Source: Scenedesmus sp. PABB004 (lineage: Eukaryota). Taken from it: a stretch of 64,000 nucleotides of DNA. The DNA lies in contig JABVCE010000012.1 of NCBI GenBank assembly GCA_014905635.1, positions 372,001 through 436,000 of the forward strand, written 5' to 3'. Each line of letters begins with the position of its first letter. Within the stretch, counting starts at the first letter, position 1. Under the pieces are notes generated by a model that was not told the DNA's origin, made no database searches, and saw only the letters and a list, made by a program, of their open reading frames with translations. Positions 1-64,000 of this stretch are shown here, one piece after another. The translations under genes were made by a program, and so were the position numbers.

Positions 1-1905
1 TCTCCCTCGCCACGCACGCGCGCACCACCACGACGCTGGCAGCGCCCCCCGCACACGCACGCGCGCCCAGCCACGGGCCTGCCTCGCCTCGCCCTGGCCG
101 CGCTAGGCGGCGCGCTGCGCGTCGCCCTCGAGGGCGACGTCCGAGTCCCCCTCCCCCACCCCGTCCTCGTCCTCCTCCCAATCGTCCGAGTCCTCCCCCA
201 CCCCGTCCTCGTCCGCCTCCCCATCGCCCGAGCCCCCCTCCCCCTCCCCTCCTCCCCCTCCCCCTCCCCCTCCCCCTCGTCCTCGTCCTCCCCCTCGTCC
301 TCGTCCTCATCATCCGCGAACAAGCTGAGGAAGGCAAGGAAACGGGCAATCTCAGGGTGGTCGTCCGCCGACACGGGCTGCGCTCGGATCCACGCGACCA
401 CGGCCTCGTGGCCAAGGACAAACGCCCCGTCCTCGCACTGCATGCGCTGCCACGGGCAGCCGTTGGCACGCAGCCAGCGCAGCGCCTCCAGGTGCCCGTG
501 CGCAGCCGCCAGCCTGCACACCTCCTTGTTCCACGGCGCGGGCTCGTCCTGGGCGCGCACCCAGCGCAGCATCTCCAGGTCGCCGCGCTCCGCAGCGAAC
601 CTGCACACCCAGTCCCCGTCCCACGGCACCGGCGGCATCTGCGCGCGCGCCCAGCGCAGCACATCCAGCTGCCCGCCCGCGGCAGCTCCGCAACAAGCGT
701 TCCACAGGTCCAGCCCCTCGCCGCGCGCCCACTCCAGCACGGCGAGCTGGCCGGCGCGTGCTGCCTTGTGGACCCCGCCGTGCACGTTGCAGCCGGCGCC
801 GCGCAGCCAGGCCAGCCCCGCCACGTCCCCGCACGCAGCGCGCGCCCCGGCCAGCCGCGACTGCTGCCGCCCATCACCCTGCAACGCCCGCCACGCCTCC
901 TGCACCGCCGCCAGCGGCAGCTCGGGGCAGCGCAGCGAGACGACCGTGGCGCCACGGAAGCGCTCGTGCGCCGCCTTGCAGACCAGCTTGGGGCACCACG
1001 CCTGCAGGGCCAGCGGCAGGAGGTCCAGGACATGGAGCACGAGCGGCTCGGGCAGCTCCGGCAGCGGGCTGCTGGCGGCGCGGCGGGGCGAGGGCGAGCG
1101 GGGCGGGCGGAGGGCGGTCAGGCGCGCCTGCTGCCGGCGGTGGTGGTTCGTGGGCAGCGCGTGCCGCTCCAGGCAGCATCAGCCAGGGGGGCCCCAGCAG
1201 CAGCAGCAGCGGCCCCAACTCGGCGCCGCCTCGGCCCCCGCCGGTGCCTCGCCTGCTGCCGCTGCGGCCGCGCATGCGCTCGTGGTCGGCGCGGCGTGCC
1301 GCTTGCCCGCTGGCGCAGCAGACATGGTTCCACCTGACAGCCTGCGGGCCACCAGGGAGCAGCAGGCGGGGCGCCGGCAGCAGCGTGCGAGCGCGCGGGC
1401 GGCGTGAGCGCGGCAACAGCAGCGCGCGGCGCCCGCCCCCGCCGCCCCGGCGCGGCGGCGCGACGGCGGGCCTACCAGCGGCGCCCGGAGCGCGCAGAAC
1501 TAGCGGCGCACGCCACACGCCCGCCCGCCGCGCACCGCCGGTGCCCCCGCCGCCCGCAGCGGGCGCCGCGCAGCGCGCCCCGCCCGCCCGCCGCTGCCCT
1601 CCCCGCCTGCCCGCGCGCGCGGCTCGCCTGGCGCTGCGCTGGGCGGCACGGCCTAGTCACCACGCGCCCGCGGGTCCGCGCGCCCCGCCTGGCCAGGGGC
1701 GCGCCGCGGCGGCAGCGGGCGCTGCGATTCGAACGGCAGCGCGCGTGCGAGCGGGAGCTGCGAGGGCACTTCCACCGCTGTGTGCGTTTGCGTGTGGCAT
1801 GGGGCTGTGGGCGGCGGCTGTGGGCGGCGCGCGCGGGGGGGCTCCTCGATGGCGGCGCGGGCAGACAGCCGGGCGGCGCCGCCGCCCTGCGCCGCCGCCC
1901 TGCGA
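1..1905 (-). repeat. F-box/ankyrin cassette copy A (gene + conserved leader + downstream spacer; runs off the window start)
   Basis: Leader 1326-~1905 aligns by eye with the leaders of copies B-H (e.g. ctagtcacc...ccgcctggccaggggcgc). Bases 1-90 match the spacer at 4467-4550 downstream of copy B. Boundaries are approximate. Confidence 0.85.
103..1325 (-). pseudogene. F-box + ankyrin-like repeat protein, copy A, with acidic C-terminal tail; probably defective
   Basis: ATG at 1325 ([15 protein letters not shown]). Exon 2 from 1071 reads [30 protein letters not shown]...[16 protein letters not shown]...WIRAQPVSADD then DEDEDEGE. The family donor AG|GTGGGT reads AG|TTGGGG here. A 1-nt shift in a C-run near 246 separates the ORF from the TAG at 103-105. 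Confidence 0.7.
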
Positions 1906-2338
1906 GCGCCGCGTGGTGTTTCAAGCGGCGGCGCCGCAGCAACGCCGCGCCTCCAATGCGCGCACACCAGACACACGCCAGCCAGCCAGCCAAGCGCGCC
2001 CCCAGAGCTGCGCGCTCACTCGCGCTCGAGCAGCACGCCGTCGTCCGTCGAGGACGCAGGCGACGGCCGCCCCCCTGGCCGCTGCTGCTGCGACCCGCGC
2101 GCGGCCCCGTTGCCACCGCCGCCGCTGCCGCCGCTGGGCCGCTCGACCAGCTCCCCCTCCTCCGCCTCGCAGGAGGCCTGGCGGCTGGCGCCGGCGCCAG
2201 ACGCGGCGCTCGGCGGGCCCGGCTGCGCCGCGCGGTGCTGCGCCGCCACGATGCCGCCCCAGCCCGACGTGTAGACGCTCGACGGCGCCGCAAAAGCGGA
2301 CTGCTGCTGCTCGAGGCTGCCGGCGCTGCCGCTCGCGC

Positions 2339-2744
2339 TCAGCGCGCCGCCGCCGCCGCCGCCGCCGGCGCCGCCGGCAGCGCGCGCGCCTGCTGCGCGG
2401 CTGCCGCCGCCGCCGCCGCGCCGCCCGCCCCCGGCGCCGGCGACGCCGCGCCGGGCGAGTGCAGGGCGAAGAAGGGCCCGCTCTCCACGCGCGGCAGATC
2501 GACGAGCAGGAACTGATCACCCCCGCCCGACGGCGCCGCGCCCGGCGCGCCCGGCGCGCCCGGCGGACCGCCGCCGTCGCCGCCGCCGCCGGCGCTGGCC
2601 TGTGCGCGCGCCTGCGCCTGCGCCGCCTGCGCCGCCTGCGGCTTGACGCCCGGCATGGTGCTGGTGAGGGCGTGCAGGATGTCGATGCGCTGCTGCAGCT
2701 CCGCCACCTCCTGCAGGAACGCGCGGCGCCTGCGCAGCGCAGCA

Positions 2745-2788
<44 letters not shown>

Positions 2789-3857
2789 AGGCGCTCGTGC
2801 CGCGCCGCGGCGAGGCGAGCCGCGCGCGCACGCTCAGGCGCCGGCCGGCGCCGGCGCGGACCTGCGCTTGTGGTCGAGCAGCGACGCGGCGAAGCGCCCG
2901 ATGCTGCTGCGCGCGAATCGCCACGTCACAACGAGGGCCGTGACCGCTGCCAGCCCGCCGCGCAGCCAGCGCGACTCGCCGGGCTGCGCGGGGCGCGGCG
3001 CGCGGGGCGTGAGCGGGCGGGTGGCGCCGTCCCGCCCTGCCGCCGCGCCTGCCGGCCCGCCGCTGCGCCACCACCGCCACCGCCGCCGGCCCGATGCCGC
3101 ACCCCCAGGGGAACGAGACGACGGCGGGGCGGCGGCAGCGGCGGCGGCGGCAGCGCAGCGCAGCGCGCGCGCACGCGCCCACCGGCAGCGGTGCGACAGC
3201 GCGCGCGAGCTTGAACAGCGCCCACGCCGCGGCGCTGACCGCCGCCGCCTTGGCCAGCTGCGAGGCGCGCGCGGCGCGCGTGAGCGCGCGCCCGCGCGCC
3301 GCGCCATGCCCCCGCGCCGCGCCACGCGCGCCAGCGCGCGCCGCGCCCCCGCGCGCCGCACCTCATCTGCGATGTAGGCTGGAGGGAAGAGCTCCGGCTC
3401 GAGCTCGTCCACCAGCGACTCCAGGCGCTGCGCAGGGGGGCCGGCGGGGCGCGCGGCGGCGGCGCGGCGCGGCGCTCGGGCGGGCCGGGCCAGGGCAGCC
3501 AGCCCGGGCGCGGCGCGCTGCGGCGAGTGAGGGAGGGAGCGTGCGGCCGCGCCGCGCCGCGCGGCGCACCGCGGCCTCCAGCCGGAGCGCGGCGACGTGC
3601 TGCGCCACGGTCGCCGCGCCGCGGCGCAGCGCGCTGGCGTCGGTCGCGTGGAGGTCGTGCAGCTTCTGCTGCAGCGCCGACACCTGCGCGGCCGGGTCGG
3701 ACGCCTGAGCGCCCGCGCTCAGGGGGCGCCCCCGCCGCGCGAGGGCTGCCGCTGTCGGCGAGCGCTGTTGCCGCTGCTGCCGCTGCCGCCGCCGCGGCGC
3801 CGCCCCCACCTGCGCCTGCAGCTCCGCCACGCGAGGGCTGTCACTGGGGGCGTCCAT
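2339..3857 (-). CDS. Hypothetical multi-exon protein with coiled-coil segments and about 2 hydrophobic helices
   Basis: Exons bounded by GT/AG: MDAPSDSPRVAELQAQ | ASDPAAQVSALQQKLHDL | LVDELEPELFPPAYIADE | AVSAAAWALFKLAR | WLRGGLAAVTALVVTWRF | EVAELQQRIDILHALTST...stop at 2339. No family recognised. Confidence 0.55.
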
Positions 3858-4553
3858 GCGCGGCGACGTGGCCGCGACGCGGCCCCTGCGCGTGGGCCCA
3901 CGCACGCAACCCGCCGCGAGCTCGCCCCGCGCCCACGGGCCCCAACAGCGCCCCGGCGGTGGCGCCTTTGCGATCCCGACTGACCGCGCCCCCGCCTGGC
4001 CAGGGGCGCGCCGCGGGCGGGGGCGGGCGCCGGGCGGCGGCGGCGCGGTGCGTGCGGGCGCTGTGAGAGGCACGGCCGGTGCTGGTGTGTGCGTGCGGCA
4101 GGGGCGCTGAGGGGTACGGCTGTGGGCGGCGGGGCGGCGCGCGCGCTGGGGCCTCCTCGGCGGCGGCGCGGGCAGCCGGCCGGGCGCCTGCGCCCTGGGC
4201 CCCGCACCGCCACCCACGTGGCGCCGGGCTGGCGCGGCGCGGCGCGGCGACGTGCCGCCGTCGCCAGCGCTTGGCGCGGGAAGCTCGGCCCCCGCTCGTG
4301 CACTGCGTGCGCGGTCGGCCGCGGCCGGTTGCCAGCGCGCGCCGCCTCGCCGCCGCCAACTCCCCTCTCCCTCGGCACGCACCCGCGCACCACACGCCCC
4401 GGGCAGCGCCCGATGCACGCACGCGCGCCCAGCCAACTTCCCTCGCCGCCGCCAACTTCCCTCCCCTCTCCCTCGCCACGCGCGCGCACCAGGCCGCAGG
4501 CAGCGCCCCCCGCGCACGCGCGCGCGCCCAGCCACGGGCCTGCCTCGCCTTAA

Positions 4554-4589
4554 GACTACGATCAGGGCAAGCTTGCCCTGATCGTAGTC
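4554..4589. repeat. Perfect 36-bp palindrome
   Basis: GACTACGATCAGGGCAAG|CTTGCCCTGATCGTAGTC is self-reverse-complementary and lies about 10 bp beyond the copy B stop codon. Confidence 0.97.
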
Positions 4590-4598
4590 CGAGCTGAG

Positions 4599-5897
4599 TT
4601 AATCGGGACCGTCCGAGTCGGAGCTGTCCGGCAGCTCCCGGATCCACGCGACCATGGCCTCATGGCCATTGCGGGCCGCCGCGCGCGCACACACGCCGCG
4701 TCGCCACGGGCAGCCGTTGGCGCGCAGCCAGCGCAGCGCCTCCAACTGCCCGCGCTCAGCGGCCGTCCTGCACACCCCCTTGTCCCACGGCGCGGGCTCG
4801 GCCTGGGCGCGTGCCCAGCGCAGCATCTCCAGGTCGCCGCGCCGCGCAGCCCAATAGCACACCTGGTCGCCCCATGGCAGCGGCGGCGTCTGCGCGCGCG
4901 CCCAGCGCAGAGCCGCCAGCTGCCCGCCCTCGGCTGCTCCGCTGCACACGCCCCGCAGGTCCAGCCCCTCGCCGCGCGCCCACTCCAGCACGGCGAGGTG
5001 CCCCTTCCGAGCCGCCGCCCAGCACGCCTCCTTGTTCCACGGCGGGAGCTTCGCCTGGGCGCGCAGCCAGCGCAGCACCTCCAGGTCGCCGCGCTCCGCA
5101 GCGATGTGGCACACGTGGTCACCCCAGGGCAGCGGCGGCGTCTGCGCGCGCGCCCAGCGCAGCACCGCCAGCTGACCGCCCGTGGCTGCTGCACTGCACA
5201 CGTCTCCCAGGCCCAGCTTCTTGACGCGCGCCCGGATGGAGTGGGCCCACTCCAGCACGGCAAGGTGGCCGTGCCGCGCTGCTGGCCAGCACACGCCGCG
5301 CACGTTGCAGCCGGCGCCCTCCAGCCAGGCCAGCCCCGCCACGTCGCCGCACGCAGCGCGCGCCTCCACCAGCGACCGCCGCCGCTCCGCTGCAATCTGG
5401 CTCCAGTCGCGGCGCCCCGCGTTCCGCCCCGAGCGGCGCCGCTCTGCCATGACTTGCAACGCTCGCCAGGCCTCCTGCACCGCCGCCAGCGGCAGCTCGG
5501 GGCAGCGCACCGAGAGGTGCTTGGCGCGGCGGAAGCGCTCGCGCGCCGCCTTGCAGACCAGCCTGGCGGTCCACGCCCGCAGGGCTGGCGGCAGGAAGCT
5601 CAGGACGTGGAGCACGAGGGGTTCGGGCAGGTCGCGCCACAGGCTGGCGGCACATCGCCGGCGGCGGAGCGGACGGGTGGGCGCGGGCGGTCAGGCGGCG
5701 CCTGATGCCGGCGGTGGTGGCTTGTGGGCAGCGCGTGCCGCGCCAGGCAGCACCAGCCAGGAGGGTGCCAGCAGCCAGCGGACCCACCTCGCCGCCGCCT
5801 CCGCGCCGCCAGGCACCTCTCCCGCCGCCGCAGCTCCTGCCGCGTGCGCGCTCGTGGTCGGCCCGGCGCGTCGCTTGCCCGCCGGCGCAGCAGACAT
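4599..5897 (-). CDS. F-box + ankyrin-like repeat protein, copy B (intact; duplicated a-b-c module block)
   Basis: Exon 1 5897-5788 (110 nt), GTGGGT..CAG intron, exon 2 5643-4599. Reads [31 protein letters not shown], then repeats of type AAxxGxLxxLxW and [16 protein letters not shown]. Confidence 0.85.
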
Positions 5898-6619
5898 GGT
5901 GCCGCCTGACAGCCTGCGGGCCAGCAGGGAGCAGCAGGCGGGGCACCGGCAGACGCGGGCGAGCGCGCGGGCGGCGTGAGCGCGGCAGCAGCAGCGCGCG
6001 GCGCCCTGCCCCTGCCCCGGCCCGGCGGCGCGGCGGCGGGCCTGCCAGCGACGCCCGGGCGCGCAGGCCCGGCCGCCCACGCGACATGCCCGCCCGCCGC
6101 GCACCGCCGGTGCCCCCGCAGCCCGCGGCGGGCGCCGCGCAGCGCGGCCCGCCCGCCGCCGCTGCCCTCCCCGCCTGCCCGCGCGCCCGGCTCGCCTGGC
6201 GCTGCGCTCGGCGGCACGGCCTAGTCACCAGGCGCCCGCACGTCCGCGCCCCGCCTGGCCAGGGGCGCGTCGCGGGCGGGGGCGGGCGCGGGGCGGCGGC
6301 GGCGCGGTGTGCGTGTGGGCGCTGTGAGGGGCGCGGCCGGCGCTCGTGTGCGTGTGCGGCAGGAGCGCTGAGGGTGGCGGCTGTGGGCGGCGGGGCGGCG
6401 CGCGCGGGGGCCTCTTCGGCGGCGGCGGCGCGGGCAGCTGGCCGGGCGGCGCCTGCGCCCTGGGCCCTGCACCGCCGCCCGCGTGCCGCTGCTGCCAGGC
6501 GGGCGCGGCGCGGCGACGTGCCGCCGCTGACAGCGCCCAGCGACGGCGCAAGAGCGCGACCCGCCCAGTTCCACTGCGTGCGCGGTCGGCCGGTTGCCAG
6601 CGCGCGCCGCACGCCGAGC

Positions 6620-7685
6620 TCAGCCGCCGCCGCCGCGCAGGCGCGGCGCGAGGCGCGGGAACAGCCTCAGCGCGTTGGCGGTCGTCGCCGCGGCGACCTG
6701 GGCCTCGCTGAGCCCCTTGATGCGCGCGACTGCGGCGCAGCTGACACCGAGGTTGGCGGGCACGTTGGCCACGCCCCGCTCCGGCCCGAGCGCCGGCGCG
6801 TCGGTCTCGAGCACCAGCGCGGCCAGCGGCAGCGCCGCGACGAGGCGCTGCATCGTCGGCGAGCGCACGACGCTCGGCGGCACAGAAAAGTAGTGCCCCG
6901 CCGCGGCGCCTGCGGCCGCGGCGGGCGGAGCGGGCGTGCGGGCCCGCCGCGCGGGTCAGCCCGCGCGCGCCGGTCAGCCCGCGCGCGCCGCGCGCCGCGC
7001 GCCGCGCGCCGCGCCGCACCGCGCAGCGCGTGGGCGGGCCGCCCGTCAAACGCGTGCAGCAGGCTCGGCGGCGCGCCGCCGCGCAGCAGCGCGTCGATCG
7101 CGTAGTGCCCGGCACACCGGCTGTGCACATTAAGCGGGAGGCCGAGCTCCCGGGCGAGGCCAATCTGCGCCTCAAACACCTGCCGGGCGCGCGTGACGTT
7201 GCCGGCGCGCGCGCGCGCGGGCCCGCGTCGGCGCGGCGGCCCGAGCCCCGCCGGCGCGGCCCCCCGCCCCGGCGCGTCCCAGCCGCCGCGCCGCGGACCT
7301 CGGTCTGCGCCGCGCGCAGCTCGTCGCTGTCGCCCACGACGTGGCGGGAGAAGTCGAGGCCCACCTCCCCCACCGCGACGAGCTGCTGCGCGTGGTCACG
7401 GACGAACTGAAGCACCGGCGCCACCTCGTCGTGCGCCACGCTGCGGACGCCGCCCGCGCCCGCTGCGCTCGGCGCCGCGGGCTGCACCGGGTGCAGCCCC
7501 GCGCACGGCGCGACGAGCGGCTGCGCCGCCGAGAGCGCGAGCACGGACCGGCAGTCGGCGAGCGTTTCGGGCACCGCCACGATCGCGCCCACGCCCGCCG
7601 CCGCCGCGTCGGCCGCCAGGCGCGGCAGGTCCTGTTCGGCGAAGGACGGGGCGTAGAAGTGGCAGTGCGCGTCCACCAGCAGCAT
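6620..7685 (-). CDS. TatD-family DNase (TATDN3-like), 3 exons
   Basis: Motifs VDAHCH, GLHP, VGEVGLDFS, NVHSR, LHAFDG, LETDAP. Confidence 0.93.
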
Positions 7686-8119
7686 CGCCGGCGGCGGCAG
7701 CGCCGCCCTCCCCGCGCGCCCCCAAAACCGGGCAGCAGCAGCGACGGCAGCGGCAGCGGCACCACCCCCAGCGCCCCAGTGTCTGCCGGGCGTGTCCTGT
7801 GCGGAGCAGGCGCATCGGCGAGAGCAGCGAGTCAGGAAGGCAGTGCCGCCGCGGCCAGGGCGCCGGCGATGGCGTGGGCGCCGCCCGGGCCGCTGAAGCG
7901 CAAGCTGTCACGACGCAGCGCTGCCCAGGCGAACCGAGCCTCCGCTGCTCCTCGCGCAGTGCGAGAGTGAGTGACGGTGGAGCTGTCCAGCTGGGGAATC
8001 AGCGCACGCCACAGCCGGACGCGCAGCTAGGCCGCCGCTGGTGCCGCCGCCGCTGCTGCCGCTGCTGCCCGCCGCCAGCCGCCGGCGCGGGCGGGCGCCC
8101 CCGCGGGCGGGCGCGAGCT

Positions 8120-9541
8120 ATGAAGCTCAAGGAGCTCCACGCGCTGATGCAGGTGGGAGCGCGCAGCGAGGCGGCGGCAGCGGCGGCGCCCGCGTGCGCG
8201 CTGCGTCCACGCCGCCGCGCCGCCCCCTGGCTCCCTGCAGGACATCGCGCCCTTTGACAGCCCCAAGCCGGCGCTGGAGCAGTACCCCACGGGCCCGGAC
8301 ATCGCGTCGCGCATGCTCTACACGGTGCGGCGGGCAGCGCGGCGCTGGCAGCGCGCGCCGGCCTGGCTGGCGGGCGCACGCGCAGCCGGCGGCGGCTCCG
8401 CCCGCCAGCCCCGCCGCTCACGCCGCCGCGCCGCCGCCGCCGCCAGATCGAGTCGGCGTACGGCGACATCGCCGGCCGCGTCGTGGCGGACCTCGGCACC
8501 GGCACGGTGCGCGGCGCGGCTGACGCCAGGCTGCCGGCGCGCCCCGCCTCGCGCGCCCCGCCCGTCCGCCCGCCCGCCTCGCGCGCCCCGACAGCCGCCC
8601 CACCCCACCCGCCTCCGCCTGCTGCTGCTGCTTCAAATGCAGGGCATGCTCGCGATTGGCGCGGCGCTGCTGGGCAGCCCCGCGGTGCTGGGCGTGGACG
8701 TGGACGCCGACGCGCTGGCGGTCGCGCAGGCCAACGCCGACGCGTACGACGAGCCCCTGCCGGTGCGGCCAGCGCTGCGCTGCTGCGCGCCCGCCGCCGC
8801 GCCACGCGTGAGGCGCTGCGTGGCCTGCCGCCGCGGCCTCGGCCACGGGGCCGCCGCGCAGCTCAGCCGCGCCGCGCCGCCGCGCCTGGGCCCAACCCGT
8901 CAACCCTAAACTGCAGATTGACTTTGTGCTGTCCGAGGTCGGCGCGCTGCCGCGCGCGGCGGGCCGGCTCGCGCCGCACACTGTGGTGATGAACCCGCCC
9001 TTCGGCACCAAGGCGGGCGCCAAGGGCGCCGACGTCGCCTTCCTGCGCGCCGCCGCGGCGCTGCGCCCGGCCGCGATATACTCGCTGCACAAGACCTCCA
9101 CGCGGGCGCACATCGAGAAGGTCGCGCTGCGGTGCGCGGCGCGCCCTGGCTGCACCGCCGTGCCGTGCCCTGGCTGCGCCGCCGCGCGTGCGTCAAAACG
9201 CAAGCCGCCTGCGAGCGGCGCGCAGGGAGCTCGGGTGCGTGAGCGCGGAGGTGATCGCGGAGCTGCGCTACGCCCTGCCCGCGACGATGCGCTTCCACAA
9301 GTGCGGCGGGGCTCAGCGGCGCGCGGCGGGGCCTGGCGCCTGGGGCGGCGCGGGCCTCGCGAGGCGATCGCCGACCCCGCCGCCGCCGCGGCCGCGCCGC
9401 GTGCGCAGGCAGAGCAGCGTCGACATCGCGGTGGACGTGTGGCGCCTGGCGCTGCGGCACGGCAGCGACGGCGGCGGCAGCAGCAGCGAGGGCGAGGGCG
9501 GCAGCGAAGCGGGCGAGAGCAGCGGCGACGGCGGCGGCTGA
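8120..9541 (+). CDS. METTL5: METTL5-like rRNA N6-adenosine methyltransferase, multi-exon
   Basis: MKLKEL..., PKPALEQYPTGPDIA, VADLGTGTGML, VMNPPFGTK, IYSLHKTSTR, AELRYALPATMRFHK, VDIAVDVWR. Confidence 0.93.
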
Positions 9542-9808
9542 CGCGGCGCGGCGCGCCGGCGGGCGCCGCAGGGCGGCTGCAGCCGCAGCCGCCGGCCGGC
9601 GGGCGGGCCGCACGCCGGCGTCCGTCTGTTACGAGCCCTGGCTCCCCTCTCGCCCTCCGCCCGCCCTCCCGCGCCCGCGCCCGCGTCCGGCCCGGCCCGT
9701 CCGTCCCAGCCTGCGCTCCCTCGCGCGGCCCCTCCCCGCCGCCGCCGCGCCGCCCACGCCCGCCTCGCTCCCTGCTGGATGGAGGTCGAACCAGCAGGGC
9801 GCGCCTCT

Positions 9809-10231
9809 TCACTCCTTGCTGGTGATGACGAGGAGGGCGAGGAGGCCGATCAGTCCAAACTTGAGCAGCGGGTAGTCGTTCATCACGATCGTGACCATGC
9901 CCATGTAGGGCAGGAAGCTGGGCGGGCGCGGACGGCACGGGCGGACGGGGGGCGTGACGTGGTGCGGCGCGAAGGCGAGCGGGCGGCGCGGGCGGCGCAA
10001 GGTGAGGTCAGACAGGGAGGGGGGAGGGGCGAGGCAGAGCGAGCGGCCAGCAGTGGCGCGGCGCGACATACAGCCCCCTCCTCACCCGACCGCGCGGCCC
10101 ATGATGTGGTGCATGTGCAGCCACTCCTGCCCCCGCGCGTACAGCAGGCGGTCGTCGCCGTAGTTGTTGTCGCCCTGCGCGGCGCGACGCGCGCACGGGC
10201 GGCCGTGTCGGCATTGCGGTGCACCCGCAGG

Positions 10232-10312
<81 letters not shown>

Positions 10313-10706
10313 CCGCCCGCACGCCTTTGTGAGGATGTCGAGGTGCGGCCGCGCGCCGCCGCCCGCGCCCCGCGCCGCTGCCAGACTCTCCGCCGCCGCC
10401 GGCGCCGGCGGCGCCGGGCGCGCGCTGGTGGACCTTTATGACGCGGTGCACGATGGGAATGTCGCGGCCGTCGATGTTGAAGACCACAATCTCCCCCGTG
10501 CGCACGGGGGCGGCGCCCATGTGCAGGAAGAGGATGTCGCCGCGCTGGAAGCCCGGCTCCATGCTGCCGCTCAGCACGACCACGACCTGGGCGGGCCGAC
10601 GGGCGGGCGGGGCGGCCGAGCGGGCGGGCGCGGGCGGGCGGGCAGGCGCATGCGGGCGCGGGCGCGTGGGGCGGTGGCGCGCAGGGCGCGCGGCGGCGGC
10701 GGCGGC

Positions 10707-10770
<64 letters not shown>

Positions 10771-11198
10771 GGCGGCGGCGGCGGCAGCGGCGGCGTCGGC
10801 TGACCGGCGACTCGCTGCCGGTGAGGAGCATGAGGCTCTTCCATATGATCAGCGCCGACGTCACCACCAGGCCTGGACCGGCGGCGCGGGGGCGGCGGGC
10901 AGGGGCGGAGAGAGGGTGAGGGGGAGAGGGAGGAGGGGTGAGAGAGCGAGAGATGGGCGGCGGCGGCCGGCGGTTGCGGCGGTTGGCGCGCCCCGGCCGC
11001 CCGCCCGCCGGCTGCCGGTGCGCCAGCCGCCGCCCCCGGAGCGCCGCCCGCGCCGCGCCCCGCCGCGAAGCCGCGCCGCGAAGCCGCGCCGCGCCGCTGG
11101 GCCGCACCCAGGTTGACTGCCTGGTTCATGAGCGCGCGCGGCGACATCGCGCGCAGCTCGGCGGTGAAGCCGTCCCACTGCTCGCGCACCCACTCCAT
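9809..11198 (-). CDS. SEC11: Signal peptidase complex catalytic subunit SEC11
   Basis: [16 protein letters not shown] | [21 protein letters not shown]...[36 protein letters not shown]. Confidence 0.96.
10232..10312. repeat. (GCC)n trinucleotide microsatellite in a SEC11 intron
   Basis: Uninterrupted GCC run; a similar GGC run occurs at about 10708-10770. Confidence 0.9.
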
Positions 11199-11974
11199 CG
11201 CGGCGCGGCGCGCCGGCGCGCGGGCGCGCAGACTGCGGGCGCGCGGCGCGGCGCGGGGGCACGCGGGCGGCGGGTCGGCAGCGCGCTGTAGCTGCCACTG
11301 GCCGCCGCCGCGCCCGGCCTGCGCGCGGGCGGCCGTCGCCGTGTGCTGTTGCTGCTGCCGCAGGATCCACGGCCACGGCAGCGCTACGGCCACAGCGTCG
11401 CAGGGCAGCAGCGGGCTGCCGCCGCCCCGTGAGCGCCGCGCTGCCGCCGCCGCCGCTGCTGCCGGGCGCCCGCCGTCGCCGCCGCCGATCGGCGCGCGCG
11501 TCTGGCCGGCCAGTGGCTGCTACAGCGCGCTGTTCGCACCGGGTGGAGGCCCTAAACGCGCGAGGCGGCGCGCGCTGGAGCAGGCGGGAGCTCCCGCTGC
11601 TGGCGCTGCGGCGCAGTCGGCGGCACGCGGCGGGCCGGTGCGGTGGCTGCGAGCTCGGCGTTCGCGGCTGCGTGGGTCAGGGGCGACGCGGGTGTGTGCG
11701 AGGCGCGGAGGGGCGCGCGGCGGCGGCGCAAGCGGGGAACGCCGCAGCGGTTGAGCGCCGAGCTCCGCCGCCGCGGCGCAAGCTGCTCGGCAGCGCCACC
11801 CGCTTTCCGGCGGCCACACCCCTCCGCTTGCGCACACCGCTCGCCCCCACTCGCCCTGCTTCGCCGCCAGGCCACGACCGCGTCCGCCCGCCAGCGCCGA
11901 CGCACGCGCCCGCTCCGAGCTCCGCAGCGCCGCCTGATCGCGGCCCCGGCTTGCCCCGGCGCGCCGCAGCGGCC

Positions 11975-13125
11975 ATGCAGGCCCGCCTGGCGGATGGCGC
12001 GAGCAGCCGCGGCAGCAGCTGCGCCGCCGGCGCGGCGCCGGCGCGGCCGCAGCAGCAGCAGCTCCCGCGCGCGGCGCCGTGGCGGCGGCGCGCCGTGCAG
12101 GCGATCCACGCCCTCCACATAGACCGCCGCCAGCACATGGAGCTCGCCTGGCAGCGCCAGCGCGAGCGCGAGGCGCGGCGCAGCGCGGCGCCGGTGCTGG
12201 GCCAGGTGGTCGAGGTGGAGGTGAGCAGCAGAGGCAGGGCCCCTGCCCGGGCGCGCGTGCCCGCGTGCCCGCGGCACGCCTGCGCCGCGACCCTCGCGCC
12301 GCGCCGCCGCCGCCGCCGTCGCCGCGCAGGACCTGGAGCACCTGGAGGCCCTGCTCGAGCGGTCGGGCAGCAGCCTCGTCGTCGTCGCCTTCTATACGCG
12401 CTCCTGCGGGGCCTGCAAGGCGCTGCTCGCGGAGTTTGCGGCGCTCGCGGAGGAGGCCAAGGCTGCGCAGGCGAGCGCGCGGCGGCCCACCCGCCGCTGC
12501 CCCTCTGCCCCCCTGTCCCGCGCTCTGCGGCGCCGGCTCAGCCCGCACGCCGCGCCGCGCCGCGCCGCGCGCGCACGCCGCCGCCCCCAGGTGCGCGCCG
12601 TGTTTGCGCGGCACAACCTGCTGGACGAGTTTGATGGCTGGAGCGACGTGAGCGTGTGGTACCGCGCGCGCGTGGCGCCGACGATCCTCTTCTTTGACGG
12701 CGGCGCAGTGGTGCGCGGCGCGGCGGCCGGCGGCGGGCGGGCGGGCGCAGCGCGCGCGGCGGCGGCAGCAGGGGCACGCGGCACACGGCAAAAGGGGCGC
12801 CGAGCGCCGAGCGCCGACGCGCGGGGCGCCGCCCCGCCGCCGCGGCAGGTCAAGCGCGTCACGCTGCACGACGTGCGCCGCATGGGCGAGCGCGCGCCCA
12901 CGGTGCGCGGCGGCCGCGCGGCGCTGCGCGGCGCGGGGCGGCGCGCTGCCGGGCCGCCCGCGCGCGCGCGGCGCGGCCGACCGCGCCCCTGCCCGCCGCC
13001 CGCGCCGGCCGCCGCCGCCCCCGGCGCGCCGCCAGATCCGCGCGGCGATGCAGCAGGACCTGCAGACCATGCGGCGCGTGTTCAGGCAGATGGTGTTTGA
13101 AAAGGCGCCCGGCGCGCGCACCTGA
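11975..13125 (+). CDS. Atypical thioredoxin-fold protein (CGAC motif), probably plastid-targeted
   Basis: Ala/Arg/Ser-rich N-terminus; exons LVVVAFYTRSCGACKAL and VAPTILFFDGG; ends VFEKAPGART*. Confidence 0.75.
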
Positions 13126-13442
13126 GCCGGCAGCGCGCGCGCGGCGCGGGGCGCGGGGCGCGCGCCGGCCCTTTGCTGGCGGCCCCCGCGCGGCGCCGCC
13201 GCGGCGGGGCGCGGGGCGGGGCGAGGCGGGGCGGGGCGGGCGGCCGCTGCAGCAGCGGGCCCGCCGCACGTGTACAACAGGCGACGAACGGGGCTGCGGG
13301 GGCGAATCAAGGCCGCAGCCGCCGGCGCCGCGGCGCACGTGTAGACTATCAGGCGCTGCCCCGCCGCCGCCGCGCCCCGACGGCGTGGCCAGGGCGGCGG
13401 GGCGCGGCGCGGCGCGGCGGGGCATCTCTTGGTGTGCGGGTC

Positions 13443-15201
13443 GGCGCGCGCTGGCAACCGGCCGACTGCAGTGCGCACCCTGGCGGGCCGCGCGCGCGCA
13501 TGCTCCCGCGCCGTCGCCGGGCGCTGGTGGCAGCACGCCTGGGCGGGCCTCGCGCACACGCTTCCACACTGCGGCGGCGGCGGCGGCGGCGGTGGCGGCA
13601 CGTCGCCGCGCCGTCCCGGCAGCCGCGGCGCGGGGGCGGCGGTGCAGGGCCCGGGGCGCAGGCGCCGCCCGGGCCGGCTGCCCGCGCCGCCGCCGAGGAG
13701 GCCCCCCGCGCGCGCCGCCCCGCTGCCCACAGCCGCCGCCCGCAGCGCCCCCTTGCCGCACGCACACGCACGAGCGCGGCCCTCACAGCGCCCGCACGCG
13801 CCGCGCCGCCGCCGCCCAGCGCCCGCCCCCCCCCCGCCCGCGGCGCGCCCCTGGCCAGGCGGGGCGCGGACCTGCGGGCGCCTAGTGACTAGGCCGTGCC
13901 GTCCAGCGCAGCGCCAGGCGAGCCGCGCGCGCGGGCAGGCGGGGAGGGCAGCGGCGGGGGCGGGCCGCGCTGCGTCCGCTGCGGGCGGCAGGGGCACCGG
14001 TGGTGCGCGGCGGGCGGGCGTGTGGCGTGTAACGCCGGACCTGCGCGCCCCTGGCGCCGCTGGCAGGCCCGCCGCCGCGCCGCCGCGCCGTGGGGCGGGG
14101 GCGGGCGCCGCGCGCTGCTGCTGCCGCGCCCACGCCGCCCGCGCGCTCGCCCGCTGCTGCCGGCGCCCCGCCCGCTGCTCCCTGGTGGCCCGCAGGCTGT
14201 CAGGTGGCACCATGTCTGCTGCGCCGGCGGGCAAGCGGCGCGCCGGGCCGACCACGCGCGCGCGGGCGGCGGCCGCAGCGGCGGCGGGCGAGGCGCCGGC
14301 TGGGGCGGAGGCGGCGCCGAGGTGGGTCCGCTGCCGTTGCAGCTGGTGACCCCTGGCTGGTGCTGCCTGACGCGGGCACACGCCGCCCACAAGCCACCGC
14401 CGCCGGCAGCAGGCGCCGCCTGACCGCGCTCGCCTGCCCGCCCCGCCCGCCGCGCTCCGCCGCGCCAGTAGCGTCTGGCGGGACCTGCCCGAGCCCCTCG
14501 TGCTCCACGTCCTGAGCCTCCGGCTGCCGGCCCTGCAGGCGTGGGCCGCCAGGCTGGTCTGCAAGGCGGCGCGCGAGCGCTTCCGTGGCGCCACGGTCGT
14601 CTCGCTGTGCTGCCCCGAGCTGCCGCTGGCGGCGGTGCAGGAGGCCTGGCGGGCGGTGCAGGGTGATGGGGAGCGGCAGCAGCGACTGGCCAGCACGCGC
14701 GCTGCGTGCGGCGACGTGGCAGGGCTGGCCTGGCTGCGCGGCGCCGGCTGCGACATGGTAGTCCACGGCAGGTTCGATGTGGACAGCGTGTGCTGGACAG
14801 CAGCAAAGCGTGGGAAGGTCGCCGTGCTGGAGTGGGCGCGGGGCCAGGGGCTGGACCTGTGGAACGCTTGTTGCGGAGCTGCCGCGGGCGGGCAGCTGGC
14901 GGCACTGCGCTGGGCGCGCGCGCAGGCGCCGCCGCTGCCGTGGGGTGACTTTGCGTACATGGTGTGCTGGCACGCTGCGCGGCGCGGCGACGTGGAGATG
15001 CTGCGCTGGGCGCGCGCCCAGGCCGAGCCCGCACCGTGGAACGAGGAGGTGTGCCGCATCGCTGCTCATTTTGGGCAGTTGGAGGCGCTGCGCTGGCTGC
15101 GCGCCAACGGCTGCCCCTGGCGGCGCAGCGACTGCGAGCGCGTGGCGGCAGACAAAGGGCACGACGACGTGGTTGCTTGGGTTCGGGCGCAGCCCGAGTG
15201 A
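13443..15201 (+). repeat. F-box/ankyrin cassette copy C
   Basis: Starts at gcgcgcgctggcaaccggccga. The leader has acceptor-like CCCCTGGCCAG (~13858) and GGCCCGCAG (14196) before the ATG at 14212. Confidence 0.88.
14212..15201 (+). CDS. F-box + ankyrin-like repeat protein, copy C (intact)
   Basis: Exon 1 14212-14321 ([18 protein letters not shown]..), intron 14322-14468 (GTGGGT..CTGAC..CAG), exon 2 14469-15201 in frame: [16 protein letters not shown]...WVRAQPE*. Confidence 0.87.
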
Positions 15202-15454
15202 GCCTGCGCGAGCCACTGCTGCCGGTGCCAGCGCGCGGGGCGTGCCTGACGTCGGGCAACCAAGTTGGACCGCCGCCACCGAACCCCTCCGCCGCGGCGC
15301 CGCCAGTTGCGCCCAGCAGCCGTGCGTGGGGGCCGCTCGCGCGGCGCCGGATGCGAGCTCTGCAGCGGCGTTGGGCCGGCGGCGCGCCGGTGCCAGCGCC
15401 AACCGCCCCGCGATGGCCGCCGGACAACCCGATGGCGCCTGAGCGCGCCGCCGC

Positions 15455-16103
15455 ATGAGTGAGTGCAGAGCTGGCACTCAGCGAGACGCGCGCCGGGGCA
15501 GGCCGCCGCGGCACCGCAACCGCCGCGCCGCCGAAACAGCCGCTGCCGCCGCTGCCGCCGCAGGAGTTGGTGCCCCTGCGAGGGCTGCCCTGCTGCTGCT
15601 CCTGCTCCTTCCAGGCCTCGGTGCGTGCCGCGGCGAGAGCAGCAGCGCACGCGCTCCGCCGCCCGACGCGCGCCGGGCCCGGCGTGCCGCGCCCGCAGGC
15701 GCGCGCCGCGTGCGCGGCGGCCGGCGCCTGACGCAGGAGTCGTTCAGCACGGTGCGCGGGCACCAGCCGAGCGGGCTGTACGCGGTCACGAACCAGGGCG
15801 CCGAGGGGGCGTCGGCCGCCAACACGCGCGGCGTGCGCTACAACGCGGGTGCGGCGGCGGCCGGCGGCACTGGCGACCTGCCGTTGCGCCGCGTTGACCG
15901 CGCTGGCCGCCCCGCCCGCGCGGCAGGCAAGATTATCGTCGCTGACGAGGAGGTCTACCCCACCAGCCGCGCCGCGGCCAGCACGGGCGGCTCGGCCGAC
16001 GCGCCCGGCGCGCTCGTGCGCTCGGGTGCGCGGCGCCGCGCGGGCGCGGGCACGCGGGCGCGGGCGCGGTCCGCCGCGCTGCCCTCGGGCTCCCCTACAC
16101 ACG

Positions 16104-16173
<70 letters not shown>

Positions 16174-16590
16174 GCGCAGGCAACTACCCGAGCGACGCCA
16201 ACAGCAACCTGGGGATCGAGGCCATCGCCGCGACCTACATGGGCGCACGCGCGGTCGCGGGCACGAGCGTGATGCACACCGCCGACGACGGCGCGACCGT
16301 CAGCGCGAGCCTGCGCCTCTTCACGCCCGCCACGCCGCACCACGTCGACAGCACCGCGTTCACCGACAACACGCCCAACTCGGCGGCGGTGTCGGGCTAC
16401 GGCAACGGCCCCGCCACGATCGCCTGGGGCAACGACGTCGCGACGATGGCGCGCTCGTGGCGCGACCGCGTGCCGGCAAACTTCAAGTCCAAGTTTGACG
16501 AGTTCGGCGACCCGGTGCCGACGGGGCCCCTCGCGGCGGCCGCCGCCGCCGCCGCCGCGGGCGCGCGCGGCGCGCCGGCGGGCGGCGGTG
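15455..16590 (+). CDS. Hypothetical, probably secreted, multi-exon protein (3' end uncertain)
   Basis: Hydrophobic [12 protein letters not shown], phase-compatible intron 15621-15698, then GGRRLTQESFST..., GKIIVADEEVYP.., GNYPSDANSNLGIE...FKSKFDEFGDPVP. Confidence 0.55.
16105..16171. repeat. (CA)n microsatellite, intronic
   Basis: About 33 CA units just before an acceptor CGCAG. Confidence 0.97.
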
Positions 16591-16652
16591 AGCGTCGCCG
16601 GGCGGGCGGCGGGCGCGGCACGCGCGTTTTTTGGGGGCGGCACTGCGCACGC

Positions 16653-16724
16653 GGCCGGCGCCTGAACACGTGGCACGGCCGGCGCCTGGACACGTGGCGC
16701 GGCCGGCGCCTGGACACGTGGCGC
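16653..16724. repeat. 24-bp tandem repeat x3, each containing ACACGTGGC
   Basis: GGCCGGCGCCTGRACACGTGGCRC x3; a 16-bp GAGCAGCATGCACTGT repeat follows at about 16790-16830. Confidence 0.9.
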
Positions 16725-17120
16725 CTGCTCGAGGGTGGAACGCTAACTGGGGGGCGCTGCAGGCAGTGCATGCGGGCCGCACTGCACACTGAGCAGCATG
16801 CACTGTGAGCAGCATGCACTGTGAGCAGCTGAGGCACCGGCCCCCGCTGCGGGTGCGCGGCGGTTCGGTTGCCTGCGGCCGGGTCTGCGCTCGGGCGCGC
16901 GCCAGCGCAGGCGGTCGTGGCCAGTGCCAGCCCGTGGGCGCTGGCGTTGCGTTTCATTGATCGCTCTCGCATCTCTGACTGCTGCCTGGCGGCCGGAGGG
17001 CACGCGGCGCGGCTGGCCGCACATTCGCGGCTGCGGCGGCTCCGGTCGCGCGCGAGCTCGAGACTGGCCGGGGCATGCGCCGCAGCGGGAACTCAACGGG
17101 AACTCAACATCGGCGCGGGC

Positions 17121-18103
17121 TCACCAGGGCTGCGTCCGGATCCACGCGGCCACGGCCTCGCGGCCACGGTCAGCCGCCATGCGCTCACTGGGACCACGCC
17201 ACCACGGGCAGCCGTTGGCGCGCAGCCAGCGCAGCGCCTCCAGGTGCCCGTTCGCAGCCGCCGCCCAGCACGCCCCCCCCCCCCCCCGTCCCACGGCGCA
17301 GGCTCGGCCTGGGCGCGCGCCCAGCGCAGCATCTCCATGTCGCCGCGCTCCGCAGCGTACCTGCACACCCATCCCCCGTCCCACGGCACCGGCGGCGTCT
17401 GCGCGCGCCCCCAGCGCAGCGCCGCCAGCTGCCCGCCCCCGGCTGCTCCGGTGCACACGTCACACAGGTCGAGTCCCTGGCGGCGCGCCCACTCCAGCAC
17501 GGCGACCTGGCCATGCCTTGCTGCTGTCCAGCACACGCCACTGTGCATGTCCATGACGCAGCCGGCGCGGCGCAGCCAGGCCAGCCCCGCCACGTCGCCA
17601 CACGCCGCGCGCGCCTCCGTCAGCCGCCTCTGCTGCTCCCACCCGTCATCCTGCAACGCCCGCCACGCCTCCTGCACCGCCGCCAGCGGCAGCTCGGGGC
17701 AGTCCGCTGAGATGACCGTGGCGCCGCGGAAGCGCTTCCGCGCCACCTTGCAGACCAGCTTGGCGGCCCACGCCTGCAGGGACGGCGACAGGAAGCTCAG
17801 GACGTGGAGCACGAGCGGCTCGGGCAGGTCCCGCCAGACGCTACTGGCGCGGCGGAGCGCGGCGGGCGGGGCGGGCAGGCGAGCGCGGTCAGGCGGCGCC
17901 TGCTGCCGGCGGCGGTGGCTTGTGGGCGGCGTGTGCCCGCGTCAGGCAGCACCAGCCAGGGGTCACCAGCTGCAACGGCAGCGGACCCACCTCGGCGCCG
18001 CCTCCGCCCCAGCCGGCGCCTCGCCCGCCGCCGCTGCGGCTGCCGCCTGGCGCGCGCCCGTGGTCGGCCCGGCGCGCCGCTTGCCCGCCGGCGCAGCAGA
18101 CAT
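17121..18103 (-). pseudogene. F-box + ankyrin-like repeat protein, copy D; frameshifted at a G15 tract as assembled
   Basis: ATG 18103; exon 2 reads ...AEPAPWD, then C15 at 17273-17287 shifts the frame; ACWAAAANGHLEALRW...WIRTQPW* continues in another frame. Could be a sequencing error. Confidence 0.6.
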
Positions 18104-18850
18104 GGTTCCACCTGACAGCCTGCGGGCCACCAGGGAGCAGCAGGCGGGGCGCCGGCAGCAGCGTGCGAGCGCGCGCGGGCGGCGTGAGCGCGGCAGCAGC
18201 AGCGCGCGCGGCGCCCGTCCCCACCCCGTGGCGCGGCGGCGCGGCGGCGGGCCTGCCAGCGGCGCCAGGGGCGCGCAGGCCCGGCGTTACACGCCACACG
18301 CCCGCCCGCCGCGCACCACCGGTGCCCCTGCCGCCCACAGCGGACGCCGCGCAGCGCGGCCCGCCCGCCGCCGCTCCCCTTCCCGCCCGCCCGCGCGCCC
18401 GGCTCGCCTGGCGCTGCGCTGGGAGGCACGGCCCGGCCGTCAGGCGCCCGCAGGTCGGCGCCTCGCCTGGCCAGGGGCGCGCAGCGGGCGGGGCGGGCGC
18501 TGGGCGGCGGCGGCGCGGTGCGTCCGGGCGCTGCGGGCCGCGGCCGGCGCTCGTGTGCGTGCGTGGCAGGGGCGCTGAGGGTGGCGGCGGGGCGGCGCGC
18601 GGGGCGGCCTCCTCGGCGGCGGCGCGGGCAGCCAGCCGGGCGGCGCCTGCGCCCTGGGCCCTGCACCGCCGCCTGCGTGCCGCGGCTGCCGGGCGGGCGC
18701 GGCGCGGCGACGTGCTGCCGCCAGCGCCCGGCGCAGGACCGCGACCCGCTGAGATCCACTGCGTGCGCGGCCGGCCGGTTGCCGGCGCGCGCCGCCTCGC
18801 TCTCCGCCCGCCTCGCGCCCACCCTCCCGCCCGCGCCAACTCTCCCCCCA
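17121..18850 (-). repeat. F-box/ankyrin cassette copy D
   Basis: Intron and flanks are essentially identical (reverse complement) to copy C. Leader reaches ccggttgccggcgcgcgccgcctcgc (~18800) and gccaactc (~18840). Confidence 0.88.
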
Positions 18851-18853
18851 AAC

Positions 18854-21800
18854 TCAGTGCCGGCGGTGCTGCTGCCCTGTCGCGAACAGCACGGTGCCCT
18901 TGCGGCCCTTCTTGGCACTGCCACCCGCCGCGCCGCCCTCGCCGCGCTCGCCGCCGCCGCCAGGCCCGTCTTTGCCCAGCACCAGCCAGGTGCCGCCGCC
19001 GCTGCTCGCCGCAGCGCCCGCGCCCGCGGCGGCCGCCGGCGCGCCGCTCGTGCTGGCCTCGCCCGCCCCCTGCGGCGGCGCGGCCGCCGCGGCGCCCCAC
19101 GCGCCGCGCCCTGGCGGCGCGGCGGGCGCGCCGCCGGCGCCCGCGCCGCCCGACAGGCGCGCCGCGGCCGACGAGCCGCCGCCGCCCGCGCCCCATGCAC
19201 CCCTGAGCGCGGCGGGCGCGCCCGCGGGCGCGGGCGCGTCGCCCGGTGCCGGCGCCGCGTCGGCCGCGGCGCCGCCGCCGCCCGCACAGCCGCCGCCGCC
19301 GAGCGCGGGGCCGGTCGCGGCAAAGCCGAGCTGCGCGATGCGGGCAAAACTCACGCCGCCCGGCGGCGACGCGCCGAGCGCGGCGCCCGCGCTGTCCAGC
19401 GCCGCCTGCGCCGCGACCGCCTCGTCGAGCTGCTCAGGGGTGAGCGGGAGCCCGGCCGCCGCCAGCTCGGCGTCCGGCGCCCCCCGCCGGCGCCGCCGCC
19501 GGGCTCCGCGGAGCCCAGGCGCGGCATCGCGCGCAGCTCGGCGGCGGACGGGCCCTGGCGCGCGCGCTCCGCGGCGGCCGCGGCCGCCGCCTCGCGCCGG
19601 CTCTCGCGCCGCGCCGCGTCGGCGCGCCGCCGGCGGCGCCGCTCGCGCGCCGCCAGCTCCTCCTCGAACGGCGCGAGCTCCGCCGCGCTGAGCGCGGGGC
19701 TCGTGAGCGCGACCTCGCCGAGCGCAAACGCGCCGTGCAGCGGGAGGTGGCCCAGGAACTTCCAGCGCCGACGGCTCGCCTCGTCCTGCGTGACCGGCTC
19801 GAGCTCAAGCAGCCGCCCCGTGACGGTCGGCGGGCAGGCGTCGTAGCCGCCGCGCGCGTGCAGCAGGCAGCGCAGGTTGAGGGGGTGCAGGAAGAGCCAG
19901 CGCCCGTCGGCCGCCTGGTAGCTGTAGTAGTCAGCCGCCTGCCACTGGCTCGCGCTGTTCATTTGGGCAGTGCACGGCGAGCTGCCCAGCAGCGCGGCGG
20001 AGCCGCCAGAGGCGCCGGCGCCGGCGCCGGCACCCGCCGCGGCGGCGCGGCGCGCCTGCGCGGCCGCGGCCGACGCGGACGACGGGGCGGGCGCGGCCGG
20101 CGACGCGCCGCCCGCGGCGGGCGCGCCGGGCTCGCCGTCGCTCGCGCCCGCGGCGGCGTCGTCGGCGGCGTCGAGGTCGGGGACGCCGCCGTCGTCATCC
20201 TCAGGGTCCTCTGAGAACGCCAGGTCAAAGGCCAGCTCCGCGCCAGAGGCCTCCGGCTCGGGCGCGGCCGCCGCGGCGGGGCCGGCCGCGCGCGCCGCCG
20301 GCGCAGGCGACGCCGGCGCCGGCGCCCGCGCCGGCGCCGGCGGCGGCGGCGGGGAGAGCGCGGGGAACGCCTCGCGCGCGGCCGCCGCCTGCGCCGCCGC
20401 GGCGAGCGCGGCGGCGCCGCCGTCCATGGCGAGCGTGAAGGCGTCCCGCACCAGCTGCTCCGCCTCCTTGCCGGCCGCGGCCGCGTCGCCCGGCAGCCAC
20501 GCCGGCCAGCCGCCCGGCGGCGGCGCCGGCGGCGGCAGGCCCGTCGGCCCCTGCGGCGCCTCGCGCCCGGGCGGCGCGAGGCCGCGCTGCTGCAGCTGCG
20601 CGACGGTGGCCTCCGCGAAGCGCCGCGCGCGGTGCGCGAGCGCGTCGGCGGCGGCGAAGAGCCCGGCCCCTCGTAGCTCGCCTCGGCCCCGCCCTCGGCG
20701 AGCACGGCGGCGAGCGCGCGGCCCAGCTCCTGCGCCGCCGCGCGCCAGAGGCCGCGCGGGTCGCTGAGCGTCGCAAACTTTGCAAAGATGTTGTCGCTCA
20801 GCGGCGTGCGCGCGGTCGACGCGCCGGGCGGCGGGCCCGCGTCCGCCGCGCCGCCGCCGCGGTCCGCGCCGGGGGCGGGCGGCGCGCCCGCGCCGCCGCC
20901 CGCCCACTTGCTCGGCGGCGACCCGCCCGCCGGGGCCGGCCCCCCGGGCCGGGGCCGGGGCTGGCGCCGGCGCACGGCGCGCCCGCCGCCGCGGCGGCGT
21001 CGCCGCCGCCGCTGGCGAGCACGGGCACGGGAATCGTGCTCTCCCGGGGCCGGCGCAGCAGCTGAAACGTCACCTCGTCGCCGACCTTGGGCGGCGCGAC
21101 CTGCCGCACCTGCGCGCGCGCACGGCGCCGGCTGCATGAGCAGGCGGGCGCGCGCGGGCCGGGCCGCTCCGCGCGACGTGGACCGTGCCACGGACCGCGC
21201 ACCTGCACGAGGCGCAGCTCGCGCGCGACGACGGGCTGGTAGCACAGCGGGCAGGGCGCGGCGCGGCCGCCGGCGGTGAGCAGGTGCTGCATGATGGCGC
21301 CAAAGGCAAACACGTGCCCGCACGGCGTGATCTGGGGGCACGCGGGCGGCGCGTCGAGGCTGATGGGGCAGGCGAGCGGCGCCGGCGTCATCATGTCAAC
21401 CAGGATGACGTCGTCCCAGTCAAACGCGCGGTCGGCGTCGCCCTCGTGGCCGCGCGTGTCGGCGCAGCCTGCCGCGCGCGCGGCGCGGCGGCGCGGCGCG
21501 GGCGCGCGCGTCGGCCGGCCGCGGGCGCGGGCGCGGCGCACACAGCCCGCGCAGCTGCCGGCGGCGCCCGTGCGCGGCGCACCCGAGACCAGGAATCGGA
21601 AGTTGGCCTGCCCGGCAGCGGCGTGAGCGGGCAGGCGGCGAGCGCGGCGCGGCGGCGCGGCGGTGAGCGGGCGCTGGCGCGGGGGCAGGCGTCGGCGGCG
21701 AGCGCGGGCCGGGCGGCGCCCGGGCTGCAGCGCGCTCCGCGCCGACGTCGGCGGCGCCACCTGCAGGAACTTCTGCTTGTCGTAGCGCTGCGGCCGCGGC

Positions 21801-22804
21801 GCGGGGAAGCGGCGCCGCGCCGGCGCGCCGCCGCCGCCGCCGCTGCCGGGCGCGCCGCCGCGGCCGCCCTGCGCGCGCCGGCGGCGGGGCGGGTCGCGGC
21901 GTCGGCGTTGCGCCTGCGCACCGCGCGCGGGCGCGGCGCCGGGCGGGCGGGCTCCGCCGCTGCGACCGGGGGCCCTCCCCTGCCCCTCTCAGCGCACCCG
22001 GCCGCCTTCATACTGGAAGTTGAGAAGGTGGTTGGCCACGATGGTGCGCCCCCTGCCCCCCGCCTGCTCCGCCGCGCCGGCGCCGCGGCCCGGCCCCTGG
22101 CTCAGCTGGCCGCCGGCCGCCGCCGCGCCGCCGCTCGGCACCGCGCCGTGCTGCGGCTGCTGCGGCTGCTGCGGGGCGCCGCGCGCCGCCGCGCCGCCGG
22201 CCCTGCCGCCAGGCGCGGGCGCGCCGCCGCGGCCGCCGCGGTGCGGCGCCTGCTGCTGGCGCGGCACCCACTGCTGGCGCTGCTGCTGGTGGGGCTGCGG
22301 CCCTCCCCCGCGCACGTGGTGCTCCCTGCGCGCACGGCGGCGGCGCGCGCCACGTGATCTAGCGGCGGCGCGCGGGCGTGCGCAGCGAGCGCAGCGGCGC
22401 CGCAGTGCCGCACCTGCCGCGGCCGCCATCGTGCAGCGCCCTGGAGAGCCCGCCCCTGCCGCCGTCGCGGCCCCTGCCCCTGCTGCTGCCCGGCTGGTGC
22501 GGCCCGCGGCCTCGGCCGGGCGCCTGCTGCTGATGCTGGGGCTGCTGCTGCGGCGCCTGCGGCACTGTTACAGAGCCTGCGGGCGCGCAGCCGGCGGGAT
22601 TGAGGGGTGAGGGCGGTGGGGCCGGGCGCACAGCCAGGATCCGCGGCGGCGCGCGCCGGCGCGCGGCGCTGTCGCCGCCGCACCGCCCGGGCGGAACGCG
22701 GCGGCCTCGGCGCGCAGGCCGGCGCCATGCTGCTCCTGCTTGACGGTCGCTCCCTCCGCTGCTGGTGGCGCGTCTGTGCGAGCTGGTGTGGGCGATGCGG
22801 ACAT
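18854..22804 (-). CDS. RNF10: RNF10/Mag2-like RING E3 ubiquitin ligase, multi-exon
   Basis: ANHLLNFQY, YDKQKFLQ|ANFRFLVS, DWDDV, CPISLD..CPQITPCGHVF..CPLC, YYSYQAADGRWLFLHPLNLRCL, RRWKFLGHLPL, SFARIAQLGFA. Apparent 1-nt shifts near 20665 and 19480. Start codon inferred. Confidence 0.88.
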
Positions 22805-23335
22805 CAACTGGTGGGGGGCAGGCGATTGTGTTGCCGCTGCTGCTGCTGCTGCTGGCACGGTCGAGGACGGGCTGGCTGGGCGGGCGCGCCGGGGAGCTGG
22901 GATGGCGGGGCGATCGGGGGCGCACGGCAGATCGAGCGCGGGGAGGCAAGGAGAGCAAGAGACGACGATTGGCCGCTCCCGCGTGTTTGGCATCCCGCGT
23001 TCGTGCCCCGCACGCCCACGAGCGAGCCGCACAACTGTCTCTCATTCGCAGGTCTCAGCCACGGCGCTGCGGCTCTCGCGAAGCAGCAAAAAAACGTCTG
23101 TCGAGCCCGCTGCAACAGCAGCTCGCGCCCCGCGCCCGGGGCTCGCCCAGGCCCGTCCCCTCTGCTGCACCTGACCAAGCACCCGCTGCGTCGCCGCGCC
23201 GCGCGCGGGCGCTGGCTGGCGGCGGCGCCGCGCTGACCGCCGCTGCTGCGCGGCGCGCGCGGCGGGCGCGGCCTGCCGGCGCGCCGGCGGGCGCTCCCAG
23301 GCAGCGCCCCGCGCGGGCGGCGCGGGGCGACCGGC

Positions 23336-23884
23336 ATGCAGCACATGCAGATCGACGGCGGCGGCGCGCCTGCGCCGGCCGGCAGCAGCAGCGGCGGCGC
23401 GGGCAGCAGCTTTGCGGGCGGCGGCCAGCAGCCGCTCCCCTTTGGCGGCTTCGGCGGCGGCGCCGGCAGCAGCAGCAGCATGGGGCCCCCCGCGCCGTGG
23501 CCCAGCCAGCAGCAGCACGCGGCGGCGGCGGCGGCGCAGCAGCAGTGGCCGGGCGGCCTCTTCGGCCTGCCCGGCGTCGCGGGCGCCGGCGCGTCGCAGC
23601 CGTCGTACGGCGGCGGCGGCGGCGGCGGGGTCAGCGGCGCCAGCGGCGGCGGCGGCGAGCCGCGCACGCCGGTGGGCTCGCCGATGAAGCAGCGCGGCGG
23701 CGGCGGCGCCGCGGGCGCGGGGTCGCTGGGCAGCCCCGGCTGGTTCTCGCCGAAGAGCCGCGTGCGCTACAGCGACCGCTTCATCCCCTCGCGCGCCTCC
23801 GCGGCGCGGCTCGACTTCAGCGCGCTCGACCGCGAGGTCACGTCGGACCAGGTCGCGCGCGCCGCGCACGAGCGCGAGGTGACC

Positions 23885-23920
<36 letters not shown>

Positions 23921-23921
23921 C

Positions 23922-23952
<31 letters not shown>

Positions 23953-26759
23953 GGGGCGGCGCGGGGGGCGCGGCGCGGGCGCGGGCGCGGGCGCGGGCCG
24001 CCAGCGCTTGCGCAGCGCGGCGCCGCGGCGCGCGCCGCCGCCGACCGGCCGGCCGCCGCGTCGTGCACCGCCGTCTGCCGTAGGACATAAACCCCGCGTA
24101 CAACATGCTGCTGCGCAGCGAGCTGCTCGGCTGCCAGTGCCCGAGCCCGATCAGCCCCGACAAGGCGGCGCAGCTGGAGCAGCTGCGCGGCGCGGCGAGC
24201 CCCAGCAAGAAGATCCTGCGCTTCAAAACGGGTACGCGCGCAGCGCCCGCCGGCCGCCGGCCGCCGGCCGCCGCCGCGCAGCGGCGGAGCGGGCGCCGGG
24301 GCGCGCCGCCGCGTCGTCGTGGGGCGCCGGCCGGCGCAGGCCGCCGCCGCACGCCGACGCCCGCCCGCCCGCCCGCCGCCGTGCGCGCGCCGTGCGCGCG
24401 CCGTCGCCGCTGCCGCCGCAGGCGACGCGGCCAGCCCCGTGGCGGGCCCGCCCGTGCAGAGCCCCTTCCTCACGTCGCCCGTGGGCGTGGAGAGCCTGCT
24501 GGGCTCGCCCGTGATGACGCCGCGCCGCCCGACGCGCAAGATCCCGCGCGCGCCCTACAAGGTCCGCCGCGCCGCGCCGCGCCGTGCCGCGCGGCCGCGC
24601 CCCGCGCGCCCGCCGGCTGCCTGCGCTGCCAGCGCGACGCCGACGCCGCCGCCGACGCGCCCTGCTTTCTGTCCCCCCCCCCCCCCCCCCCCGTGCCCGG
24701 CTGCCGCAGGTGCTGGACGCGCCGGCGCTGGCTGACGACTTTTACCTCAACCTGGTGGACTGGTCCAGCCAGAACCTGCTGGCGGTCGGGCTGGACGCGT
24801 GCGTGTACCTCTGGAGCGCGCACACCAGCAAGGCGCGCGCGGGGGCGCTGGCGGCGGCGGCGGCGGCGGCCGCGCCGGCGGCGGCAGCGGCGGCGGCGGC
24901 GGCGGGCGCGTGGGCGGGCGGGTTTGAGGAGCGGCCGCCGTCGCGCGCCGTCGCGCGCCGCCGCAGGTCACCAAGCTGTGCGACCTCGCGCCCGGCGACA
25001 GCGTGTGCAGCGTGGCGTGGAGCCAGCGCGGGACGTACCTCTCGGTCGGGACCAACGCGGGCGAGGTCCAGGCGCGTGGCGCGCGCCTCGGCACGCCCTC
25101 TCACGCGCCGCGCCGCGCCGCGCGTCGCCGCGCCGCGCCGTGCGCCGCCGCCGCGCGCTCACGCCCCCTCCCCCCTCCCCTCGCCTCCCCTCCCCTCCTC
25201 TCTGCCGCCGCCACGGTCAGATTTGGGACGTGACCAAGCTGCGCCGCACGCGCACGATGGCGGGGCACCGCCAGCGCGTCGGCACGCAGGCGTGGAGCAG
25301 CCACATGCTCGCGAGCGGCAGCCGCGACAAGGCGGTGCTGCTGCGCGACGTGCGCGTGCCCGAGCCGTACGTCGACCGCCTCGCGGGCCACAAGAGCGAG
25401 GTCTGCGGCCTCAAGGTCCGGCGACCGGCCGCCGCCGGCTGCCGCCGAGGCGATCGTGGCGCCTCGGCGGCGATGTGCCGCCGGCGCCCTCGCGACCGGC
25501 GCCGACGCGCCGCCGCCGCCGCCGCCGCCGCCGGCGCTCTCGCGCCGCAGTGGGCGCCCGATGACCGCCAGCTCGCGTCGGGCGGCAACGACAACGCGCT
25601 GCTCATCTGGGCGCCCGGCGCGGGCGGCGCGGGCGGCGGCGGCGGCCCCGTGTCGCGCTTCACCGAGCACACCGCCGCGGTCAAGGCGATCGCGTGGTCG
25701 CCGCACCAGCACGGCCTGCTCGCGAGCGGCGGCGGCACGGCGGACCGGTGCATTCGCTTCTGGAATACCTCCACCGGCGCGGCGCTCAACGCGGTCGACA
25801 CAGGCAGCCAGGCGCGTGCGGCCGCGCGGGCGCGGGCGCGGCCTCGCCCTGCGGGGCGGGGCGGGGGGGCGGCGGGGCGGGGCGGGGCGGGGCGGGGCGG
25901 GGCGGGGCGGGGCGGGGCGGGGCGGGGCGGGGCGGGGCGGGGCGGGGCGGGGCGGGGCGGGGCGGGGCGGGGGGCGGGGCGGGGCGGGGCGGGGCGGGGG
26001 GGGCGGGGCGGGGCGGGGCGGGGCGGGGGGCTGCGCCCCGCCGCCGCCGCGCGGTGTGCGCGCGCGCGCTCACGCGCGGGTGTGCGTGTGTGTGTGCGTG
26101 CGTCTCGCTGCGCGCGCAGGTGTGCAACCTCGCGTGGTCGCGGCACGTCAACGAGCTCGTCTCGGCGCACGGCTACAGCCAGAACCAGGCGCGGCCCAGC
26201 GCGCGCGCGCGGCACGCGCGGCACGCGCGCGGCCCCGCCCCGCGCCCGCTGTCGCCCGTGCCCGCGTGGGTTTGGCTCAGCCCTGGCCCTTACGCCCTTG
26301 CTCCCCTGCCTCCCTCTTAAACCCTGTCAGGTCATCGTGTGGAAGTACCCCAGCATGGCCAAGCTCGCCACGCTCACGGGTGCGCGCCCCCGCCCCCGCG
26401 CCACGCACCTCACGCGCGCCCGCGCACGCACCCCACGCGCACCCGCGCGCGCCCGCGCGCGCATCCCACGCGCGCCCACACGCGCCAACACGCCCGCACG
26501 CCCACGCCTGCGCGCACCCGCCCGCACGCACCCGCCCGCGCCCCTGGGCAGGCCACTCCTACCGGGTGCTGTACCTCGCGCTCGCGCCCGACGGGCAGAC
26601 GATCGTGACGGGCGCGGGCGACGAGACGCTGCGCTTCTGGGCGGTATTCCCCGGCGCGCGCGGCGGCGGCCCCGGCGGCGGCCCCGGCGGCCCGGCGGCG
26701 CGCCCGGCGGCGGCGACGCGGGCGGCCCCGGCGGCGCGATGGCGCGCACGATTCGCTAG
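23336..26759 (+). CDS. CDH1: APC/C activator CDH1/FZR (CCS52-like) WD40 protein
   Basis: C-box [72 protein letters not shown]-terminal IR tail (one apparent 1-nt shift near 26700). Confidence 0.95.
25853..26030. repeat. (GGGGC)n intronic repeat, G-quadruplex-prone
   Basis: About 175 bp of GGGGC units within a CDH1 intron. Confidence 0.92.
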
Positions 26760-26904
26760 GCGGCGCGCCGCGGCGACGCCGGGCGGCGGGGGCAGCGGGG
26801 AGCACTGCGCAGGAGGGCGCGGCAGGGCAGGGCGCGGCAGGAGGTTTTGGCTCATCGTCGCGAATTGTTGTGTGACCGCTGCAATTGCTTGTCGCCGGGC
26901 CGCG

Positions 26905-28455
26905 ACCGGCGCGGGGCGGCGGTGCAGGGCCCAGGCGCCGCCCGGCCGGCTGCCCGCGCCGGCGGCGGGGAGGCCCGCGCGCGCGCCGCCCCCCCGCCCA
27001 CAGCCGCCGCCCTCAGCGCCCCCGCCGCAAACACACACGCACACAGCGCCGGCCGCGGCCCACAGCTCCCGCACGCGCCGCGCCGCCGCCGCCCCGCGCC
27101 CGCCCCCGCCCGCGGCGCGCCCCTGGCCAGGCGGGGCGCGGACCTGCGGGCGCCTGGTGACTAGCTCGTGCCGCCCAGCGCAGCGCCAGGCGAGCCGCGC
27201 GCGCGGGCAGGCGGTGAGCAGGCAGCGGCGGCGGGCCGTGCAGCGCGGCGCGGCGCCCGCCGCGGGCGGCGGGGGCACCGGCGGTGCGCGGCAGGCGGGC
27301 GTGTTGGGTGATCACCCGGGCCTGCGCGCCTCGGGCGTCGCTGGCAGGCCCGCCGCCGCGCCGCCGCGCTGGGGCGGGGGCGGGCCGCCGCGCGCTGCTG
27401 CGGCCGCGCTCACGCCGCCCGCGCGCTCGCCCGCTGCTGCCGGCGCCCCGCCTGCTGCCCTGATGGCCCGCAGGCTGTCAGGCGGCGCCATGTCTGCTGC
27501 GCCGGCGGGCAAGCGGCTCGCCGGGCCGACCACGAGCGCGCGGGCGCCGGCCGCAGCGGCGCCAGGCGAGGCGCCGGCTGGGGCGGAGGCGGCGCCGAGG
27601 TGGGTCCGCTGCTGCTGCTGCCGGGCCCCCCTGACTGCTGATGCTGCCTGACGCGGCACGTCCTGCCCACAAGCCACCGCCGCCGGCAGCACGCGCCGCC
27701 TGACCGCGCTCGCCTGCCCGCCCCGCCCGCCGCGCCCCGCCCGCGCCGCCAGCAGCCCGCTGCCAGAGCTGCCCGAGCCGCTCGTGCTCCACGTTCTGGA
27801 CCTCCTGCCGCCGGCCCTGCAGGCGTGGGCCGCCAAGCTGGTCTGCAAGGCGGCGCGCGAGCGCTTCCGCGGCGCCACGGTCGTCTCGCTGTGCTGCCCC
27901 GGCCTGCCGCTGGCGGCGGTGCGGGAGGCCTGGCGGGCGGTTCGGGGTGACGATCCGTGGCAGCAGCTGCAGCTGGCCAGGGCGCGTGCGGCGTGTGGCG
28001 ACGTGGCGGGGCTGGCCTGGCTGCGGGGGTCCGGCTGCGACATGGACGGCGTGTGCGAGGCAGCAGCGGAGCATGGCCAGGTCGCTGTGCTGGAGTGGGC
28101 GCGCGACCAGGGGCTCGACCTGTGTGACGTGTGCCGCGGAGCGGCCGCTGGCGGGCACCTGGATGTGCTGCGCTGGGCGCGCAAGCAGACGCCGCCGGTG
28201 TCCTGGGGCGGCGCTGTGTGCTTCTACGCTGCGCGGCGTGGCGACCTGGAGATGCTGCGCTGGGCGCGCGCCCAGGCCGAGCCCGCGCCGTGGGGCGAGT
28301 CGGCGTGCTATATGGCGGCTAAGTTTGGGCACCTGGAGGTGCTGCGCTGGCTGCGCGCCAACGGCTGCCCGTGGTTGCGCGGTCTGTGCGAGCACGTGGC
28401 GGCGGACCATGGCCACGACGCAGTGGCTGCGTGGATCCGGGCGCAGCCTGAGTGA
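26905..28455 (+). repeat. F-box/ankyrin cassette copy E
   Basis: Leader from about ggcgcggggcggcggtgcagggc; near-identical (inverted) to copy F through about 28135. Confidence 0.88.
27490..28455 (+). CDS. F-box + ankyrin-like repeat protein, copy E (intact)
   Basis: Exon 1 27490-27599, intron 27600-27752, exon 2 27753-28455: [30 protein letters not shown]...WIRAQPE*. Confidence 0.87.
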
Positions 28456-28536
28456 TTTGTCGCCAGTGAAACCCAGCGGCGTTGCACGCACGACCCCGGA
28501 CGCCACCTCTCCGCGCGCGCGCCGCAGCTGCAGCTG

Positions 28537-31500
28537 CTAGGCCGGCTGCGCCGCCGCCGCCGCCGCCGCCGTCGGCGGCGGCTGCGCCGCGCCCGCTGCC
28601 GCCGCCGCCGCTGCCATGATGTCTGGACAGCGCTGCCGCAGGCCGGCCAGCACCTGCGGGGCGTTCGCGAGCAAGCGGCAGCGGCTTAGGCGCAGCCAGC
28701 ACCCGCCGCCGAGCGCCGCCGAACGTGCAGGCCGCGGCCGGCTGCGCCGACCTGTGCGCCCTCGGGCCGCTGCAGCGCCGCCCATGCGCCCGCGCACGCC
28801 GCGACGACCGCGCGGCGCAGGCGCGGCAGGCCGAGGCGCTCCGCCGCGGCGGCGTAGCTGGGCAGGTGACGCAGGCCTGCCGCCTCGCCCAGCTCCTCAC
28901 AGAGGTCTGTCTCCAGCATCTGCACCGCCGGCGACGCCGCCACGCCGCCGGGCGGCGCGTGCCGGCGCGCGGCCTGGCGCCGGGGCGTGCGGCGGCGCGC
29001 GGCGGGGGGCGCCGGCGGGGGGCTCAGCGGCGCGCAGAGGGGCCGCACGGCGGGGGCGTGGAGGTGGCGCGGCGGCGGCGACGCGACGCGCAGCGCAGCG
29101 CAGCGCGCACCTCGACCACGCGGTCGGCCCGGTTCACGAGCTGCCCCGGCGCGGCCTCGCGCAGGTGCGCGAGGCAGCTGCCCTGCAGGCGCGGCAGGGC
29201 GAAGCGCAGGCCAAAGTCGAGTGCCGCCCACACGTCGCTGCGGCGGTGCGCCAGCATCGCCTCGACGCAGCGCTCCTGCGCGGTGGGCGGCAGCACGCGC
29301 GCGCAGACGGGCTCGGCGCGGCGCGGCGCGGCACACAGCGCTCAGCGCACACCACCACCGCGGGGCGGCGCAGCGGCGGCCGGGCCCGCGCCAAGCCAGC
29401 GGCGGACCTGCAGCTCCTTGCAGCCGTGCCGCCTGGCGAGGGACATGATGCCCGGCGCGGTCACGGGCGCGAGCTGCTGCGTCAGCGCCGCCGCGGCCGC
29501 CGCGCCCACGCCCGCGGCGCCGGCGCGCCGCTGCCCCCCGACAGGTCGCCTGCGCGGCGGCGCGTGGCGTGCAGCGCGCTCGGCGCGGCGGGCGGCCGGC
29601 GCCCGCGCGCAGGCGGGGCCGGCGGGCGCGGCGCGCGCGCGCGCGCACCGGCGAGCCGCAGCACGGCGTCGGCCTGCTCCGGCGTGACCTCGGCGCGCGC
29701 GAGCGCCTCCAGCGCCTCGCCCATCAGCCCCTCCATGGCCAGACGGTCGGCGACGCTGCGGCGCCGGCGGCGGCGGCGGGCGCCGGCGCGGCGCGCCTGC
29801 TCGACCGCCGCGGGCGCGGCGGGGGGCGGCGCCGGACGTGCTGGCGGCGCGGCGGCGACGCCGAGGCGCGCCCACCGGAACATGTCGACCAGCAGCGCGG
29901 GCGGGCAGCTGCCGAGCGCGAGCAGGCCCATCAGCCAGCGGCACACCGCGGCGATGCCCTCCAGCCCAACGCCCGGCACCGGCACCTGGCGCCGCGCGGC
30001 GGCGCTCGGCGCGGCGGCGCGGCGGAGCGCGCCCGCGCAGCACGCCCCGTCCCTCCCCCCTCCTTCTGCGCGGCGCGGCGCGCGGCCCGCTCACCACCGG
30101 CGGCGGCGGCGGGCCGCCGTGCGTCTGGTCGCCGTGGTCGTCGCCGTCGCTGTCCGTGGTCAGCAGGCCCTGGAAGAGATCATCGAACAGCCCGCTATAA
30201 AGCGCCAGCAGCCGCGCCGGCAGCCGCACACCGCCGCCGCCGTCGGGGCGCAGCAGCACCTGGGTGGCGCGGCACGGGGCGCCGCCGCCGCCTCGGCGCG
30301 GCGGTGTGGCGGCGCGGGCGCGGCGCGCTGCACGCGCGGGCGCGGGCGCGCGCCGCGTGCCTGCTTGGGGTGGTGCTGCCGCACGAGCCGCGCGACCTGC
30401 AGGCGCACGTGCTGCAGCGCGAGCGCGACGGGGCCGGCCGCGGCGCCCGACAGCAGCGCGGCGTCGGGCGTGGGCGGCCTGACGCCGCGCTCGAGCACCT
30501 GCGGCCGGGCGCGGACGGTCGCGCGGGCGGGCGCGGGCGCGGGGGCCTCTGCCGCCGGCCTCTGCCGCTGGCCTCTGCCGCCGGCCTCTGCCGCCGGCCT
30601 CTGCCGCCGGGCGAGCCCCCGCTGCCGGCTGCAGCCGCCGCACTGAGCGCCAGCGGTCCGTGGGCGGCCGCGCCGCGCACCTGCAGCAGGCCCTGCGGCT
30701 CCCGCACGTCAGCGCGGCTGTAGCCGCCCAGAAAGAAGACGCGGCCCGCCTCGTCGGCGCCGCCCGCGTGGCCCGCGAGCGGCAGCAGCCCGCCGCCGCC
30801 GCCGCGCGGCGCGGCGCCGGCGCTCGCGCCGGCGGCGGGGCCCACGCGCCGCACCGCGGCCGCCTCCCACGTGGGCGGGCTGGCATCGAGGTGGAGCACC
30901 TGCGGGCGCGCGGCCCGGCGGCGGCCCGGCTCGGCGGCCGCGCCGCCGCGCGGCGGCCGCCCTCGAGCCGCGGCGCTCCCTGAACCCTGAACAAACCCCA
31001 TCATCAGCCCCCCGTGGGCGCCGCACGTGCAGGTCGGGGAGCAAGCTGCTCGGCAGCGCCGCGGTGCGGCCGCCGTAGACCAGCAGCCGGCCGCGCAGCG
31101 CGACCGCGCACGCGTCGATGCGCAGGCACGGCGGCTCGCCCTGCGCGCGGGCGGACGCGCGCGGGCGCGGCGCGCGCGCGCGGCGGCGCCGGCGGTGGCG
31201 TCGGCGGCGTCGGCGGCGGCTGCGCGGCGCGCACGCGCGCCGGGCGGCGCCCGCGGCGCGCACCGCCGTGGCCACGCGCTCCCACTCGTGGCTCGCCATG
31301 TCCAGCCGCAGCACGCGGTAGCCGCCCGGCTGCGGCTGGCCGGCCAGGACGTCCGGGATGGCCCACAGTGCGCCGCCGTGCCACCAGAGCGCGAGCAGCG
31401 TCGTGCTGCGCGGCCGGCACGCGCCTGGCTCGGCGGACGGGTGGCGCGGCGGCGGCGGCAGCGTGGGCGCTGCTGACCCAGGGCTGGGCGCGCCGCACAG

Positions 31501-33072
31501 CTGCGCGGGCGCGCGCGGCTGCGAGTGGCTGGGCGCGGCGTGGCGGCGCCGCGCACCCACCCGTGGTGGCGAGCGTGGTCCAGGTGTAGGTGTCGAAGCG
31601 ATACGCGTGCAGCGTGCCGGGCGTGTCGTCGGCGGGCAGGCGCGCGCCGTCGCGCGCGCGCACGCGCACGCCGCCCAGCACATACATCACGCCGCCGCCG
31701 GGGTCCACCGCCGCCCTGCGCGGCCGGGGGGAGGGGAGAGGGCGGGCGAGCTCGACTGGCGCGCGCGCGCGTGCGCGCGCGGGAAAGGCCAAGGGCGGCA
31801 GCGGCGGCGCGCGCGTGCCGCCGCGCCTGTGGTGCATGCGCGGGCTGGGCACGTCCCCGAGCTGCGGCACCGCCTCGCTCAGCACGGGCAGCAGCCCGCC
31901 CTGCGTGCCGGCCTCGCTGATCGCGTAGGCTCGCAGCTTGGCCGTCGGCGCGCCGCGTGGCGCCCGCCCTGCGCGGCGGCGAGCGAGCGAGCGTGCACAT
32001 GGGTGGGCGGGAGCGCGGGCGGCGCGGGCGGCGCGGCTCGGTCGCTCGCTCGCCTGCCAGGCGGCGCGCTTGCGGGCGCGCCGGCACACGCGGGCGCGGC
32101 GCCGGCCCACCTGCGTCGCCCGGGGCGCCCGGGGCCGCCTCGGCGGGCTCCATGCCTCCGAATATGAACACGCGCGCGCCGTGCAGCACCGCCGAGTGCC
32201 CAACCAGCCCCAGCGACAGCGCGGGCGAGCACGGCGCCGCCGCCCAGCGGCGCGCGCCCGCGCGCGACACGGCGACGACCTGGCGGCTGAGCTGCGCGGG
32301 GCTGGCCTGCGAGCGGCGCGGGCGCAGGCGCGGGCGTTGCGGTGAGGGCTAGGCTGGGGGGTGGAGGGCGGCAGCGGCAGCAGGAACTGCTGCCAAAACA
32401 GGCAGCAGAAACGAACCGGCAGGGGGGCGGCGCTGCGCGTCTCACCTGGTACACGCGGCTGTAGTCAGCTGCCAGCATGCCCGGCTGCTCGTCGCGAATC
32501 CAGGAGACCTCGCTCTGCACCGCCAGCTGCCGCAGCTGCGCCGCCTCGACGCCGCCGACCGCCAGCAGCCCGCCCGGCGTGCCCACGCCCTGCGCGTGCG
32601 TCGTCGCCTGCCGTACGCTCGGCGCGCCGCCGCCGCCGCTGGCGCCGCCGCCGCCGGCCTCGGCGTCGTCGCCCGGCTGCTGCCGCTTCCGGCCACGTGC
32701 CGCGCCGCCGCCGCGCTGCTGCTGCTGCTGCTGCCGCTGCGGCGCCCGCGCCTGGTCGGCGCTCTGCTGCTGCTGCCGCGGCGCGAGCGGGCCGCGCGGC
32801 GCGGCGAGCGCCGCCAGGCCCGCGACCGTCTGGGCGCGCGGGAACGCCGCGTGCTGCGTCACCGTCCACTCCAGCGGCACCGTGGCGGCCAGGGCAGCCA
32901 GGAAGGCGGCCAGCAGCTCCTCGTCGCCCGCCGCCGCGAGCGCGCCGCTGCCGCCGCCGCTGCCGCCCGGCGCCCAGCCATCCAGCGCGGCGAGCAGCAG
33001 CTCGCGCGGCAGGCCGGACGCCCAGTTGCAGTAGGTCGGCAGCAGCGCACGCAGGGCCTCGCAGCTGAACAT
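28537..33072 (-). CDS. Kelch-repeat protein with C-terminal BTB/BACK-like helical region, multi-exon
   Basis: Kelch-like GHSAVLHGARVFIFGG, PSPRMHH|AAV..MYVLGG, RLLVYGG, RVFFLGG; then LPARLLALYSGLFDDLF, AAVCRWL, VADRLAMEGL, LPRLQGSCL (BTB/BACK-like). Confidence 0.72.
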
Positions 33073-33257
33073 CGCGGCGGGCGGCGGGGCAGCGCGCCCA
33101 GCCCCTGCTGCGCGATGCAGCGGCAGCGCCGCGCGCCGAGCGCGGCACGAGGGCGGCAACTAGCGGACTGCGATGGCGCAGGCGGACGGCTCGCACAGTG
33201 GCGCGCGGGGCGGCGCCGCGATTTGAACGGCTGGCGCTGTTGGGCCCGTCCGCGGCG

Positions 33258-35250
33258 GGCGCTTGTGCGAGTGTGGCAGGAGGGCGGCGGCTGTGGGCGG
33301 CGGGCGGCGCACGGGAGGCCTCCGCGGCGGCGGCGGGCAGGCGGCCGGGCGGCGCCTGCGCCCTGGGCCCTGCACCGCCGCCCCCGCGCCGCCGCTGCCG
33401 GGCGGGCGCGGCGACGTGCCGCCACCGCCGCCGCCGCCGCCGCCGCAGTGTGGAAGCGTGTGCGCGAGGCCCGCCCAGGCGGCGCGGTCGGCCGGTTGCC
33501 AGCGCGCGCACCGCCTCGCTCCGGCCCGCTGCTGCCAGCGCCAACTCTCGTCGCCACGCTGTCACCACGCCGCGCACAACTGCCTCCCGCCACGGCCGCC
33601 AAACCCGACGGCGACTCACTCGGGCTGCGCCTGGATCCACGCAAGCATGGCCTCGTGGCCACGGCCCAGCGCCAAGAGCTCGCACTCGAAACACGACCAC
33701 GGGCAGCCGTTGGCGCGCAGCCAGCGCAGCGCCTCCAGGTGCCCGCACTCAGCCGCTGCGCAGCACGTCGTCCAGTCCCACGGGCAGCCGTTGGCGCGCA
33801 GCCAGCGCAGCGCCTCCACCTGCCCGTGCTCAGCTGCCAGCCTGCACACTTCCTTGTTCCACGGCGCGGGCTCCGCCTGGGCGCGCGTCCAGCGCAGCAT
33901 CTCCACGTCGCCGCGCTCCGCAGCGGCGTAGCACACATACTTGCCCCAGGGCACTGGCGGCGTCTGCGCGCGCGCCCAGCGCAGCACCGCCAGCTGACCG
34001 TGCCAGGCCGCTCCGTGGCACACGTCACACAGGTCGAGCCCCTGGTCGCGCGCCCGCTCCAGCACAGCGACCTGGCCATGCTCCGCTGCTGCCTCGCACA
34101 CGCCGTCCATGTCGCAGCCGGACCCCCGCAGCCAGGCCAGCCCCGCCACGTCGCCACACGCCGCACGCGCCCTGGCCAGCTGCAGCTGCTGCCACGGATC
34201 GTCACCCCGAACCGCCCGCCAGGCCTCCCGCACCGCCGCCAGCGGCAGGCCGGGGCAGCACAGCGAGACGACCGTGGCGCCGCGGAAGCGCTTCCGCGCC
34301 GCCTTGCAGACCAGCTTGGCGGCCCACGCCTGCAGGGCCGGCGGCAGGAGGTCCAGAACGTGGAGCACGAGCGGCTCGGGCAGCTCTGGCAGCGGGCTGC
34401 TGGCGGCGCGGGCGGGGCGCGGCGGGCGGGGCGGGCAGGCGAGCGCGGTCAGGCGGCGCGTGCTGCCGGCGGTGGTGGCTTGTGGGCAGCACGTGCCGCG
34501 CCAGGCAGCAGCAGTCAGGGGGTGCCAGCAGCAGCAGCAGCGGACCCACCTCGGCGCCGCCTCGCCCCAGCCGGCGCCTCGCCTGCCGCCGCTGCGGCTG
34601 CCGCCTGGCGCGCGCCCGTGGTCGGCCCGGCGCGCCGCTTGCCCGCCGGCGCAGCAGACATGGTGCCGCCTGACAGCCTGCGGGCCATCAGGGCAGCAGG
34701 CGGGGCGCCGGCAGCAGCGGGCGAGCGCGCGGGCGGCGTGAGCGCGGCCGCAGCAGCGCGCGGCGGCCCGCCCCCGCCCCAGCGCGGCGGCGCGGCGGCG
34801 GGCCTGCCAGCGACGCCCGAGGCGCGCAGGCCCGGGTGATCACCCAACACGCCCGCCTGCCGCGCACCGCCGGTGCCCCCGCCGCCCGCAGCGGGCGCCG
34901 CGCAGCGCGGCCCGCCCGCCGCCGCTGCCTGCTCACCGCCTGCCCGCGCGCGCGGCTCGCCTGGCGCTGCGACGGGCGGCACGATCTAGTCACCAGGCAC
35001 CCGCACGTCCGCGCCTCGCCTGGCCAGGGGCGCGCCGCGGGCGGGGCGGGCGCTGGGCAGCGGCGCGGTGCGTGCGGGAGCTGCGAGGGCCGCGCCGGCG
35101 CTCGTGTGTGCGTGTGGCAGGGGCGCTGAGGGCGGCGGCTGTGGGCGGCGGGGCGGCGCGCGCGGGGGCCTCCTCGGCGGCGGCGCGGGCAGGCGGCCGG
35201 GCGGCGCCCTGGGCCCTGCGGCGCCGCCCGCCCGCTGCCGGGCGCGCAGC
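33258..35250 (-). repeat. F-box/ankyrin cassette copy F with trailing leader fragment (33258-33510) and spacer (33510-33615)
   Basis: The trailing fragment repeats part of the leader (compare 35097-35250 and 13540-13740). The spacer matches the G/H spacer at 52210-52317. Confidence 0.87.
33616..34661 (-). CDS. F-box + ankyrin-like repeat protein, copy F (duplicated d module; exon 1 is 1 nt short as assembled)
   Basis: Exon 2 is open to WIQAQPE* with two [10 protein letters not shown] modules. Exon 1 34661-34550 is 112 nt, whereas other copies have 110 or 113 nt, so either a frameshift or a sequencing error. Confidence 0.7.
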
Positions 35251-35756
35251 TGCAGATGCCGCCGGGGCGGTTGCCGATTGCACACACGTGCCAGTCCTGC
35301 AAGCGCCGCAGCCACTCCGCGCGCCCAGCGGTCGCCGCCGAGCGCCGGGGGCCGCGGCCAGTCCTGCGTCGCACCCCCTCGTGCGCAGTGCTGCACCAGC
35401 ACCGCACCCGCCGCGCACCGTGTCACACACCACGCACTCGCCAGGCTGCACAGGCGCGCCGCTCGACTGGCTACGGTGCCCCCGCACACGCGCGCACACG
35501 CTCGCCGCCTGCTCGCCGCTCGCCTGCACATGCAGCAACTTGGCCAAAGCCTTGCGACAGCTCCCCGCCTCCGCTCCGGCCCGTCCCGGCCCGGCCCAGC
35601 CGCCACCCCCCGCCCCGGCCGGCCGCTGCCGCGCCGCCGCCGCGCCGCCGCGTCGCCGCCGCGCCGCCGCGCCGCCGCGCCGCCGCCGCGCCGCCGGCCC
35701 GCCGGCCCGCCGCCGCGCCGCCCCGGCCCGCCGCCGCGCCGCCGCGCCGCTGCGGC

Positions 35757-38700
35757 TCAGAGCACGCGCGTATTGTATGAGCGGCAGGCGGGGCAGGCGT
35801 GGTAAACATAGTGGTAGGGCGCCGCGCCGACGGCGCCGCAGTCCTGGCAGAGCACGGCCTGGGTGCGGCCCGCGTACGCGGGCGGCAAGCTCGCCGCCTC
35901 TGCGGCGAGGAGGGAGTCGATCATCTGGAAGTACATGCCCATGTTGCCGATCGACTTGCAGCACAGCGGGCAGGTGTAGGCGTAGCGCGCGTACTGCGCG
36001 AAGCACGCGCTGTGCAGGAAGTGCCCGCACGGGAGCTCCTTGATCGGCGTCGCCGAGTCAAAGAGGTACTCGTGGCACACGGGGCAGTTGCCCTCCATCG
36101 CGCGCTCGCGGCAGGTGTGGCTCTCAAACAGGGTGAGGCTCATGCACGCGTTGCACTGCATGCAGTGGAAAAAGTCGACGCCGAGGCCCTTGCCGCGCCG
36201 GCAGACGTTGCAAAAGGGGCAGTGGTAGATGTCCCGCCCCGGCGCGTCGTCAAAGAGGTGGCAGATGCCGCAGTAGTAGCGCGACAGGCACGACCCGCAC
36301 GACCCGCACGACCCGCCGACCGGCTGCCGCGCGCCGCAGTGCATGCAGACCATCTCCGCCACGGCGTAGCGGTCGAGGCGGTGCCCCGTCGCCTCGTCGT
36401 GGCACAGCCTGCGCGGCGACGGACGCGCGGCGGCGCGGCGCGCGCGGCGACGGAAGCGCGGTCGGTGGCGAGATCGGCGGCGGGGCAGCGCGGCGCGCGG
36501 CGCGCGGCAGGGCGTGCGCCGGCCGCGGATGGGCGGGCGCGCACCGGCAGGTGAAGACCTTGCCGCAGCACGGCGCCACGAGCTGCGCGGAGCGCCGGTA
36601 GTGCTTGCAGCCGAGCACCCCGGCCGCGGCGTCGGCGTAGGTCTTGTGCGCCTCGCCCACCGCGGCGCCGCCGCCCGGCGCCGCCGGCTCCTGCTGCTGC
36701 TGCTGCTGCTCGCCCGCCGCCGCGGCGCCGGCGCGCGCGCCAGCGTCGCTGCCGTGGTGGTGGTGGCAGCAGCCGCCGCCGGCGGCCGCGCCGCCCGCTG
36801 CCGCTGCCGCGCCGCCGCCGCTGCCGCCGGCCGCCGGCGCCTCTGCGCCGCGCGCGCCGCCGCCGCCGCCGGACGCCGCCGCGCCGCCGCCGCCGCCTGC
36901 GGCGCGGTTCATGCGGCGCTGCTGCGCGACGATGTAGCGGCTGACCATGATGTTCTGGATGAGGTAGGCCTTGCGGTCGGGCTCGAGGCTCGCGTCACTG
37001 CTCACGCGCCGGATCGCGGCCTCGAGCTGCGCCTGGTTGATGTTGAAGATCTCCTCCCAGCCGGGCGTGTAGGCAGCGCTCTCGGCGACCGTGCCGGAGA
37101 CCTCGGTCTGCGTCGCGAGCGCCGCCGCCGCGGCCGACGCAGACGCCGCCGCGCCCGGGCCGCGCGCCGCGCCGCCGGCGCCGCCGCCGGCGTCGCCGGC
37201 GCCGGGCGCGGAGAGGTACTGCGCGACCGCCGCGAGGCCCTCCTGCTCGGCCGCCGCGGCCGCCGCGGCCGCGGCCGCGCCGCCGCTCGGCGCGGGTCGA
37301 GCACCGCGCGCGGCGTCGTCGCGGCGCCGGCGCCGGCGCCGGCGCCGCCGGGGGCCTGCACCGCGTCGAGCCACTGGTCAAACATGGTGTTCTTGGTCGC
37401 CTCGCGCAGGCTGCCCATCATGGCCTCCTTCTCCTCCTCGCTGAACGACCCGGTCACCCACGGCAGCAGCGCCTGGGTGGGTGCGCGGCGGCGGCGCGGC
37501 GGTGGGTGCGCGGCGGCGCAGCAGCGCGCGGCGGCGGCAGGCGGTGGCGGCGGCGGCGGGCGGCGGGCGGCGGCGGCGTGCCGCTGCTCCGCGGCGCACC
37601 TGCAGCACCTCCGCGCCGGTGCGGCCGATGATGACGCCCACGAGGTGCTGCTGCTCCGCGGGCGTGAAGTGCTCGCTGAAGAGGGGCCATAGCTCCGCCT
37701 CCTCCGCGCGCACGTGCGTCTCGAGGCTCGCGCGCACCGCGGCGCACATGCGGCGCAGCGTGAGCGCGAGCTCGCGCGCCTCGCCCGCGCTGCCCGACGC
37801 CTTGAGCCGGCCGATGACGCGCTCGAGGTCGACAAACAGCTGCTCCTCCTGCGTTGAAGCAGGCGCGGTGGCGGCGGCGGCAGGCGCGGGCGGCAGGCGC
37901 GGCGGCAGGCGGCGGCGCGGGCGGCGCGTGAGCGCAGCGCGGGCGCTCGAGAGTAGCACGGCCGCGGCAGCCGCGGCGCGCATGCCCGGGCCCCCGCCGC
38001 GCGCCCGCGTCCGCAGTGTCCACACAGCGCCCGCCGCACCTGCTCGTGGTCCAGCGTGTACGCGTGGCTCACGTTGTGCAGCGCCTCCTTTGACTCGAGG
38101 GCCGGGAACACGATCTCGTCCTCCGCCTTGCTGTGCGCGCGGTAGATGCCCCACAGGAACTGGAAGCGCCCGTCGAGCTGCTGCAGCGACAGCGACACGC
38201 CGCGCAGCAGCGCCGCGCCGCTGCCGGCCGCGCCGACCGCGCCGCCGCTGCTCGATGCAGGCGGCTGCTGCTGCGGCGGCTCGGGCGGCTGCCCCTGCGG
38301 CGTGTCCGCTGCAGGCGCCTGCTGCTGCTGCTGCTGCTGCTGCGGCTCGGCCGCCGGCTGCGGCCCGCCGGCCGCCTGCTCCTGCTGCTGCTGCGCCGCC
38401 TCGCCCGGCTGCGCCTGCTGCTGCTCACGCGCCTCCGCCGCCTCGAGTGCCTCGCAGCTCGACAGCACCGCGTGCTCCAGCGCCGCCGCCTCAGCCTCGA
38501 GCTGCCGCAGCTCGCGGCGCAGCGCCTTGTGAAACTGAAAGATGTGGTCGATCGGGCTGTGCCCCGGCACGCCCTCGTCGCCAGCAGCGGGCGCGGCGGG
38601 CGCCGCCGGCTGCGCGCCCGCGCCTGCGGGCGCCGCCGCGGCGCCGCCGCCGCCCGCCGCTCCGCCGCCAGCCGCGGCCGCGGCGTCCCGCTGCTGCGGT

Positions 38701-41113
38701 GCGCCCCCCGGCGCCTGGGCGCCCTCCAGCTGCTGCTGCTGCTCCTGCTCCGGCTCGCCGCGCGGCAGGCTGCCCGCGGACGCCAGCGCCGCCGCGGCGC
38801 CCTCCGCCGCGCCAGCGCCCGCGGCGGCCGCCGCAGCTGCGGCCGCCGCGGCGGTGGGCGTCGCGTCCGCCGAGCTGCTCTCCGGCGCGTCGCCGAGGCG
38901 CTGCCGCTTGCGCGGCGAGCCGCTGCCGCCGTCGGAGGCCTGCCGGATGAGCCGCAGCTCGCAGGTGTCGTTGGCGAAGTAGCAGGGGTCGTGCATGTTG
39001 CGCACGACCGCCGCCGCCGCCGCCGCATCGGCGGCATCGACGTCGTCGCCGCCGCGCGGCGCCGCGCCGGCGGCGGCGGCGGCCTCGAGGCTCGCCACGC
39101 TGCCGCAGGAGCGGCAGAGCGCCTCGATGACCGCCGCCGGCACGACGCCCGCGAGGTGCGCGTGCGTGTCGGGCGCGCCCTCGGCGCCGAGGCGCCCCGC
39201 CGCCGCGTCGGGCAGCGCCGGGGCTGCCGCCGCGCCGGCAGCGCCGCCGGGCACGGCCGCGTCGGGCAGCGGCCAGCGGCCGCGCTGCGCCCAGCGCAGC
39301 AGCAGCTCCAGGAGCTGCTGGTCCACCTGGGGCGCGCCGAGGCGCAGGTTTGACAGCATGCCCTCCGCGTCCTCGTCGCTCAGCTTGCTCAGCAGCCACG
39401 GCAGCACGCGCTCGAGCAGGCGCAGCGGCATCGCGCGCAGCGTGTGCCACACCATGCCGCGCTGCGCGTCGGGCCCGAGCCGCGCCGCGAGCAGCGGCAG
39501 CACCTGGCGCTCCTCGCGCTGCATGTGCCCGCCGATCGCGTCGCACACGTCGCGCGCGGTGCTGACGAGCTTGGCGAGCAGGCCCGACACGTCGCGCGTG
39601 CGCCCGCGGCGCACAAACGCGCGCACGTCAGCGAGCAGGCGGCCGAGCTCCTCGAACAGCGCCAGCTCGCTCCCGTGCTCCGCCTGGCACGCGCTGCACG
39701 TCGCGAGCAGCGCGCTGAGCGCGCTCGGGGCGAGCCCGCTCACGCGCAGCACGGCGGGGAACATCACCTGCGGCGGCGCGCGGCGCGGCGCGCGCGTCCG
39801 AGGTTGAGTCGCAGCCGGCGCTGGCGGCCCGCGTCGCGCGGTGTGCGCGGGGCGGCGCGGCGCGGCCGCACCTCCTCCTCGCTCGCTGTGTGGAACATGC
39901 AGACGCTGCGCAGGAAGCGGTGGCGCTCGACCAGCCCCGCGAGCTGCCCCGGCGTGACGCCCGCCTGCGCCTGCAGCGCGGCCGCCTCGGCCGCAAACAC
40001 CTCGAGCGCGCCGCGGATGCTGTGGTGGAAGAGCACGATGCACTGCAGGCGGCGGAGCGGGGCGGCGGGCGTTTTGGTCAGCCCCGCATGCCGTGCAGCC
40101 ACGCCGGCGGGCGCGAGCGGGCGCGCAGCTGCGGCCGGCGGCCAGGCGCGGCCGCGCGCACCCGCAGCGGCGGCCACGCCTCCATCGCGGGCGCGCCGCC
40201 GGGCGTGTCCGCCGCCGCGCCGCCGCTGCCGTCGGTGCCGCCGCCGTCGTCCGCGGCCGCGGCGGCCGCCGCCGCGAGCGCCTGCTGCCCGGCCGACGCG
40301 GCAAAGGGGCAGATGACGAGGCTGCTGGCGCCGCCGCCGCCGCCCGCCGCCGCCGCGCCAGCCGCCGCCGCCGCGCCAGGCGCCGCCGCCGCGTGCGCGG
40401 CCGGCGCGCCGGCGCCGGGGCCGGGGGCGCTGGGGCTGAGCCACGTGACGAGCAGCGCGAGCAGCAGGCGGTCGGGGATGACGTCGCGCAGGTGGTCCAT
40501 GAGCTTCACGAGCTCGGGCAGCGGGACCATGGGCTTGAGCCAGCCCAGCACGCGCTCCACGGTGTCGAGGGGAATGCAGTAGAGGAACTGCGCGACCAGC
40601 TCCGCCTGCTCCGCGTGGCTGAAGTGCTGCAGCAGCAGCGGCAGCAGCTGCGCCTCCTCCTTGGCGAGGTGCTTGCGCAGCGTGATGTGGATCTCCTCGA
40701 CCTTGCAGATCAGCTGCCTGCGCGAGCACAGCGGCGGCGGTGTCGGGCGCGACGGCGTCGGACGCGCGGCGGCGCCGCCGCTGCCCCGCGTGCTGGGGCC
40801 GACCGGGGCGCCGCGCGCGAGCCGGCGCGGCGGCGGCGCGCCTGATCGTCGCCGTGCGCTCGGCGCCCTCCTGAGTGAGCGCCGACGTGAGCAGGCTGGC
40901 CAGGTGCTCAAACAGGTACTCCTGCGAGCCCCCGGCGCGGCGCGGCGGCGGCGCGGGTCAGCGCGGGGGGCGGCGCAGCGCGCGGGCGCCAGCGCTCGCG
41001 CTGCTGCTGCTTGCAGGACGCGGCGCGCGCGCCTCGTCCTGGTGCTCCACGCTGTACGCCGACGTCACGTTCTTGACCTTGGTGTCCAGCGCCGGGTAGA
41101 CGACCTGGACGGC

Positions 41114-41148
<35 letters not shown>

Positions 41149-41547
41149 CGGCGCGCTCAGCAGCAGCGGCCGGCCCGGGCACGCCCGGCCGGCGGCGAGC
41201 CCTGCGCACAGCGCGACGCCGCGCGGGGGCGGCGCTGGGGGTCCCACCTCGTCCTCCACGCTGGAGTGGTACTTGTAGACCTGCTCAAGGAAGCGGTAGC
41301 GCTCCTTGAGGTGCGCGAGCCGCTGCAGCAGCTCCGCCTCGCTGCCCGCCTCCAGCTCCAGGGCCCAGCGCGACAGGTTGTCGAGCTCGGTGCGTATGGA
41401 CTCGTGGAGGTGGCCGTAGAGGAAGTTGATGGGCGGGTGCGCGGAGGACGGCGAGCCATCGCCGACGTCTGCTGCTGCCGCTCCCCCCGCGCCTCCAGCG
41501 CCCCCCAGCGCCTCGGCGGGCAGGCGGGGCGCCAGCGCAGCCGCCAT
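35757..41547 (-). CDS. BTS: BRUTUS/HRZ-like iron-sensing E3 ligase (hemerythrin domains + CHY zinc finger + RING + zinc ribbon)
   Basis: [105 protein letters not shown]-terminal [12 protein letters not shown]. Confidence 0.95.
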
Positions 41548-41912
41548 GGCGCCCCAGGCCGCGCCCGGGCTCGCCGCGGCCGCGGTCGCGCGCTACGCGC
41601 GCGCGAGCATCCCTCCGCGCGCGTGGCGGGCTGCGGGCTGCGCGCAGCGGCTGCGCCGGCGGTCGTGGAGTCGTCACGGGGTCGGGACGCGCGAATGCGG
41701 GCCGCGGGGCGCGAGAGGGATCGACGAGGGAGCAGCAGCAGCAGCGCTCCAGGCAGGCCAAGCGGTGGGGCACAAGCGGTGTGCAACACTCCAACGCGGG
41801 CGCGCCCCCCAACAGTCGTCACTCACACAGCACTCGGCGCCGGTGGCCTGCATTCTAGCCGCCGCCGCGCTGGGCGGCGCCGTCGACGGCAGCGGCAGCG
41901 GCGCCGCCGCGC

Positions 41913-42712
41913 ATGCTGCGCGTTCGGCGGCCGCCGCCATGCGGCCGCGCCACGGCGGTAAGCGCGCAGCTGCTCGGCGCGATTGGCGAGTCAGCAGTGG
42001 CCGCCGCCGTCGCCGACCCGCGCCGGCCGCCGCCGCCGCAGACGCCGCGCGCGACCGCGCCGCGTGCCACCGCGGCGCCGTCGCCGGAGCCGCAGCAGCA
42101 GCAGGCGCAGCAGGCGCAGCAGGCGCAGCAGGCGCAGCAGCCGCGGGCGCGCGGCGGCGGAGGCGTGCGGCCGCCGGTGCGGCGCGCGAGTTCGCTGCGC
42201 CGGCCGACCAGCCCCCCGGGCGACGCCGGCCGCGGCGCGGCGCCGTCGCCGCTGCCGCGCGCGCCGTCGCCGGCGCCGGTGCCGCGCGCGCCGGCGCCGC
42301 CGCGGCCGGCCCGCCCGCCGCGGCCGCGGCGCGGCATGAGCAGCGGCCCGCGCCGCGTCGCCTCCAAGATGGGGCACCCTGCCATGCGCCTCGCCACCAG
42401 CGGCACGGGTGCCCCACCTTTGACGCCGCCGGTGCACCAGGCGCCGTCGGCGGAGCAGGCGCCGGAGCACGCGCTTGCCGAGCTGCGGCAGGCGCCGCCG
42501 GAGCAGGCGCCGGAGCTGCCGCTGGAGCAGCCGCTGGGCCCGCCTGCAGAGCAGCAGGCGGCGCTGGTGAACCCCATTGACGGCCAGCCCTTCCTGCAGC
42601 TGCCAGCGCAGCTGCAGGCAGCCGAGGCGGCGGGGGCCAGGCGGGCGAGCGGCGAGGGCGGCGGCGTGGCCAGCGCGGCCGCCGGCTCGCAGCAGCTGGG
42701 CACCGCGCTGCT

Positions 42713-42783
<71 letters not shown>

Positions 42784-45700
42784 CGGCACCACCCCCGCCC
42801 CACGAGCCAGAGGTGCCCGTGTCGTCGCAAGAGCGGCTGCTCCTGGCCAAGGCGGCGCTGGCCAAGGCCCTGGCCACGCCCGCCAGCGCCATCTGGGAGG
42901 GCTGCGAGCCCGACGCCGGCGATGGGGCGCCCGTCGAGGCGGCCGGGCCGCCGCTGCCCGGCGCACCGGCCAGCGAGGCGGGCGCGGCGGGCGCCGAGGC
43001 GCCGGCGGTCGACGAGGCTCCGGCTAGCGCGTCGGCGAGCAGCAGCGGCGACGCTGCTGCGAGCGCTGCCGCCTCCAGGCGGCGGGCCAGCAGCAGACGC
43101 AGCGCGAGCAGCGCGCGCAGCAGCAGCGGCAGCTTCGATGCCCCGCCCGCCGCACCTGTATCAGTGGCCGAGCCGCCGCCGCCTGCGCCGGCGCCGCGCG
43201 AGCAGGCGGTCCCGGCCGGCAGCGCCAGCGGTCCTGCCAGCCTGCGTCGGCGCGCGGTGCGTGGCGGCGGCGGCGGCACCACCGCGGCAGCGGCGCCCAC
43301 GACGAGCGCCGCGGCGGTCCAGGCGCTCCTCGCGGGGCAGCGGGAGCTCGCGGCCGCCAGCCGGCGCGCGGGCGCGGCGGGCGCGCGCGGCACGCGCGGC
43401 ACGCCGGCGGGCGCCCGGCGCGGTGGCGCCGCGCCCAGCGCGAGCGCGGCCGTTGCCGGCGGTGCGGGTAAGCCCGGGGACGTGGTGCAGCTCAATGGCA
43501 AGTGGGTGCTCGTGGGCTTTGAGGCCGACGCCGCCGCAGTGCAGGGCCTCGTGCCCGCGCTGCAGGCGCGCCTGCGCGCCGCGGTGACGGCGGAGCAGGA
43601 GCACGAGGCGGCCGCGCTGCGGACGCTCTACGCGCGCAGCAGCCTGCACCGGCTGCAGAAGGACGGGCTCGCGTTGCTCGGGCTGCGGGTGCGGCGCGGC
43701 GCGGCGCGGCGCGGCGCGGCGCGCAGGGGGGAGGGGGGGGGGGCAGCAGCGCCCCGTCCACGCGCGCCGTGCGCTGAGCACGCCGCCACCGCCGCCGCCG
43801 CCGCCGCCGTGCCGCAGGCGGTGCCGCACGGCGTGCTCTTCTCCAGCATGGTCTGGAAGTTCACGCCCCGCCCCGGCGCCGCGCGGCGGGAGCTGCCGCA
43901 CCACCGCTTCCGCCAGGGCGACTCGCTGCTCGTCTCGCGCTTTGCCGACGGCGGCGGCGAAGAGGTGCGGCCGCGGCGCGGGCGGGCGGCGGCGGCGCGG
44001 CGGTGGCGGCGCGGGGCTGACGCCGCGCGCGGCCGGCCGCGCGCCGCAGACGGGAGGTGACGGCGGCGCCGGCGCCGGCGCGGCGCCTGGAGTCGGCGGC
44101 GGCGGCGGCGGCGGCGGGCTGCGGCCGCTAGACGCGACCGTGCTGGAGGTGCGCCGAGGGGCTGGAGGGGCGCCTGCGCCCGTGCCGGCGCCCGCGCCCG
44201 CGCCGGCGGCGCCTCCCCGGCCGACCCCGCGCGCGCGCCCGCGCGCGCCTTTTGCCCGACCGCCAGGTGCGCAAGGAGCACCTGCTGCTGACGCTGGACA
44301 AGGGCGACAGCGACGCGATGCAGCGCGAGCTCGCGCGCGCCGAGGCCGCGCCGCTCCTCGGCTGGCGGCTGGACCAGTCGGTCCGCGACACGACCGCCAG
44401 GCGCCAGCTCGAGGCGGTCGCGCGCCTCTCGCGGCTGCGCCAGCCGGGCTGCGCGTTTGAGCAGCTGCTGCGCAACACGCTTGTGTGCGCGCCGAGCGCC
44501 GACTACGTCGCGTCGCTGCCGCCGCTGTGGGTGCGCGACGCGGAGTGGCGCCGCGACGTGCGGGGGCACCTCGCGAAGCTCACGGGGCTCAACAACTCCC
44601 AGAAGCGCGCGATCGCGCAGGCCGTCACTCGCAGCCTCACGCTGTGGCAGGGGCCGCCGGGGACGGGCAAGACGCGCACGCTGCTGGCGCTCGTCGAGGT
44701 GCTCGTGCGCACCGCCGCTGCCGCGCCCGAGCGCTGGGCCGCGATGGGCCCGGTGCTCGCGTGTGCCGACACCAACGCGGCCGCGGACAACCTGCTCGGC
44801 GGTCTCGCCGGCCGCGGGCTGCGCGTCGTGCGGCTCGGCCAGCCCGCCAAGGTGCGCGAGGGGCTGCGCCACCTCAGCCTGGACGCGCTCGCCGAGGCGA
44901 CGCCGCTTGGCCAGCGCGCGGCGGCGCTGCGCGAGGCGTCCAAGGTGCGGCGCGGCGCTGTGCACGCACTGCGCGCGCGCGCGCGCGCGTTCGGGCGGGC
45001 TGCTGCCTGGGCGCGGCGGCGCCGGCGGCGCGGCCGCGGTGCCAGGGAGCGCTGCGCTCCGCGCCGCCGCCCGGCCTCCGCGCAGGCCCAGTTTGAGCGC
45101 GCCAAGCTCGCGGCCGAGGGCTCGCTGCTCGGCTGGGGCGCCGGCGCGCGCGCCGCGGCGCCGCCGCTGCTCACGGCCAGCGCGCGGCGCGGCCGCGCCG
45201 GCACGGCCGCGGCGGCGCCAGCGCCGGTGGCGAGCGCGGCGGCGGCGCCGCCACCAGCACCGGCGGCGGCGGCGGCGCGCGCCGTGGCGGGCCAGCTCGA
45301 CTCGGCCGCGCTCGAGGCGGACGCGAAGCTCAAGTGGGGGCAGGCCGAGGCGCTGAGCCGCCAGGCGGCCGCCGAGGTGCTCGCCGGCGCGCACGTGGTG
45401 TGCGCGACGTGCGCCGGCGCCGGCGACCCGCTGCTCGCCGACCTGTGAGCCGCCGCCGCGCCGCTGCCGCTGCCTTAGCATCACGCACGGACGCTCATGC
45501 GCGCCGTGACGGCCTGCGGCCGTCACGCACGCACGAGCTCAACGGCCGCCGCCCGCCCACGCGCGCGCCGCCGCCGCAGGCACTTCAACGTCGTCGTCAT
45601 CGACGAGGCCACGCAGGCGACCGAGCCGGCCACGCTCGTCCCGCTCACGCAGGGCGCGACGTGCGCGGTGCTCGCGGGCGACCCCGCACAGCTGCCGCCA

Positions 45701-46256
45701 ACGATCGTGTCGCGCGAGGCCGTGGCCGTGCACGGCCTCGACGTCACGCTGTTTGAGCGCCTCGCCGCGCACGGCGTGTCGCCGCTGCTGCTCGACACGC
45801 AGTACAGAATGCACCCCGCGATCGCTGCCTTCCCGAGGTGCGCGCCGTGCGTGCTGTGCACGCTGCGCGCGCTGCGCGCGCCGCGCGCGCTGCGCGCGCC
45901 GCGCGCGCGCAGGCGGCGGCGCGGCGGCGCCGCGAAGGGGCCCGCGGCGCCGGGGCCCGAGGCGCCGCCCCCGCGCGTGCGCCGCGCAGCCGGCACTTTT
46001 ACGGCGGCCGCCTGCGCGACGGCGTGACGGCGGCCGAGAAGCCGCCCGCCGCGGGGCTCGCCTGGCCGGGCGGCGGCGCGCCGGTCATGGTGGTCGGCCT
46101 GCGGGGCCTCGAGGAGCGGGCGGAGAAGAGCGGGCACAAGGTGCGTGGGCGGCGGCCAGGGCCCAGCGCGACTGCCGCAGCCCGGGGCCTCTGCGCCGCA
46201 CGGCGCCCAGCCCGCACGCCGCGCCGCCGCCCTCCCCGTGCCCGCGCAGGCGCGCG

Positions 46257-46288
<32 letters not shown>

Positions 46289-47023
46289 GGCGAGGCCGCA
46301 CCCGCGGCGGGCCCGGGGCTCGAGGACGCGTCGTACCGCAACCTGCCGGAGGCGCGCCTCGCGCTCGCGGCGCTGCACGCGCTCGTCGCCGCGGGTGCGC
46401 CCGCACGCCGCCGCGCGCGCAAGGGGTGGGGTGTGGGGGAGCTGCGCGGCGCCGCCGCGCCCGCGCCGCCTGCCGACGCCCCAAGCATCGCCCTGTGCTG
46501 CCCGCCCGGCGCCGGCCTGAACTCAACCGTCAACCCCCCGCCGCTGCCCGCCGCAGGCGACGCGGGCAGCTTTGCAGTTCTCACGCCCTACAAGGGCCAG
46601 GTGCGCGCGCTCGAGCACGGCCTGCGCGCGCTCGGCCCGTGGCTGGGCGGCGCCGACGTGTCCGTGAGCAGCGTCGACGGCTTCCAGGGCCGCGAGGCGG
46701 ACGTGGTGATCTTCAGCGCGGTGCGCTGCAACGCCCGCGGCGCGGTGGGCTTTCTCGACGACGCGCGGCGGCTCAACGTCGCAGTCACGCGCGCGCGCCG
46801 CGGCCTCGTCGTGGTCTGCTGCCCCGACACGCTCGCCGCGGGCGCCCCCGACTGGGCGGCCTTCCTCGCCGCCGCGGCGCGCGCGGGGTGGGTCGCCGGG
46901 CCGGGCGCGCTGCCCGCGCCGCCGTGGGCGGCGGAGGGCGTGGACCCGTTTGCCGCCGGCGCCGCCGGCGCCGGCGCCGCGCGGGGAGAGGCCGGCGCGG
47001 CGTCGTCGCTGGGGTCGGTTTGA
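41913..47023 (+). CDS. UPF1/DNA2/NAM7-like superfamily 1B helicase (start uncertain)
   Basis: LNNSQKRAI, QGPPGTGKT, ADTNAAADNL, VVIDEATQ, GDPAQLPPT, LDTQYRMHP, TPYKGQV, SVDGFQGRE, RRLNVAVTRAR. Confidence 0.92.
42714..42782 (+). repeat. (CAG)23 polyglutamine tract in the helicase N-terminus
   Basis: Pure CAG run of 69 nt, in frame as Gln. Confidence 0.92.
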
Positions 47024-47531
47024 GCGGCGGCCGGCGCCGCCGCTGGCGCCAGGGCGGCGGCGCGGCGGCGGGCGCGCGGGCGGCCGCGGTGCAAGCTTGC
47101 CGCGCCCTGGCACGAGCGCCGCCGGCCGTGCGCGCGCCCTGCCGCCCTCGGCGCCACTCCCGGCCGACTCCTGGCGCGCCCGGGGACCACGGCACGGCCT
47201 CTCCGCGCGAACCGGAAGCTCTTGCGATCGAAACAGCAGCGGCAGCGCCGCGACAGCTGCGGACGCGTCGGGCATGGCCGTGCATTGATCAGGCGAGTGC
47301 CGGCGAGTGCCGGCGCGGGCGGGCGGGGGCGGGCGGGGGGGGGCCGACTCCGCTTGCCCCGCGCCTCGCTCGGTGCGAGCCGGGGCCTGCGGGGCAGTCC
47401 GTGGGCTTGTGATGACGCATGGCCGTCGCTGAGCCCGGCCCTCGCCCGCCGCAAGCGCAGGGCGCGCGGCCCGGGCATCGCGCCCGAGCGGGCGGCCCCC
47501 CGGGGCCCCCGGGAGCCGCGGCGCGGTGCCG

Positions 47532-50115
47532 ATGGCGCTGGGCGGGCCTCCAGCAGGGCTGGCGCGGCCGGCCCGGCGGCGCGCGGCCCTGCTGCTGCTG
47601 CTCGTGGCGGCAGTCGCGGCAGCGGGCGGCGGGCGCGGCGCGGCCGCCGCGCCGACGCCCGTGCCGCCCCTCGCGCGGCCGGTGGGCGCCGCGGGCGCCG
47701 CGGGCGCGGCGGCGGCGGCGCCGCTGCTGGCGCCGGCGCAGGAGCGCGCCGCGGCGGCGCCGCTCCCGGCTGCTGCGGCCGCTGCACCCGCGGCGCCGCC
47801 GGCGGCCGACGCGCCGCCGGGCGTGCCGCGCCTGGAGCTGGCCAAGTGGAACCGCGCGTACGTGCTGCGGCTGAGCAACGTGAGCGACGCGGTCAACGCC
47901 GAGTACCTGGTCGTCCCGGAGACCTGCCGCGCCGAGGGCTTCGACTCGGAGCCGTCGGCAGCGCCGCTCGACGCGTGCTTCACGCGCCGCAACGACGCTG
48001 GGCTGATTGACTACTGGGTCAAGAAACCGGGTGCGCCGCGGGCGCGGGGGCGGGAGGCTGAGGGGCCGCAGCGCGGGAGGAGGCTGAGGGCACGGGCGCG
48101 CTCGAGCGCGCGCCGACGCGCGGGCGCGCCGCCCCGCCGCGCCGCCGCGCCGCGCAGGCGACTGGCGCGTGAACAGCAACTGCTACTGCTACGCGCTGAA
48201 CGTCTACCGCGGCGGCTTCTGCATCCCTGGCCGCGGCAGCGCGGTCATCACGGCCGCGATGAAGGGCGGCGCGGCGCCGACGTGCGAGCTCATGACCGCC
48301 GCGCTGCTCGCCGATGGCGCGCGCGAGGTGCCGCGCGCGGCCGCGCTCGGGCCGCAGCCGGCGGCGGGGCACTACATCGGCCTGCTCGTGCGCCCGCGCG
48401 GCTGCAACCCCTACCACTGCTGGGAGCAGGCGCGCGCGCCGCGCCGCCGCGCCGCGCCGCGCCGCGCCGCGCCGCGCCTGCAGCTCGACGGGGCCGGCCC
48501 CCTCGCCGGCGGCCTGCGCCACGTGGCGAGGCCGGGGCGTGCGGCGCCGGCGGCGCCTGACGCCCGCCGCCGCCCGCCGCGCGCGCGCAGGACTTTCACG
48601 CCGTGCGCCGCGACGCGGGCGGCCTCTGGAGCTGGAAGGAGCCCGGCGGGCCCGCGAGCGACGCGGACCTGCACGGCGCCAAGATCTCCGACCCCGAGGC
48701 CGCGGTGCTGCCGGGGCACTACAGCTTCTGCGCCTACTTCCACGTCGAGCCGGCGCGCATGACCATCGGCGGCGACTTTGGCGGCGACTTCACCGGCGGG
48801 TGGAGCCTCAAGGCGCTGTCAGACTTTTACCGCCGCCTGCCGGGCGTGGACGTGCGGCTGGCGGTGAGCGCGCCGTACGCGCCGTCGACCGACGGCGCGC
48901 CCGACCGCTGGGCGGCGAAGCAGCTTGAGGAGGACCTGCGCTGGGAGGCAAAGCGCGGCACGCCGGAGTGGGACGCGTGGGCCGCGGCGCAGCGGGCCGG
49001 CGCCGGCGCGGGCGCGGCGGCGGCCGCGGCCGCGCGCGCGCGGTGCCGGCGGCGGCGGCGGCGGCGGCGGCCACGACGTCACCAACCTCTACGGCCGCGG
49101 CGCCCCGCCCGGCGGCGGCGCCGAGTTGCCCGGCGCCGCGACCAACCTGCAGGCGCGGCCGGCGGCCGACGCGCTCGGCCGCGGCGCAGCGCCCGGCGGG
49201 CAGGCGGCGGCGGCGGCGGCGGCGGCGACAGTCGTGCAGCCAGCGCAGCCGGCGGCAACAGTGCAGCCGGTGCAGCCGGTGGTGCTGCCGCAGCCGGCAG
49301 CGGCTTTGCAGCCCACCGCGGCAGCAACGGCGCAGCCCGCCGCGGCAGCGGCGGCAGCAGCGCAGCCCACGGCCCTGCCCGCCGCGGCAGCAACGGCGCA
49401 GCCCGCCGCGGCAGCGGCGGCAGCAGCGCAGCCCGCGGCCCAGCCTGCCGCGGCGCAGCCCGCCGCGGCAGCGGCGGCAGCAGCGCAGCCCACGGCCCTG
49501 CCCGCCGCGGCAGCAACGGCGCAGCCCGCCGCGGCAGCGGCGGCAGCAGCGCAGCCCGCGGCCCAGCCTGCCGCGGCGCAGCCCGCAGCGGCAGCGGCGG
49601 CGGCAGCGCAGCCCACGGCCCTGCCCGCCGCGGCAGCAACGGCGCAGCCCGCCGCGGCAGCGGCGGCAGCAGCGCAGCCCGCGGCCCAGCCTGCCGCGGC
49701 GGCGCAGCCCGCAGCGGCAGCGGCGGCGGCAGCGCAGCCGGCGGCCGCAGCGGCGGTGGTCGCGGCGCAGGCGGCGGCGGCGGCGGCGGCGCAGCCGGCG
49801 CTGCTGCCGGCAGCGGCGGCGGGCGCCGCCAACGCAAGCACGCCGCTCGCGTTCAGCAGCCTGCCCACGAGCGCAGCTGCCGCGGACGGCACCAAGCCCC
49901 GTCGGCCGGCAACCACGGCCGTCGCGTCGCGCGCTGCGGCGCCGCCCGTGCGCCCGACCGCGGCGCCAGGCCGGGTGCCGGGGCTGCCCGCGGCGCCGGC
50001 GCTGACGCCGGCCGCCGCGGCGGCGCAGCGCGCGCGCGTGACCGCGCGCCGGCTGCTCGGGCGGCTGGCCGGTGAGCCGCGGCGCTCTGGCGACGCCGGC
50101 CGCGTCGCGCGCTGA
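47532..50115 (+). CDS. Secreted protein with NCYxYA / DFH / WSxK motif domain and Ala-Gln-Pro repeat tail
   Basis: Signal-like AALLLLLVAAVAAA; exons NSNCYCYALN..PGRG, HYIGLLV, DFHAVRRDAGGLWSWKEPGG..KISDPE..YSFCAYF; frame change near 49030. Confidence 0.7.
49321..49740 (+). repeat. 123-bp (41-codon) coding tandem repeat, about 3 units
   Basis: CCCACGGCCCTGCCC recurs at 49366, 49489 and 49612. Confidence 0.92.
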
Positions 50116-50526
50116 GCAGCGCCCCCGCCCGACTGACAGTTTTGACGCCGCGCGCGCGGGGCGGCGGCAGCCCATGCGTGCTTTGCGACACGAGCACGCG
50201 CCTCGGCTGGCCCCCCGCGCGCCGCACCCCGCATTGCGACCAACCACCCCCCTGACGACGACTGCGCAGCACTAGTGTACTGTCGCCGCGCGCTGCTGTT
50301 TTTGTGTTCGTTCTGCGCGTGAACGGGCGACAGCTCGGGCCACCCCATTCCTTGTCTGGCGCGCGGCCGGGAAACTCAACCCCTGATTACCGCAGCAAAC
50401 TCCCCCCCACGGTCGGCGCCGCGCTCGGTCGCCAGCGCCGCCGCCGCGGCACGCAGCGCGGCATGCGCCCCACAGACAGCCCTGCTGCCGCGCGCTCGCT
50501 TCGCTGCGCGATGCTCACACGCCAGC

Positions 50527-51535
50527 TCACTCGGGCTGCGCCCGGATCCACGCGACCACGGCCTCGCGGCCATGGTCCGCCGCCACGTCCTCGCACTCAG
50601 CGCGCCGCCACCGGCAGCCGTTGGCGCGCAGCCAGCGCAGCACCTCCAGGTGCCCGTTCGCAGCCGCAAATTGGCACACCTTGTCGCTCCACGGCGCGGG
50701 CTTGGCCTGGGCGCGCGCCCAGCGCAGCACCTCCAGGTCGCCGCGCCGCGCAGCGACGTGGCACACCCCGAACAGCGAGTCACCCCAGGGCAGCGGCGGC
50801 GCCTGCGCGCGCGCCCAGCGCAGCACCGTCATGCGCCCGCCCTCGGCTGCCCCGCGGCACACGTCCTGCAGGTCCAGCCCCTCGCCGCGCGCCCACTCCA
50901 GCACGGCGAGCTGGCCGGCGCGCGCTGCTGCCCAGACCATGCCGTCCACCATAATCCCTCTGCCTGTGTCATACACGCGGCCCATGTCGCAGCCGGCGCC
51001 GCGCAGCCAGGCAAGCCCCGCCACATCGCCGCACGCCGCGCGCGCCCTGGCCAGCCGCAGCTGCTGCTGCCCCGGGCCGTCCTGCGCCGCCCGCCAGGCC
51101 TCCCGCACCGCCGCGAGCGGCAGGTCGGGGCAGCGCAGCGAGACGCGTCTGGCGCCGCGGAAGCGCTCGCGCGCCGCCTTGCAGACCAGCTTGGCGGCCC
51201 ATGCCTGCAGGGCCGGCGACCAGAGGCCCAGGACGTGGAGCACGAGCGGCTCGGGCAGCTCCGGCAGCGCGCTGCAGGCGCGCGGCGGGGGCGGGCAGGC
51301 GGGCGGGGCGGGCGGCGAGCGGTCAGGCGGCGCCTGCTGCTGGCGGCGGTGGCTTGTGGGCGGCGCGTGCGGCGCCGGGCAGCACCAGCCAGAGAGCACC
51401 AGCAGCAGCAGCAGCGGACCCACACCTCGCCGCCGCCTCCACCCCAGCCAGCGCCTCGCCTGCCGCTGCTGCGGCCGCCGCGTGCGCGCTCGTGGTCGGC
51501 CCTGCGTGCCGCTTGCTCGCCGGCGCAGCAGACTT
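50527..51535 (-). pseudogene. F-box + ankyrin-like repeat protein, copy G; family start codon mutated
   Basis: ACC-ATG-TCT of other copies reads ACC-AAG-TCT (51535-51533). Exon 2 51271-50527 is still open to WIRAQPE*. Confidence 0.65.
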
Positions 51536-52317
51536 GGTGCCGCTTCTGACAGCCTGCGGGCCACCCGGGAGCAGCAGGCGGGGCACCGGCAGCGGGCAAG
51601 CGCGCGGGCGGCGTGAGCGCGGCAGCAGCAGCGCGCAGCCCCCGCCCCCGCCCCAGCGCGGCGGCGCGGCTGCGGGCCCGCCAGCGGCGCCCAGGGCGCG
51701 CAGGCCCGGCGGCCCACGCGACACGCCCGCCCGCAGCGCACCGCCACAGCCCCGGCCGCCCGCAGCGGGCGCCGCGCAGCGCGGCCCGCCCGCCGCCGCT
51801 GCCCTCCCCGCCTGCCCGCGCGCGCGGCTCGCCTGGCGTTGCGCTGGGCGGCACGAGCTAGTCACCAGGCGCCCGCAGGTCCGCGCCCCGCCTGGCCAGG
51901 GGCGCGCCGCGGGCGGGGGCGGGCGGTGCGATTCGAACGGCGGCGCGCTGTGAGGGCTGTGATCACGGACTGAGGACTGAGGGCGGCGGCTGTGGGCGGC
52001 GCGGCATGCGGGGGGCCTCCTCGGCGGCGCGGGCAGCCGGCGGGCGCAGCGCCTGCGCCCTGGGCCCTGCACCACCGCCCCCGCGCCGCGGCCGCTGCGG
52101 GCGCGGCGCGATGACGTGCCGCCGCTGCCGCCACCGCAGTGCTCGGCGGCGTGGGAGCGTGTGCGCGAGGCCCGCCGAGGCGGCGCGGTCGGCCGGTTGC
52201 CAGCGCGCGCGCCGCTTCGCTCCGGCCCGCTGCTGCCAGCGCCAACTCTCGTCGCCACGCTGTCACCACGCCGCGCACAGCTGGCTGCCTCCCGCCACGG
52301 GCACCAAAGCCGGCGGC

Positions 52318-53536
52318 TCACTCAGGCTGCGCCTGGATCCACGCGAGCATGGCCTCGTCGCGACGCCACGCCGCCGAGCGCTCGCACTTGGCGCGCTCCC
52401 ACGGGCAGCCGTTGGCGCGCAGCCAGCGCAGCGCCTCCAGGTGCCCGTTCGCAGCCCCCCCCCCCCCCCCGCACACCCACTCGTTCCACGGCGCGGGCTC
52501 GCCCTGTGCGCGCGCCCAGCGCGGCATCTCCAGGTCGCCGCGCCGCGCAGCGTAGTAACACACGTGGGTGCCCCACGGCAGCGGCGGCGTCTGCGCGCGC
52601 GCCCAGCGCAGCACCGCCAGCTGACCGTGCCAGGCTGCTCCGGTGCACACGCCCCGCAGGTCCAGCCCCTCGCCGCTCGCCCACTCCAGGACGGCGAGGT
52701 GCCCCTTCCGAGCCGCCGCCACGCACGCCCGCTCGTCCCACAGTGCAGGCTCGGCCTGGGCGCGCGCCCAGCGCAGCATCTCCAGGTCGCCGCGTTCCGC
52801 AGCGAAGAGGCACACGAGGTCGCCCAGCGCCAGCGGCGGCGTCTGCGCGCGCGCCCAGCGCAGCACGCACAGCTGCCCGCCCATGGCTGCGCCCTCACAC
52901 ACAAGCTGCAGGTCCAGCCCCTCGTCGCGCGCCCACTCCAGCACGGCGAGCTGGCCGGCGCGCGCTGCGCCCAATGCAACAAAGGCCAGGTCGTCGCAGC
53001 CGGCGCCGCGCAGCCAAGCCAGCCCCGCCACGTCGCCACACGCTGCACGCGCTTCCGCCAGCCGCGACTGCTGCTCCTCATCAACCCCCGCTGCCCGCCA
53101 GGCCTCCTGCACCGCCGCCAGCGGCAGGTCGGGGCAGCGCAGCGAGACGCGTCTGGCGCCGCGGAAGCGCTCGCGCGCCGCCTTGCAGACCAGCTTGGCG
53201 GCCCACACCCGCAGGGCCGGCGGCAGGAAGCTCAGGACGTGCAGCACGAGGGGCTCGGGCAGCTCCGGCAGCGGGCTGCTGGCACGGGCGGGGGCAGGCA
53301 GGCGGGCAGGGCGGGCGGCGAGCGGTCAGGCGGCGCCTGCTGCTGGCGGCGGTGGCTTGTAGGCGGCGCGTGCGGCGCCGGGCAGCACCAGCCAGGGGGT
53401 GCCAGCAGCAGCGGCAACGGACCCACCTCGGCGCCGCCTCCGCCCCAGCCAGCGCCTCGCCTGCCGCCGCTGCGGCCGCCGCGCGCGCGCGCGTGGTCGG
53501 CCCGGCGCGCCGCTTGCCCGCCGGCGCAGCAGACAT
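52318..53536 (-). CDS. F-box + ankyrin-like repeat protein, copy H (intact; duplicated a-b-c block; in-frame G16 tract)
   Basis: Exon 1 53536-53427, exon 2 53278-52318; ends WIQAQPE*. Confidence 0.87.
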
Positions 53537-54384
53537 GGTGGTGCCGCTTCTGACAGCCTGCGGGCCACCAGGGAGCAGCAGGCGGGGCACCGGCAGCGTG
53601 CGGGCGAGCGCGCGGGCGGCGTGAGCGCAGCAGCAGCGCGCGGCGCCCGCCCCCGCACTTGCGCGGCGGCGCGGCGGCGGGCCTGCCAGCGGCGCCCGGG
53701 GCGCGCAGGCCCGGCGGCCCACGCGACACGCCCGCCCGCAGCGCACCGCCACAGCCCCGGCCGCCCGCAGCGGGCGCCGCGCAGCGCGGCCCGCCCGCCG
53801 CCGCTGCCCTCCCCGCCTGCCCGCGCGCGCGGCTCGCCTGGCGTTGCGCTGGGCGGCACGAGCTAGTCACCAGGCGCCCGCAGGTCCGCGCCCCGCCTGG
53901 CCAGGGGCGCGCCGCGGGCGGGGGCGGGCGCGGGGCGGCGGCGGCGCGTGCGGGCGCTCGTGTGCGCCGCAGCCGGCGCTTGTGTGTGTGCGGGTGTGTG
54001 TGGCAGGGGGGCTGAGGCGGCTGTGGGTGGCGGGGCGGCGCGCGCGGGGGCCTCCTCGGCGGCGGCGCGGTCAGCCGGCCGGCGGCGCCTGCGCCCTGGG
54101 CCCCGCACCGCCGCCCGCGTGCGGCCGCTGCCGGGCGGCGCGGCGTGGTGACGTGCTGCCGCCAGCGCCCGGCGACGGCGCGGGAGCATGTGCGCGCGGC
54201 ACGCCCGGGCGCGCTGCTTGCGCGGTGGGGCAGGTAGCAAAGAGTTGTGGGTTGCCGCTCGCCCCGACCCCTCGGGCGCCGCCAACTCCCTTCTCCTCCG
54301 CCGCACGCGCTCTTCCGCCGCCGCCACCGCCGCCACTGCCGCCGCAACCGCCTGCCGCCACACACGCGAAGCACGGCGCCGCGC

Positions 54385-56860
54385 TCAGTGCACGTGGCTG
54401 CACGCGGGCTCGCGGATGGTGCCCTTGATGTCCGGCGGCGGCAGGCTGTCCACGTCCAGGCTCGCGTCCAGCTCGGAAAACGTGCTGCGCGCGGCGGCGG
54501 CGGTCGCGGCGGCGGTCTCGGGGTGAGGCACGCGCATCCCGCCCCGCGCGCCCGCCGCGCGCCGCAGCCCGGTGCCCGCGGCGCCCGCGTGCCCGGCGCA
54601 GCGCGGCGCGGCGTGCGGCGCTCACGTGAAGAAGGCCAGGAAGTGGCGGTGCGCGAGCGCGACGTCGGCCGCGCCGCACATCTCGCGGATGCTGTGCATG
54701 CTGAGCTGCGGCATGCCCACGTCGACGGTGCGGCAGCCGAGCGCGTGCGCGAGGATGGGGCCGATCGTGCTGCCGCAGGGCACGTCGTTGCGCACGCAAA
54801 ACTCCTGCGTCGGCGCGCCCGCGCGGCGCCCCACCTCCCTGCCGCCGCGCGGCGCGGCGCGCGGGCGGCGTCGGCGGCGCCGGCGACATCGGCATCTGCC
54901 GCGGCGGGCGCGGGCGCGCCGCGCCTCTGGCCCTGCCCCGCCTCCCGCCTCCCCTTCTGCCCCGCGGCGCGGCGCGCCTGAAGAGCGCGGCGCTGAGCGC
55001 GTTGGTCGCGTAGCGCTGGTTGGCGTTGTGTTTGATCACGAGGCCGCCGTGGAAGGACGGCGCGTGCAGCGGCTCGTGCTTGTCCGTGTAGTTGGGGTGC
55101 AGCGCGTGCGCCATGTCGGCGCTCACCAGGAAGCTCTGCCGCAGCGTGCGCTCCACCGCGCCCTCCTCGCCCTGCGCGCGCGCGCACGCGGCGGCGGCGG
55201 ACGCGGCGGCGAGGTCGGCGCCCGCAGCAGCCGCCGCGACACGCCCGCGCCCTGCAGCGCCGCCGCCGCGTCGGCACTGCTCAGCGACGCGTCGGCGGCG
55301 GCCGCAACGAAGGGCATCGCGGGCGTCACGACGCGTCGCTGAGCAACGCCAACGCCGCGGCGGCGCTGCAGGCGGCGGGCATATCGCGCCGCGCGCCCGC
55401 GCGCGCTCGGCGCCCCCGCTGCTGCCGCCGCGCCTGCGCGAGCTGGCGCGCGACGCGCGTGATGGTGTCGCGCATGACGGGCCCGCCCGCGCCCTGCGCG
55501 CTGTCGCTGCCGACCTCCTCGTGGTCAAACATCGCGACCGACCGCACCGCCGCCTCGCCGTCGAGCGCGTCCGGCGCCGCGACCGAGTCGATCAGCGCCT
55601 GCGCGCCGCGGCGTGAGCGAGCAGCGAGCAGCACCTCGCGCGCGGGCACGCCGCAGGCGCGTGCGCGCCGCCGTGCCGCCCGCCGGCCCGCCCGCCGGCG
55701 CCGCCCGTGTCCCGCGCCCGCCGCCGCGCGTGCCGTGGCGCCGGCCGTCCCCCCTCGCCGCGCACCTCGAGCGCAGTGTAGCATGAGGCGAGGTTGTCGA
55801 GCCGCCCCGCAAACACAAACTCGTCGCCCGCGCCGCCGAGCACGCCCGGCTGGACGTCGCACACGGTCAGCTCCATGTCCACGATGTCCCCCGGCGCGCA
55901 GCCCAGCTCGCGCGACACGAGCTCCAGCAGCGCCGCGTGGTGCGCGCCCGTGACGTCGCCGGGCGGGCCCGCGGCCGGCGCGGGCGGCGCGGCCGCGGGC
56001 GCGGGCGCGGGCGCGCCGTCCGCGGCCGTGGCGGCCGCGGGCGCGGGCTGCGGCGGCATGGCGCGGCGGGTCGCGGGTCGGCGCGCGTCGGCTCGCCGCG
56101 CGGGTCGCGGCTCGCGCCGCGCCGGCTCGCCGCCCCCGCCTGGGCCGCCGCGCCGCGCGCCGCGCGCGCAGCGCCGCCGCAGGATCACCTTTGGCACGGT
56201 GCAGAGCACGGGCTTGAGGTGGTCCTGGAAGTTTGGCTTGAAGCCCTCTGTGTAGAGGTTGCGCTGCAGGTGGATGGCGAGCATGGGGATGCGCAGCACG
56301 GGGCGGTCCACCTTGACCAGCCTGGCGGGTGGTGGCAAGCCGCAGCGGCGGTCGCGCGGAGGAAGAACGCGTGAGCCGGGCCGCCGGCGCGGCGGCGGGC
56401 CGGGGCCGCGGGGCGAGGGGCGCGGGCCGCGGGCGCCGCACCGGTGCGTGAGCTTTGCGCCGTCGCGCACGAGCACGCGGCCGGCGAGCCCGAGGTCGCG
56501 GTCAAACCAGGTGTACCACAGCCCGCCGCCGTACGTCTCCACGCCGACCGTCTGGCACCCGCCCGACGCGCTGCGGCTCACCGGCTTGACCTGCGCGCAG
56601 CGGCGGCGGCGCCGGCGGCGCGGCAGCGCGGCGGTGTTGGCGGCAGGGGCTCCGGGCGCGCCGCCGCCGCCGCCCGCCGCCGCCGCCGTGCTGCGCCGTG
56701 GGCCCGCGCCGCCGCGCCGCGCCCGCCGCACGCGCCTTGAGGCAGGGGCTGTCCGTGTGGGCGCCGACCATGTAGAAGGGCCCGCCGGGCGCGAAGCGCG
56801 CCCCGATGGCAAACGCGACGAGCGTGCTCATGTTGCGCGTGAAAAAGTACTTGCCGCCTG

Positions 56861-56892
<32 letters not shown>

Positions 56893-57576
56893 TGATGGTG
56901 ACAAGGGCGGTGAGCCGGGTGGGCGCGCGGGCAGCGCGCTGCGGGGTGGCGGCGCGCTGACGGAGCCGCGCAGCCGGCGGGCGGCGGCGGAGAGGGGCGG
57001 CGGAGAGGGGCGGCGGGCGGTCGGGCGCGCGCACCCGGCTTGAGCGCCCACGCGTCCTTCTCCGCGATGTGCGTGAACCCCGCCGCGAGCAGGCGGCGCG
57101 ACGCCTCCTCGACTGCGGCCGGCGCGCGCGGCGGCACCGCGCGTCGGCGGCCGCCCGGCCGCTGCGCGCTGCGCGCTGCCGCCGCCGCCGAGACCGCGCC
57201 GCGGGCCCCACGGTGTGTGGGCGCACCCACCGGCGTGGTAGGGCGTCCACGCGGCGTTGATGAAGGCCAGCATGTCGGTCGCCCGCGCGCGCGCCTCCTC
57301 GGGGCTCACCGCCCCTGGCGCGGCGGCCGGCGCCGCGTCCGCCGCCGACATGGGGCCCGCCGCGTCCTCAGCGGCCGCGGAGGTGGTGCTGCTGGCGCTG
57401 CGGCGCGGCGCGGCGCCGCGCGGCCACGACGGAGCAGCGGCGGCGGCGCTGCTGCGGGCGCGGCGCTGCTGCGGCGCCTGCTGCGGTGCCTGCTGCGTGC
57501 AGCTGCGCTGCGTGGCGGCCCAGGAGCGTGCCGCGCGGATCTGGCAGGCGCGGCGGGCGCCGAGGGCAAGACGCAT
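54385..57576 (-). CDS. DNPEP: Aspartyl aminopeptidase (peptidase M18) with putative transit peptide
   Basis: [85 protein letters not shown]. Confidence 0.96.
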
Positions 57577-57949
57577 CAAGGCCCGGCCGGGGAGGGCGTC
57601 CTTCACGCCCAGGCGCACGGCGGTGATTGGGAGTCCGTGTGAGGCTGACCGGGGCCGGCCGCAGCGACGGAAAGCAATCAAACGAGACTTGGGGTGCTGG
57701 GGTTCGCGAGCCCTGCTGCTCGCTGGTCACGCTCCCGCGCGCGTCAGCGACGCCACTCTCGAGCCGGCATCACCAGCGCGTCCACCGCGCGCCGCGGGGG
57801 CTCATTCCCGCCTCGCTGCTGCCCCGGATAGTGCCGACCCACCGACGTACTGCTCGTCGGCCCCGCGCAGCGCGACAGCTCGCGACGCCCGCGGCCATGC
57901 CCGGCCTGGCGCTGGCGGGCCTCGCCCCGCCGGGAGTGCGCCCTCCAAC

Positions 57950-60900
57950 ATGGCGCAGAGGTGCGCGGGCCCGCGCGCCGCGCTCCAGGCCCGCCCAATC
58001 CCGCTGCGCGGCGCCTCGGGACCAGTGCCGTTCCGGGCGCCCGGTGGGCGCGCGGCAGCAGCGCCCCGGGCCCCGCAGGCGACGGCGCGGGCGTGCAATG
58101 GCAGCAGCAGGCGCCGCGCGCGCCACGCGCCGGGGGCCCCCGCGGCGTGCTCCCGGGGCGTGCCTCGATGCGGCGGCACCGGGGCGCCGCGCGGGGACGC
58201 CTCGGGACCAGTGCTGCTGCTCAAAAGCCGTTCGAGTCGCCCACCCCCGCGAGCGCCCCGCCGCCCGCAGGCCTGTGCACCGGGCGCCCCGCGCTGAGCA
58301 GGCGGAGCCGCCTGGCCGTGAAGGTGCGGCAGCGGCGGCGGCGGCGGCGCGCGGCGCGGCGGCCATCTGGCGGCCGGGCGCAGGGTTGCGCGGCGCGCGC
58401 CGCCCGCGGCGCGGCGGGGGCGGCCGTGCTGTCCCCCGGGCTCGCCGCCGCCCCGCCCACCCGGCGCGCCGCGCCGACGCAGGCGTTCCAGGCGGCCGAG
58501 GCGCCTGCGGCGGCGGCGGCGCCCACGGCGGCCGCGCCCGCCAAGCCCGCGCCGCCCGTACTCACGCCGCGCCAGTCGGCGCTGCTCGCGGGGCTGGGCG
58601 GGCCGCTGCTGAAGATCACCGCGCACTACCACGTTGAGTTCGGGGACTACCTTAAGGTGCGCTGTCGCCGCTGCCGCCGCCGCTGCGCTGCCGCCGCCGC
58701 TGCGCTGCCGCCGCCGCTGCGGCAGCTGCTGCAGCTGCACCAGCACTGCCCCCAGCACGGCCATGGCTGCCGCAGCTGCGGCGGCGGCCGCGGCGGCGGC
58801 GGCTCGCTGCTGCGGGCGCGCTGCGCGGCCGGCGGCGGCCCGCGCCGGCGCCCCGCCGAGCGCGCGCCGCCTGTCACGCCGCGCAGGTGGTGGGCTCGAG
58901 CCCCGAGCTCGGCGCGTGGATGTCCGCTGGCGCGCCCACGATGGTCTGGGGCCCGGGCGACGTCTGGCACCTCACCGTGCCGCTCGGCGCCGGCGAGCAC
59001 AGCTTCAAGGCGCGCCGCCGCGCCGCTGCTGCGCTGCGGGCGGCCGCACAACGCACGCGCGCGCGCGCGCGCGCGCGCGCGCGCGCATGCCCGCGCGCGT
59101 CCGACGCCCGGCGCCCGGCGCCCGCCGGCGCTGCGCAGGTGGTGGTGCAGAAGGCCAACGGCGCGGTGCTCTGGGAGGGCGGCGAGAACCGCGTGGTGGT
59201 CGTGCCGGAGACGGCCGGCCCGGGCGACATGCTCGTGGCGGACTGCGCGTTCAACTTTGCAGGTGCGGCGCAGCGACGCAGCGACTACGAAGCGCGGCAG
59301 GCCGCGGCGGTCGCCGCCCCGCGCAGCCTCTTCCGCTGCGGCGGCGGGCCCCGCGCCGACGCGCTGCCGCGCCACAGACATCATGCCGACGCCGGAGGTG
59401 CAGCCGGTGTCGCTGGACGTGGTGGAGTCGCTCGAGGCGGCGATGGTCGCCGCGGAGGAGGCGGCCGCGGCCGCGGCGTCGGCCGTCGCGAGCAAGGAGG
59501 CGGTCAGCGCGGCGGCGGCGGCGGTGGCCAAGGCGCTGTTCACCATGGGTGCGCGCGGCCCCCGCCAGCCGGCGCCGCCGCGCTGCGCTGGCGCGGCGTT
59601 TGCTTGCGCGCGCGCGCGCGCGCGCGCTGGCTGCCGTCGCCCACCCGCGCGCGCGCCATGCGCGCCGCCACGCGCAGACGGCGAGGCGGTCGAGGCCGGC
59701 CTGCGCCCGCCGACGTCCGTGATGGCGGCGACGGTGGCGAGCGAGGAGGAGGAGGAGGCGGCGCCGGCGGCGCCGCTCGCGGCGGCCGCCGAGGCTGCTG
59801 CGCCGGCGGCCGCGGCGCCCGCGCCCACGGCGGCGGCGCCCGCGGCGGCGGCCGCGTCGGCCGAGGCGCCCGCCGCGGCGGCGGCGCTGGCGGCGGAGGC
59901 AGAGATGCAGGCCCAGCTGGAGGCCATCTCCACCCAGGTGCGCCGCGCGGGCGAGGGCGGCGGCGCGGGCGCGGGTTCTGGCCGCGGGCGCGCGGCGCGC
60001 CGCAGCAGCAGCGCGGCGGCGTGCAGCGGAAGGGCTGGCAGCGCCCCTCTCTCCTCGTTGCCTTTCTGGCTTTCTCTTCCCTTCTTTCTTCTCTCTTTTT
60101 CCTTTCTCTCTCTCTTTGTCTCTCTCCCGTTGCTCTCTCCCCAAACCTTTCTTCTTGTCGTGCGGTCTCGTGCGCGCGCTTGTACGGGGCTGCTGCGCGT
60201 GTCCCGTGCGTGCGCCGCGTGGGAGGAGGCCGCCGGCCTCTGGCCAGCGCAGCGCAGGTAGTGGGGCGTCGCGCAGCGTGCCGCGTAGGCGTAGGAAGGC
60301 CGGCAGCGCTAGCCCGAGGACACGGTAGCGCCACCCCCGCCGCTGCTGCCGCTGCATGCTGCTGCACGCCCCCGCTCCGCGCTGCTGCTCCGCGCTCCCT
60401 GGCGCAGGCGCCGCCGCCCGCCCCACGCCCGCCCGCCCCGCCCGCCCCCGCCCCCCGCAGGCGGCGCCCGGCGGCCTGCCCGCGGTGCACGCGCGGCTCG
60501 CGGCGGACAAGCCGGTCGCGCGCGGCTTCATCGCCCCGCCGGCGGCCGGCGCCGGCGCCGGCGCGGGCGCGCGCGCCGGTGCCGCGCCCGCCGGCGGCGC
60601 GGCGGGCGAGACGTCGGCCAGCGTGGTCGCTGCGTTCATGCGCAACGTGGCGGCCACGCCGCCCACCGCGGTGCCCGTGCCGGGCGCGGCCGCGGCCGCG
60701 AGCCTGGCGGCGCCGGCGGCGGCCGCCGCCGCGGCGCCTGCCGCGGCGCCCGCGCCGGCGCCCGCCGCGCCCGCGCCGGTGGCGCCCGCGCCCGCGGCGC
60801 CTGCGCCGGCCGCGCCCGGTGCCCTGCCCAAGGGCTGGGGCGGCGCGGCCCTGCCCAAGGGCTGGGGCCCCGCGCCCCTGGCCGCGGCCGCGCCGGCCCC

Positions 60901-63900
60901 CGCGCCGGCCGCTCCGGCCCCGCGCCGCCGGCCGCTCCGGCCGCGCCGGCCGCGGCGCCGGCCGCGCCCGCCACGCCCGAGGGCGGCAGCCCGCGCGCCA
61001 GCCGGCCGCCGAGCCCCGCCGAGGGGCGCAGCAGCAACCTGGTCGCCGCCGTCGCCGCGGCGTCGGCGGCGATGGACTGGGTCGAGGGCGTGCGCAGCAA
61101 CGGCGTCGTCGCGGCGGCGCGCGAGGCGGAGGAGGCTGCGCGCGCCAAGGGCGAGCGGCTCGCCGCCGCGCAGCGCGCCGCGTACGCGGCCGCCGCCGAG
61201 GCGGAGCGCCTGGAGCGGCTCAAGACCCAGGCCGCCAGCGGCGCCGCGGGGTCGATGCTCGGCGCACCGAGCAGCGCCGGCGCGACCATGTTTGCGTCGC
61301 GCCTCGGCGGGCCCGGCCACGGCGGGCCCGGCCACGGCGGTGGCGCGGGCATGGCCGGGTCGGGCATGGCGCTCGCGATGCCGGCGCCCCCCGATGTGGT
61401 CTCCGGCGCGCAGGACCAGGTGCGACGCCGCGCGGCGCGCGCGCGGCGCGGAGCCTGTGCGTGGCGTGCGTGCGCGCGCGTGCGTGTGGCGTGCTGCGTC
61501 GCGTCGGCCCTCTTCCCTATTCTTCTCTTCTTCTCCCTCTCTCGCCTCTGTTTCTCTCTCTCGCCGGCTCTCTCTTGCCGGCTCTCCCCTCTTTGCTCGG
61601 GCGGGGGCGCTCAGGGCGCCGGCCGCGGGCTCTCTGAGCCCAGGCGGCCGACCTCAACCCGCCCCGCCGCGCGCGCCGCCTGCGCCGCCGCCCGCCCGCC
61701 TGCTTGCCGCGCCGCGCCGCGCCGCGCCCCGCTCACCGACCGACCCCGGCGACCCCTCCCCGCCCCTCCCACAGGTGTTTGCGATGAACAGCGCCGTGAT
61801 GTCGGCCGCCTCGGCCGCCGGCCTCAGCCCGCCGCCCGTGTCGGCGCCCGGCGGCGGCGCCGGCGCGCCGGCGGCGGCGCTCGCGGCCGACGGGGACGCC
61901 GCCGACGGCGGCGCGGCCGGCGCGGCCGACTCCGAGGGCTGGGGCGCGGGCGTGCAGGTCCTCGCGGCCATCGCCGGCTGCGCCGCGGTCGGCACGGTGA
62001 TGTGGAGCGAATTCGTGCTCAAGGAGTCTGGTGCGCCGCCTTGGCCGCGCCTCGCCCGTCGCGCGCGCGTCGGCAGTCTGGCAGTCGCAGCGGCGCTGCC
62101 CGCGCTGCCCGCGCCTGCGCCCGCGCCCGCGCCGTGCGCCCACGCGACCGCGCGCCCGCGCGCCCGCGCAGGCTGCGGGCTGCCGCCGGGGCCGTATGGC
62201 CTGGTCGGCGCGGCGGAGGGCCTGAGCTACCTCGCCGTGCTCGGCTTTGCCGGCGCCGGCCTGTCGGCGCGCGCGGGCAGTGGCGGCCGCGCCGGCCTGC
62301 CCGGCGCGCTCGCGGTGCCGGAGACGCTCGCGTACGGCGCGCTCGCGGCGGGCCTGTTCGTGCTCGCCAGCCAGGTGCGCGCCTTGCCAGCCACTCGCAG
62401 CGCAGCGGGCGGCGCGCGCGCCGGGGGTGGGCCGTGGGGGCGCCCGGGGGCGGGAGCGCCGTGTGGTGCAGCGCAGCGCGGCGCGGCGCGCTCACGCCGC
62501 CCGCCGCGCCGCGCCCGCTCACGCCGTCGCAGCTGCAGCAGTATGGCTACATCCCGCCGCCGCTGCCGGGCGGCCAGTGCTACGGCGACGCGGCGGTCGC
62601 GCTGCCCGGCGGCGACGCGCTCGCGGCGCAGCTCGGCGCGCAGCTGACGGCGCTGCAGGCGCTGCTGTCGCAGCTGCGCTCGGCCGCGGCCGACGGCGTC
62701 GACTCGCTCGCGCTCGCGGAGCAGCTGTCGGCGCTGCAGGCGCAGGCGGACGCGTTCTCGGCCTACGTCGGCGCGAGCGCGGCCGACGTCGACGCGGGGC
62801 TGCGCGCGGGCTTTGCGAGCCTGCAGGACTCGCTCGCGAGGGCGACGGACGCGGTGCGCGCGTACGCGGAGCTCCAGCTCGGCGCGCTGGACATCCCCGG
62901 CAAGCTCTCCTCCGTGCTCGACACGATGCGCCGCCAGGAGGCGGTGCTCGCGGCGGAGCTGCCGCGCCAGCTGGACGAGCTGCGCGCGCTCGCGGCGCAG
63001 AGCGCGGCGGTCGTGAGCGAGGCCGCGCTCGCGGCGTCGAGCGCGGCGCACCTGCCCGAGCTGCTCGCGGGGCTTGACCGCAGCATGGCGGTGCTGCACG
63101 ACGTGCTCGAGGCGCGGATCGGCGCGCTCGACGTCATGCTCACCTCCCTGCACGACAGCTGCGCGTCCGCGGCGGCGCAGCTCGCGGCCGCGAGCGCGGC
63201 CGCGGCCGCGGCGGGCAGCGCCGAGGTCGCGGCCGCGCTCGGCGACCTGCAGGCGCTGCTCGGCGGCGCGATGGCGCAGGTGCAGGAGCAGGTGTGGGCG
63301 GGGTACCAGTCGCTCGCGCTCGCCGACCACCTGAGCGAGACGCTCGTGTCGGTGCGCCTCTCGGCCGCCGAGCTCGCGGCCGCGGGCGGCGCGGAGGTCG
63401 ACAAGCTGCACCTCCAGGAGCAGCTCACCCAGCTCGAGGCGATCGCGGGCGCGAGCGTCGACGCGCTCGCGGCGAGCACGGGCAGCGCGCTCGCGCAGCT
63501 CGAGCTCGAGGCCCGCCTGGGCGAGATCGAGGCCGCCGCGGCGTCCGCGGCGGCCAGCGTGTCGGCGGGCCTGAGCGAGCAGGCCGCGCGGCAGCTGCCC
63601 GCGCTGCAGGCGCAGCTCGGCGACCTGCAGGACAGCCTCGCCGCGGGCGCGGCGTCCGCGCAGGCGGGGCTCGCGCGCAGCGCGCCGCAGCTCGAGGCGC
63701 TGCTGGAGCAGCTGCAGGCGAGCATGGCCGCGACGGCGGCCGCGGTCAGCGAGGTCGCGGCGGCGGGCGCCGACGCGACCGCGGCGCGTCTCGCCGCGAC
63801 GGGCGCGAACCTGGCGGAGCTGTCCGACAGCGTCGGCGCGTACGCCGCGACCGCGGCCGCGGCCGGCGCGGGCGCCGCCGCCGACGCGGGCTCCAACCTC

Positions 63901-64000
63901 GCGCAGCTGTCCGACAGCGTCGGCGCGTACGCCGCCGACGCGGGCTCCAACCTGTCGGAGCTGTCCGACAGCGTCGGCGCCTACGCCGCGACCGCGGCGA
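57950..64000 (+). CDS. Large plastid-type protein: CBM20 starch-binding domain + Ala/Pro linker + multi-TM domain + long helical/repeat region (runs off the window end)
   Basis: Transit-like N-terminus; YHVEFGDYLK|VVGSSPELGAW..MVWGPGDVW..FK|VV..WEGGENR (CBM20); WSEFVLKES|GCGLPPGPYGLVGAAEGLSYL...YGYIPPPLPGGQCYG; Leu/Ala/Gln helical tail with NLxELSDSVGAYAA repeats. Confidence 0.75.

Follow-up and report, generated by a model that had tools for sequence, protein, structure and literature searches.

The 64,000-nucleotide stretch of Scenedesmus sp. PABB004 analysed here (the window) matches annotated proteins from a single contig of 1.235 Mb and carries eight copies of a 1.5-1.8 kb unit, together with two leader fragments, at 79-92% DNA identity. 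The unit encodes an ankyrin-repeat protein with a putative F-box at its N-terminal end, and the cassettes probably form a young, lineage-specific family of SCF substrate receptors, subject to birth-and-death evolution and spread by copying at the DNA level.

The repeat unit and its copies

Self-BLAST recovers the eight copies (A to H) at the places where a preliminary description, made from the sequence alone, had put them, together with both orphan fragments, and finds no further long repeat in the window besides this family:

1-1915, (-): cassette A; leader about 1326-1915, start codon 1325; extent by homology, Ank_4 33.8 bits
3984-4265, (-): orphan leader fragment (5' part of a leader), just 3' of B; 84% to C 13588-13869
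4599-6610, (-): cassette B, intact; behind TatD; extent by homology
13530-15201, (+): cassette C, intact; exon 1 14212-14321, intron 14322-14468, exon 2 14469-15201
17093-18841, (-): cassette D, frameshifted; homologous stop 17121, shifted-frame stop 17093
26893-28455, (+): cassette E, intact; leader 26893-27489, exon 1 27490-27599, intron 27600-27752, exon 2 27753-28455
33282-33546, (-): orphan leader fragment, just 3' of F; 92.7% over 206 columns
33616-35264, (-): cassette F, 1-nt deletion in exon 1; behind a hemerythrin/CHY/RING gene
50527-52247, (-): cassette G, AAG replacing the start ATG; in tandem behind H
52318-54287, (-): cassette H, intact; behind the M18 aspartyl aminopeptidase (DNPEP) gene

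Copy C aligns with the other seven at 79-85% identity over 1,520-1,704 columns, and E with F at 92.4% over 1,486. The unit runs from a leader of 0.59-0.75 kb through a 110-nt exon 1, whose product is a basic, Ala-rich peptide, and a GT..AG intron of about 147 nt (147 nt in copy C and 153 nt in copy E) to exon 2, which encodes the putative F-box and 5-9 ankyrin repeats; start codons, exons and intron lie as previously placed. The leader, described before as conserved over some 0.6-0.8 kb, is indeed conserved but does not extend to 0.8 kb; likewise, copy A, previously set at 103-1325(-), does start at 1325, but the stop at 103 belongs to another frame. Indels whose length is not a multiple of three are absent from exon 2 (0 of 9), unlike the leader (43 of 53) and the intron (8 of 10); this supports a non-coding status of the latter two, in agreement with the original reading. 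Since all eight copies retain the intron along with 0.6-0.75 kb of DNA upstream, copying took place at the DNA level, which had also been proposed. A retrocopied, processed gene is contradicted by the intron retained in 8/8 copies and by the absence of an A-run behind their 3' edge.

The two edges of the unit differ in kind. The 3' edge is sharp: in five different flanks, similarity stops 5-10 nt past the stop codon. At the ragged 5' edge, leaders are short in A, E, and F and long in B, C, D, G, and H. Seven of the eight AGTTGGC matches in the window fall in the stretch directly preceding a long leader or a leader fragment, and three such edge motifs (4355-4457) lie further up from the fragment at 3984-4265. 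An acceptor-like CCCGCAG/G is invariant 17-20 nt before the start codon in all eight copies, and 40 of the 99 columns of the N-terminal F-box-like module are invariant in the eight-copy alignment.

As assembled, only B, C, E, and H are intact (4/8). Copy A has lost its splice donor (GT to TT) and lacks the AQPE*-type stop, its exon-2 frame continuing through an acidic and Gly-rich tail past the window edge with no stop before it; the frameshift of D sits in a poly-G run. Since half of the copies (A, D, F, and G) are damaged, some of the family may just be in decay, although two of the defects are located within or beside G runs and could be assembly errors. In copy B, an insert of 18 residues follows the F-box and there are three additional ankyrin repeats, H has three extra repeats and a poly-G run, and F has one extra repeat and a 5' half nearly identical to E. 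In E itself, to which the annotated protein P0170 is 100% identical, the putative F-box covers about 27769-27888 and the ankyrin repeats about 27994-28452.

Domains of the protein and divergence between copies

The product is firmly established as an ankyrin-repeat protein with a fold of stacked helix-turn-helix repeats: Ank_4 exceeds the Pfam cut-off of 22.7 bits in seven of the eight copies (D scores 14.1 bits), and the AlphaFold model (pLDDT 91.3, pTM 0.82) is matched by Foldseek to DARPins, Espin, and ankyrin, with E-values down to 1.3e-5.

For the N-terminal module, the methods diverge. In the Pfam scan of the eight single sequences, F-box or F-box-like (PF00646/PF12937) appears in three copies, at E-values of 0.014-0.049 and 14-15.6 bits, and in none of the other five; no copy reaches the cut-offs of 20.5 and 24.3 bits. 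A profile of the N-terminal 80 residues retrieves 48 proteins at E≤1e-3; among the 36 of these covered by a Pfam scan (35 remote proteins and the divergent paralogue P0129), 17 have a Pfam match to F-box or F-box-like with an E-value of 0.01 or lower, and six exceed the cut-off, the Pfam match overlapping the profile-matched stretch in the five cases compared. Among solved F-box domains, the profile of the family hits FBXO2 (2e31_A) at E=0.001, with profile positions 8-49 aligned, and also the D3/MAX2 homologue (E=0.004) and FBXO42 (E=0.008). In the AlphaFold model, residues 8-16, 20-30, and 32-37 are helical, with pLDDT of 71-90 there; the 80-residue N-terminal model alone gives weak Foldseek matches throughout (best E 1.5), and among the 27 listed of these 31 matches at least seven are F-box chains, the best being 2e32_A (rmsd 2.5 Å over 34 columns). 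On profile evidence only, the module would be F-box-like. Of the original proposal of an F-box and ankyrin protein, the ankyrin half is thus upheld by Pfam, AlphaFold, and Foldseek, while the F-box half is favored by the profile match and not by the Pfam single-sequence scan.

Mean pairwise identity is highest in the middle and proximal leader (91-92%), followed by the F-box part (87%), the intron (85%), and the ankyrin part (77-80%). No section of the unit is better conserved than the 400 nt that precede the start codon; that non-coding sequence is conserved along with coding sequence, as first noticed, is correct, the leader even exceeding the ankyrin part. The nearest neighbor of a copy switches along the unit, with 100-column blocks that are 99-100% identical between different pairs; the copies are mosaics, which points to gene conversion, and this accounts at least in part for the non-coding conservation.

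Between E and F, dN is 0.007 and dS 0.018 in the F-box part, as compared to 0.181 and 0.117 in the ankyrin part, where, as in all these estimates, dS is unreliable because GC3 is near saturation. Hypervariable columns fall at the same ankyrin-repeat positions again and again. The overall dN/dS of about 0.8-0.9 fits relaxed constraint as well as a mixture of purifying and diversifying selection. The conserved F-box, the hypervariable ankyrin positions, and the decaying copies fit the recognition repertoire that the preliminary description had considered. Judged from sequence, each protein would serve an SCF ubiquitin ligase as one of several interchangeable substrate receptors, its conserved N-terminal F-box docking on SKP1 and its ankyrin groove, in which exposed positions differ between copies, selecting the target; if true, the family is a diversifying recognition set evolving by birth and death.

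Insertion sites and mode of spread

The family has at least 36 copies, at least 33 of them on this contig and two on other contigs, where one again lies behind a host gene, BMS1; the locus-tagged models among the contig copies span 85 tags, an estimated 0.4-0.5 Mb. Within the window, copies are placed one by one between unrelated host genes, in both orientations and with one tandem pair (H-G), as first described. The host genes ahead of them encode TatD, a thioredoxin-like protein (C), RNF10, FZR2/CDH1 (E), the hemerythrin/CHY/RING protein, and the M18 peptidase; the leaders of B and D begin 17 nt past the TatD stop codon and about 10 nt past that of RNF10, respectively. By a crude gene map, obtained by roughly scanning codon usage with the window itself as the training set, cassettes fill six of the seven gaps behind host 3' ends (tail-to-head 3/3, all in sense; tail-to-tail 3/4) and none of the five head-to-head gaps, which hold divergent promoters. 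The earlier label of a mobile cassette is stronger than this distribution warrants, with at least 33 of at least 36 copies on one contig; it comes close to the local cluster that had been named as the contrary case, although two copies lie on other contigs.

A family of receptors spreading by DNA-level copying could reach these sites by short-range duplicative insertion of the unit, through recombination or repair copying from neighboring copies, with gene conversion acting after insertion and selection eliminating all insertions other than those behind the 3' ends of genes. The preceding gene would then probably have its 3' end in the initial 150-300 nt of the leader, and the cassette, having no 3' UTR of its own, would rely on the sequence behind it. 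Repair-based copying alone does not explain the common 3' edge; its identity in five independent flanks is more like that of an element with a defined terminus.

It is conceivable, if somewhat unlikely, that the unit is a non-autonomous element mobilized in trans by an enzyme encoded elsewhere (Helitron-like rolling-circle, Crypton-like, or of another kind), moving mostly by short hops, inserting behind gene 3' ends, and carrying the F-box/ankyrin gene as cargo. Such an element would account for a discrete unit at 36 or more sites beside unrelated genes, including those on other contigs, and for its fixed 3' and ragged or truncated 5' ends. The 3' flank of F with its leader fragment matches the 3' flank of H with the start of the G leader (33280-33754 versus 51979-52456, 86%), and the flanks of A and B match each other; such carriage of downstream sequence from a donor locus resembles the bypass of a terminus. 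In addition, permissive gaps in the window are near saturation although repeats make up only 1.31% of the genome (PMC12571836). Several results from the window nevertheless speak against such an element. The copies show no terminal inverted repeats (TIRs) beyond GC-rich low-complexity pairs, and no target-site duplication (TSD), the longest word common to a copy's own two junctions averaging 7.1 nt as compared to 7.8 nt for mismatched pairs. None of the 285 window ORFs of at least 160 aa matches a transposase, reverse transcriptase, integrase, or Rep family; the sole helicase is of the UPF1-like AAA_11/AAA_12 kind, with no Rep or Pif1-type ORF within the window. The absence of TIRs, TSD, transposase, and reverse transcriptase agrees with what had been read from the sequence before. 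By eye, the 3'-edge alignment has no CTRR-type end, and a 6-bp stem within the last codons belongs to conserved coding sequence. The gathering of at least 33 copies on one contig also speaks against an element of this sort.

A second possibility is that no insertions occurred and that an old tandem array was broken up, repeated block duplications having taken neighboring genes with them, the redundant housekeeping copies being deleted later as the genome was streamlined, and gene conversion preserving the likeness of the cassettes. The H-G pair, the remnants of tandem partners downstream of B and F, the evident gene conversion, the predominance of one contig, and a genome that is small and repeat-poor (PMC12571836) are in its favor. 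We consider it very unlikely, however, since self-comparison of the window yields no duplicated host-gene relic and many independent deletions would all have to end within about 10 nt of a cassette stop codon; nor does it predict the absence from head-to-head gaps, the sense orientation in tail-to-head gaps, or the presence of cassettes after host genes on two further contigs.

The close succession of host stop codon and leader also raises the question of expression. The cassettes might lack promoters and be expressed from the preceding host gene, either as the second cistron of a read-through transcript or as a spliced C-terminal F-box/ankyrin extension. Every cassette with a known preceding neighbor is co-oriented with it, long leaders begin 10-17 nt past the TatD and RNF10 stop codons, and deposited models fuse the cassette to the host gene (FZR2+E, DNPEP+H+G, RNF10+D, Trx-like+C), apparently using the invariant acceptor-like site, to judge from LSGGAM or LSGGTM before the start; polycistronic mRNAs, moreover, are described for green algae (PMC7896298). 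The known algal polycistronic pairs, however, have upstream ORFs with a median of 444-600 nt, separated from the next ORF by 212-260 nt, far below the host ORFs of more than 1 kb and gaps of 0.6-0.8 kb seen here. Co-orientation is automatic in the three tail-to-tail cases, which leaves just the three tail-to-head ones as informative, and the strong conservation of the 400 nt before the start is what a promoter and 5' UTR should show. To arrive at a fusion, the models have to bypass the host's own stop codon, and that of FZR2 departs from the conserved C-terminal frame; as open frames abound in this DNA (80% GC; 235 stop-to-stop frames of at least 200 aa in 64 kb), they are most simply prediction artefacts. 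Host-driven expression thus appears highly improbable.

Going beyond a receptor family spread by DNA-level copying, one could picture a new kind of eukaryotic cassette, equipped with a promoter yet lacking a 3' UTR, whose copying involves neither TIRs nor TSDs and places it just past a co-oriented host stop codon. Its initial 150-300 nt would there provide the host gene with a new 3' end, while the displaced host 3' UTR would be used by the cassette. Neighboring genes would be the main targets of its spread, until nearly all permissive gaps in the copy-bearing region were filled, making up a self-propagating, diversifying set of SCF receptors. We offer this fuller picture tentatively and think it unlikely to hold as a whole.

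Comparison with known systems

Non-autonomous Helitrons that carry genes copy at the DNA level, keep introns, have no TIRs or TSD, and combine a defined 3' end with some extra flank. The PABB004 unit resembles them in each of these respects; it differs in showing no 5' TC, 3' CTRR, or convincing terminal hairpin, in having no Rep/helicase partner in the window, and in consisting of one intact gene with its upstream region instead of a patchwork of fragments. With the polycistronic loci of green algae (PMC7896298) it shares the setting in a chlorophycean alga and a downstream ORF close behind a co-oriented upstream gene, but its upstream ORFs and spacing are several-fold longer.

At the level of the protein, relatives combining F-box and ankyrin repeats occur in Raphidocelis subcapitata (UniRef 'F-box domain-containing') and Acanthamoeba, and Pandoravirus has a related ankyrin protein; identity in the repeat region is 33-45% (E 1e-40 to 1e-57). 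Such a protein, AnkB, is also found in the intracellular bacterium Legionella. Domain order and an ankyrin subtype with '..LE.L.WLR..GCPW' are common to the protist, giant-virus, and bacterial proteins and the PABB004 family, which differs by its additional exon 1 peptide and a helical linker, 'LPLAAVQEAW', seen otherwise only in proteins found by profile search. We know of no named F-box/ankyrin relative that occurs in a cluster of this sort.

Lineage-specific F-box superfamilies of nematodes undergo birth-and-death evolution, in which the F-box stays conserved and the substrate-binding domain changes fast. The same pattern is described for lineage-specific F-box superfamilies of plants (PMC3719486 and PMC7829749). 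The PABB004 family resembles both in keeping the F-box-like module while the C-terminal repeats vary at recurring positions, and in its clustered copies, frequent pseudogenes, and expansion private to one lineage. It departs from them in that ankyrin takes the place of FBA, kelch, or LRR as the partner domain, in that copies alternate with housekeeping genes, behind their stop codons, instead of forming arrays, and in that conservation is higher in the non-coding DNA upstream than in the coding part.

The repeat unit and its edges

Comparison of the window with itself reveals one long repeat family and no second one, represented by eight copies of the cassette (A to H) and two leader fragments:

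1-1915, minus strand: copy A; splice donor GT changed to TT, usual stop codon lost and frame running off the window
4599-6610, minus strand: copy B, intact
13530-15201, plus strand: copy C, intact
17093-18841, minus strand: copy D; frameshift in a poly-G run
26893-28455, plus strand: copy E, intact
33616-35264, minus strand: copy F; 1-nt deletion in exon 1
50527-52247, minus strand: copy G; AAG in place of ATG
52318-54287, minus strand: copy H, intact
3984-4265: leader fragment, directly 3' of B
33282-33546: leader fragment, directly 3' of F

Copy C shares 79-85% identity with the seven others over 1,520-1,704 columns, and E and F share 92.4%; as the copies differ by 8-21% and their flanks are unique, an assembly artefact is rejected as their source. 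Exon 1 measures 110 nt in B, C, E, and H, the intron is bounded by GT and AG (147 nt in C), and exon 2 begins in phase. Indel lengths set coding apart from non-coding sequence: each of the nine distinct exon 2 indels has a length divisible by three, whereas this holds for 10 of 53 in the leader and for 2 of 10 in the intron. The exon 1-exon 2 junction is identical in most of the deposited models of paralogues, which are predicted genes; one of these, P0002, reads through the intron.

The defects in D and F lie in or beside G runs and might be assembly errors. A poly-G run occurs at an equivalent hypervariable spot in the second-last ankyrin repeat of D (~17,290) and H (~52,440), as GGGGG in H and with the frameshift in D; it is either a genuine hotspot for G tracts or an error in assembling a homopolymer. 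In copy A the frame continues past the usual stop position and yields a long tail rich in Asp/Glu and Gly (1-360, minus strand), and the paralogues P0002, P0004, P0123, and P0127 likewise end in acidic stretches that follow 'AQP'; termination at 'AQPE*' in C to H may thus be a derived truncation. At the N-terminal end, E (27462-27489) and the matching site in F have a further ATG, in frame and 27 nt ahead of the common start codon, which would prepend MARRLSGGA.

The two ends of the unit differ in kind. Judged by the multiple alignment, the 3' edge is sharp: for C, D, E, G, and the F/H pair, which makes five distinct flanks, similarity breaks off 5-10 nt past the stop codon. At the 5' end the boundary is uneven, with leaders of ~0.6 kb in A, E, and F, and 100-150 nt longer in B, C, D, G, and H. 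The heptamer AGTTGGC stands directly upstream of D, G, H, and both leader fragments; it was considered as a general 3'-end signal and rejected, since seven of its eight matches in the window belong to cassette or fragment edges. Both fragments match the leader's first 200-300 nt only. The 3' flank of F, together with its fragment, matches the 3' flank of H together with the start of the G leader (86% over 484 columns in the self-comparison), which implies that F either possessed the beginning of a tandem partner at one time or was copied along with it; short stretches are likewise common to the A and B flanks. Separately, 10 nt past the TAA stop of B there is a perfect 36-bp palindrome (4554-4589) with a lower GC content than the surrounding DNA. 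It is flanked on both sides by TTAA, one of which contains the stop codon, and could be a tiny palindromic insertion or footprint.

Placement behind host genes

The neighbors of the cassettes, surveyed with Pfam on the 285 ORFs of at least 160 aa in the window, include TatD, an S24 peptidase, a thioredoxin, a CDC20/FZR WD40 protein, a UPF1-like helicase, an M18 aminopeptidase, and a CBM20 protein. Also in the window is a large E3 gene (35760-41220, minus strand) with hemerythrin, CHY zinc-finger, RING, and zinc-ribbon domains, the domain set of the BRUTUS-like iron-sensing E3 ligases; the FZR2 gene region contains a run of 5-bp tandem repeats at 25888-26034, seen as a ladder of offset BLAST matches. 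On a strand map that is approximate (a crude six-frame codon-usage scan trained on mapped models, in which the blocks at 28.5-33.2 kb and 41.9-49.9 kb could both comprise two or more genes), the gaps between host genes, cassettes ignored, are three tail-to-head, four tail-to-tail, and five head-to-head. A sense-oriented cassette is present in every one of the three tail-to-head gaps (B, C, F); three of the four tail-to-tail gaps are occupied as well (D, E, and H with G), and none of the five head-to-head gaps is; the resulting six of seven versus zero of five has a hypergeometric p of ~0.008. Since co-orientation is automatic in tail-to-tail gaps, only the three tail-to-head cases are informative on orientation. 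Copy A lies behind a minus-strand gene (2041-3780), its other neighbor being outside the window. The long leaders begin close to the host stop codons: 17 nt past that of TatD for B, ~10 nt past that of RNF10 for D, and ~105 nt past that of the aminopeptidase for H; the leader of E begins ~120 nt past the stop of FZR2.

The same arrangement recurs beyond the window. A profile of the N-terminal region finds 30 modules at 99 bits or better in 21 deposited models among all proteins retrieved, to which are added two weaker ones (in the models P0172 and P0130) and a cassette without the F-box part, read directly from the sequence of P0177. Five of these 33 modules are the window copies C, D, E, G, and H; with A, B, and F, which are in none of the models retrieved, the total comes to at least 36 copies. 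P0123 left aside, the modules lie on the 1,235,393-bp contig except for those of P0002, on a 434 kb contig, and of P0172, which is fused to BMS1 on a contig of 796 kb. Nine locus-tagged models run from HT031_003954 to HT031_004038, 85 tags or an estimated 0.4-0.5 Mb at the genome mean of 5.6 kb per model, and two divergent relatives (38-44% identity) are on a third contig. At least 15 deposited models on the 1,235,393-bp contig are chimeras, in which a host coding region is followed on one strand by one to four cassettes; they include models named FZR2, aspartyl aminopeptidase, rnf10, thioredoxin-like 4, SLC4A1AP, fbiC, and BGL1A. Pfam on nine of them gives FHA, RRP36, rhodanese/lipase, and WD40 hosts, and source names or precomputed domains add HDAC-like, GH1, fbiC/radical SAM, DUF1295, BMS1, and other hosts. 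In the window, the 916-aa 'FZR2' model P0170, from the 1,235,393-bp contig, is 100% identical to E over the full length of E, and P0167, P0174, and P0175 map at 98-100%, which places the window on that contig; all bypass the host stop codons.

Chimeric deposited models in the window
Coordinates; composition
11975-16805; thioredoxin-like 4 (P0174), C, and a downstream gene
18830-22320; rnf10 (P0175) and D
23336-28452; FZR2 (P0170) and E
50530-57576; aspartyl aminopeptidase (P0167), H, and G

Such models will mislead orthology and domain-architecture surveys. Taken at face value, they imply that the cassettes form second cistrons behind host genes or are spliced onto host proteins as extensions. 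G+C is ~80% across the whole window, where stop-free frames are ubiquitous (235 stop-to-stop frames of at least 200 aa in 64 kb), and gene predictors can bridge any two co-oriented genes in such DNA. Known algal polycistronic loci are a poor match for this reading: their medians are 212-260 nt between ORFs and 444-600 nt for the upstream ORF (PMC7896298).

The cassette unit lacks a 3' UTR of its own, its long leaders follow directly on host stops, and what survives behind B and F is confined to the first 200-300 nt of a leader; together these suggest that the 5' part of the leader may serve as the 3' end of the gene in front, while the cassette may borrow its own 3' end from the sequence displaced downstream. 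A scan of the whole window against Rfam returns no match, so the leader, though well conserved, belongs to no known RNA family. TGTAA, the poly(A) signal in Chlamydomonas, occurs three times in the 64-kb window (1.8 expected), twice at an equivalent leader position (C 14028, D 18287); being so scarce, it cannot mark 3' ends here, and the poly(A) signal of PABB004 is probably a different one.

Mode of copying and exchange among copies

The preliminary description proposed a mobile cassette. Its discrete unit, placed at the DNA level behind many different genes, is borne out by the copies and their flanks, as is the lack of visible transposon hallmarks in the window: no transposase, reverse transcriptase, integrase, or Rep family appears among the 285 ORFs in Pfam, and both the search for terminal inverted repeats in the cassettes and the test for target-site duplications across their junctions are negative, the look-alikes AGCTCGG (both edges of B) and TTGTCGCC (both edges of E) being no longer than chance matches. 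The proposal as a whole is thus upheld in part: the unit does recur behind many genes, but the usual marks of a transposon are absent and nearly all copies are on one contig, which is close to the local cluster that the description itself had set against mobility. With a 3' edge that is sharp and common to the copies, a 5' edge that is ragged, and donor flank carried along at two loci, the family looks more like an element with a defined terminus, and random segmental duplication would fit these features less well. Duplication of whole blocks followed by loss of the extra host copies must delete to the same base many times and is less likely; given this and the edges, duplicative insertion of the unit is the likely mode. 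An origin as a giant-virus insert is rejected: the hosts are intron-bearing housekeeping genes of equal GC, the 285 ORFs contain no viral hallmark domain, and a Pandoravirus match spans the ankyrin repeats only.

Sequence is exchanged among the copies. The closest relative of a given copy switches between successive 100-column blocks, and blocks of 99-100% identity occur in differing pairs (G-H, E-F, C-D, A-D, D-F), which points to gene conversion or recombination among them. The exchange is clearest between E and F, where the F-box part has dN 0.007 and dS 0.018, and the ankyrin part dN 0.181 and dS 0.117. For the whole set of pairs, dN/dS comes to ~0.9 in the F-box and ~0.8 in the ankyrin region, figures that are rough because GC3 is near saturation.

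Mean pairwise identity along the cassette
Distal leader; 82%
Middle leader; 92%
Proximal leader; 91%
Exon 1; 90.5%
Intron; 85%
F-box part; 87%
Ankyrin part; 77-80%

Variation is concentrated at set positions of each ankyrin repeat, namely the residues flanking the conserved Cys and the 'AAxxG' pair, which in ankyrin repeats face the binding groove; repeat number varies as well, with three additional repeats in B and H and one in F.

The encoded protein and its genomic setting

The cassette had been read as encoding an F-box/ankyrin protein. Its ankyrin half is confirmed by Pfam, with Ank_4 above cut-off in seven of the eight copies, and by an AlphaFold model of E exon 2 (pLDDT 91.3, pTM 0.82), whose best structural matches are ankyrin proteins. 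The F-box half emerges by profile and not from single sequences, in which Pfam F-box stays below cut-off (E 0.014-0.049, in three of the eight copies). Searched against 1.84 billion representatives, a profile built on residues 1-80 of the eight copies matches 48 proteins at E<=1e-3; in the 36 of these scanned with Pfam (35 remote ones and the divergent paralogue P0129), F-box or F-box-like is found at E<=0.01 in 17 and above cut-off in 6, with three others being unrelated proteins (DUF4116, phage tail). The Pfam F-box match overlaps the profile-matched stretch in all five cases compared. Against solved F-box domains, a broader family profile matches FBXO2 (the SKP1 complex entry; E=0.001), a D3/MAX2 homologue (E=0.004), and FBXO42 (E=0.008). 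AlphaFold places three short helices within residues 8-37 of the module; in Foldseek the isolated 80-residue model has weak matches, none better than E 1.5, and F-box chains make up 7 of the 27 listed. On these sequence comparisons, the N-terminus is accepted as an F-box-like module at the profile level. It comprises the F-box, an 'LPLAAVQEAW' helix, and a linker, and the module as a whole is common to many other proteins.

The same ankyrin subtype occurs in proteins of Raphidocelis subcapitata, named F-box domain-containing by UniRef, and in proteins of Acanthamoeba, Balamuthia, brown algae, Phytophthora, and a Pandoravirus. Among the papers listed on PABB004 none describes the cassette family, and among those listed on the expansion of F-box and ankyrin-repeat families in green algae none has the arrangement of the cassettes. 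The genome, according to PMC12571836, comprises 39.8 Mb in 77 scaffolds, with 78.5% GC, 7,092 genes, and 1.31% repeats. Being repeat-poor, and with nearly every behind-gene gap of the window filled, it makes a good system for studying how a gene family spreads locally in the absence of recognisable transposon machinery. Expanding and diversifying F-box families are supposed to be recognition systems, possibly directed against viruses or other intruders.

Follow-up and report, generated by a model that had tools for sequence, protein, structure and literature searches.

In the 64-kb stretch of DNA analysed here (the window), copies of a single F-box/ankyrin unit lie behind other genes, point in the same direction as these genes and never occur in divergent promoter gaps. 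The cassettes belong to an F-box/ankyrin-repeat gene family that is lineage-specific. The repeated unit runs 'stop to stop': its start coincides with a stop codon or lies a short way behind one, and its end is its own stop codon. Self-BLAST of the window yielded eight full copies (A–H, 1.5–2.0 kb) and two orphan pieces of the 5' leader (oB and oF), which occupy seven independent positions (Table 1). Annotated proteins of Scenedesmus sp. PABB004 match the window at 100%. The G + C content of the window is ~80% and is uniform along its length (0.75–0.84 per 2 kb).

Annotated PABB004 gene models hold 25 further copies on the same contig and three on other contigs, bringing the census to 33 or more copies for the 1.24-Mb contig and to at least 36 in all. 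Among the 32 shorter proteins found, there was no PABB004 match. The family tree is star-like, with 19 of 33 inner branches unresolved and a median terminal branch of 0.38. The amplification was one burst, which took place almost wholly in one region of the single 1.24-Mb contig. Named F-box/ankyrin matches come from Balamuthia, Acanthamoeba, Chrysophaeum, Tribonema, Pandoravirus, Mollivirus and Cedratvirus. These protist and giant-virus proteins have the same domain architecture and repeat consensus, with 40–50% identity over the ankyrin part, but are distant relatives without a common leader or a known placement rule. A viral insert was ruled out by the uniform G + C content and the intron-bearing housekeeping neighbours.

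Table 1 Cassettes, orphan leaders and stop codons of upstream genes in the window. Distances run from the stop codon to the 5' edge of the next unit; estimates of the sequence-only reading are given in brackets
Feature	Position	Strand	Distance (nt)	Details
'Hypothetical' gene, stop	2341–2339 or 2018–2016	−	to A, 100 or 423 (~430)	two candidate stops; no family match
Cassette A	375–1915	−		leader 5'-truncated; ATG 1325; canonical stop replaced, acidic C-terminal extension; Pfam Ank_4
TatD, stop TGA	6620–6622	−	to B, 9 (~10)	last ORF 6623–6955 matches Pfam TatD_DNase profile positions 163–252 of 253
Cassette B	4630–6610	−		internal ankyrin duplication; ATG 5897; Ank_4 2.3e-15, F-box-like 7.6e-4
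Cassette B, 3' end	4601–4599	−	B to oB, ~240	canonical stop lost; next stop TAA
Orphan oB	3986–4362	−		first ~375 nt of leader; GAGTTGGC motif 4355–4362; behind B, just upstream of next co-oriented gene
Thioredoxin, stop TGA	13098–13100 or 13123–13125	+	to C, 310–335 (~320)	two candidates, by last-exon frame
Cassette C	13436–15201	+		leader duplicated internally near 5' end; ATG 14212; stop 15199–15201
RNF10, stop TGA	18854–18856	−	to D, 11 to GAGTTGGC motif, 42 to BLAST edge; overall 0–42 (5–55)	protein named rnf10 by its source; no Pfam match here
Cassette D	17121–18853	−		full-length leader from RNF10 stop; ATG 18103; ankyrin part frameshifted; stop 17123–17121
CDH1/FZR, stop TAG	26757–26759	+	to E, 133 (~145)	closes C-terminal '...MARTIR' tail
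Cassette E	26893–28455	+		leader 26893–27489; exon 1 27490–27597; intron 27598–27753; exon 2 27754–28452; stop 28453–28455
BTS (hemerythrin/CHY/RING E3 ligase), stop TGA	35757–35759	−	to F, 492 (~500)	zinc_ribbon_6 to residue 381 of 383
Cassette F	33616–35264	−	F stop to oF, 68	leader 5'-truncated; ATG 34661; one extra ankyrin repeat; stop 33618–33616; closest relative E
Orphan oF	33250–33547	−		first ~300 nt of leader
DNPEP (M18 aspartyl aminopeptidase), stop TGA	54385–54387	−	to H, 96 or 155 (~75)	last exon 54483–54388, after GTGAGC intron
Cassette H	52318–54288	−	H stop to G, 69	first of tandem pair H–G; ATG 53536; stop 52320–52318
Cassette G	50527–52248	−		second of tandem pair; start codon AAG (51535–51533)

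The unit consists of a non-coding leader of 590–776 nt and a two-exon F-box/ankyrin gene. In arrays, the starting stop codon is that of the preceding copy and is followed by a spacer of ~70 nt, a leader of ~700 nt and the two exons. The 3' end is fixed, while the 5' edge varies through 5' truncation. Homology reaches the common stop codon in six of eight copies (C–H). It ends there in C, D, E and G, and the only sequence still homologous behind the stops of F and H is the spacer and leader of the next copy. E and F, despite being the closest pair with 92% identity overall, have nothing in common behind the stop. That the homology halts at the unit's own stop codon had been missed by the sequence-only reading. 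An acidic tail extends past the canonical stop in A, B and the three annotated relatives P0002, P0003 and P0005, so the boundary at the stop codon is valid for one subfamily only.

At the 5' side, full-length leaders are marked by the motifs GAGTTGGC and GCTGGCAACCGGCCG. All five window matches of GAGTTGGC lie at cassette 5' ends (1.4 expected), and GCTGGCAACCGGCCG matches exactly five times, in each case at the 5' end of a cassette or an orphan (B, C, G, oB and oF), with D one base off. The spacer between DNPEP and H aligns with the inter-cassette spacers from TGAGC on (z = 2.5–3.3). With 77 occurrences per strand in the window, TGAGC is no specific target. The 3' end of F, its spacer and oF show 86% identity to the H–G junction.

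Based on re-derived gene ends, cassettes follow a co-oriented stop codon at all seven independent window positions, and the seven hosts are unrelated genes. G, oB and oF follow the stops of H, B and F, and the orientation is that of the flanking genes in all three occupied tandem gaps (B, C and F). None of the five divergent gaps holds a copy; for the gap between TatD and a methyltransferase-like gene, the assignment is based on a weak Pfam match (E = 4.6e-4) and weak codon scores. The recount agrees with the sequence-only reading on the empty divergent gaps and on orientation. At four of the seven positions (A, C, E and F), 100–490 nt of unrelated DNA separate the host stop from the leader, and insertion was therefore not at the stop itself.

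In the chance model, the 3' end of a co-oriented gene lies upstream of a randomly placed and randomly oriented insert with a probability of 0.40 when gaps are weighted by length and of 0.46 when they are simply counted. Under this model, the co-orientation has p = 0.0015–0.0045 for seven of seven positions and p = 0.004–0.010 for six of six when A is left out. The absence of the six occupied gaps from the five divergent ones among 13 gaps has p = 0.016. Gap lengths were estimated from provisional gene models, and every p-value depends on that gene map. Outside the window, 16 further host-then-cassette junctions were found inside fused models of the public annotation. With these added, a co-oriented gene lies upstream at a minimum of 23 of the 29 positions (binomial p ~0.001), counting six 'hosts' without any family match. 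The remaining six positions are not failures, since fused models reveal co-oriented neighbours only. The bias in placement and orientation that had been proposed thus holds beyond the window, while the accompanying idea of bicistronic expression as reported in green algae was not supported (see below).

One reading of these observations is that the cassettes form an ordinary fast-evolving family of complete, independent genes with their own promoter and terminator. Segmental or tandem duplications of local extent, together with rearrangement, would have spread the copies, sharp edges would be gene-conversion tracts, and the placement would reflect survivors of purifying selection in a compact genome, together with small-sample luck. 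Plant F-box families likewise show lineage-specific expansion and drift-like evolution (excerpts of PMC3719486 and PMC7829749), and they resemble the cassettes in combining an F-box with a variable protein-interaction domain behind it, in the many young copies, in the weak constraint and in the presence of several decayed copies. Coding evolution is also near-neutral in the cassettes, with dN/dS of 0.83–0.96 among copies and lesions in four of eight (ATG lost in G, frameshift in D, canonical stop lost in A and B). Neighbouring copies are most alike (leader core 97% for E–F and 96% for G–H), as would follow from conversion or recent local duplication. In model P0121, two cassettes lie behind each of two histone-deacetylase stretches, which suggests block duplication including a host gene. 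The divergent gaps are short (250–900 nt) and probably intolerant of insertions. However, neutral-looking parts of the unit (81–85% identity) can still be aligned, so co-duplicated flanks should be alignable as well, which is not the case even for E and F. The hosts in the window are unrelated, and the tree is star-like rather than nested by position. Promoter avoidance alone does not explain the co-orientation in tandem gaps, to which the fused models add at least five contexts. Unlike in the plant expansions, the copies are interleaved singly or as pairs behind unrelated genes instead of being simply arrayed, and the repeat ends with the stop codon and takes in ~700 nt of non-coding DNA that is conserved upstream. 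We consider this reading somewhat unlikely.

The leader core is one of the most highly conserved parts of the unit. Mean pairwise identity reaches 91% in the core, compared with 85% in the cassette intron and 81% in the 5' part of the leader, with core and 5' part alike in G + C content (0.855 and 0.859). This suggests that the core acts as the cassette's own promoter or 5'UTR rather than being a passive stretch of host 3'UTR, although gene conversion could also account for the conservation. The leader is non-coding, because its codon-usage scores (−0.4 to −0.5 on both strands) equal those of intergenic DNA and a profile search of window ORFs gave no Pfam match in the leaders. The core showed no excess folding (z = 0.06) and compensatory change in 3 of 152 predicted pairs; folding and covariation thus gave no support for an IRES-like element.

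Alternatively, the cassettes may have no promoter of their own and be expressed from the upstream host as an extended 3'UTR or second cistron, in which case insertion behind co-oriented stops is what makes them expressible. The placement in the window and overall agrees with this, as do the few ATGs in the leaders (seven in all eight leaders against 11.3 expected, in copies that are not independent) and an acceptor-like site (...CCCGCAG/G) conserved ~16 nt upstream of the cassette ATG. Judging from the geometry, the claim that TatD and RNF10 transcripts enter the leader stands: gaps of 9 and 0–42 nt leave no room for a host 3'UTR, so their normal mRNAs must end within cassette sequence. Polycistronic mRNAs occur in chlorophytes, with median inter-ORF distances of 212–260 nt (excerpt of PMC7896298). 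The cassettes resemble such nuclear loci (excerpts of PMC7896298 and PMC11291117) in that neighbouring ORFs are co-oriented and, in two cases, a following unit starts no more than ~10 nt from the upstream stop. They differ in the distance from host stop to cassette ATG (690–1,111 nt), in the long upstream ORFs, and in the nature of the downstream unit, a cassette that is repeated and has a conserved leader. Leaky scanning, the established polycistron mechanism, needs few AUGs upstream of the second ORF (excerpt of PMC11291117), whereas the four host coding sequences counted contain 8–14 ATG triplets. Expression from the host is further opposed by the missing structural IRES signal, by the conservation of the core above intron and 5' part, as expected of a regulatory region, and by the second members of tandem pairs, which lie ~1.8 kb further from the host promoter. 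The cassettes fit known algal polycistrons poorly, bicistronic translation is unlikely, and we regard dependence on host transcription as improbable.

The public gene models offer a further alternative, in which the host is spliced to the cassette and host–F-box/ankyrin fusion proteins are made. Four annotated fusion models (FZR2, aspartyl aminopeptidase, thioredoxin-like 4 and rnf10) map exactly onto the window, about 16 more are annotated elsewhere, and the models use the conserved acceptor upstream of the cassette ATG. They skip genuine C-termini, however: the CDH1 '...TIR' tail and stop are bypassed, and the DNPEP model has its splice immediately ahead of the stop behind the terminal exon. 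Some merge three genes (DNPEP + H + G; Trx + C + gene X). An ATG in good context and an F-box at the N-terminus belong to the cassette itself. At 80% G + C, long frames without a stop are common (the 64 kb contain 401 six-frame ORFs of 100 aa or more), which invites over-merging. Genuine fusion proteins are therefore extremely improbable.

The discrete unit, the burst-like star phylogeny of at least 36 copies, their strong clustering on one contig ('local hopping') and the fixed 3' end with variable 5' truncation are also consistent with a mobile element that is non-autonomous, depends on an enzyme supplied in trans from another locus and prefers the DNA immediately behind genes. However, the unit lacks transposon hallmarks. 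No TIR or TSD above shuffles was detected in the six copies tested, no poly(A) tail or terminal hairpin was found on the cassettes, and the 401 window ORFs gave no match to a transposase, reverse transcriptase or integrase. The intron is kept (GT..AG, with in-frame stops inside), which argues against retroposition. Retrocopies and LINE-mobilised sequences use regulatory signals of neighbouring genes and resemble the cassettes in fixed 3' end, 5' truncation and adjacency to host genes, but differ in the features just listed: the cassettes keep the intron and lack both a poly(A) remnant and a target-site duplication. Bacterial integron cassettes are likewise compact, ORF-bounded units that are inserted in a single orientation behind a promoter or a transcribed gene. 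The present case is eukaryotic, no integrase or attC-like site was found, and the copies are dispersed, each with a long leader of its own. The PABB004 genome (78.5% G + C) is otherwise poor in repeats, with a reported 1.31% (excerpt of PMC12571836), which also speaks against a mobile element, and we judge this origin to be decidedly improbable.

Taken together, we tentatively favour DNA-level duplicative insertion with borrowed host 3'-end signals and transcription from the cassette's own leader. Single copies or tandem pairs would have entered the short stretches behind other genes as DNA, and nearby copies probably served as donors in template switching or ectopic recombination. The end of homology at the unit's own stop suggests that 3'-end signals, and not a promoter, are what is borrowed. 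A 3'UTR swap may take place, in which the displaced host 3'UTR would pass to the cassette and the host transcript would end within the leader's 5' part. Against this, the candidate poly(A) signal TGTAA occurs only three times in the 64 kb. Transcription of the cassette most likely starts in its own conserved leader. The bias may have two causes, namely selection against hitting promoters and the lack of a 3'UTR in the unit, which would obtain a usable mRNA 3' end only if correctly oriented upstream of host 3'-end signals. If most copies are near-neutral, selection for a usable 3' end would be a weak filter, and the insertion process or the avoidance of harm would then have to account for the bias.

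Self-comparison of the window revealed one dispersed repeat, present as eight full copies (cassettes A to H, each an F-box/ankyrin gene with an upstream non-coding leader) and two orphan leader fragments (oB and oF). The G + C content is about 80% throughout (0.75–0.84 per 2 kb). Since the window holds 401 open frames of at least 100 aa, open frames carry little meaning at such a G + C content. The ends of the host genes, i.e. the unrelated genes upstream of the cassettes, were re-derived from Pfam matches, reading frames and public gene models mapping exactly on the window.

Cassettes, leader fragments and merged public gene models in the window, with the distance from the preceding stop codon to the 5′ edge
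Feature	Position	Strand	Preceding stop codon and distance to edge	Basis or remark
Cassette A	375–1915	−	unnamed gene, 100 or 423 nt	self-comparison
Cassette B	4630–6610	−	TatD, 9 nt	self-comparison
Cassette C	13436–15201	+	thioredoxin, 310–335 nt	self-comparison
Cassette D	17121–18853	−	RNF10, 11 nt to leader motif; 42 nt to BLAST edge	self-comparison
Cassette E	26893–28455	+	CDH1, 133 nt	self-comparison
Cassette F	33616–35264	−	BTS, 492 nt	self-comparison
Cassette G	50527–52248	−	cassette H, 69 nt	self-comparison
Cassette H	52318–54288	−	DNPEP, 96 or 155 nt	self-comparison
Fragment oB	3986–4362	−		behind B; initial 300–375 nt of leader
Fragment oF	33250–33547	−	cassette F, 68 nt	behind F; initial 300–375 nt of leader
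Merged model thioredoxin + C + next gene	11975–16805			exact mapping
Merged model DNPEP + H + G	50530–57576			exact mapping
Merged model RNF10 + D	17124–22804			exact mapping
Merged model CDH1 + E	23336–28452			exact mapping

Exon 1 of the cassette (108 nt) begins at a conserved ATG (ACC ATG TCT GCT GCG CC), which is replaced by AAG in cassette G, and is followed by a GT..AG intron with in-frame stops (27598–27753 in E). Exon 2 encodes the F-box and the ankyrin repeats. Ank_4 exceeds the Pfam cut-off of 22.7 bits in seven of the eight cassettes (A, B, C, E, F, G and H) and falls below threshold in the frameshifted cassette D. An F-box-like motif upstream of the ankyrin repeats is conserved in all eight. 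The Pfam family F-box-like was found in the window in B only (E = 7.6e-4, 19.6 bits, under the cut-off of 24.3 bits); an annotated relative outside the window, P0121, scores 47.9 bits for F-box (cut-off 20.5) and 48.6 bits for F-box-like. The leader extends 590–776 nt 5′ of the cassette ATG and has a G + C content of 84–87%. Its codon-usage score, trained on window exons with Pfam support, is −0.4 to −0.5 on both strands, which is the level of intergenic DNA; by this score the leader is non-coding. A Pfam search of the window ORFs yielded no family match in it.

Homology among cassettes C to H reaches a common stop codon (...CAG CCC GAG TGA GC), at which it ends in C, D, E and G; behind F and H it is continued solely by the spacer and leader of the following copy. 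E and F, which are 92% identical overall, share no sequence 3′ of the stop. A and B are without the canonical stop and continue into an acidic or serine-rich tail, as do three annotated relatives. The 5′ edge of the leader is variable: it is full-length in D, G, H, oB and oF and nearly so in B and C, and the initial ~150–200 nt are missing in A, E and F. Full-length leaders open with GAGTTGGC, followed by GCTGGCAACCGGCCG; all five window matches of the former and all five exact window matches of the latter lie at cassette 5′ ends. The sequence from the F stop through the spacer into oF is 86% identical to that from the H stop through the spacer into the G leader. The tandem junction is thus itself repeated material, and oB and oF are therefore regarded as remnants of second copies. 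Both fragments directly precede the 5′ end of the following co-oriented gene and may have been co-opted as its promoter or may interfere with that promoter.

Further repeats were observed in the window. An (AC)38 microsatellite (16097–16171), a rare AT-containing simple repeat for DNA of 80% G + C, lies within an intron annotated for the gene that separates C from D. A tandem array at 49309–49826, which repeats every 66 and every 123 nt (97% matches for the 123-nt period), is GCAGC(C/G)-rich, has a low coding score and is situated upstream of G, just downstream of a plus-strand coding signal ending at ~48.9 kb; either a repetitive Ala/Gln-rich coding segment or non-coding DNA is conceivable. 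In the region of an S24-peptidase-like gene, a short interval is flanked by long (GCC)n and (GGC)n runs, one on each side (10216–10330 and 10690–10800). A further segment that seemed common to the DNA upstream of A and of F (2453–2320 versus 35749–35615) consists of low-complexity GC repeats with many shifted alignments and was rejected.

The sequence-only reading had placed every cassette just behind a co-oriented stop codon, with G and the orphans trailing H, B and F. The re-derived distances agree with that description, including DNPEP (a GTGAGC intron starting at 54622–54624, then the last exon before the stop), and the trailing elements were reproduced in gene orientation. In the provisional gene order, 13 gaps separate non-cassette genes (five divergent, four convergent and four tandem). 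Cassettes occupy three convergent, three tandem and no divergent gaps, and A follows a co-oriented gene at the window edge. The earlier counts of five empty divergent gaps and of an orientation matching both flanking genes in three of three occupied tandem gaps were thereby obtained again. An insert placed and oriented at random would have the 3′ end of a co-oriented gene upstream with a probability of 0.40–0.46. All seven window positions are behind a co-oriented gene (p = 0.0015–0.0045) and none of the six occupied among 13 gaps is divergent (p = 0.016), values that come from small numbers and depend on the provisional gene map. Such a placement bias would not readily arise by chance. The DNPEP-to-H spacer can be aligned with the spacers between cassettes, beginning at the TGAGC of the stop (z = 2.5–3.3). 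This may be taken as a weak hint of a stop-to-stop unit, reaching from the preceding stop codon through spacer, leader and two exons to the cassette's own stop. The RNF10-to-D spacer measures 14 nt. TGAGC as a specific target microhomology was dismissed, with 77 sites per strand in the window.

The PABB004 assembly is summarised as comprising 39.8 Mb in 77 contigs, with 78.5% GC, 7,092 genes and 1.31% repeats (PMC12571836). In a protein search, the closest relatives of E exon 2 were proteins named Scenedesmus sp. PABB004; the final 221 residues of an annotated 'FZR2' (916 aa) are 100% identical to E. The 32 shorter matches included no PABB004 protein. Metagenome contigs with relatives yielded two loci, both distant ankyrin proteins with 44% identity. 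Placement outside the window was judged from annotated proteins as a proxy for the whole genome. Annotated models contain 25 further cassette copies on the same contig (1,235,393 bp) and three on other contigs. Based on cassette and host-domain positions, the cassette follows a host part at 14 additional positions of the same contig (Pfam-supported hosts: histone deacetylase, GH1, radical-SAM/CofH, FHA, DUF1295, WD40 and PAN) and at two on other contigs (BMS1 and TFIIB). In six cases (P0001, P0002, P0003, P0005, P0133 and P0135) the upstream neighbour is not readable from the model. A co-oriented gene is found upstream at at least 23 of 29 positions (p ~0.001 against 0.5), a count to be read with the fact that fused models reveal co-oriented neighbours only and that six of the 23 hosts have no family match (the gene upstream of A and the N-terminal portions of P0125, P0130, P0138, P0146 and P0163). 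Each of these six may be a spurious open frame at 80% GC. Tandem pairs are frequent (H-G, P0001, P0121 twice, P0123, P0125 and P0127). In P0121 (1,966 aa, same contig) two histone-deacetylase stretches are each followed by two cassettes, which suggests block duplication of host plus pair as a second route of copy multiplication.

Since parts at 81–85% identity align while the flanks do not, the copied unit is discrete, as would also be expected of an unrecognised non-autonomous mobile element. Scores for TIR and TSD were within those of shuffles in all six cassettes tested, and none of the 401 six-frame ORFs of the window matched a transposase, reverse transcriptase, integrase or recombinase (Pfam, E ≤ 0.001). 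No A-run was found behind the cassette stop. Features of a processed retrocopy (intron loss, poly(A) remnant, TSD) were likewise not found, the intron being kept in all eight copies. The cassette is not a recognisable transposon or retrocopy, and we consider an unrecognised non-autonomous mobile element improbable. A tRNA search of the window gave no hit.

The geometry at TatD (9 nt) and RNF10 (11 or 42 nt) supports the proposal that their transcripts enter the leader and implies that they would end within cassette sequence. Bicistronic expression of the cassette, which had been put forward as possible, finds no such support. The distance from host stop to cassette ATG is 690–1,111 nt at all seven positions, whereas green-algal polycistrons are reported with median inter-ORF distances of 212–260 nt, many below 100 nt (PMC7896298, PMC11291117). 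Such polycistrons are described as relying on leaky scanning through AUG-poor upstream sequence (PMC11291117), with few or no AUGs before the second ORF, whereas each of the four host coding sequences counted here contains 8–14 ATG triplets. The leaders have 7 ATGs against 11.3 expected, a depletion that was given no weight as evidence because the copies are not independent. A structured RNA leader or IRES-like element is not supported, as the leader core folds no better than 100 shuffles (z = 0.06), compensatory change affects 3 of 152 pairs (covariation term +5.1) and Rfam matches in the window number zero. For window positions 1–20000, no piece bridging a host–cassette junction was listed in what is probably a freshwater-metagenome DNA run (5% of sampled words; records below 400 nt, with many low-complexity matches), a run that is uninformative for expression. 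The usual chlorophyte poly(A) signal is TGTAA. It occurs at only three sites in the window (14028+, 18287− and 22568−), two of them inside the leaders of C and D, and AATAAA is absent; judged from these counts, the 3′-end signal of PABB004 must be a different one. Promoter-hitchhiking or bicistronic expression appears a doubtful explanation.

Annotated models were placed on the window by an exact-match script. Besides the four merged models, the assembly contains about 16 more fused ones outside the window; at face value they represent true host–cassette fusion genes. The fused CDH1 model bypasses the '...TIR' C-terminus and stop, and the fused DNPEP model splices away right before the DNPEP stop. 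These fusions are thus probably not genuine, and we give genuine fusion genes hardly any weight as an explanation. The '...MARTIR' tail and TAG of CDH1/FZR (26640–26759) are in a frame unlike that of the last WD40 exon, from which a GC-rich stretch of low complexity separates them; a tiny intron or an indel in the assembly could account for the shift. This TAG is passed over in the public model, which extends into cassette E. Because public models merge two or three genes, protein lengths and orthology calls of the fused conserved genes are unreliable.

Mean identities over the 28 pairs of window copies are 81% for the 5′ part of the leader, 91% for the leader core, 91% for exon 1, 85% for the intron, 88% for the F-box part and 80% for the ankyrin part. 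As the G + C content is the same in both leader parts (0.855 and 0.859), composition does not explain the better-kept core. The dN/dS values are 0.96 (F-box part) and 0.83 (ankyrin part), substitutions in the coding part show no three-base periodicity, and four of the eight window copies carry lesions. A tree built from protein segments of 36 cassettes has a star-like shape, with 19 of 33 inner branches unresolved and a median terminal branch of 0.38. The only well-supported groups are E/F (99), the trio P0132/P0133/P0148 and an almost identical pair of annotated copies together with its closest relative. The family history looks like a single copying burst followed by independent decay or diversification. 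First members of tandem pairs (H, P0127_1 and P0125_1) cluster with SH-aLRT values of 81–90 and second members are unresolved, a pattern too weak to claim that pairs move as dimers. The inverted neighbours C/D (14265–14682 / 17630–18047) and E/F (27638–28374 / 33778–34514) contain stretches 93–94% complementary, well above the family average, which suggests recent conversion or duplication between neighbours flanking a host gene.

We regard an ordinary gene family shaped by selection and chance as possible, if somewhat less likely than the reading that follows. Our tentative preference is a burst in which nearby copies gave rise to further stop-to-stop units by duplicative insertion at the DNA level, with selection acting as a filter. 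The unit would carry a conserved upstream region, probably promoter and 5′UTR, and no 3′UTR of its own. A copy landing behind a co-oriented stop would inherit the host's displaced 3′-end signals, and the 5′ part of the leader, which in arrays follows the stop of the copy before it, would become the new 3′ end of the host. Such insertion with 3′-end inheritance would account for position, co-orientation, empty divergent gaps, the stop-codon boundary and the orphans behind B and F. However, 100–490 nt of unrelated DNA precede the leader at four positions, selection has little to act on in near-neutral copies, and gene conversion could mimic the conservation of the leader core. A bolder version is a eukaryotic gene cassette of a new kind, in which a stop-to-stop DNA unit copied from a neighbouring array lands at or behind a co-oriented stop, the host gaining spacer and leader as 3′UTR or terminator and the cassette the host's original 3′UTR. 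We judge it speculative and rather improbable. If true, this self-propagating 3′-end swap would explain position, orientation, the absent 3′UTR and the orphan leader pieces.

Full-text searches found no literature combining F-box, ankyrin repeat and Scenedesmus, and among the matches listed that name PABB004, no title or opening of an abstract concerns an F-box/ankyrin family. F-box family expansions and algal polycistrons were already familiar, and the stop-to-stop arrangement, interleaved and co-oriented, adds a new variation. The family misleads gene finders: fused models inflate protein lengths and distort orthology for CDH1/FZR, DNPEP, RNF10 and thioredoxin. If the placement rule holds genome-wide, a gene would have multiplied dozens-fold in a compact, repeat-poor genome of 78.5% GC by using only the space behind genes. 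This would bear on the packing of 3′-end signals and promoters in compact algal genomes, on the diversification of F-box receptor families and on the spread of gene-sized units without transposon machinery.

Follow-up and report, generated by a model that had tools for sequence, protein, structure and literature searches.

The 64,000-nt stretch of DNA analyzed here (the window) carries eight paralogous gene copies, and exchange of sequence between these copies is statistically solid. The PHI test over the whole alignment (1,445 ungapped columns with 253 informative sites) returned z = -10.4, and none of 5,000 permutations gave a value that low. A GENECONV-like permutation test recovered 10 fragments with a global p < 0.05 in 8 of the 28 copy pairs, and cross-tests of five segment trees rejected the best tree of every segment with data from other segments. 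An earlier note on this DNA had proposed recombination or gene conversion between the copies, and all three analyses bear it out; congruent trees with no recombination signal, named in advance as the outcome that would contradict the proposal, are not what the data show. We consider it very probable that this is an ordinary clustered multigene family shaped by ectopic gene conversion and unequal crossing-over. Clustered paralogs, a recombination signal, incongruent trees, two-sided tracts, in-register repeat changes, and pseudogenes are all found; the case is one of ordinary evolution of clustered gene families and reveals no new mechanism.

Gene copies and module architecture

BLAST delimited eight units of ~1.7 to 1.9 kb each in the window, which is ~80% G+C, and found no other repeated sequence besides them. 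The copies, together with two solo fragments of the 5'-most part of a unit, are as follows.

146..1944, minus strand: copy A (BLAST unit 371-1900); ATG at 1325, exon 1 at 1325-1219, intron at 1218-1072, exon 2 from 1071; modules 0-a-b-c-d-e starting at 842, 764, 686, 596, 509, and 425
3984..4345, minus strand: solo fragment downstream of B
4599..6525, minus strand: copy B, intact (BLAST unit 4627-6525); ATG at 5897, exon 1 at 5897-5788, intron to about 5647/5644; modules 0-a-b-c-a2-b2-c2-d-e, C-terminal end ...ELPDSSDSDGPD, stop codon at 4599-4601
13530..15209, plus strand: copy C, intact; ATG at 14212, exon 1 at 14212-14321, intron at 14322-14468, exon 2 at 14469-15198, stop at 15199-15201; modules 0-a-b-c-d-e
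17113..18728, minus strand: copy D (BLAST); ATG at 18103, exon 1 of 113 nt, intron at 17990-17844
26907..28455, plus strand: copy E, intact (BLAST); ATG at 27490, exon 1 at 27490-27599, intron at 27600-27752, exon 2 at 27753-28452, stop at 28453-28455
33200..33509, minus strand: solo fragment downstream of F
33615..35238, minus strand: copy F; ATG at 34661, exon 2 at 34399-33619; modules 0-a-b-c-d-d2-e
50525..52182, minus strand: copy G; exon 2 at 51274-50530; modules 0-a-b-c-d-e
52315..54217, minus strand: copy H, intact; ATG at 53536, exon 1 at 53536-53427, intron at 53426-53279, exon 2 at 53278-52321; modules 0-a-b-c-a2-b2-c2-d-e

Each unit comprises ~700 nt of conserved upstream DNA and a gene model with an exon 1 of 110 nt, a GT..AG intron of roughly 147 nt, and an exon 2 whose product is a weakly F-box-like head followed by ankyrin modules. 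The ATG (AAG in G), the GTGGGT donor (TT in A), and the CAG-type acceptor are conserved across copies, the AG acceptor of B sitting 3 nt downstream of the family position. An in-frame stop lies inside the intron of copies A and C, and splicing is thus required in C. The GC1/GC2/GC3 pattern of the copies is that of the neighboring conserved genes, and unrelated ordinary or housekeeping genes are interspersed among the copies. The cluster probably represents eight nuclear paralogs, all with two exons, from a green alga of very high G+C content, each predicted to encode a lineage-specific, weakly F-box-like N-terminal head and six to nine ankyrin modules. This provides a clean two-exon model with a short GT..AG intron for genes misread by automatic annotation; in that of the related genome, P0003 and P0002 are partly read through or fused.

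Four of the eight copies (A, D, F, and G) bear lesions, some of which could be sequencing errors, and copy birth and death would have contributed to this state of the cluster. In A, the TT in place of the GT donor is likely a lesion, and the open frame, which lacks the AQPE stop, continues into an acidic Glu/Asp/Gly tail. The frame of copy D shifts in a homopolymer of 15 nt (17273-17287) that separates module c from module d, with modules d and e still legible in the shifted frame. Exon 1 of F measures 112 nt, one G fewer than the 113 nt of D, which shifts its frame, and G has AAG in place of ATG at 51535. The 16-nt homopolymer of H (52455-52470) is translated in frame as GGGGG. Copies G and H are in tandem, with G 133 nt downstream of H. 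The solo fragment at 3984-4345 is 83% identical to B's own upstream DNA (6244-6610) and is probably the remnant of a lost tandem neighbor. The other, at 33200-33509, is 92.7% identical to C (13536-13741) and forms with the last modules of F an arrangement that parallels the H-to-G junction; the spacer that the earlier note had described as common to F and H is real (86% over 484 nt) and extends into the start of the next unit.

The module orders proposed earlier were recovered in full, being 0-a-b-c-d-e in A, C, D, E, and G, with a-b-c doubled in B and H and d doubled in F. In a tree of 39 modules, type a forms one clade and type d one clade (100/100), and four module labels need 3 changes on this tree, the lowest number possible. 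The a-b-c duplication of B measures 252 nt and was found by TRF as well. Occasional unequal or illegitimate crossing-over that kept the repeat register would have added a-b-c in B and H or d in F.

Ankyrin repeats and the N-terminal head

The family consists of ankyrin-repeat proteins with a stack of ~33-residue helix-turn-helix units. The Pfam profile Ank_4 scored above threshold in all 14 family members scanned (56.8 bits in B and 31.5 to 36 bits in C and H, with a cut-off of 22.7), and a comparison of the family profile with solved ankyrin proteins matched the ankyrin repeats of Espin at an E value of 7.5e-13. The AF2 model of exon 2 of C displays paired helices in each module, with a pLDDT of 90 to 98 over residues ~110-240, and its best PDB matches in Foldseek were AnkB, DARPins, Espin, and FEM1 (42 matches at E ≤ 0.001).

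An F-box-like profile matched 9 of the 14 members at the same N-terminal site with 16 to 19.6 bits, below the cut-off of 24.3, and PF00646 matched 3 of the 14, a sub-threshold F-box assignment. Helices are predicted by AF2 at residues 8-15 and 20-37 of the head with a pLDDT of only 50 to 60, and no F-box structure appeared among the Foldseek matches listed. Searching 5.8 billion proteins with the head gave 4 matches, within a length range of 133 to 426 residues only. Among named proteins, the closest relatives come from Scenedesmus sp. PABB004, and at least four further family proteins occur in a named alga, each at most 77% identical to any copy in the window. The products of the family would likely serve a cullin-type ubiquitin ligase as substrate adaptors that can be swapped for one another. 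As a lead only, one nearby Atlas cluster has an F-box in 21% of its members.

Probable conversion tracts between copies

Four tracts illustrate the exchange.

14273..14493, plus strand (copy C), with 18039-17819 of copy D: 221 of 221 nt identical across 77 family-polymorphic sites
51694..51917, minus strand (copy G), with 53922-53699 of copy H: 224 of 224 nt identical, upstream non-coding DNA
27263..28147, plus strand (copy E), with 34888-34005 of copy F: 862 of 888 aligned columns identical
665..716, minus strand (copy A), with 14848-14899 of copy C: short tract, 52 of 52 nt identical at the a/b junction, GLDLWNACCGAAAGGQL, global p ≤ 0.0005

The C-D tract spans the end of exon 1, the entire intron, and the start of exon 2, and its flanks are 9 to 13% diverged on either side. 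The E-F tract begins in upstream DNA, takes in all of module a, and stops sharply at the a|b boundary, with 48 differences in 1,135 positions to the left versus 62 in 310 to the right (Fisher, 6e-17). Synonymous differences jump at this breakpoint from 1 in ~86 sites to 9.2 in 60, which indicates different ancestry and not selection.

All eight peptide blocks that the earlier note had listed as shared were found in exactly the copies named for them (regex searches of six-frame translations), and the mosaic pattern taken as a whole exceeds chance by PHI, permutation fragments, and segment-tree cross-tests. Only about three of the eight blocks are individually significant. The A-C block is significant (global p ≤ 0.0005), the F-H block (F_b versus H_b2) reaches p = 0.024 in one of two registers only, and the A-G block is borderline (p = 0.026 to 0.074); the A-D block (p about 0.3) and the A-F block (p = 0.68 within modules b-e) are not significant. 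The a2 block of B and H (75 of 78 nt identical) and an 11-residue block are compatible with shared descent. Several short blocks falling below significance, the near-invariance of the framework positions of the modules, and a b-e tree that is itself unresolved are what one would expect if the blocks were homoplasy under ankyrin framework constraint, combined with rate differences along the gene, and no exchange had taken place. Such a reading is contradicted by PHI, the fragments, the E/F synonymous jump, and the tree cross-tests, as well as by identical tracts of 221 and 224 nt that span 62 to 77 polymorphic sites and extend to non-coding DNA, and we give it almost no credence.

The longest and cleanest tracts occupy the upstream DNA, intron, and head together with modules 0-a, and it is upstream that exchange gives its strongest signal (z = -7.4). 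Taken by itself, the ANK region reaches significance in both registers (z = -7.7 and -5.6), and the head region does not (PHI, p = 0.21). Within modules b-e, PHI gave p = 0.06, 0.42, 0.013, and 0.18 across four settings, three of them non-significant, and no globally significant fragment was found there. The b-e tree is rejected by U2, EI, and FB0a data (AU, 2.6e-8, 1.2e-4, and 8e-7), and the U1 and FB0a trees are rejected by b-e data (0.009 and 0.021); the clades E+F, G+H, and C+D are not rejected by b-e data (AU, 0.33 to 0.42). Modules b-e are ~20% diverged whichever pair is compared (76 to 84% identity), and any exchange within them must therefore be old.

The top three tracts (C-D, G-H, and E-F) fall among the four physically closest pairs, with gaps of 1,904, 133, and 5,160 nt, respectively, an outcome whose chance by simple arithmetic is 4/3,276; over all pairs, physical distance and 5' identity show no significant rank correlation (rho = -0.33, p = 0.083). 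Because the top tracts join adjacent copies, their effect is to homogenize. The mosaic similarity would arise from non-allelic homologous recombination between copies, through short two-sided conversion tracts of ~50 to 900 nt that are most visible between physical neighbors (inverted C/D and E/F, tandem G/H), and conversion would have homogenized the upstream region, the intron, the head, and the first modules.

Assembly or polishing that mis-assigned paralog reads would likewise produce identical tracts, chimeric junctions, and single-base lesions. Two lesions do lie in or near G-runs (the 15-nt homopolymer of D and the lost G in exon 1 of F), mis-polishing between paralogs could yield identical tracts of 220 to 900 nt, and the metagenome contigs found are only 137 to 220 nt long, none of them spanning a junction. 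However, the tracts join physically adjacent copies and not the overall most similar ones, they are two-sided within diverged flanks, the unit is only 1.7 to 1.9 kb with unique genes separating the copies, and the related genome is reported in a table as 77 contigs with an N50 of 1.3 Mb, which suggests long reads for that genome (PMC12571836). We regard an artifact as highly improbable and infer a biological origin of the tracts; paralog-rich regions of 80% G+C call for read-level validation.

Hypervariable positions and related systems

Six positions per module (-6, -5, -2, -1, 3, and 4 around V-C-x-x-A-A-x-x-G) are hypervariable and hold 95 of the 126 minimum non-synonymous changes. The NG dN/dS is 1.48 at hypervariable codons versus 0.70 at framework codons, which hints at diversifying selection, and pN exceeds pS in 25 of 28 pairs versus 6 of 28. 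pS is higher at hypervariable codons too (0.415 versus 0.135), and in no part of the exon are third positions enriched among the variable sites, so that positive selection cannot be called demonstrated. The six loop/helix-1 positions may reflect diversifying selection or relaxed constraint. Positions 3, 4, and -6 align after the 'AA' and in the loop of canonical ankyrin repeats and are, we assume, the randomized positions of designed ankyrin binders. The six positions lend some support to the repeats as a diversified binding surface.

The earlier note had read frequent segmental exchange as building combinatorial, antigen-like surfaces. Exchange stands on the recombination tests; the surfaces do not follow, as the variable modules are not where the strongest tracts occur. 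A dedicated diversification system, in which frequent and possibly ongoing exchange is selected for new combinations of ankyrin modules, as in variant antigens or repeat receptors, would account for the module-number changes in register with the repeat, the short cross-copy, cross-register identities (A-C and F_b/H_b2), the six hypervariable positions with their elevated dN/dS, and the placement of positions 3, 4, and -6, but we judge it very unlikely. The strongest tracts homogenize neighbors, the b-e signal is weak and its exchanges old, housekeeping genes separate the copies, and half of the copies have lesions. Each of the eight copies retains a conserved upstream region, an intron, and a start site of its own (AAG by mutation in G), which leaves neither silent cassettes nor a single expression site. 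A donor-cassette/expression-site architecture was rejected, all eight copies having these elements and unrelated genes lying between them, and exchange is not concentrated in the part that varies and forms the surface.

Trypanosome VSG, Plasmodium var, Borrelia vlsE, and lamprey VLR are programmed mosaic systems, and the cluster shares with them mosaic genes assembled from paralog segments. Unlike in those systems, silent cassettes and a dedicated expression site are absent, exchange has no focus in the variable part, and somatic or clonal switching is without support. Plant NLR clusters undergo repeat shuffling by unequal crossing-over and gene conversion. In-register repeat-number changes, mosaic paralogs, pseudogenes within the cluster, and hypervariable solvent-exposed repeat positions are common to both, whereas the repeats here are ankyrin and not leucine rich, the genes are much smaller, and an immune role is not shown.

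It is conceivable but doubtful that this alga maintains a lineage-restricted, fast-turnover repertoire of F-box-like/ankyrin ligase adaptors to follow changing targets, for example proteins of viruses or parasites. Conversion would keep the promoter, intron, and docking head uniform among neighbors, and selection against conversion would keep the recognition modules b-e distinct; diversity in these modules would come from six surface positions per module and from occasional module shuffling. If true, the cluster would be a green-algal counterpart of the adaptive nematode and plant F-box expansions. For a small ankyrin family seen so far in one algal lineage only, the formal tests document that copies have evolved in concert and that modules have been shuffled.

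Thomas reportedly described the expansion of nematode and plant F-box adaptor families in Genome Research in 2006. Expanded, fast-evolving families of this type have been described (PMC8120010). The cluster resembles them in its lineage-specific clustered expansion, its constant, putatively ligase-docking head with a variable recognition domain, its high copy turnover, and the concentration of variability in the recognition part; it differs in its ankyrin recognition domain, sub-threshold F-box, chlorophycean host, and undemonstrated positive selection. Genetic exchange among S-locus F-box (SLF) paralogs is said to have been reported by Kubo et al. in Nature Plants in 2015. SLF clusters whose paralogs exchange sequence via gene conversion have been described (PMC10118302). 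The likeness lies in tandemly clustered paralogs, F-box genes in SLF and weakly F-box-like ones here, with genetic exchange between copies, documented for SLF; the C-terminal domain differs, and nothing here points to a self-recognition locus.

FEM1B and FEM1C, ankyrin substrate receptors of cullin ligases, are among the structural matches. Legionella AnkB and the poxvirus ANK/PRANC proteins combine an F-box with ankyrin repeats. In all of these, as proposed here, the ankyrin solenoid is the substrate-binding part of a ubiquitin-ligase adaptor, although sequence identity to FEM1, AnkB, and poxvirus-type adaptors is low (12 to 20%). FEM1 docks through other motifs, and the F-box-like part of the poxvirus proteins is C-terminal, unlike the head here; AnkB shares the order of an N-terminal head followed by ankyrin repeats.

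Cluster layout and state of the copies

A BLAST search of one copy with its flanks against the window delimited eight paralogous units (A to H) of ~1.5 to 1.9 kb, each combining a weakly F-box-like head with ankyrin modules. The genes between them are ordinary, intron-split eukaryotic genes, and G+C content is about 78 to 84% throughout the window; the genome of Scenedesmus sp. PABB004 is given as 78.5% G+C, 39.8 Mb, and 77 contigs (PMC12571836).

Units (limits from BLAST), solo fragments, and other genes in the window
371-1900, minus strand: unit A
3984-4345: solo fragment of the unit's 5'-most segment, just downstream of B
4627-6525, minus strand: unit B
about 6.2-7.9 kb: TatD DNase gene
10-11.5 kb: S24 peptidase gene
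12.2-13.1 kb: thioredoxin gene
13530-15209, plus strand: unit C
17113-18728, minus strand: unit D
24.1-26.8 kb: CDC20/Fizzy WD40 gene
26907-28455, plus strand: unit E
33200-33509: solo fragment of the unit's 5'-most segment, just downstream of F
33615-35238, minus strand: unit F
35.7-40.5 kb (35760-40505), minus strand: CHY/RING zinc-finger and hemerythrin gene between F and G, also with a zinc-ribbon match
44-47 kb: AAA_11/AAA_12 helicase gene
50525-52182, minus strand: unit G
52315-54217, minus strand: unit H
54-57 kb: M18 aminopeptidase gene

Units G and H lie head-to-tail with a gap of 133 nt, while C/D and E/F form inverted tail-to-tail pairs with gaps of 1.9 and 5.2 kb. A spacer is common to F and H (86% over 484 nt). 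Extra modules occur in three copies, namely B and F, each followed by a solo 5' fragment, and H; the same 5' segment also occurs after H, there as the start of G. Other repeated DNA, besides the units and solo fragments, comprises a weak 271-nt self-inverted match at 55178-55443 (74.5%). A 123-nt tandem repeat (49328-49746; 3.4 copies, 97% matches) lies inside a larger Ala/Gln-codon-rich array (49309-49795), and a (GCGGG)x35 microsatellite (25851-26028) falls within the span of the CDC20-like gene, with a low-complexity repeat at 25871-25972. The hemerythrin, CHY, RING, and zinc-ribbon set of the gene at 35760-40505 is presumably that of BRUTUS-type iron-sensing E3 ligases.

Alignment of the units revealed a conserved upstream stretch of ~700 nt, a start conserved as ATGTCTGCTGCG, an exon 1 of 110 to 113 nt, an intron of about 141 to 153 nt with a GTGGGT donor and a CAG end, and an exon 2 beginning just ahead of a 10-residue head peptide. 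Splicing is required, since the intron of C and A contains an in-frame stop. G+C by codon position (GC1, 0.77 to 0.81; GC2, 0.56 to 0.60; GC3, 0.88 to 0.93) is like that of the neighboring conserved genes. Copies B, C, E, and H are intact; in B and G the acceptor AG lies 3 bases downstream of the family position. The donor site of A is TT, D carries a frameshift within a 15-nt homopolymer, exon 1 of F is missing one G, and G has AAG where the others have ATG. These single-base lesions, those in G runs above all, could be sequencing errors. The window has four homopolymer runs of at least 11 nt, and two of them (17273-17287 in D and 52455-52470 in H; the others are 24673-24692 and 43733-43743) fall in the loop between modules c/c2 and d, c2 being a duplicated c. 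The D run (15 nt) shifts the frame; the H run (16 nt) is translated in frame to GGGGG. Their codon positions differ slightly, and each might be prone to slippage or difficult to sequence.

The C terminus takes two forms. In C, E, F, G, and H it reads ...AQPE before the stop, and D ends as ...TQPW-stop in its shifted frame. An Asp/Glu-rich extension is found in A, shorter in B, and in three related proteins of Scenedesmus sp. PABB004 (P0001, P0003, and P0004); the Asp/Glu/Gly-rich tail of A (146-372) stays open, with no stop, through the window start. The public gene models of two relatives look wrong, P0003 being an intron read-through and P0002 a fusion of two tandem copies.

Recombination among the copies

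The mosaicism that the earlier note had attributed to segmental exchange exceeds chance for the unit as a whole, as judged by PHI, shared fragments, and cross-tests of trees. Over 1445 ungapped columns with 253 informative sites, PHI was 0.413 versus 0.487 in permuted data (z, -10.4), with 0/5000 permutations as low. A GENECONV-like permutation test returned 10 fragments at a global p<0.05 in 8 of the 28 pairs (C-D, G-H, E-F with three pieces, E-H, A-C, E-G, A-G, and C-H). The three strongest tracts are two-sided, with flanks 5 to 20% diverged.

Strongest shared tracts
C 14273-14493 and D 18039-17819: 221/221 nt identical
G 51917-51694 and H 53922-53699: 224/224 nt identical
E 27263-28147 and F 34888-34005: 862/888 columns identical

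The difference between E and F jumps from 4% to 20% at the border of modules a and b (28141 in E, 34011 in F; Fisher, 6e-17). Synonymous differences jump too, from 1 of ~86 sites before this border to 9.2 of 60 after it, which indicates a switch to different ancestry rather than faster protein evolution. No single tree explains the copies, as previously claimed: the trees of five unit segments (U1, U2, EI, FB0a, and modules b-e) differ. The b-e tree is rejected by the U2, EI, and FB0a data (AU, 2.6e-8, 1.2e-4, and 8e-7), as is the U1 tree. Among the trees tested with the b-e data, those of U1 and FB0a are rejected (AU, 0.009 and 0.021) and those of U2 (0.14) and EI (0.083) are not.

The PHI signal is located upstream (z, -7.4) and in modules 0-e (z, -4.2), with p values of 0.036 for exon 1 plus intron, 0.21 for the head, and 0.06 (100-nt window) or 0.42 (50-nt window) for modules b-e alone. 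When each module was realigned separately, with B, H, and F placed in either of their two possible registers, the signal in modules 0-e remained significant (z, -7.7 and -5.6), and that in modules b-e had p values of 0.013 and 0.18 and no globally significant fragment in either register. The tree of the 5' 1.1 kb recovers (C,D), (E,F), and (G,H) at 99 to 100% support, and in this part these adjacent pairs stand out at 92 to 97% identity. The b-e tree lacks resolution and the same pairs are not rejected (AU, 0.33 to 0.42); b-e identity is 76 to 84% in every pair at any physical distance. The three strongest tracts fall in 3 of the 4 pairs with the smallest physical gaps, for which we calculated a chance of 4/3276, and the rank correlation of distance with 5' identity over all 28 pairs was not significant (p 0.083).

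Splitting the copies at the A-A-x-x-G...L-x-W core yielded exactly the module orders described previously, with a-b-c repeated in B and H and d repeated in F. The duplication in B was also detected by TRF (period 252, 82% matches). In a tree of 39 a-d modules, types a and d form clades (100/100), and the four labels need 3 changes, the minimum, versus 22.3 when shuffled. The eight peptide blocks cited as shared by conflicting copies all occur in the copies named, with differing weight as evidence of exchange. The A-C block is significant (p<=0.0005), the F-H block (F_b versus H_b2) reaches p 0.024 in one register, and the A-G block is borderline (p 0.026 to 0.074); those of A-D and A-F are not significant. 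The B-H block in the duplicated a module (75/78 nt, sisters at 100/94) is compatible with the nine-module form having arisen once; GLDLCDVC of D, E, and F agrees with the local tree.

Upstream DNA and intron are as similar among copies as the exons (mean pairwise identity, 0.83 to 0.93). The ~400 nt before the start codon are highly conserved (alignment columns 840-1228; e.g., C 13837-14211 and E 27109-27489), and a ~130-nt block (columns 840-960) is nearly invariant in 8/8 copies. Rfam found no match in the whole window, so these 400 nt are not a known RNA. As hidden coding sequence the upstream DNA has no conserved open frame or codon periodicity, the exon equally having no periodicity. An excess of variable third positions is absent even in the exon, and pairwise dN/dS is mostly 0.6 to 1.5. 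Taken with the equal conservation of upstream DNA and intron, this indicates that similarity is kept largely by homogenization, and protein-level constraint is weak on average.

The repeat protein and its variable positions

Ank_4 scored above threshold in all members scanned. The AlphaFold model of C exon 2 has a mean pLDDT of 83.7 (90 to 98 over the repeats), and its structure matches include AnkB, DARPins, Espin, and the ligase adaptors FEM1B and FEM1C. A single-sequence search of the PDB found no match; a family profile was needed, and it matched the Espin repeats (E 7.5e-13). The F-box-like match of the head is subthreshold (16 to 19.6 bits versus a cutoff of 24.3, in 9/14 members) and the head is modeled at low confidence, so "F-box/ankyrin ligase adaptor" is a label that we infer rather than a membership. 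A search with the N-terminal 95 residues (C 14470-14754) among 5.8 billion sequences, restricted to protein lengths of 133 to 426 residues, found only four Scenedesmus sp. PABB004 proteins. The best relatives are four hypothetical proteins of this strain (60 to 69% identity; <=77% to any window copy), and remoter matches are ankyrin proteins of chlorophytes and metagenomes.

The framework of the module (A1, A2, G5, L10, and W12 among others) is almost invariant, and positions -6, -5, -2, -1, 3, and 4 around V-C-x-x-A-A-x-x-G hold 95/126 minimum nonsynonymous changes. At these hypervariable positions dN/dS is 1.48, with pN>pS in 25/28 pairs, versus 0.70 and 6/28 pairs at framework codons. The hypervariable codons also have the higher synonymous divergence (0.415 versus 0.135), and positive selection at the six positions is therefore suggested, no more. 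In the profile alignment to Espin, positions 3 and 4 directly follow the "AA" of the canonical repeat, whose "PL" coincides with positions -4/-3; positions 3, 4, and -6 may correspond to the randomized, target-contacting positions of designed ankyrin binders.

Mechanism and related gene families

The best reading is nonallelic homologous recombination within the gene cluster, through short gene-conversion tracts mostly between neighbors, including inverted ones, where conversion deletes no DNA. The nine-module (B and H) and seven-module (F) forms probably stem from unequal or illegitimate crossing-over, infrequent and in phase with the repeat, and the solo 5' pieces downstream of B and F, with the F/H spacer, are probably remains of former tandem neighbors; in this reading copies decay and are replaced. 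Modules b-e may be kept diverged by selection against converted alleles or via donors outside the window. Mobility would be another source of the copies, but the homology borders give no hint of defined ends, the 5' borders varying among copies and the 3' border lying at the stop codon; broken tandem or inverted duplications were preferred.

With recombination within the cluster as the preferred reading, the cluster behaves like the nematode and plant F-box expansions, the S-locus F-box genes, and NLR clusters. The earlier comparison with variant-antigen or repeat-receptor repertoires is not supported, the architecture that defines programmed mosaic systems being absent. This is a clustered multigene family of familiar behavior; the open-access full texts searched gave no account of the family itself or of gene conversion among green-algal F-box/ankyrin genes.

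Two freshwater metagenome runs were compared with 26100-29500, and only contigs of 137 to 220 nt fit, none across a mosaic junction. Copy E was matched by contigs of 137 to 151 nt with 0 to 2 differences (27834-27984, 27997-28132, and 28341-28491), and the same or a very close alga is probably present in such samples at low depth.
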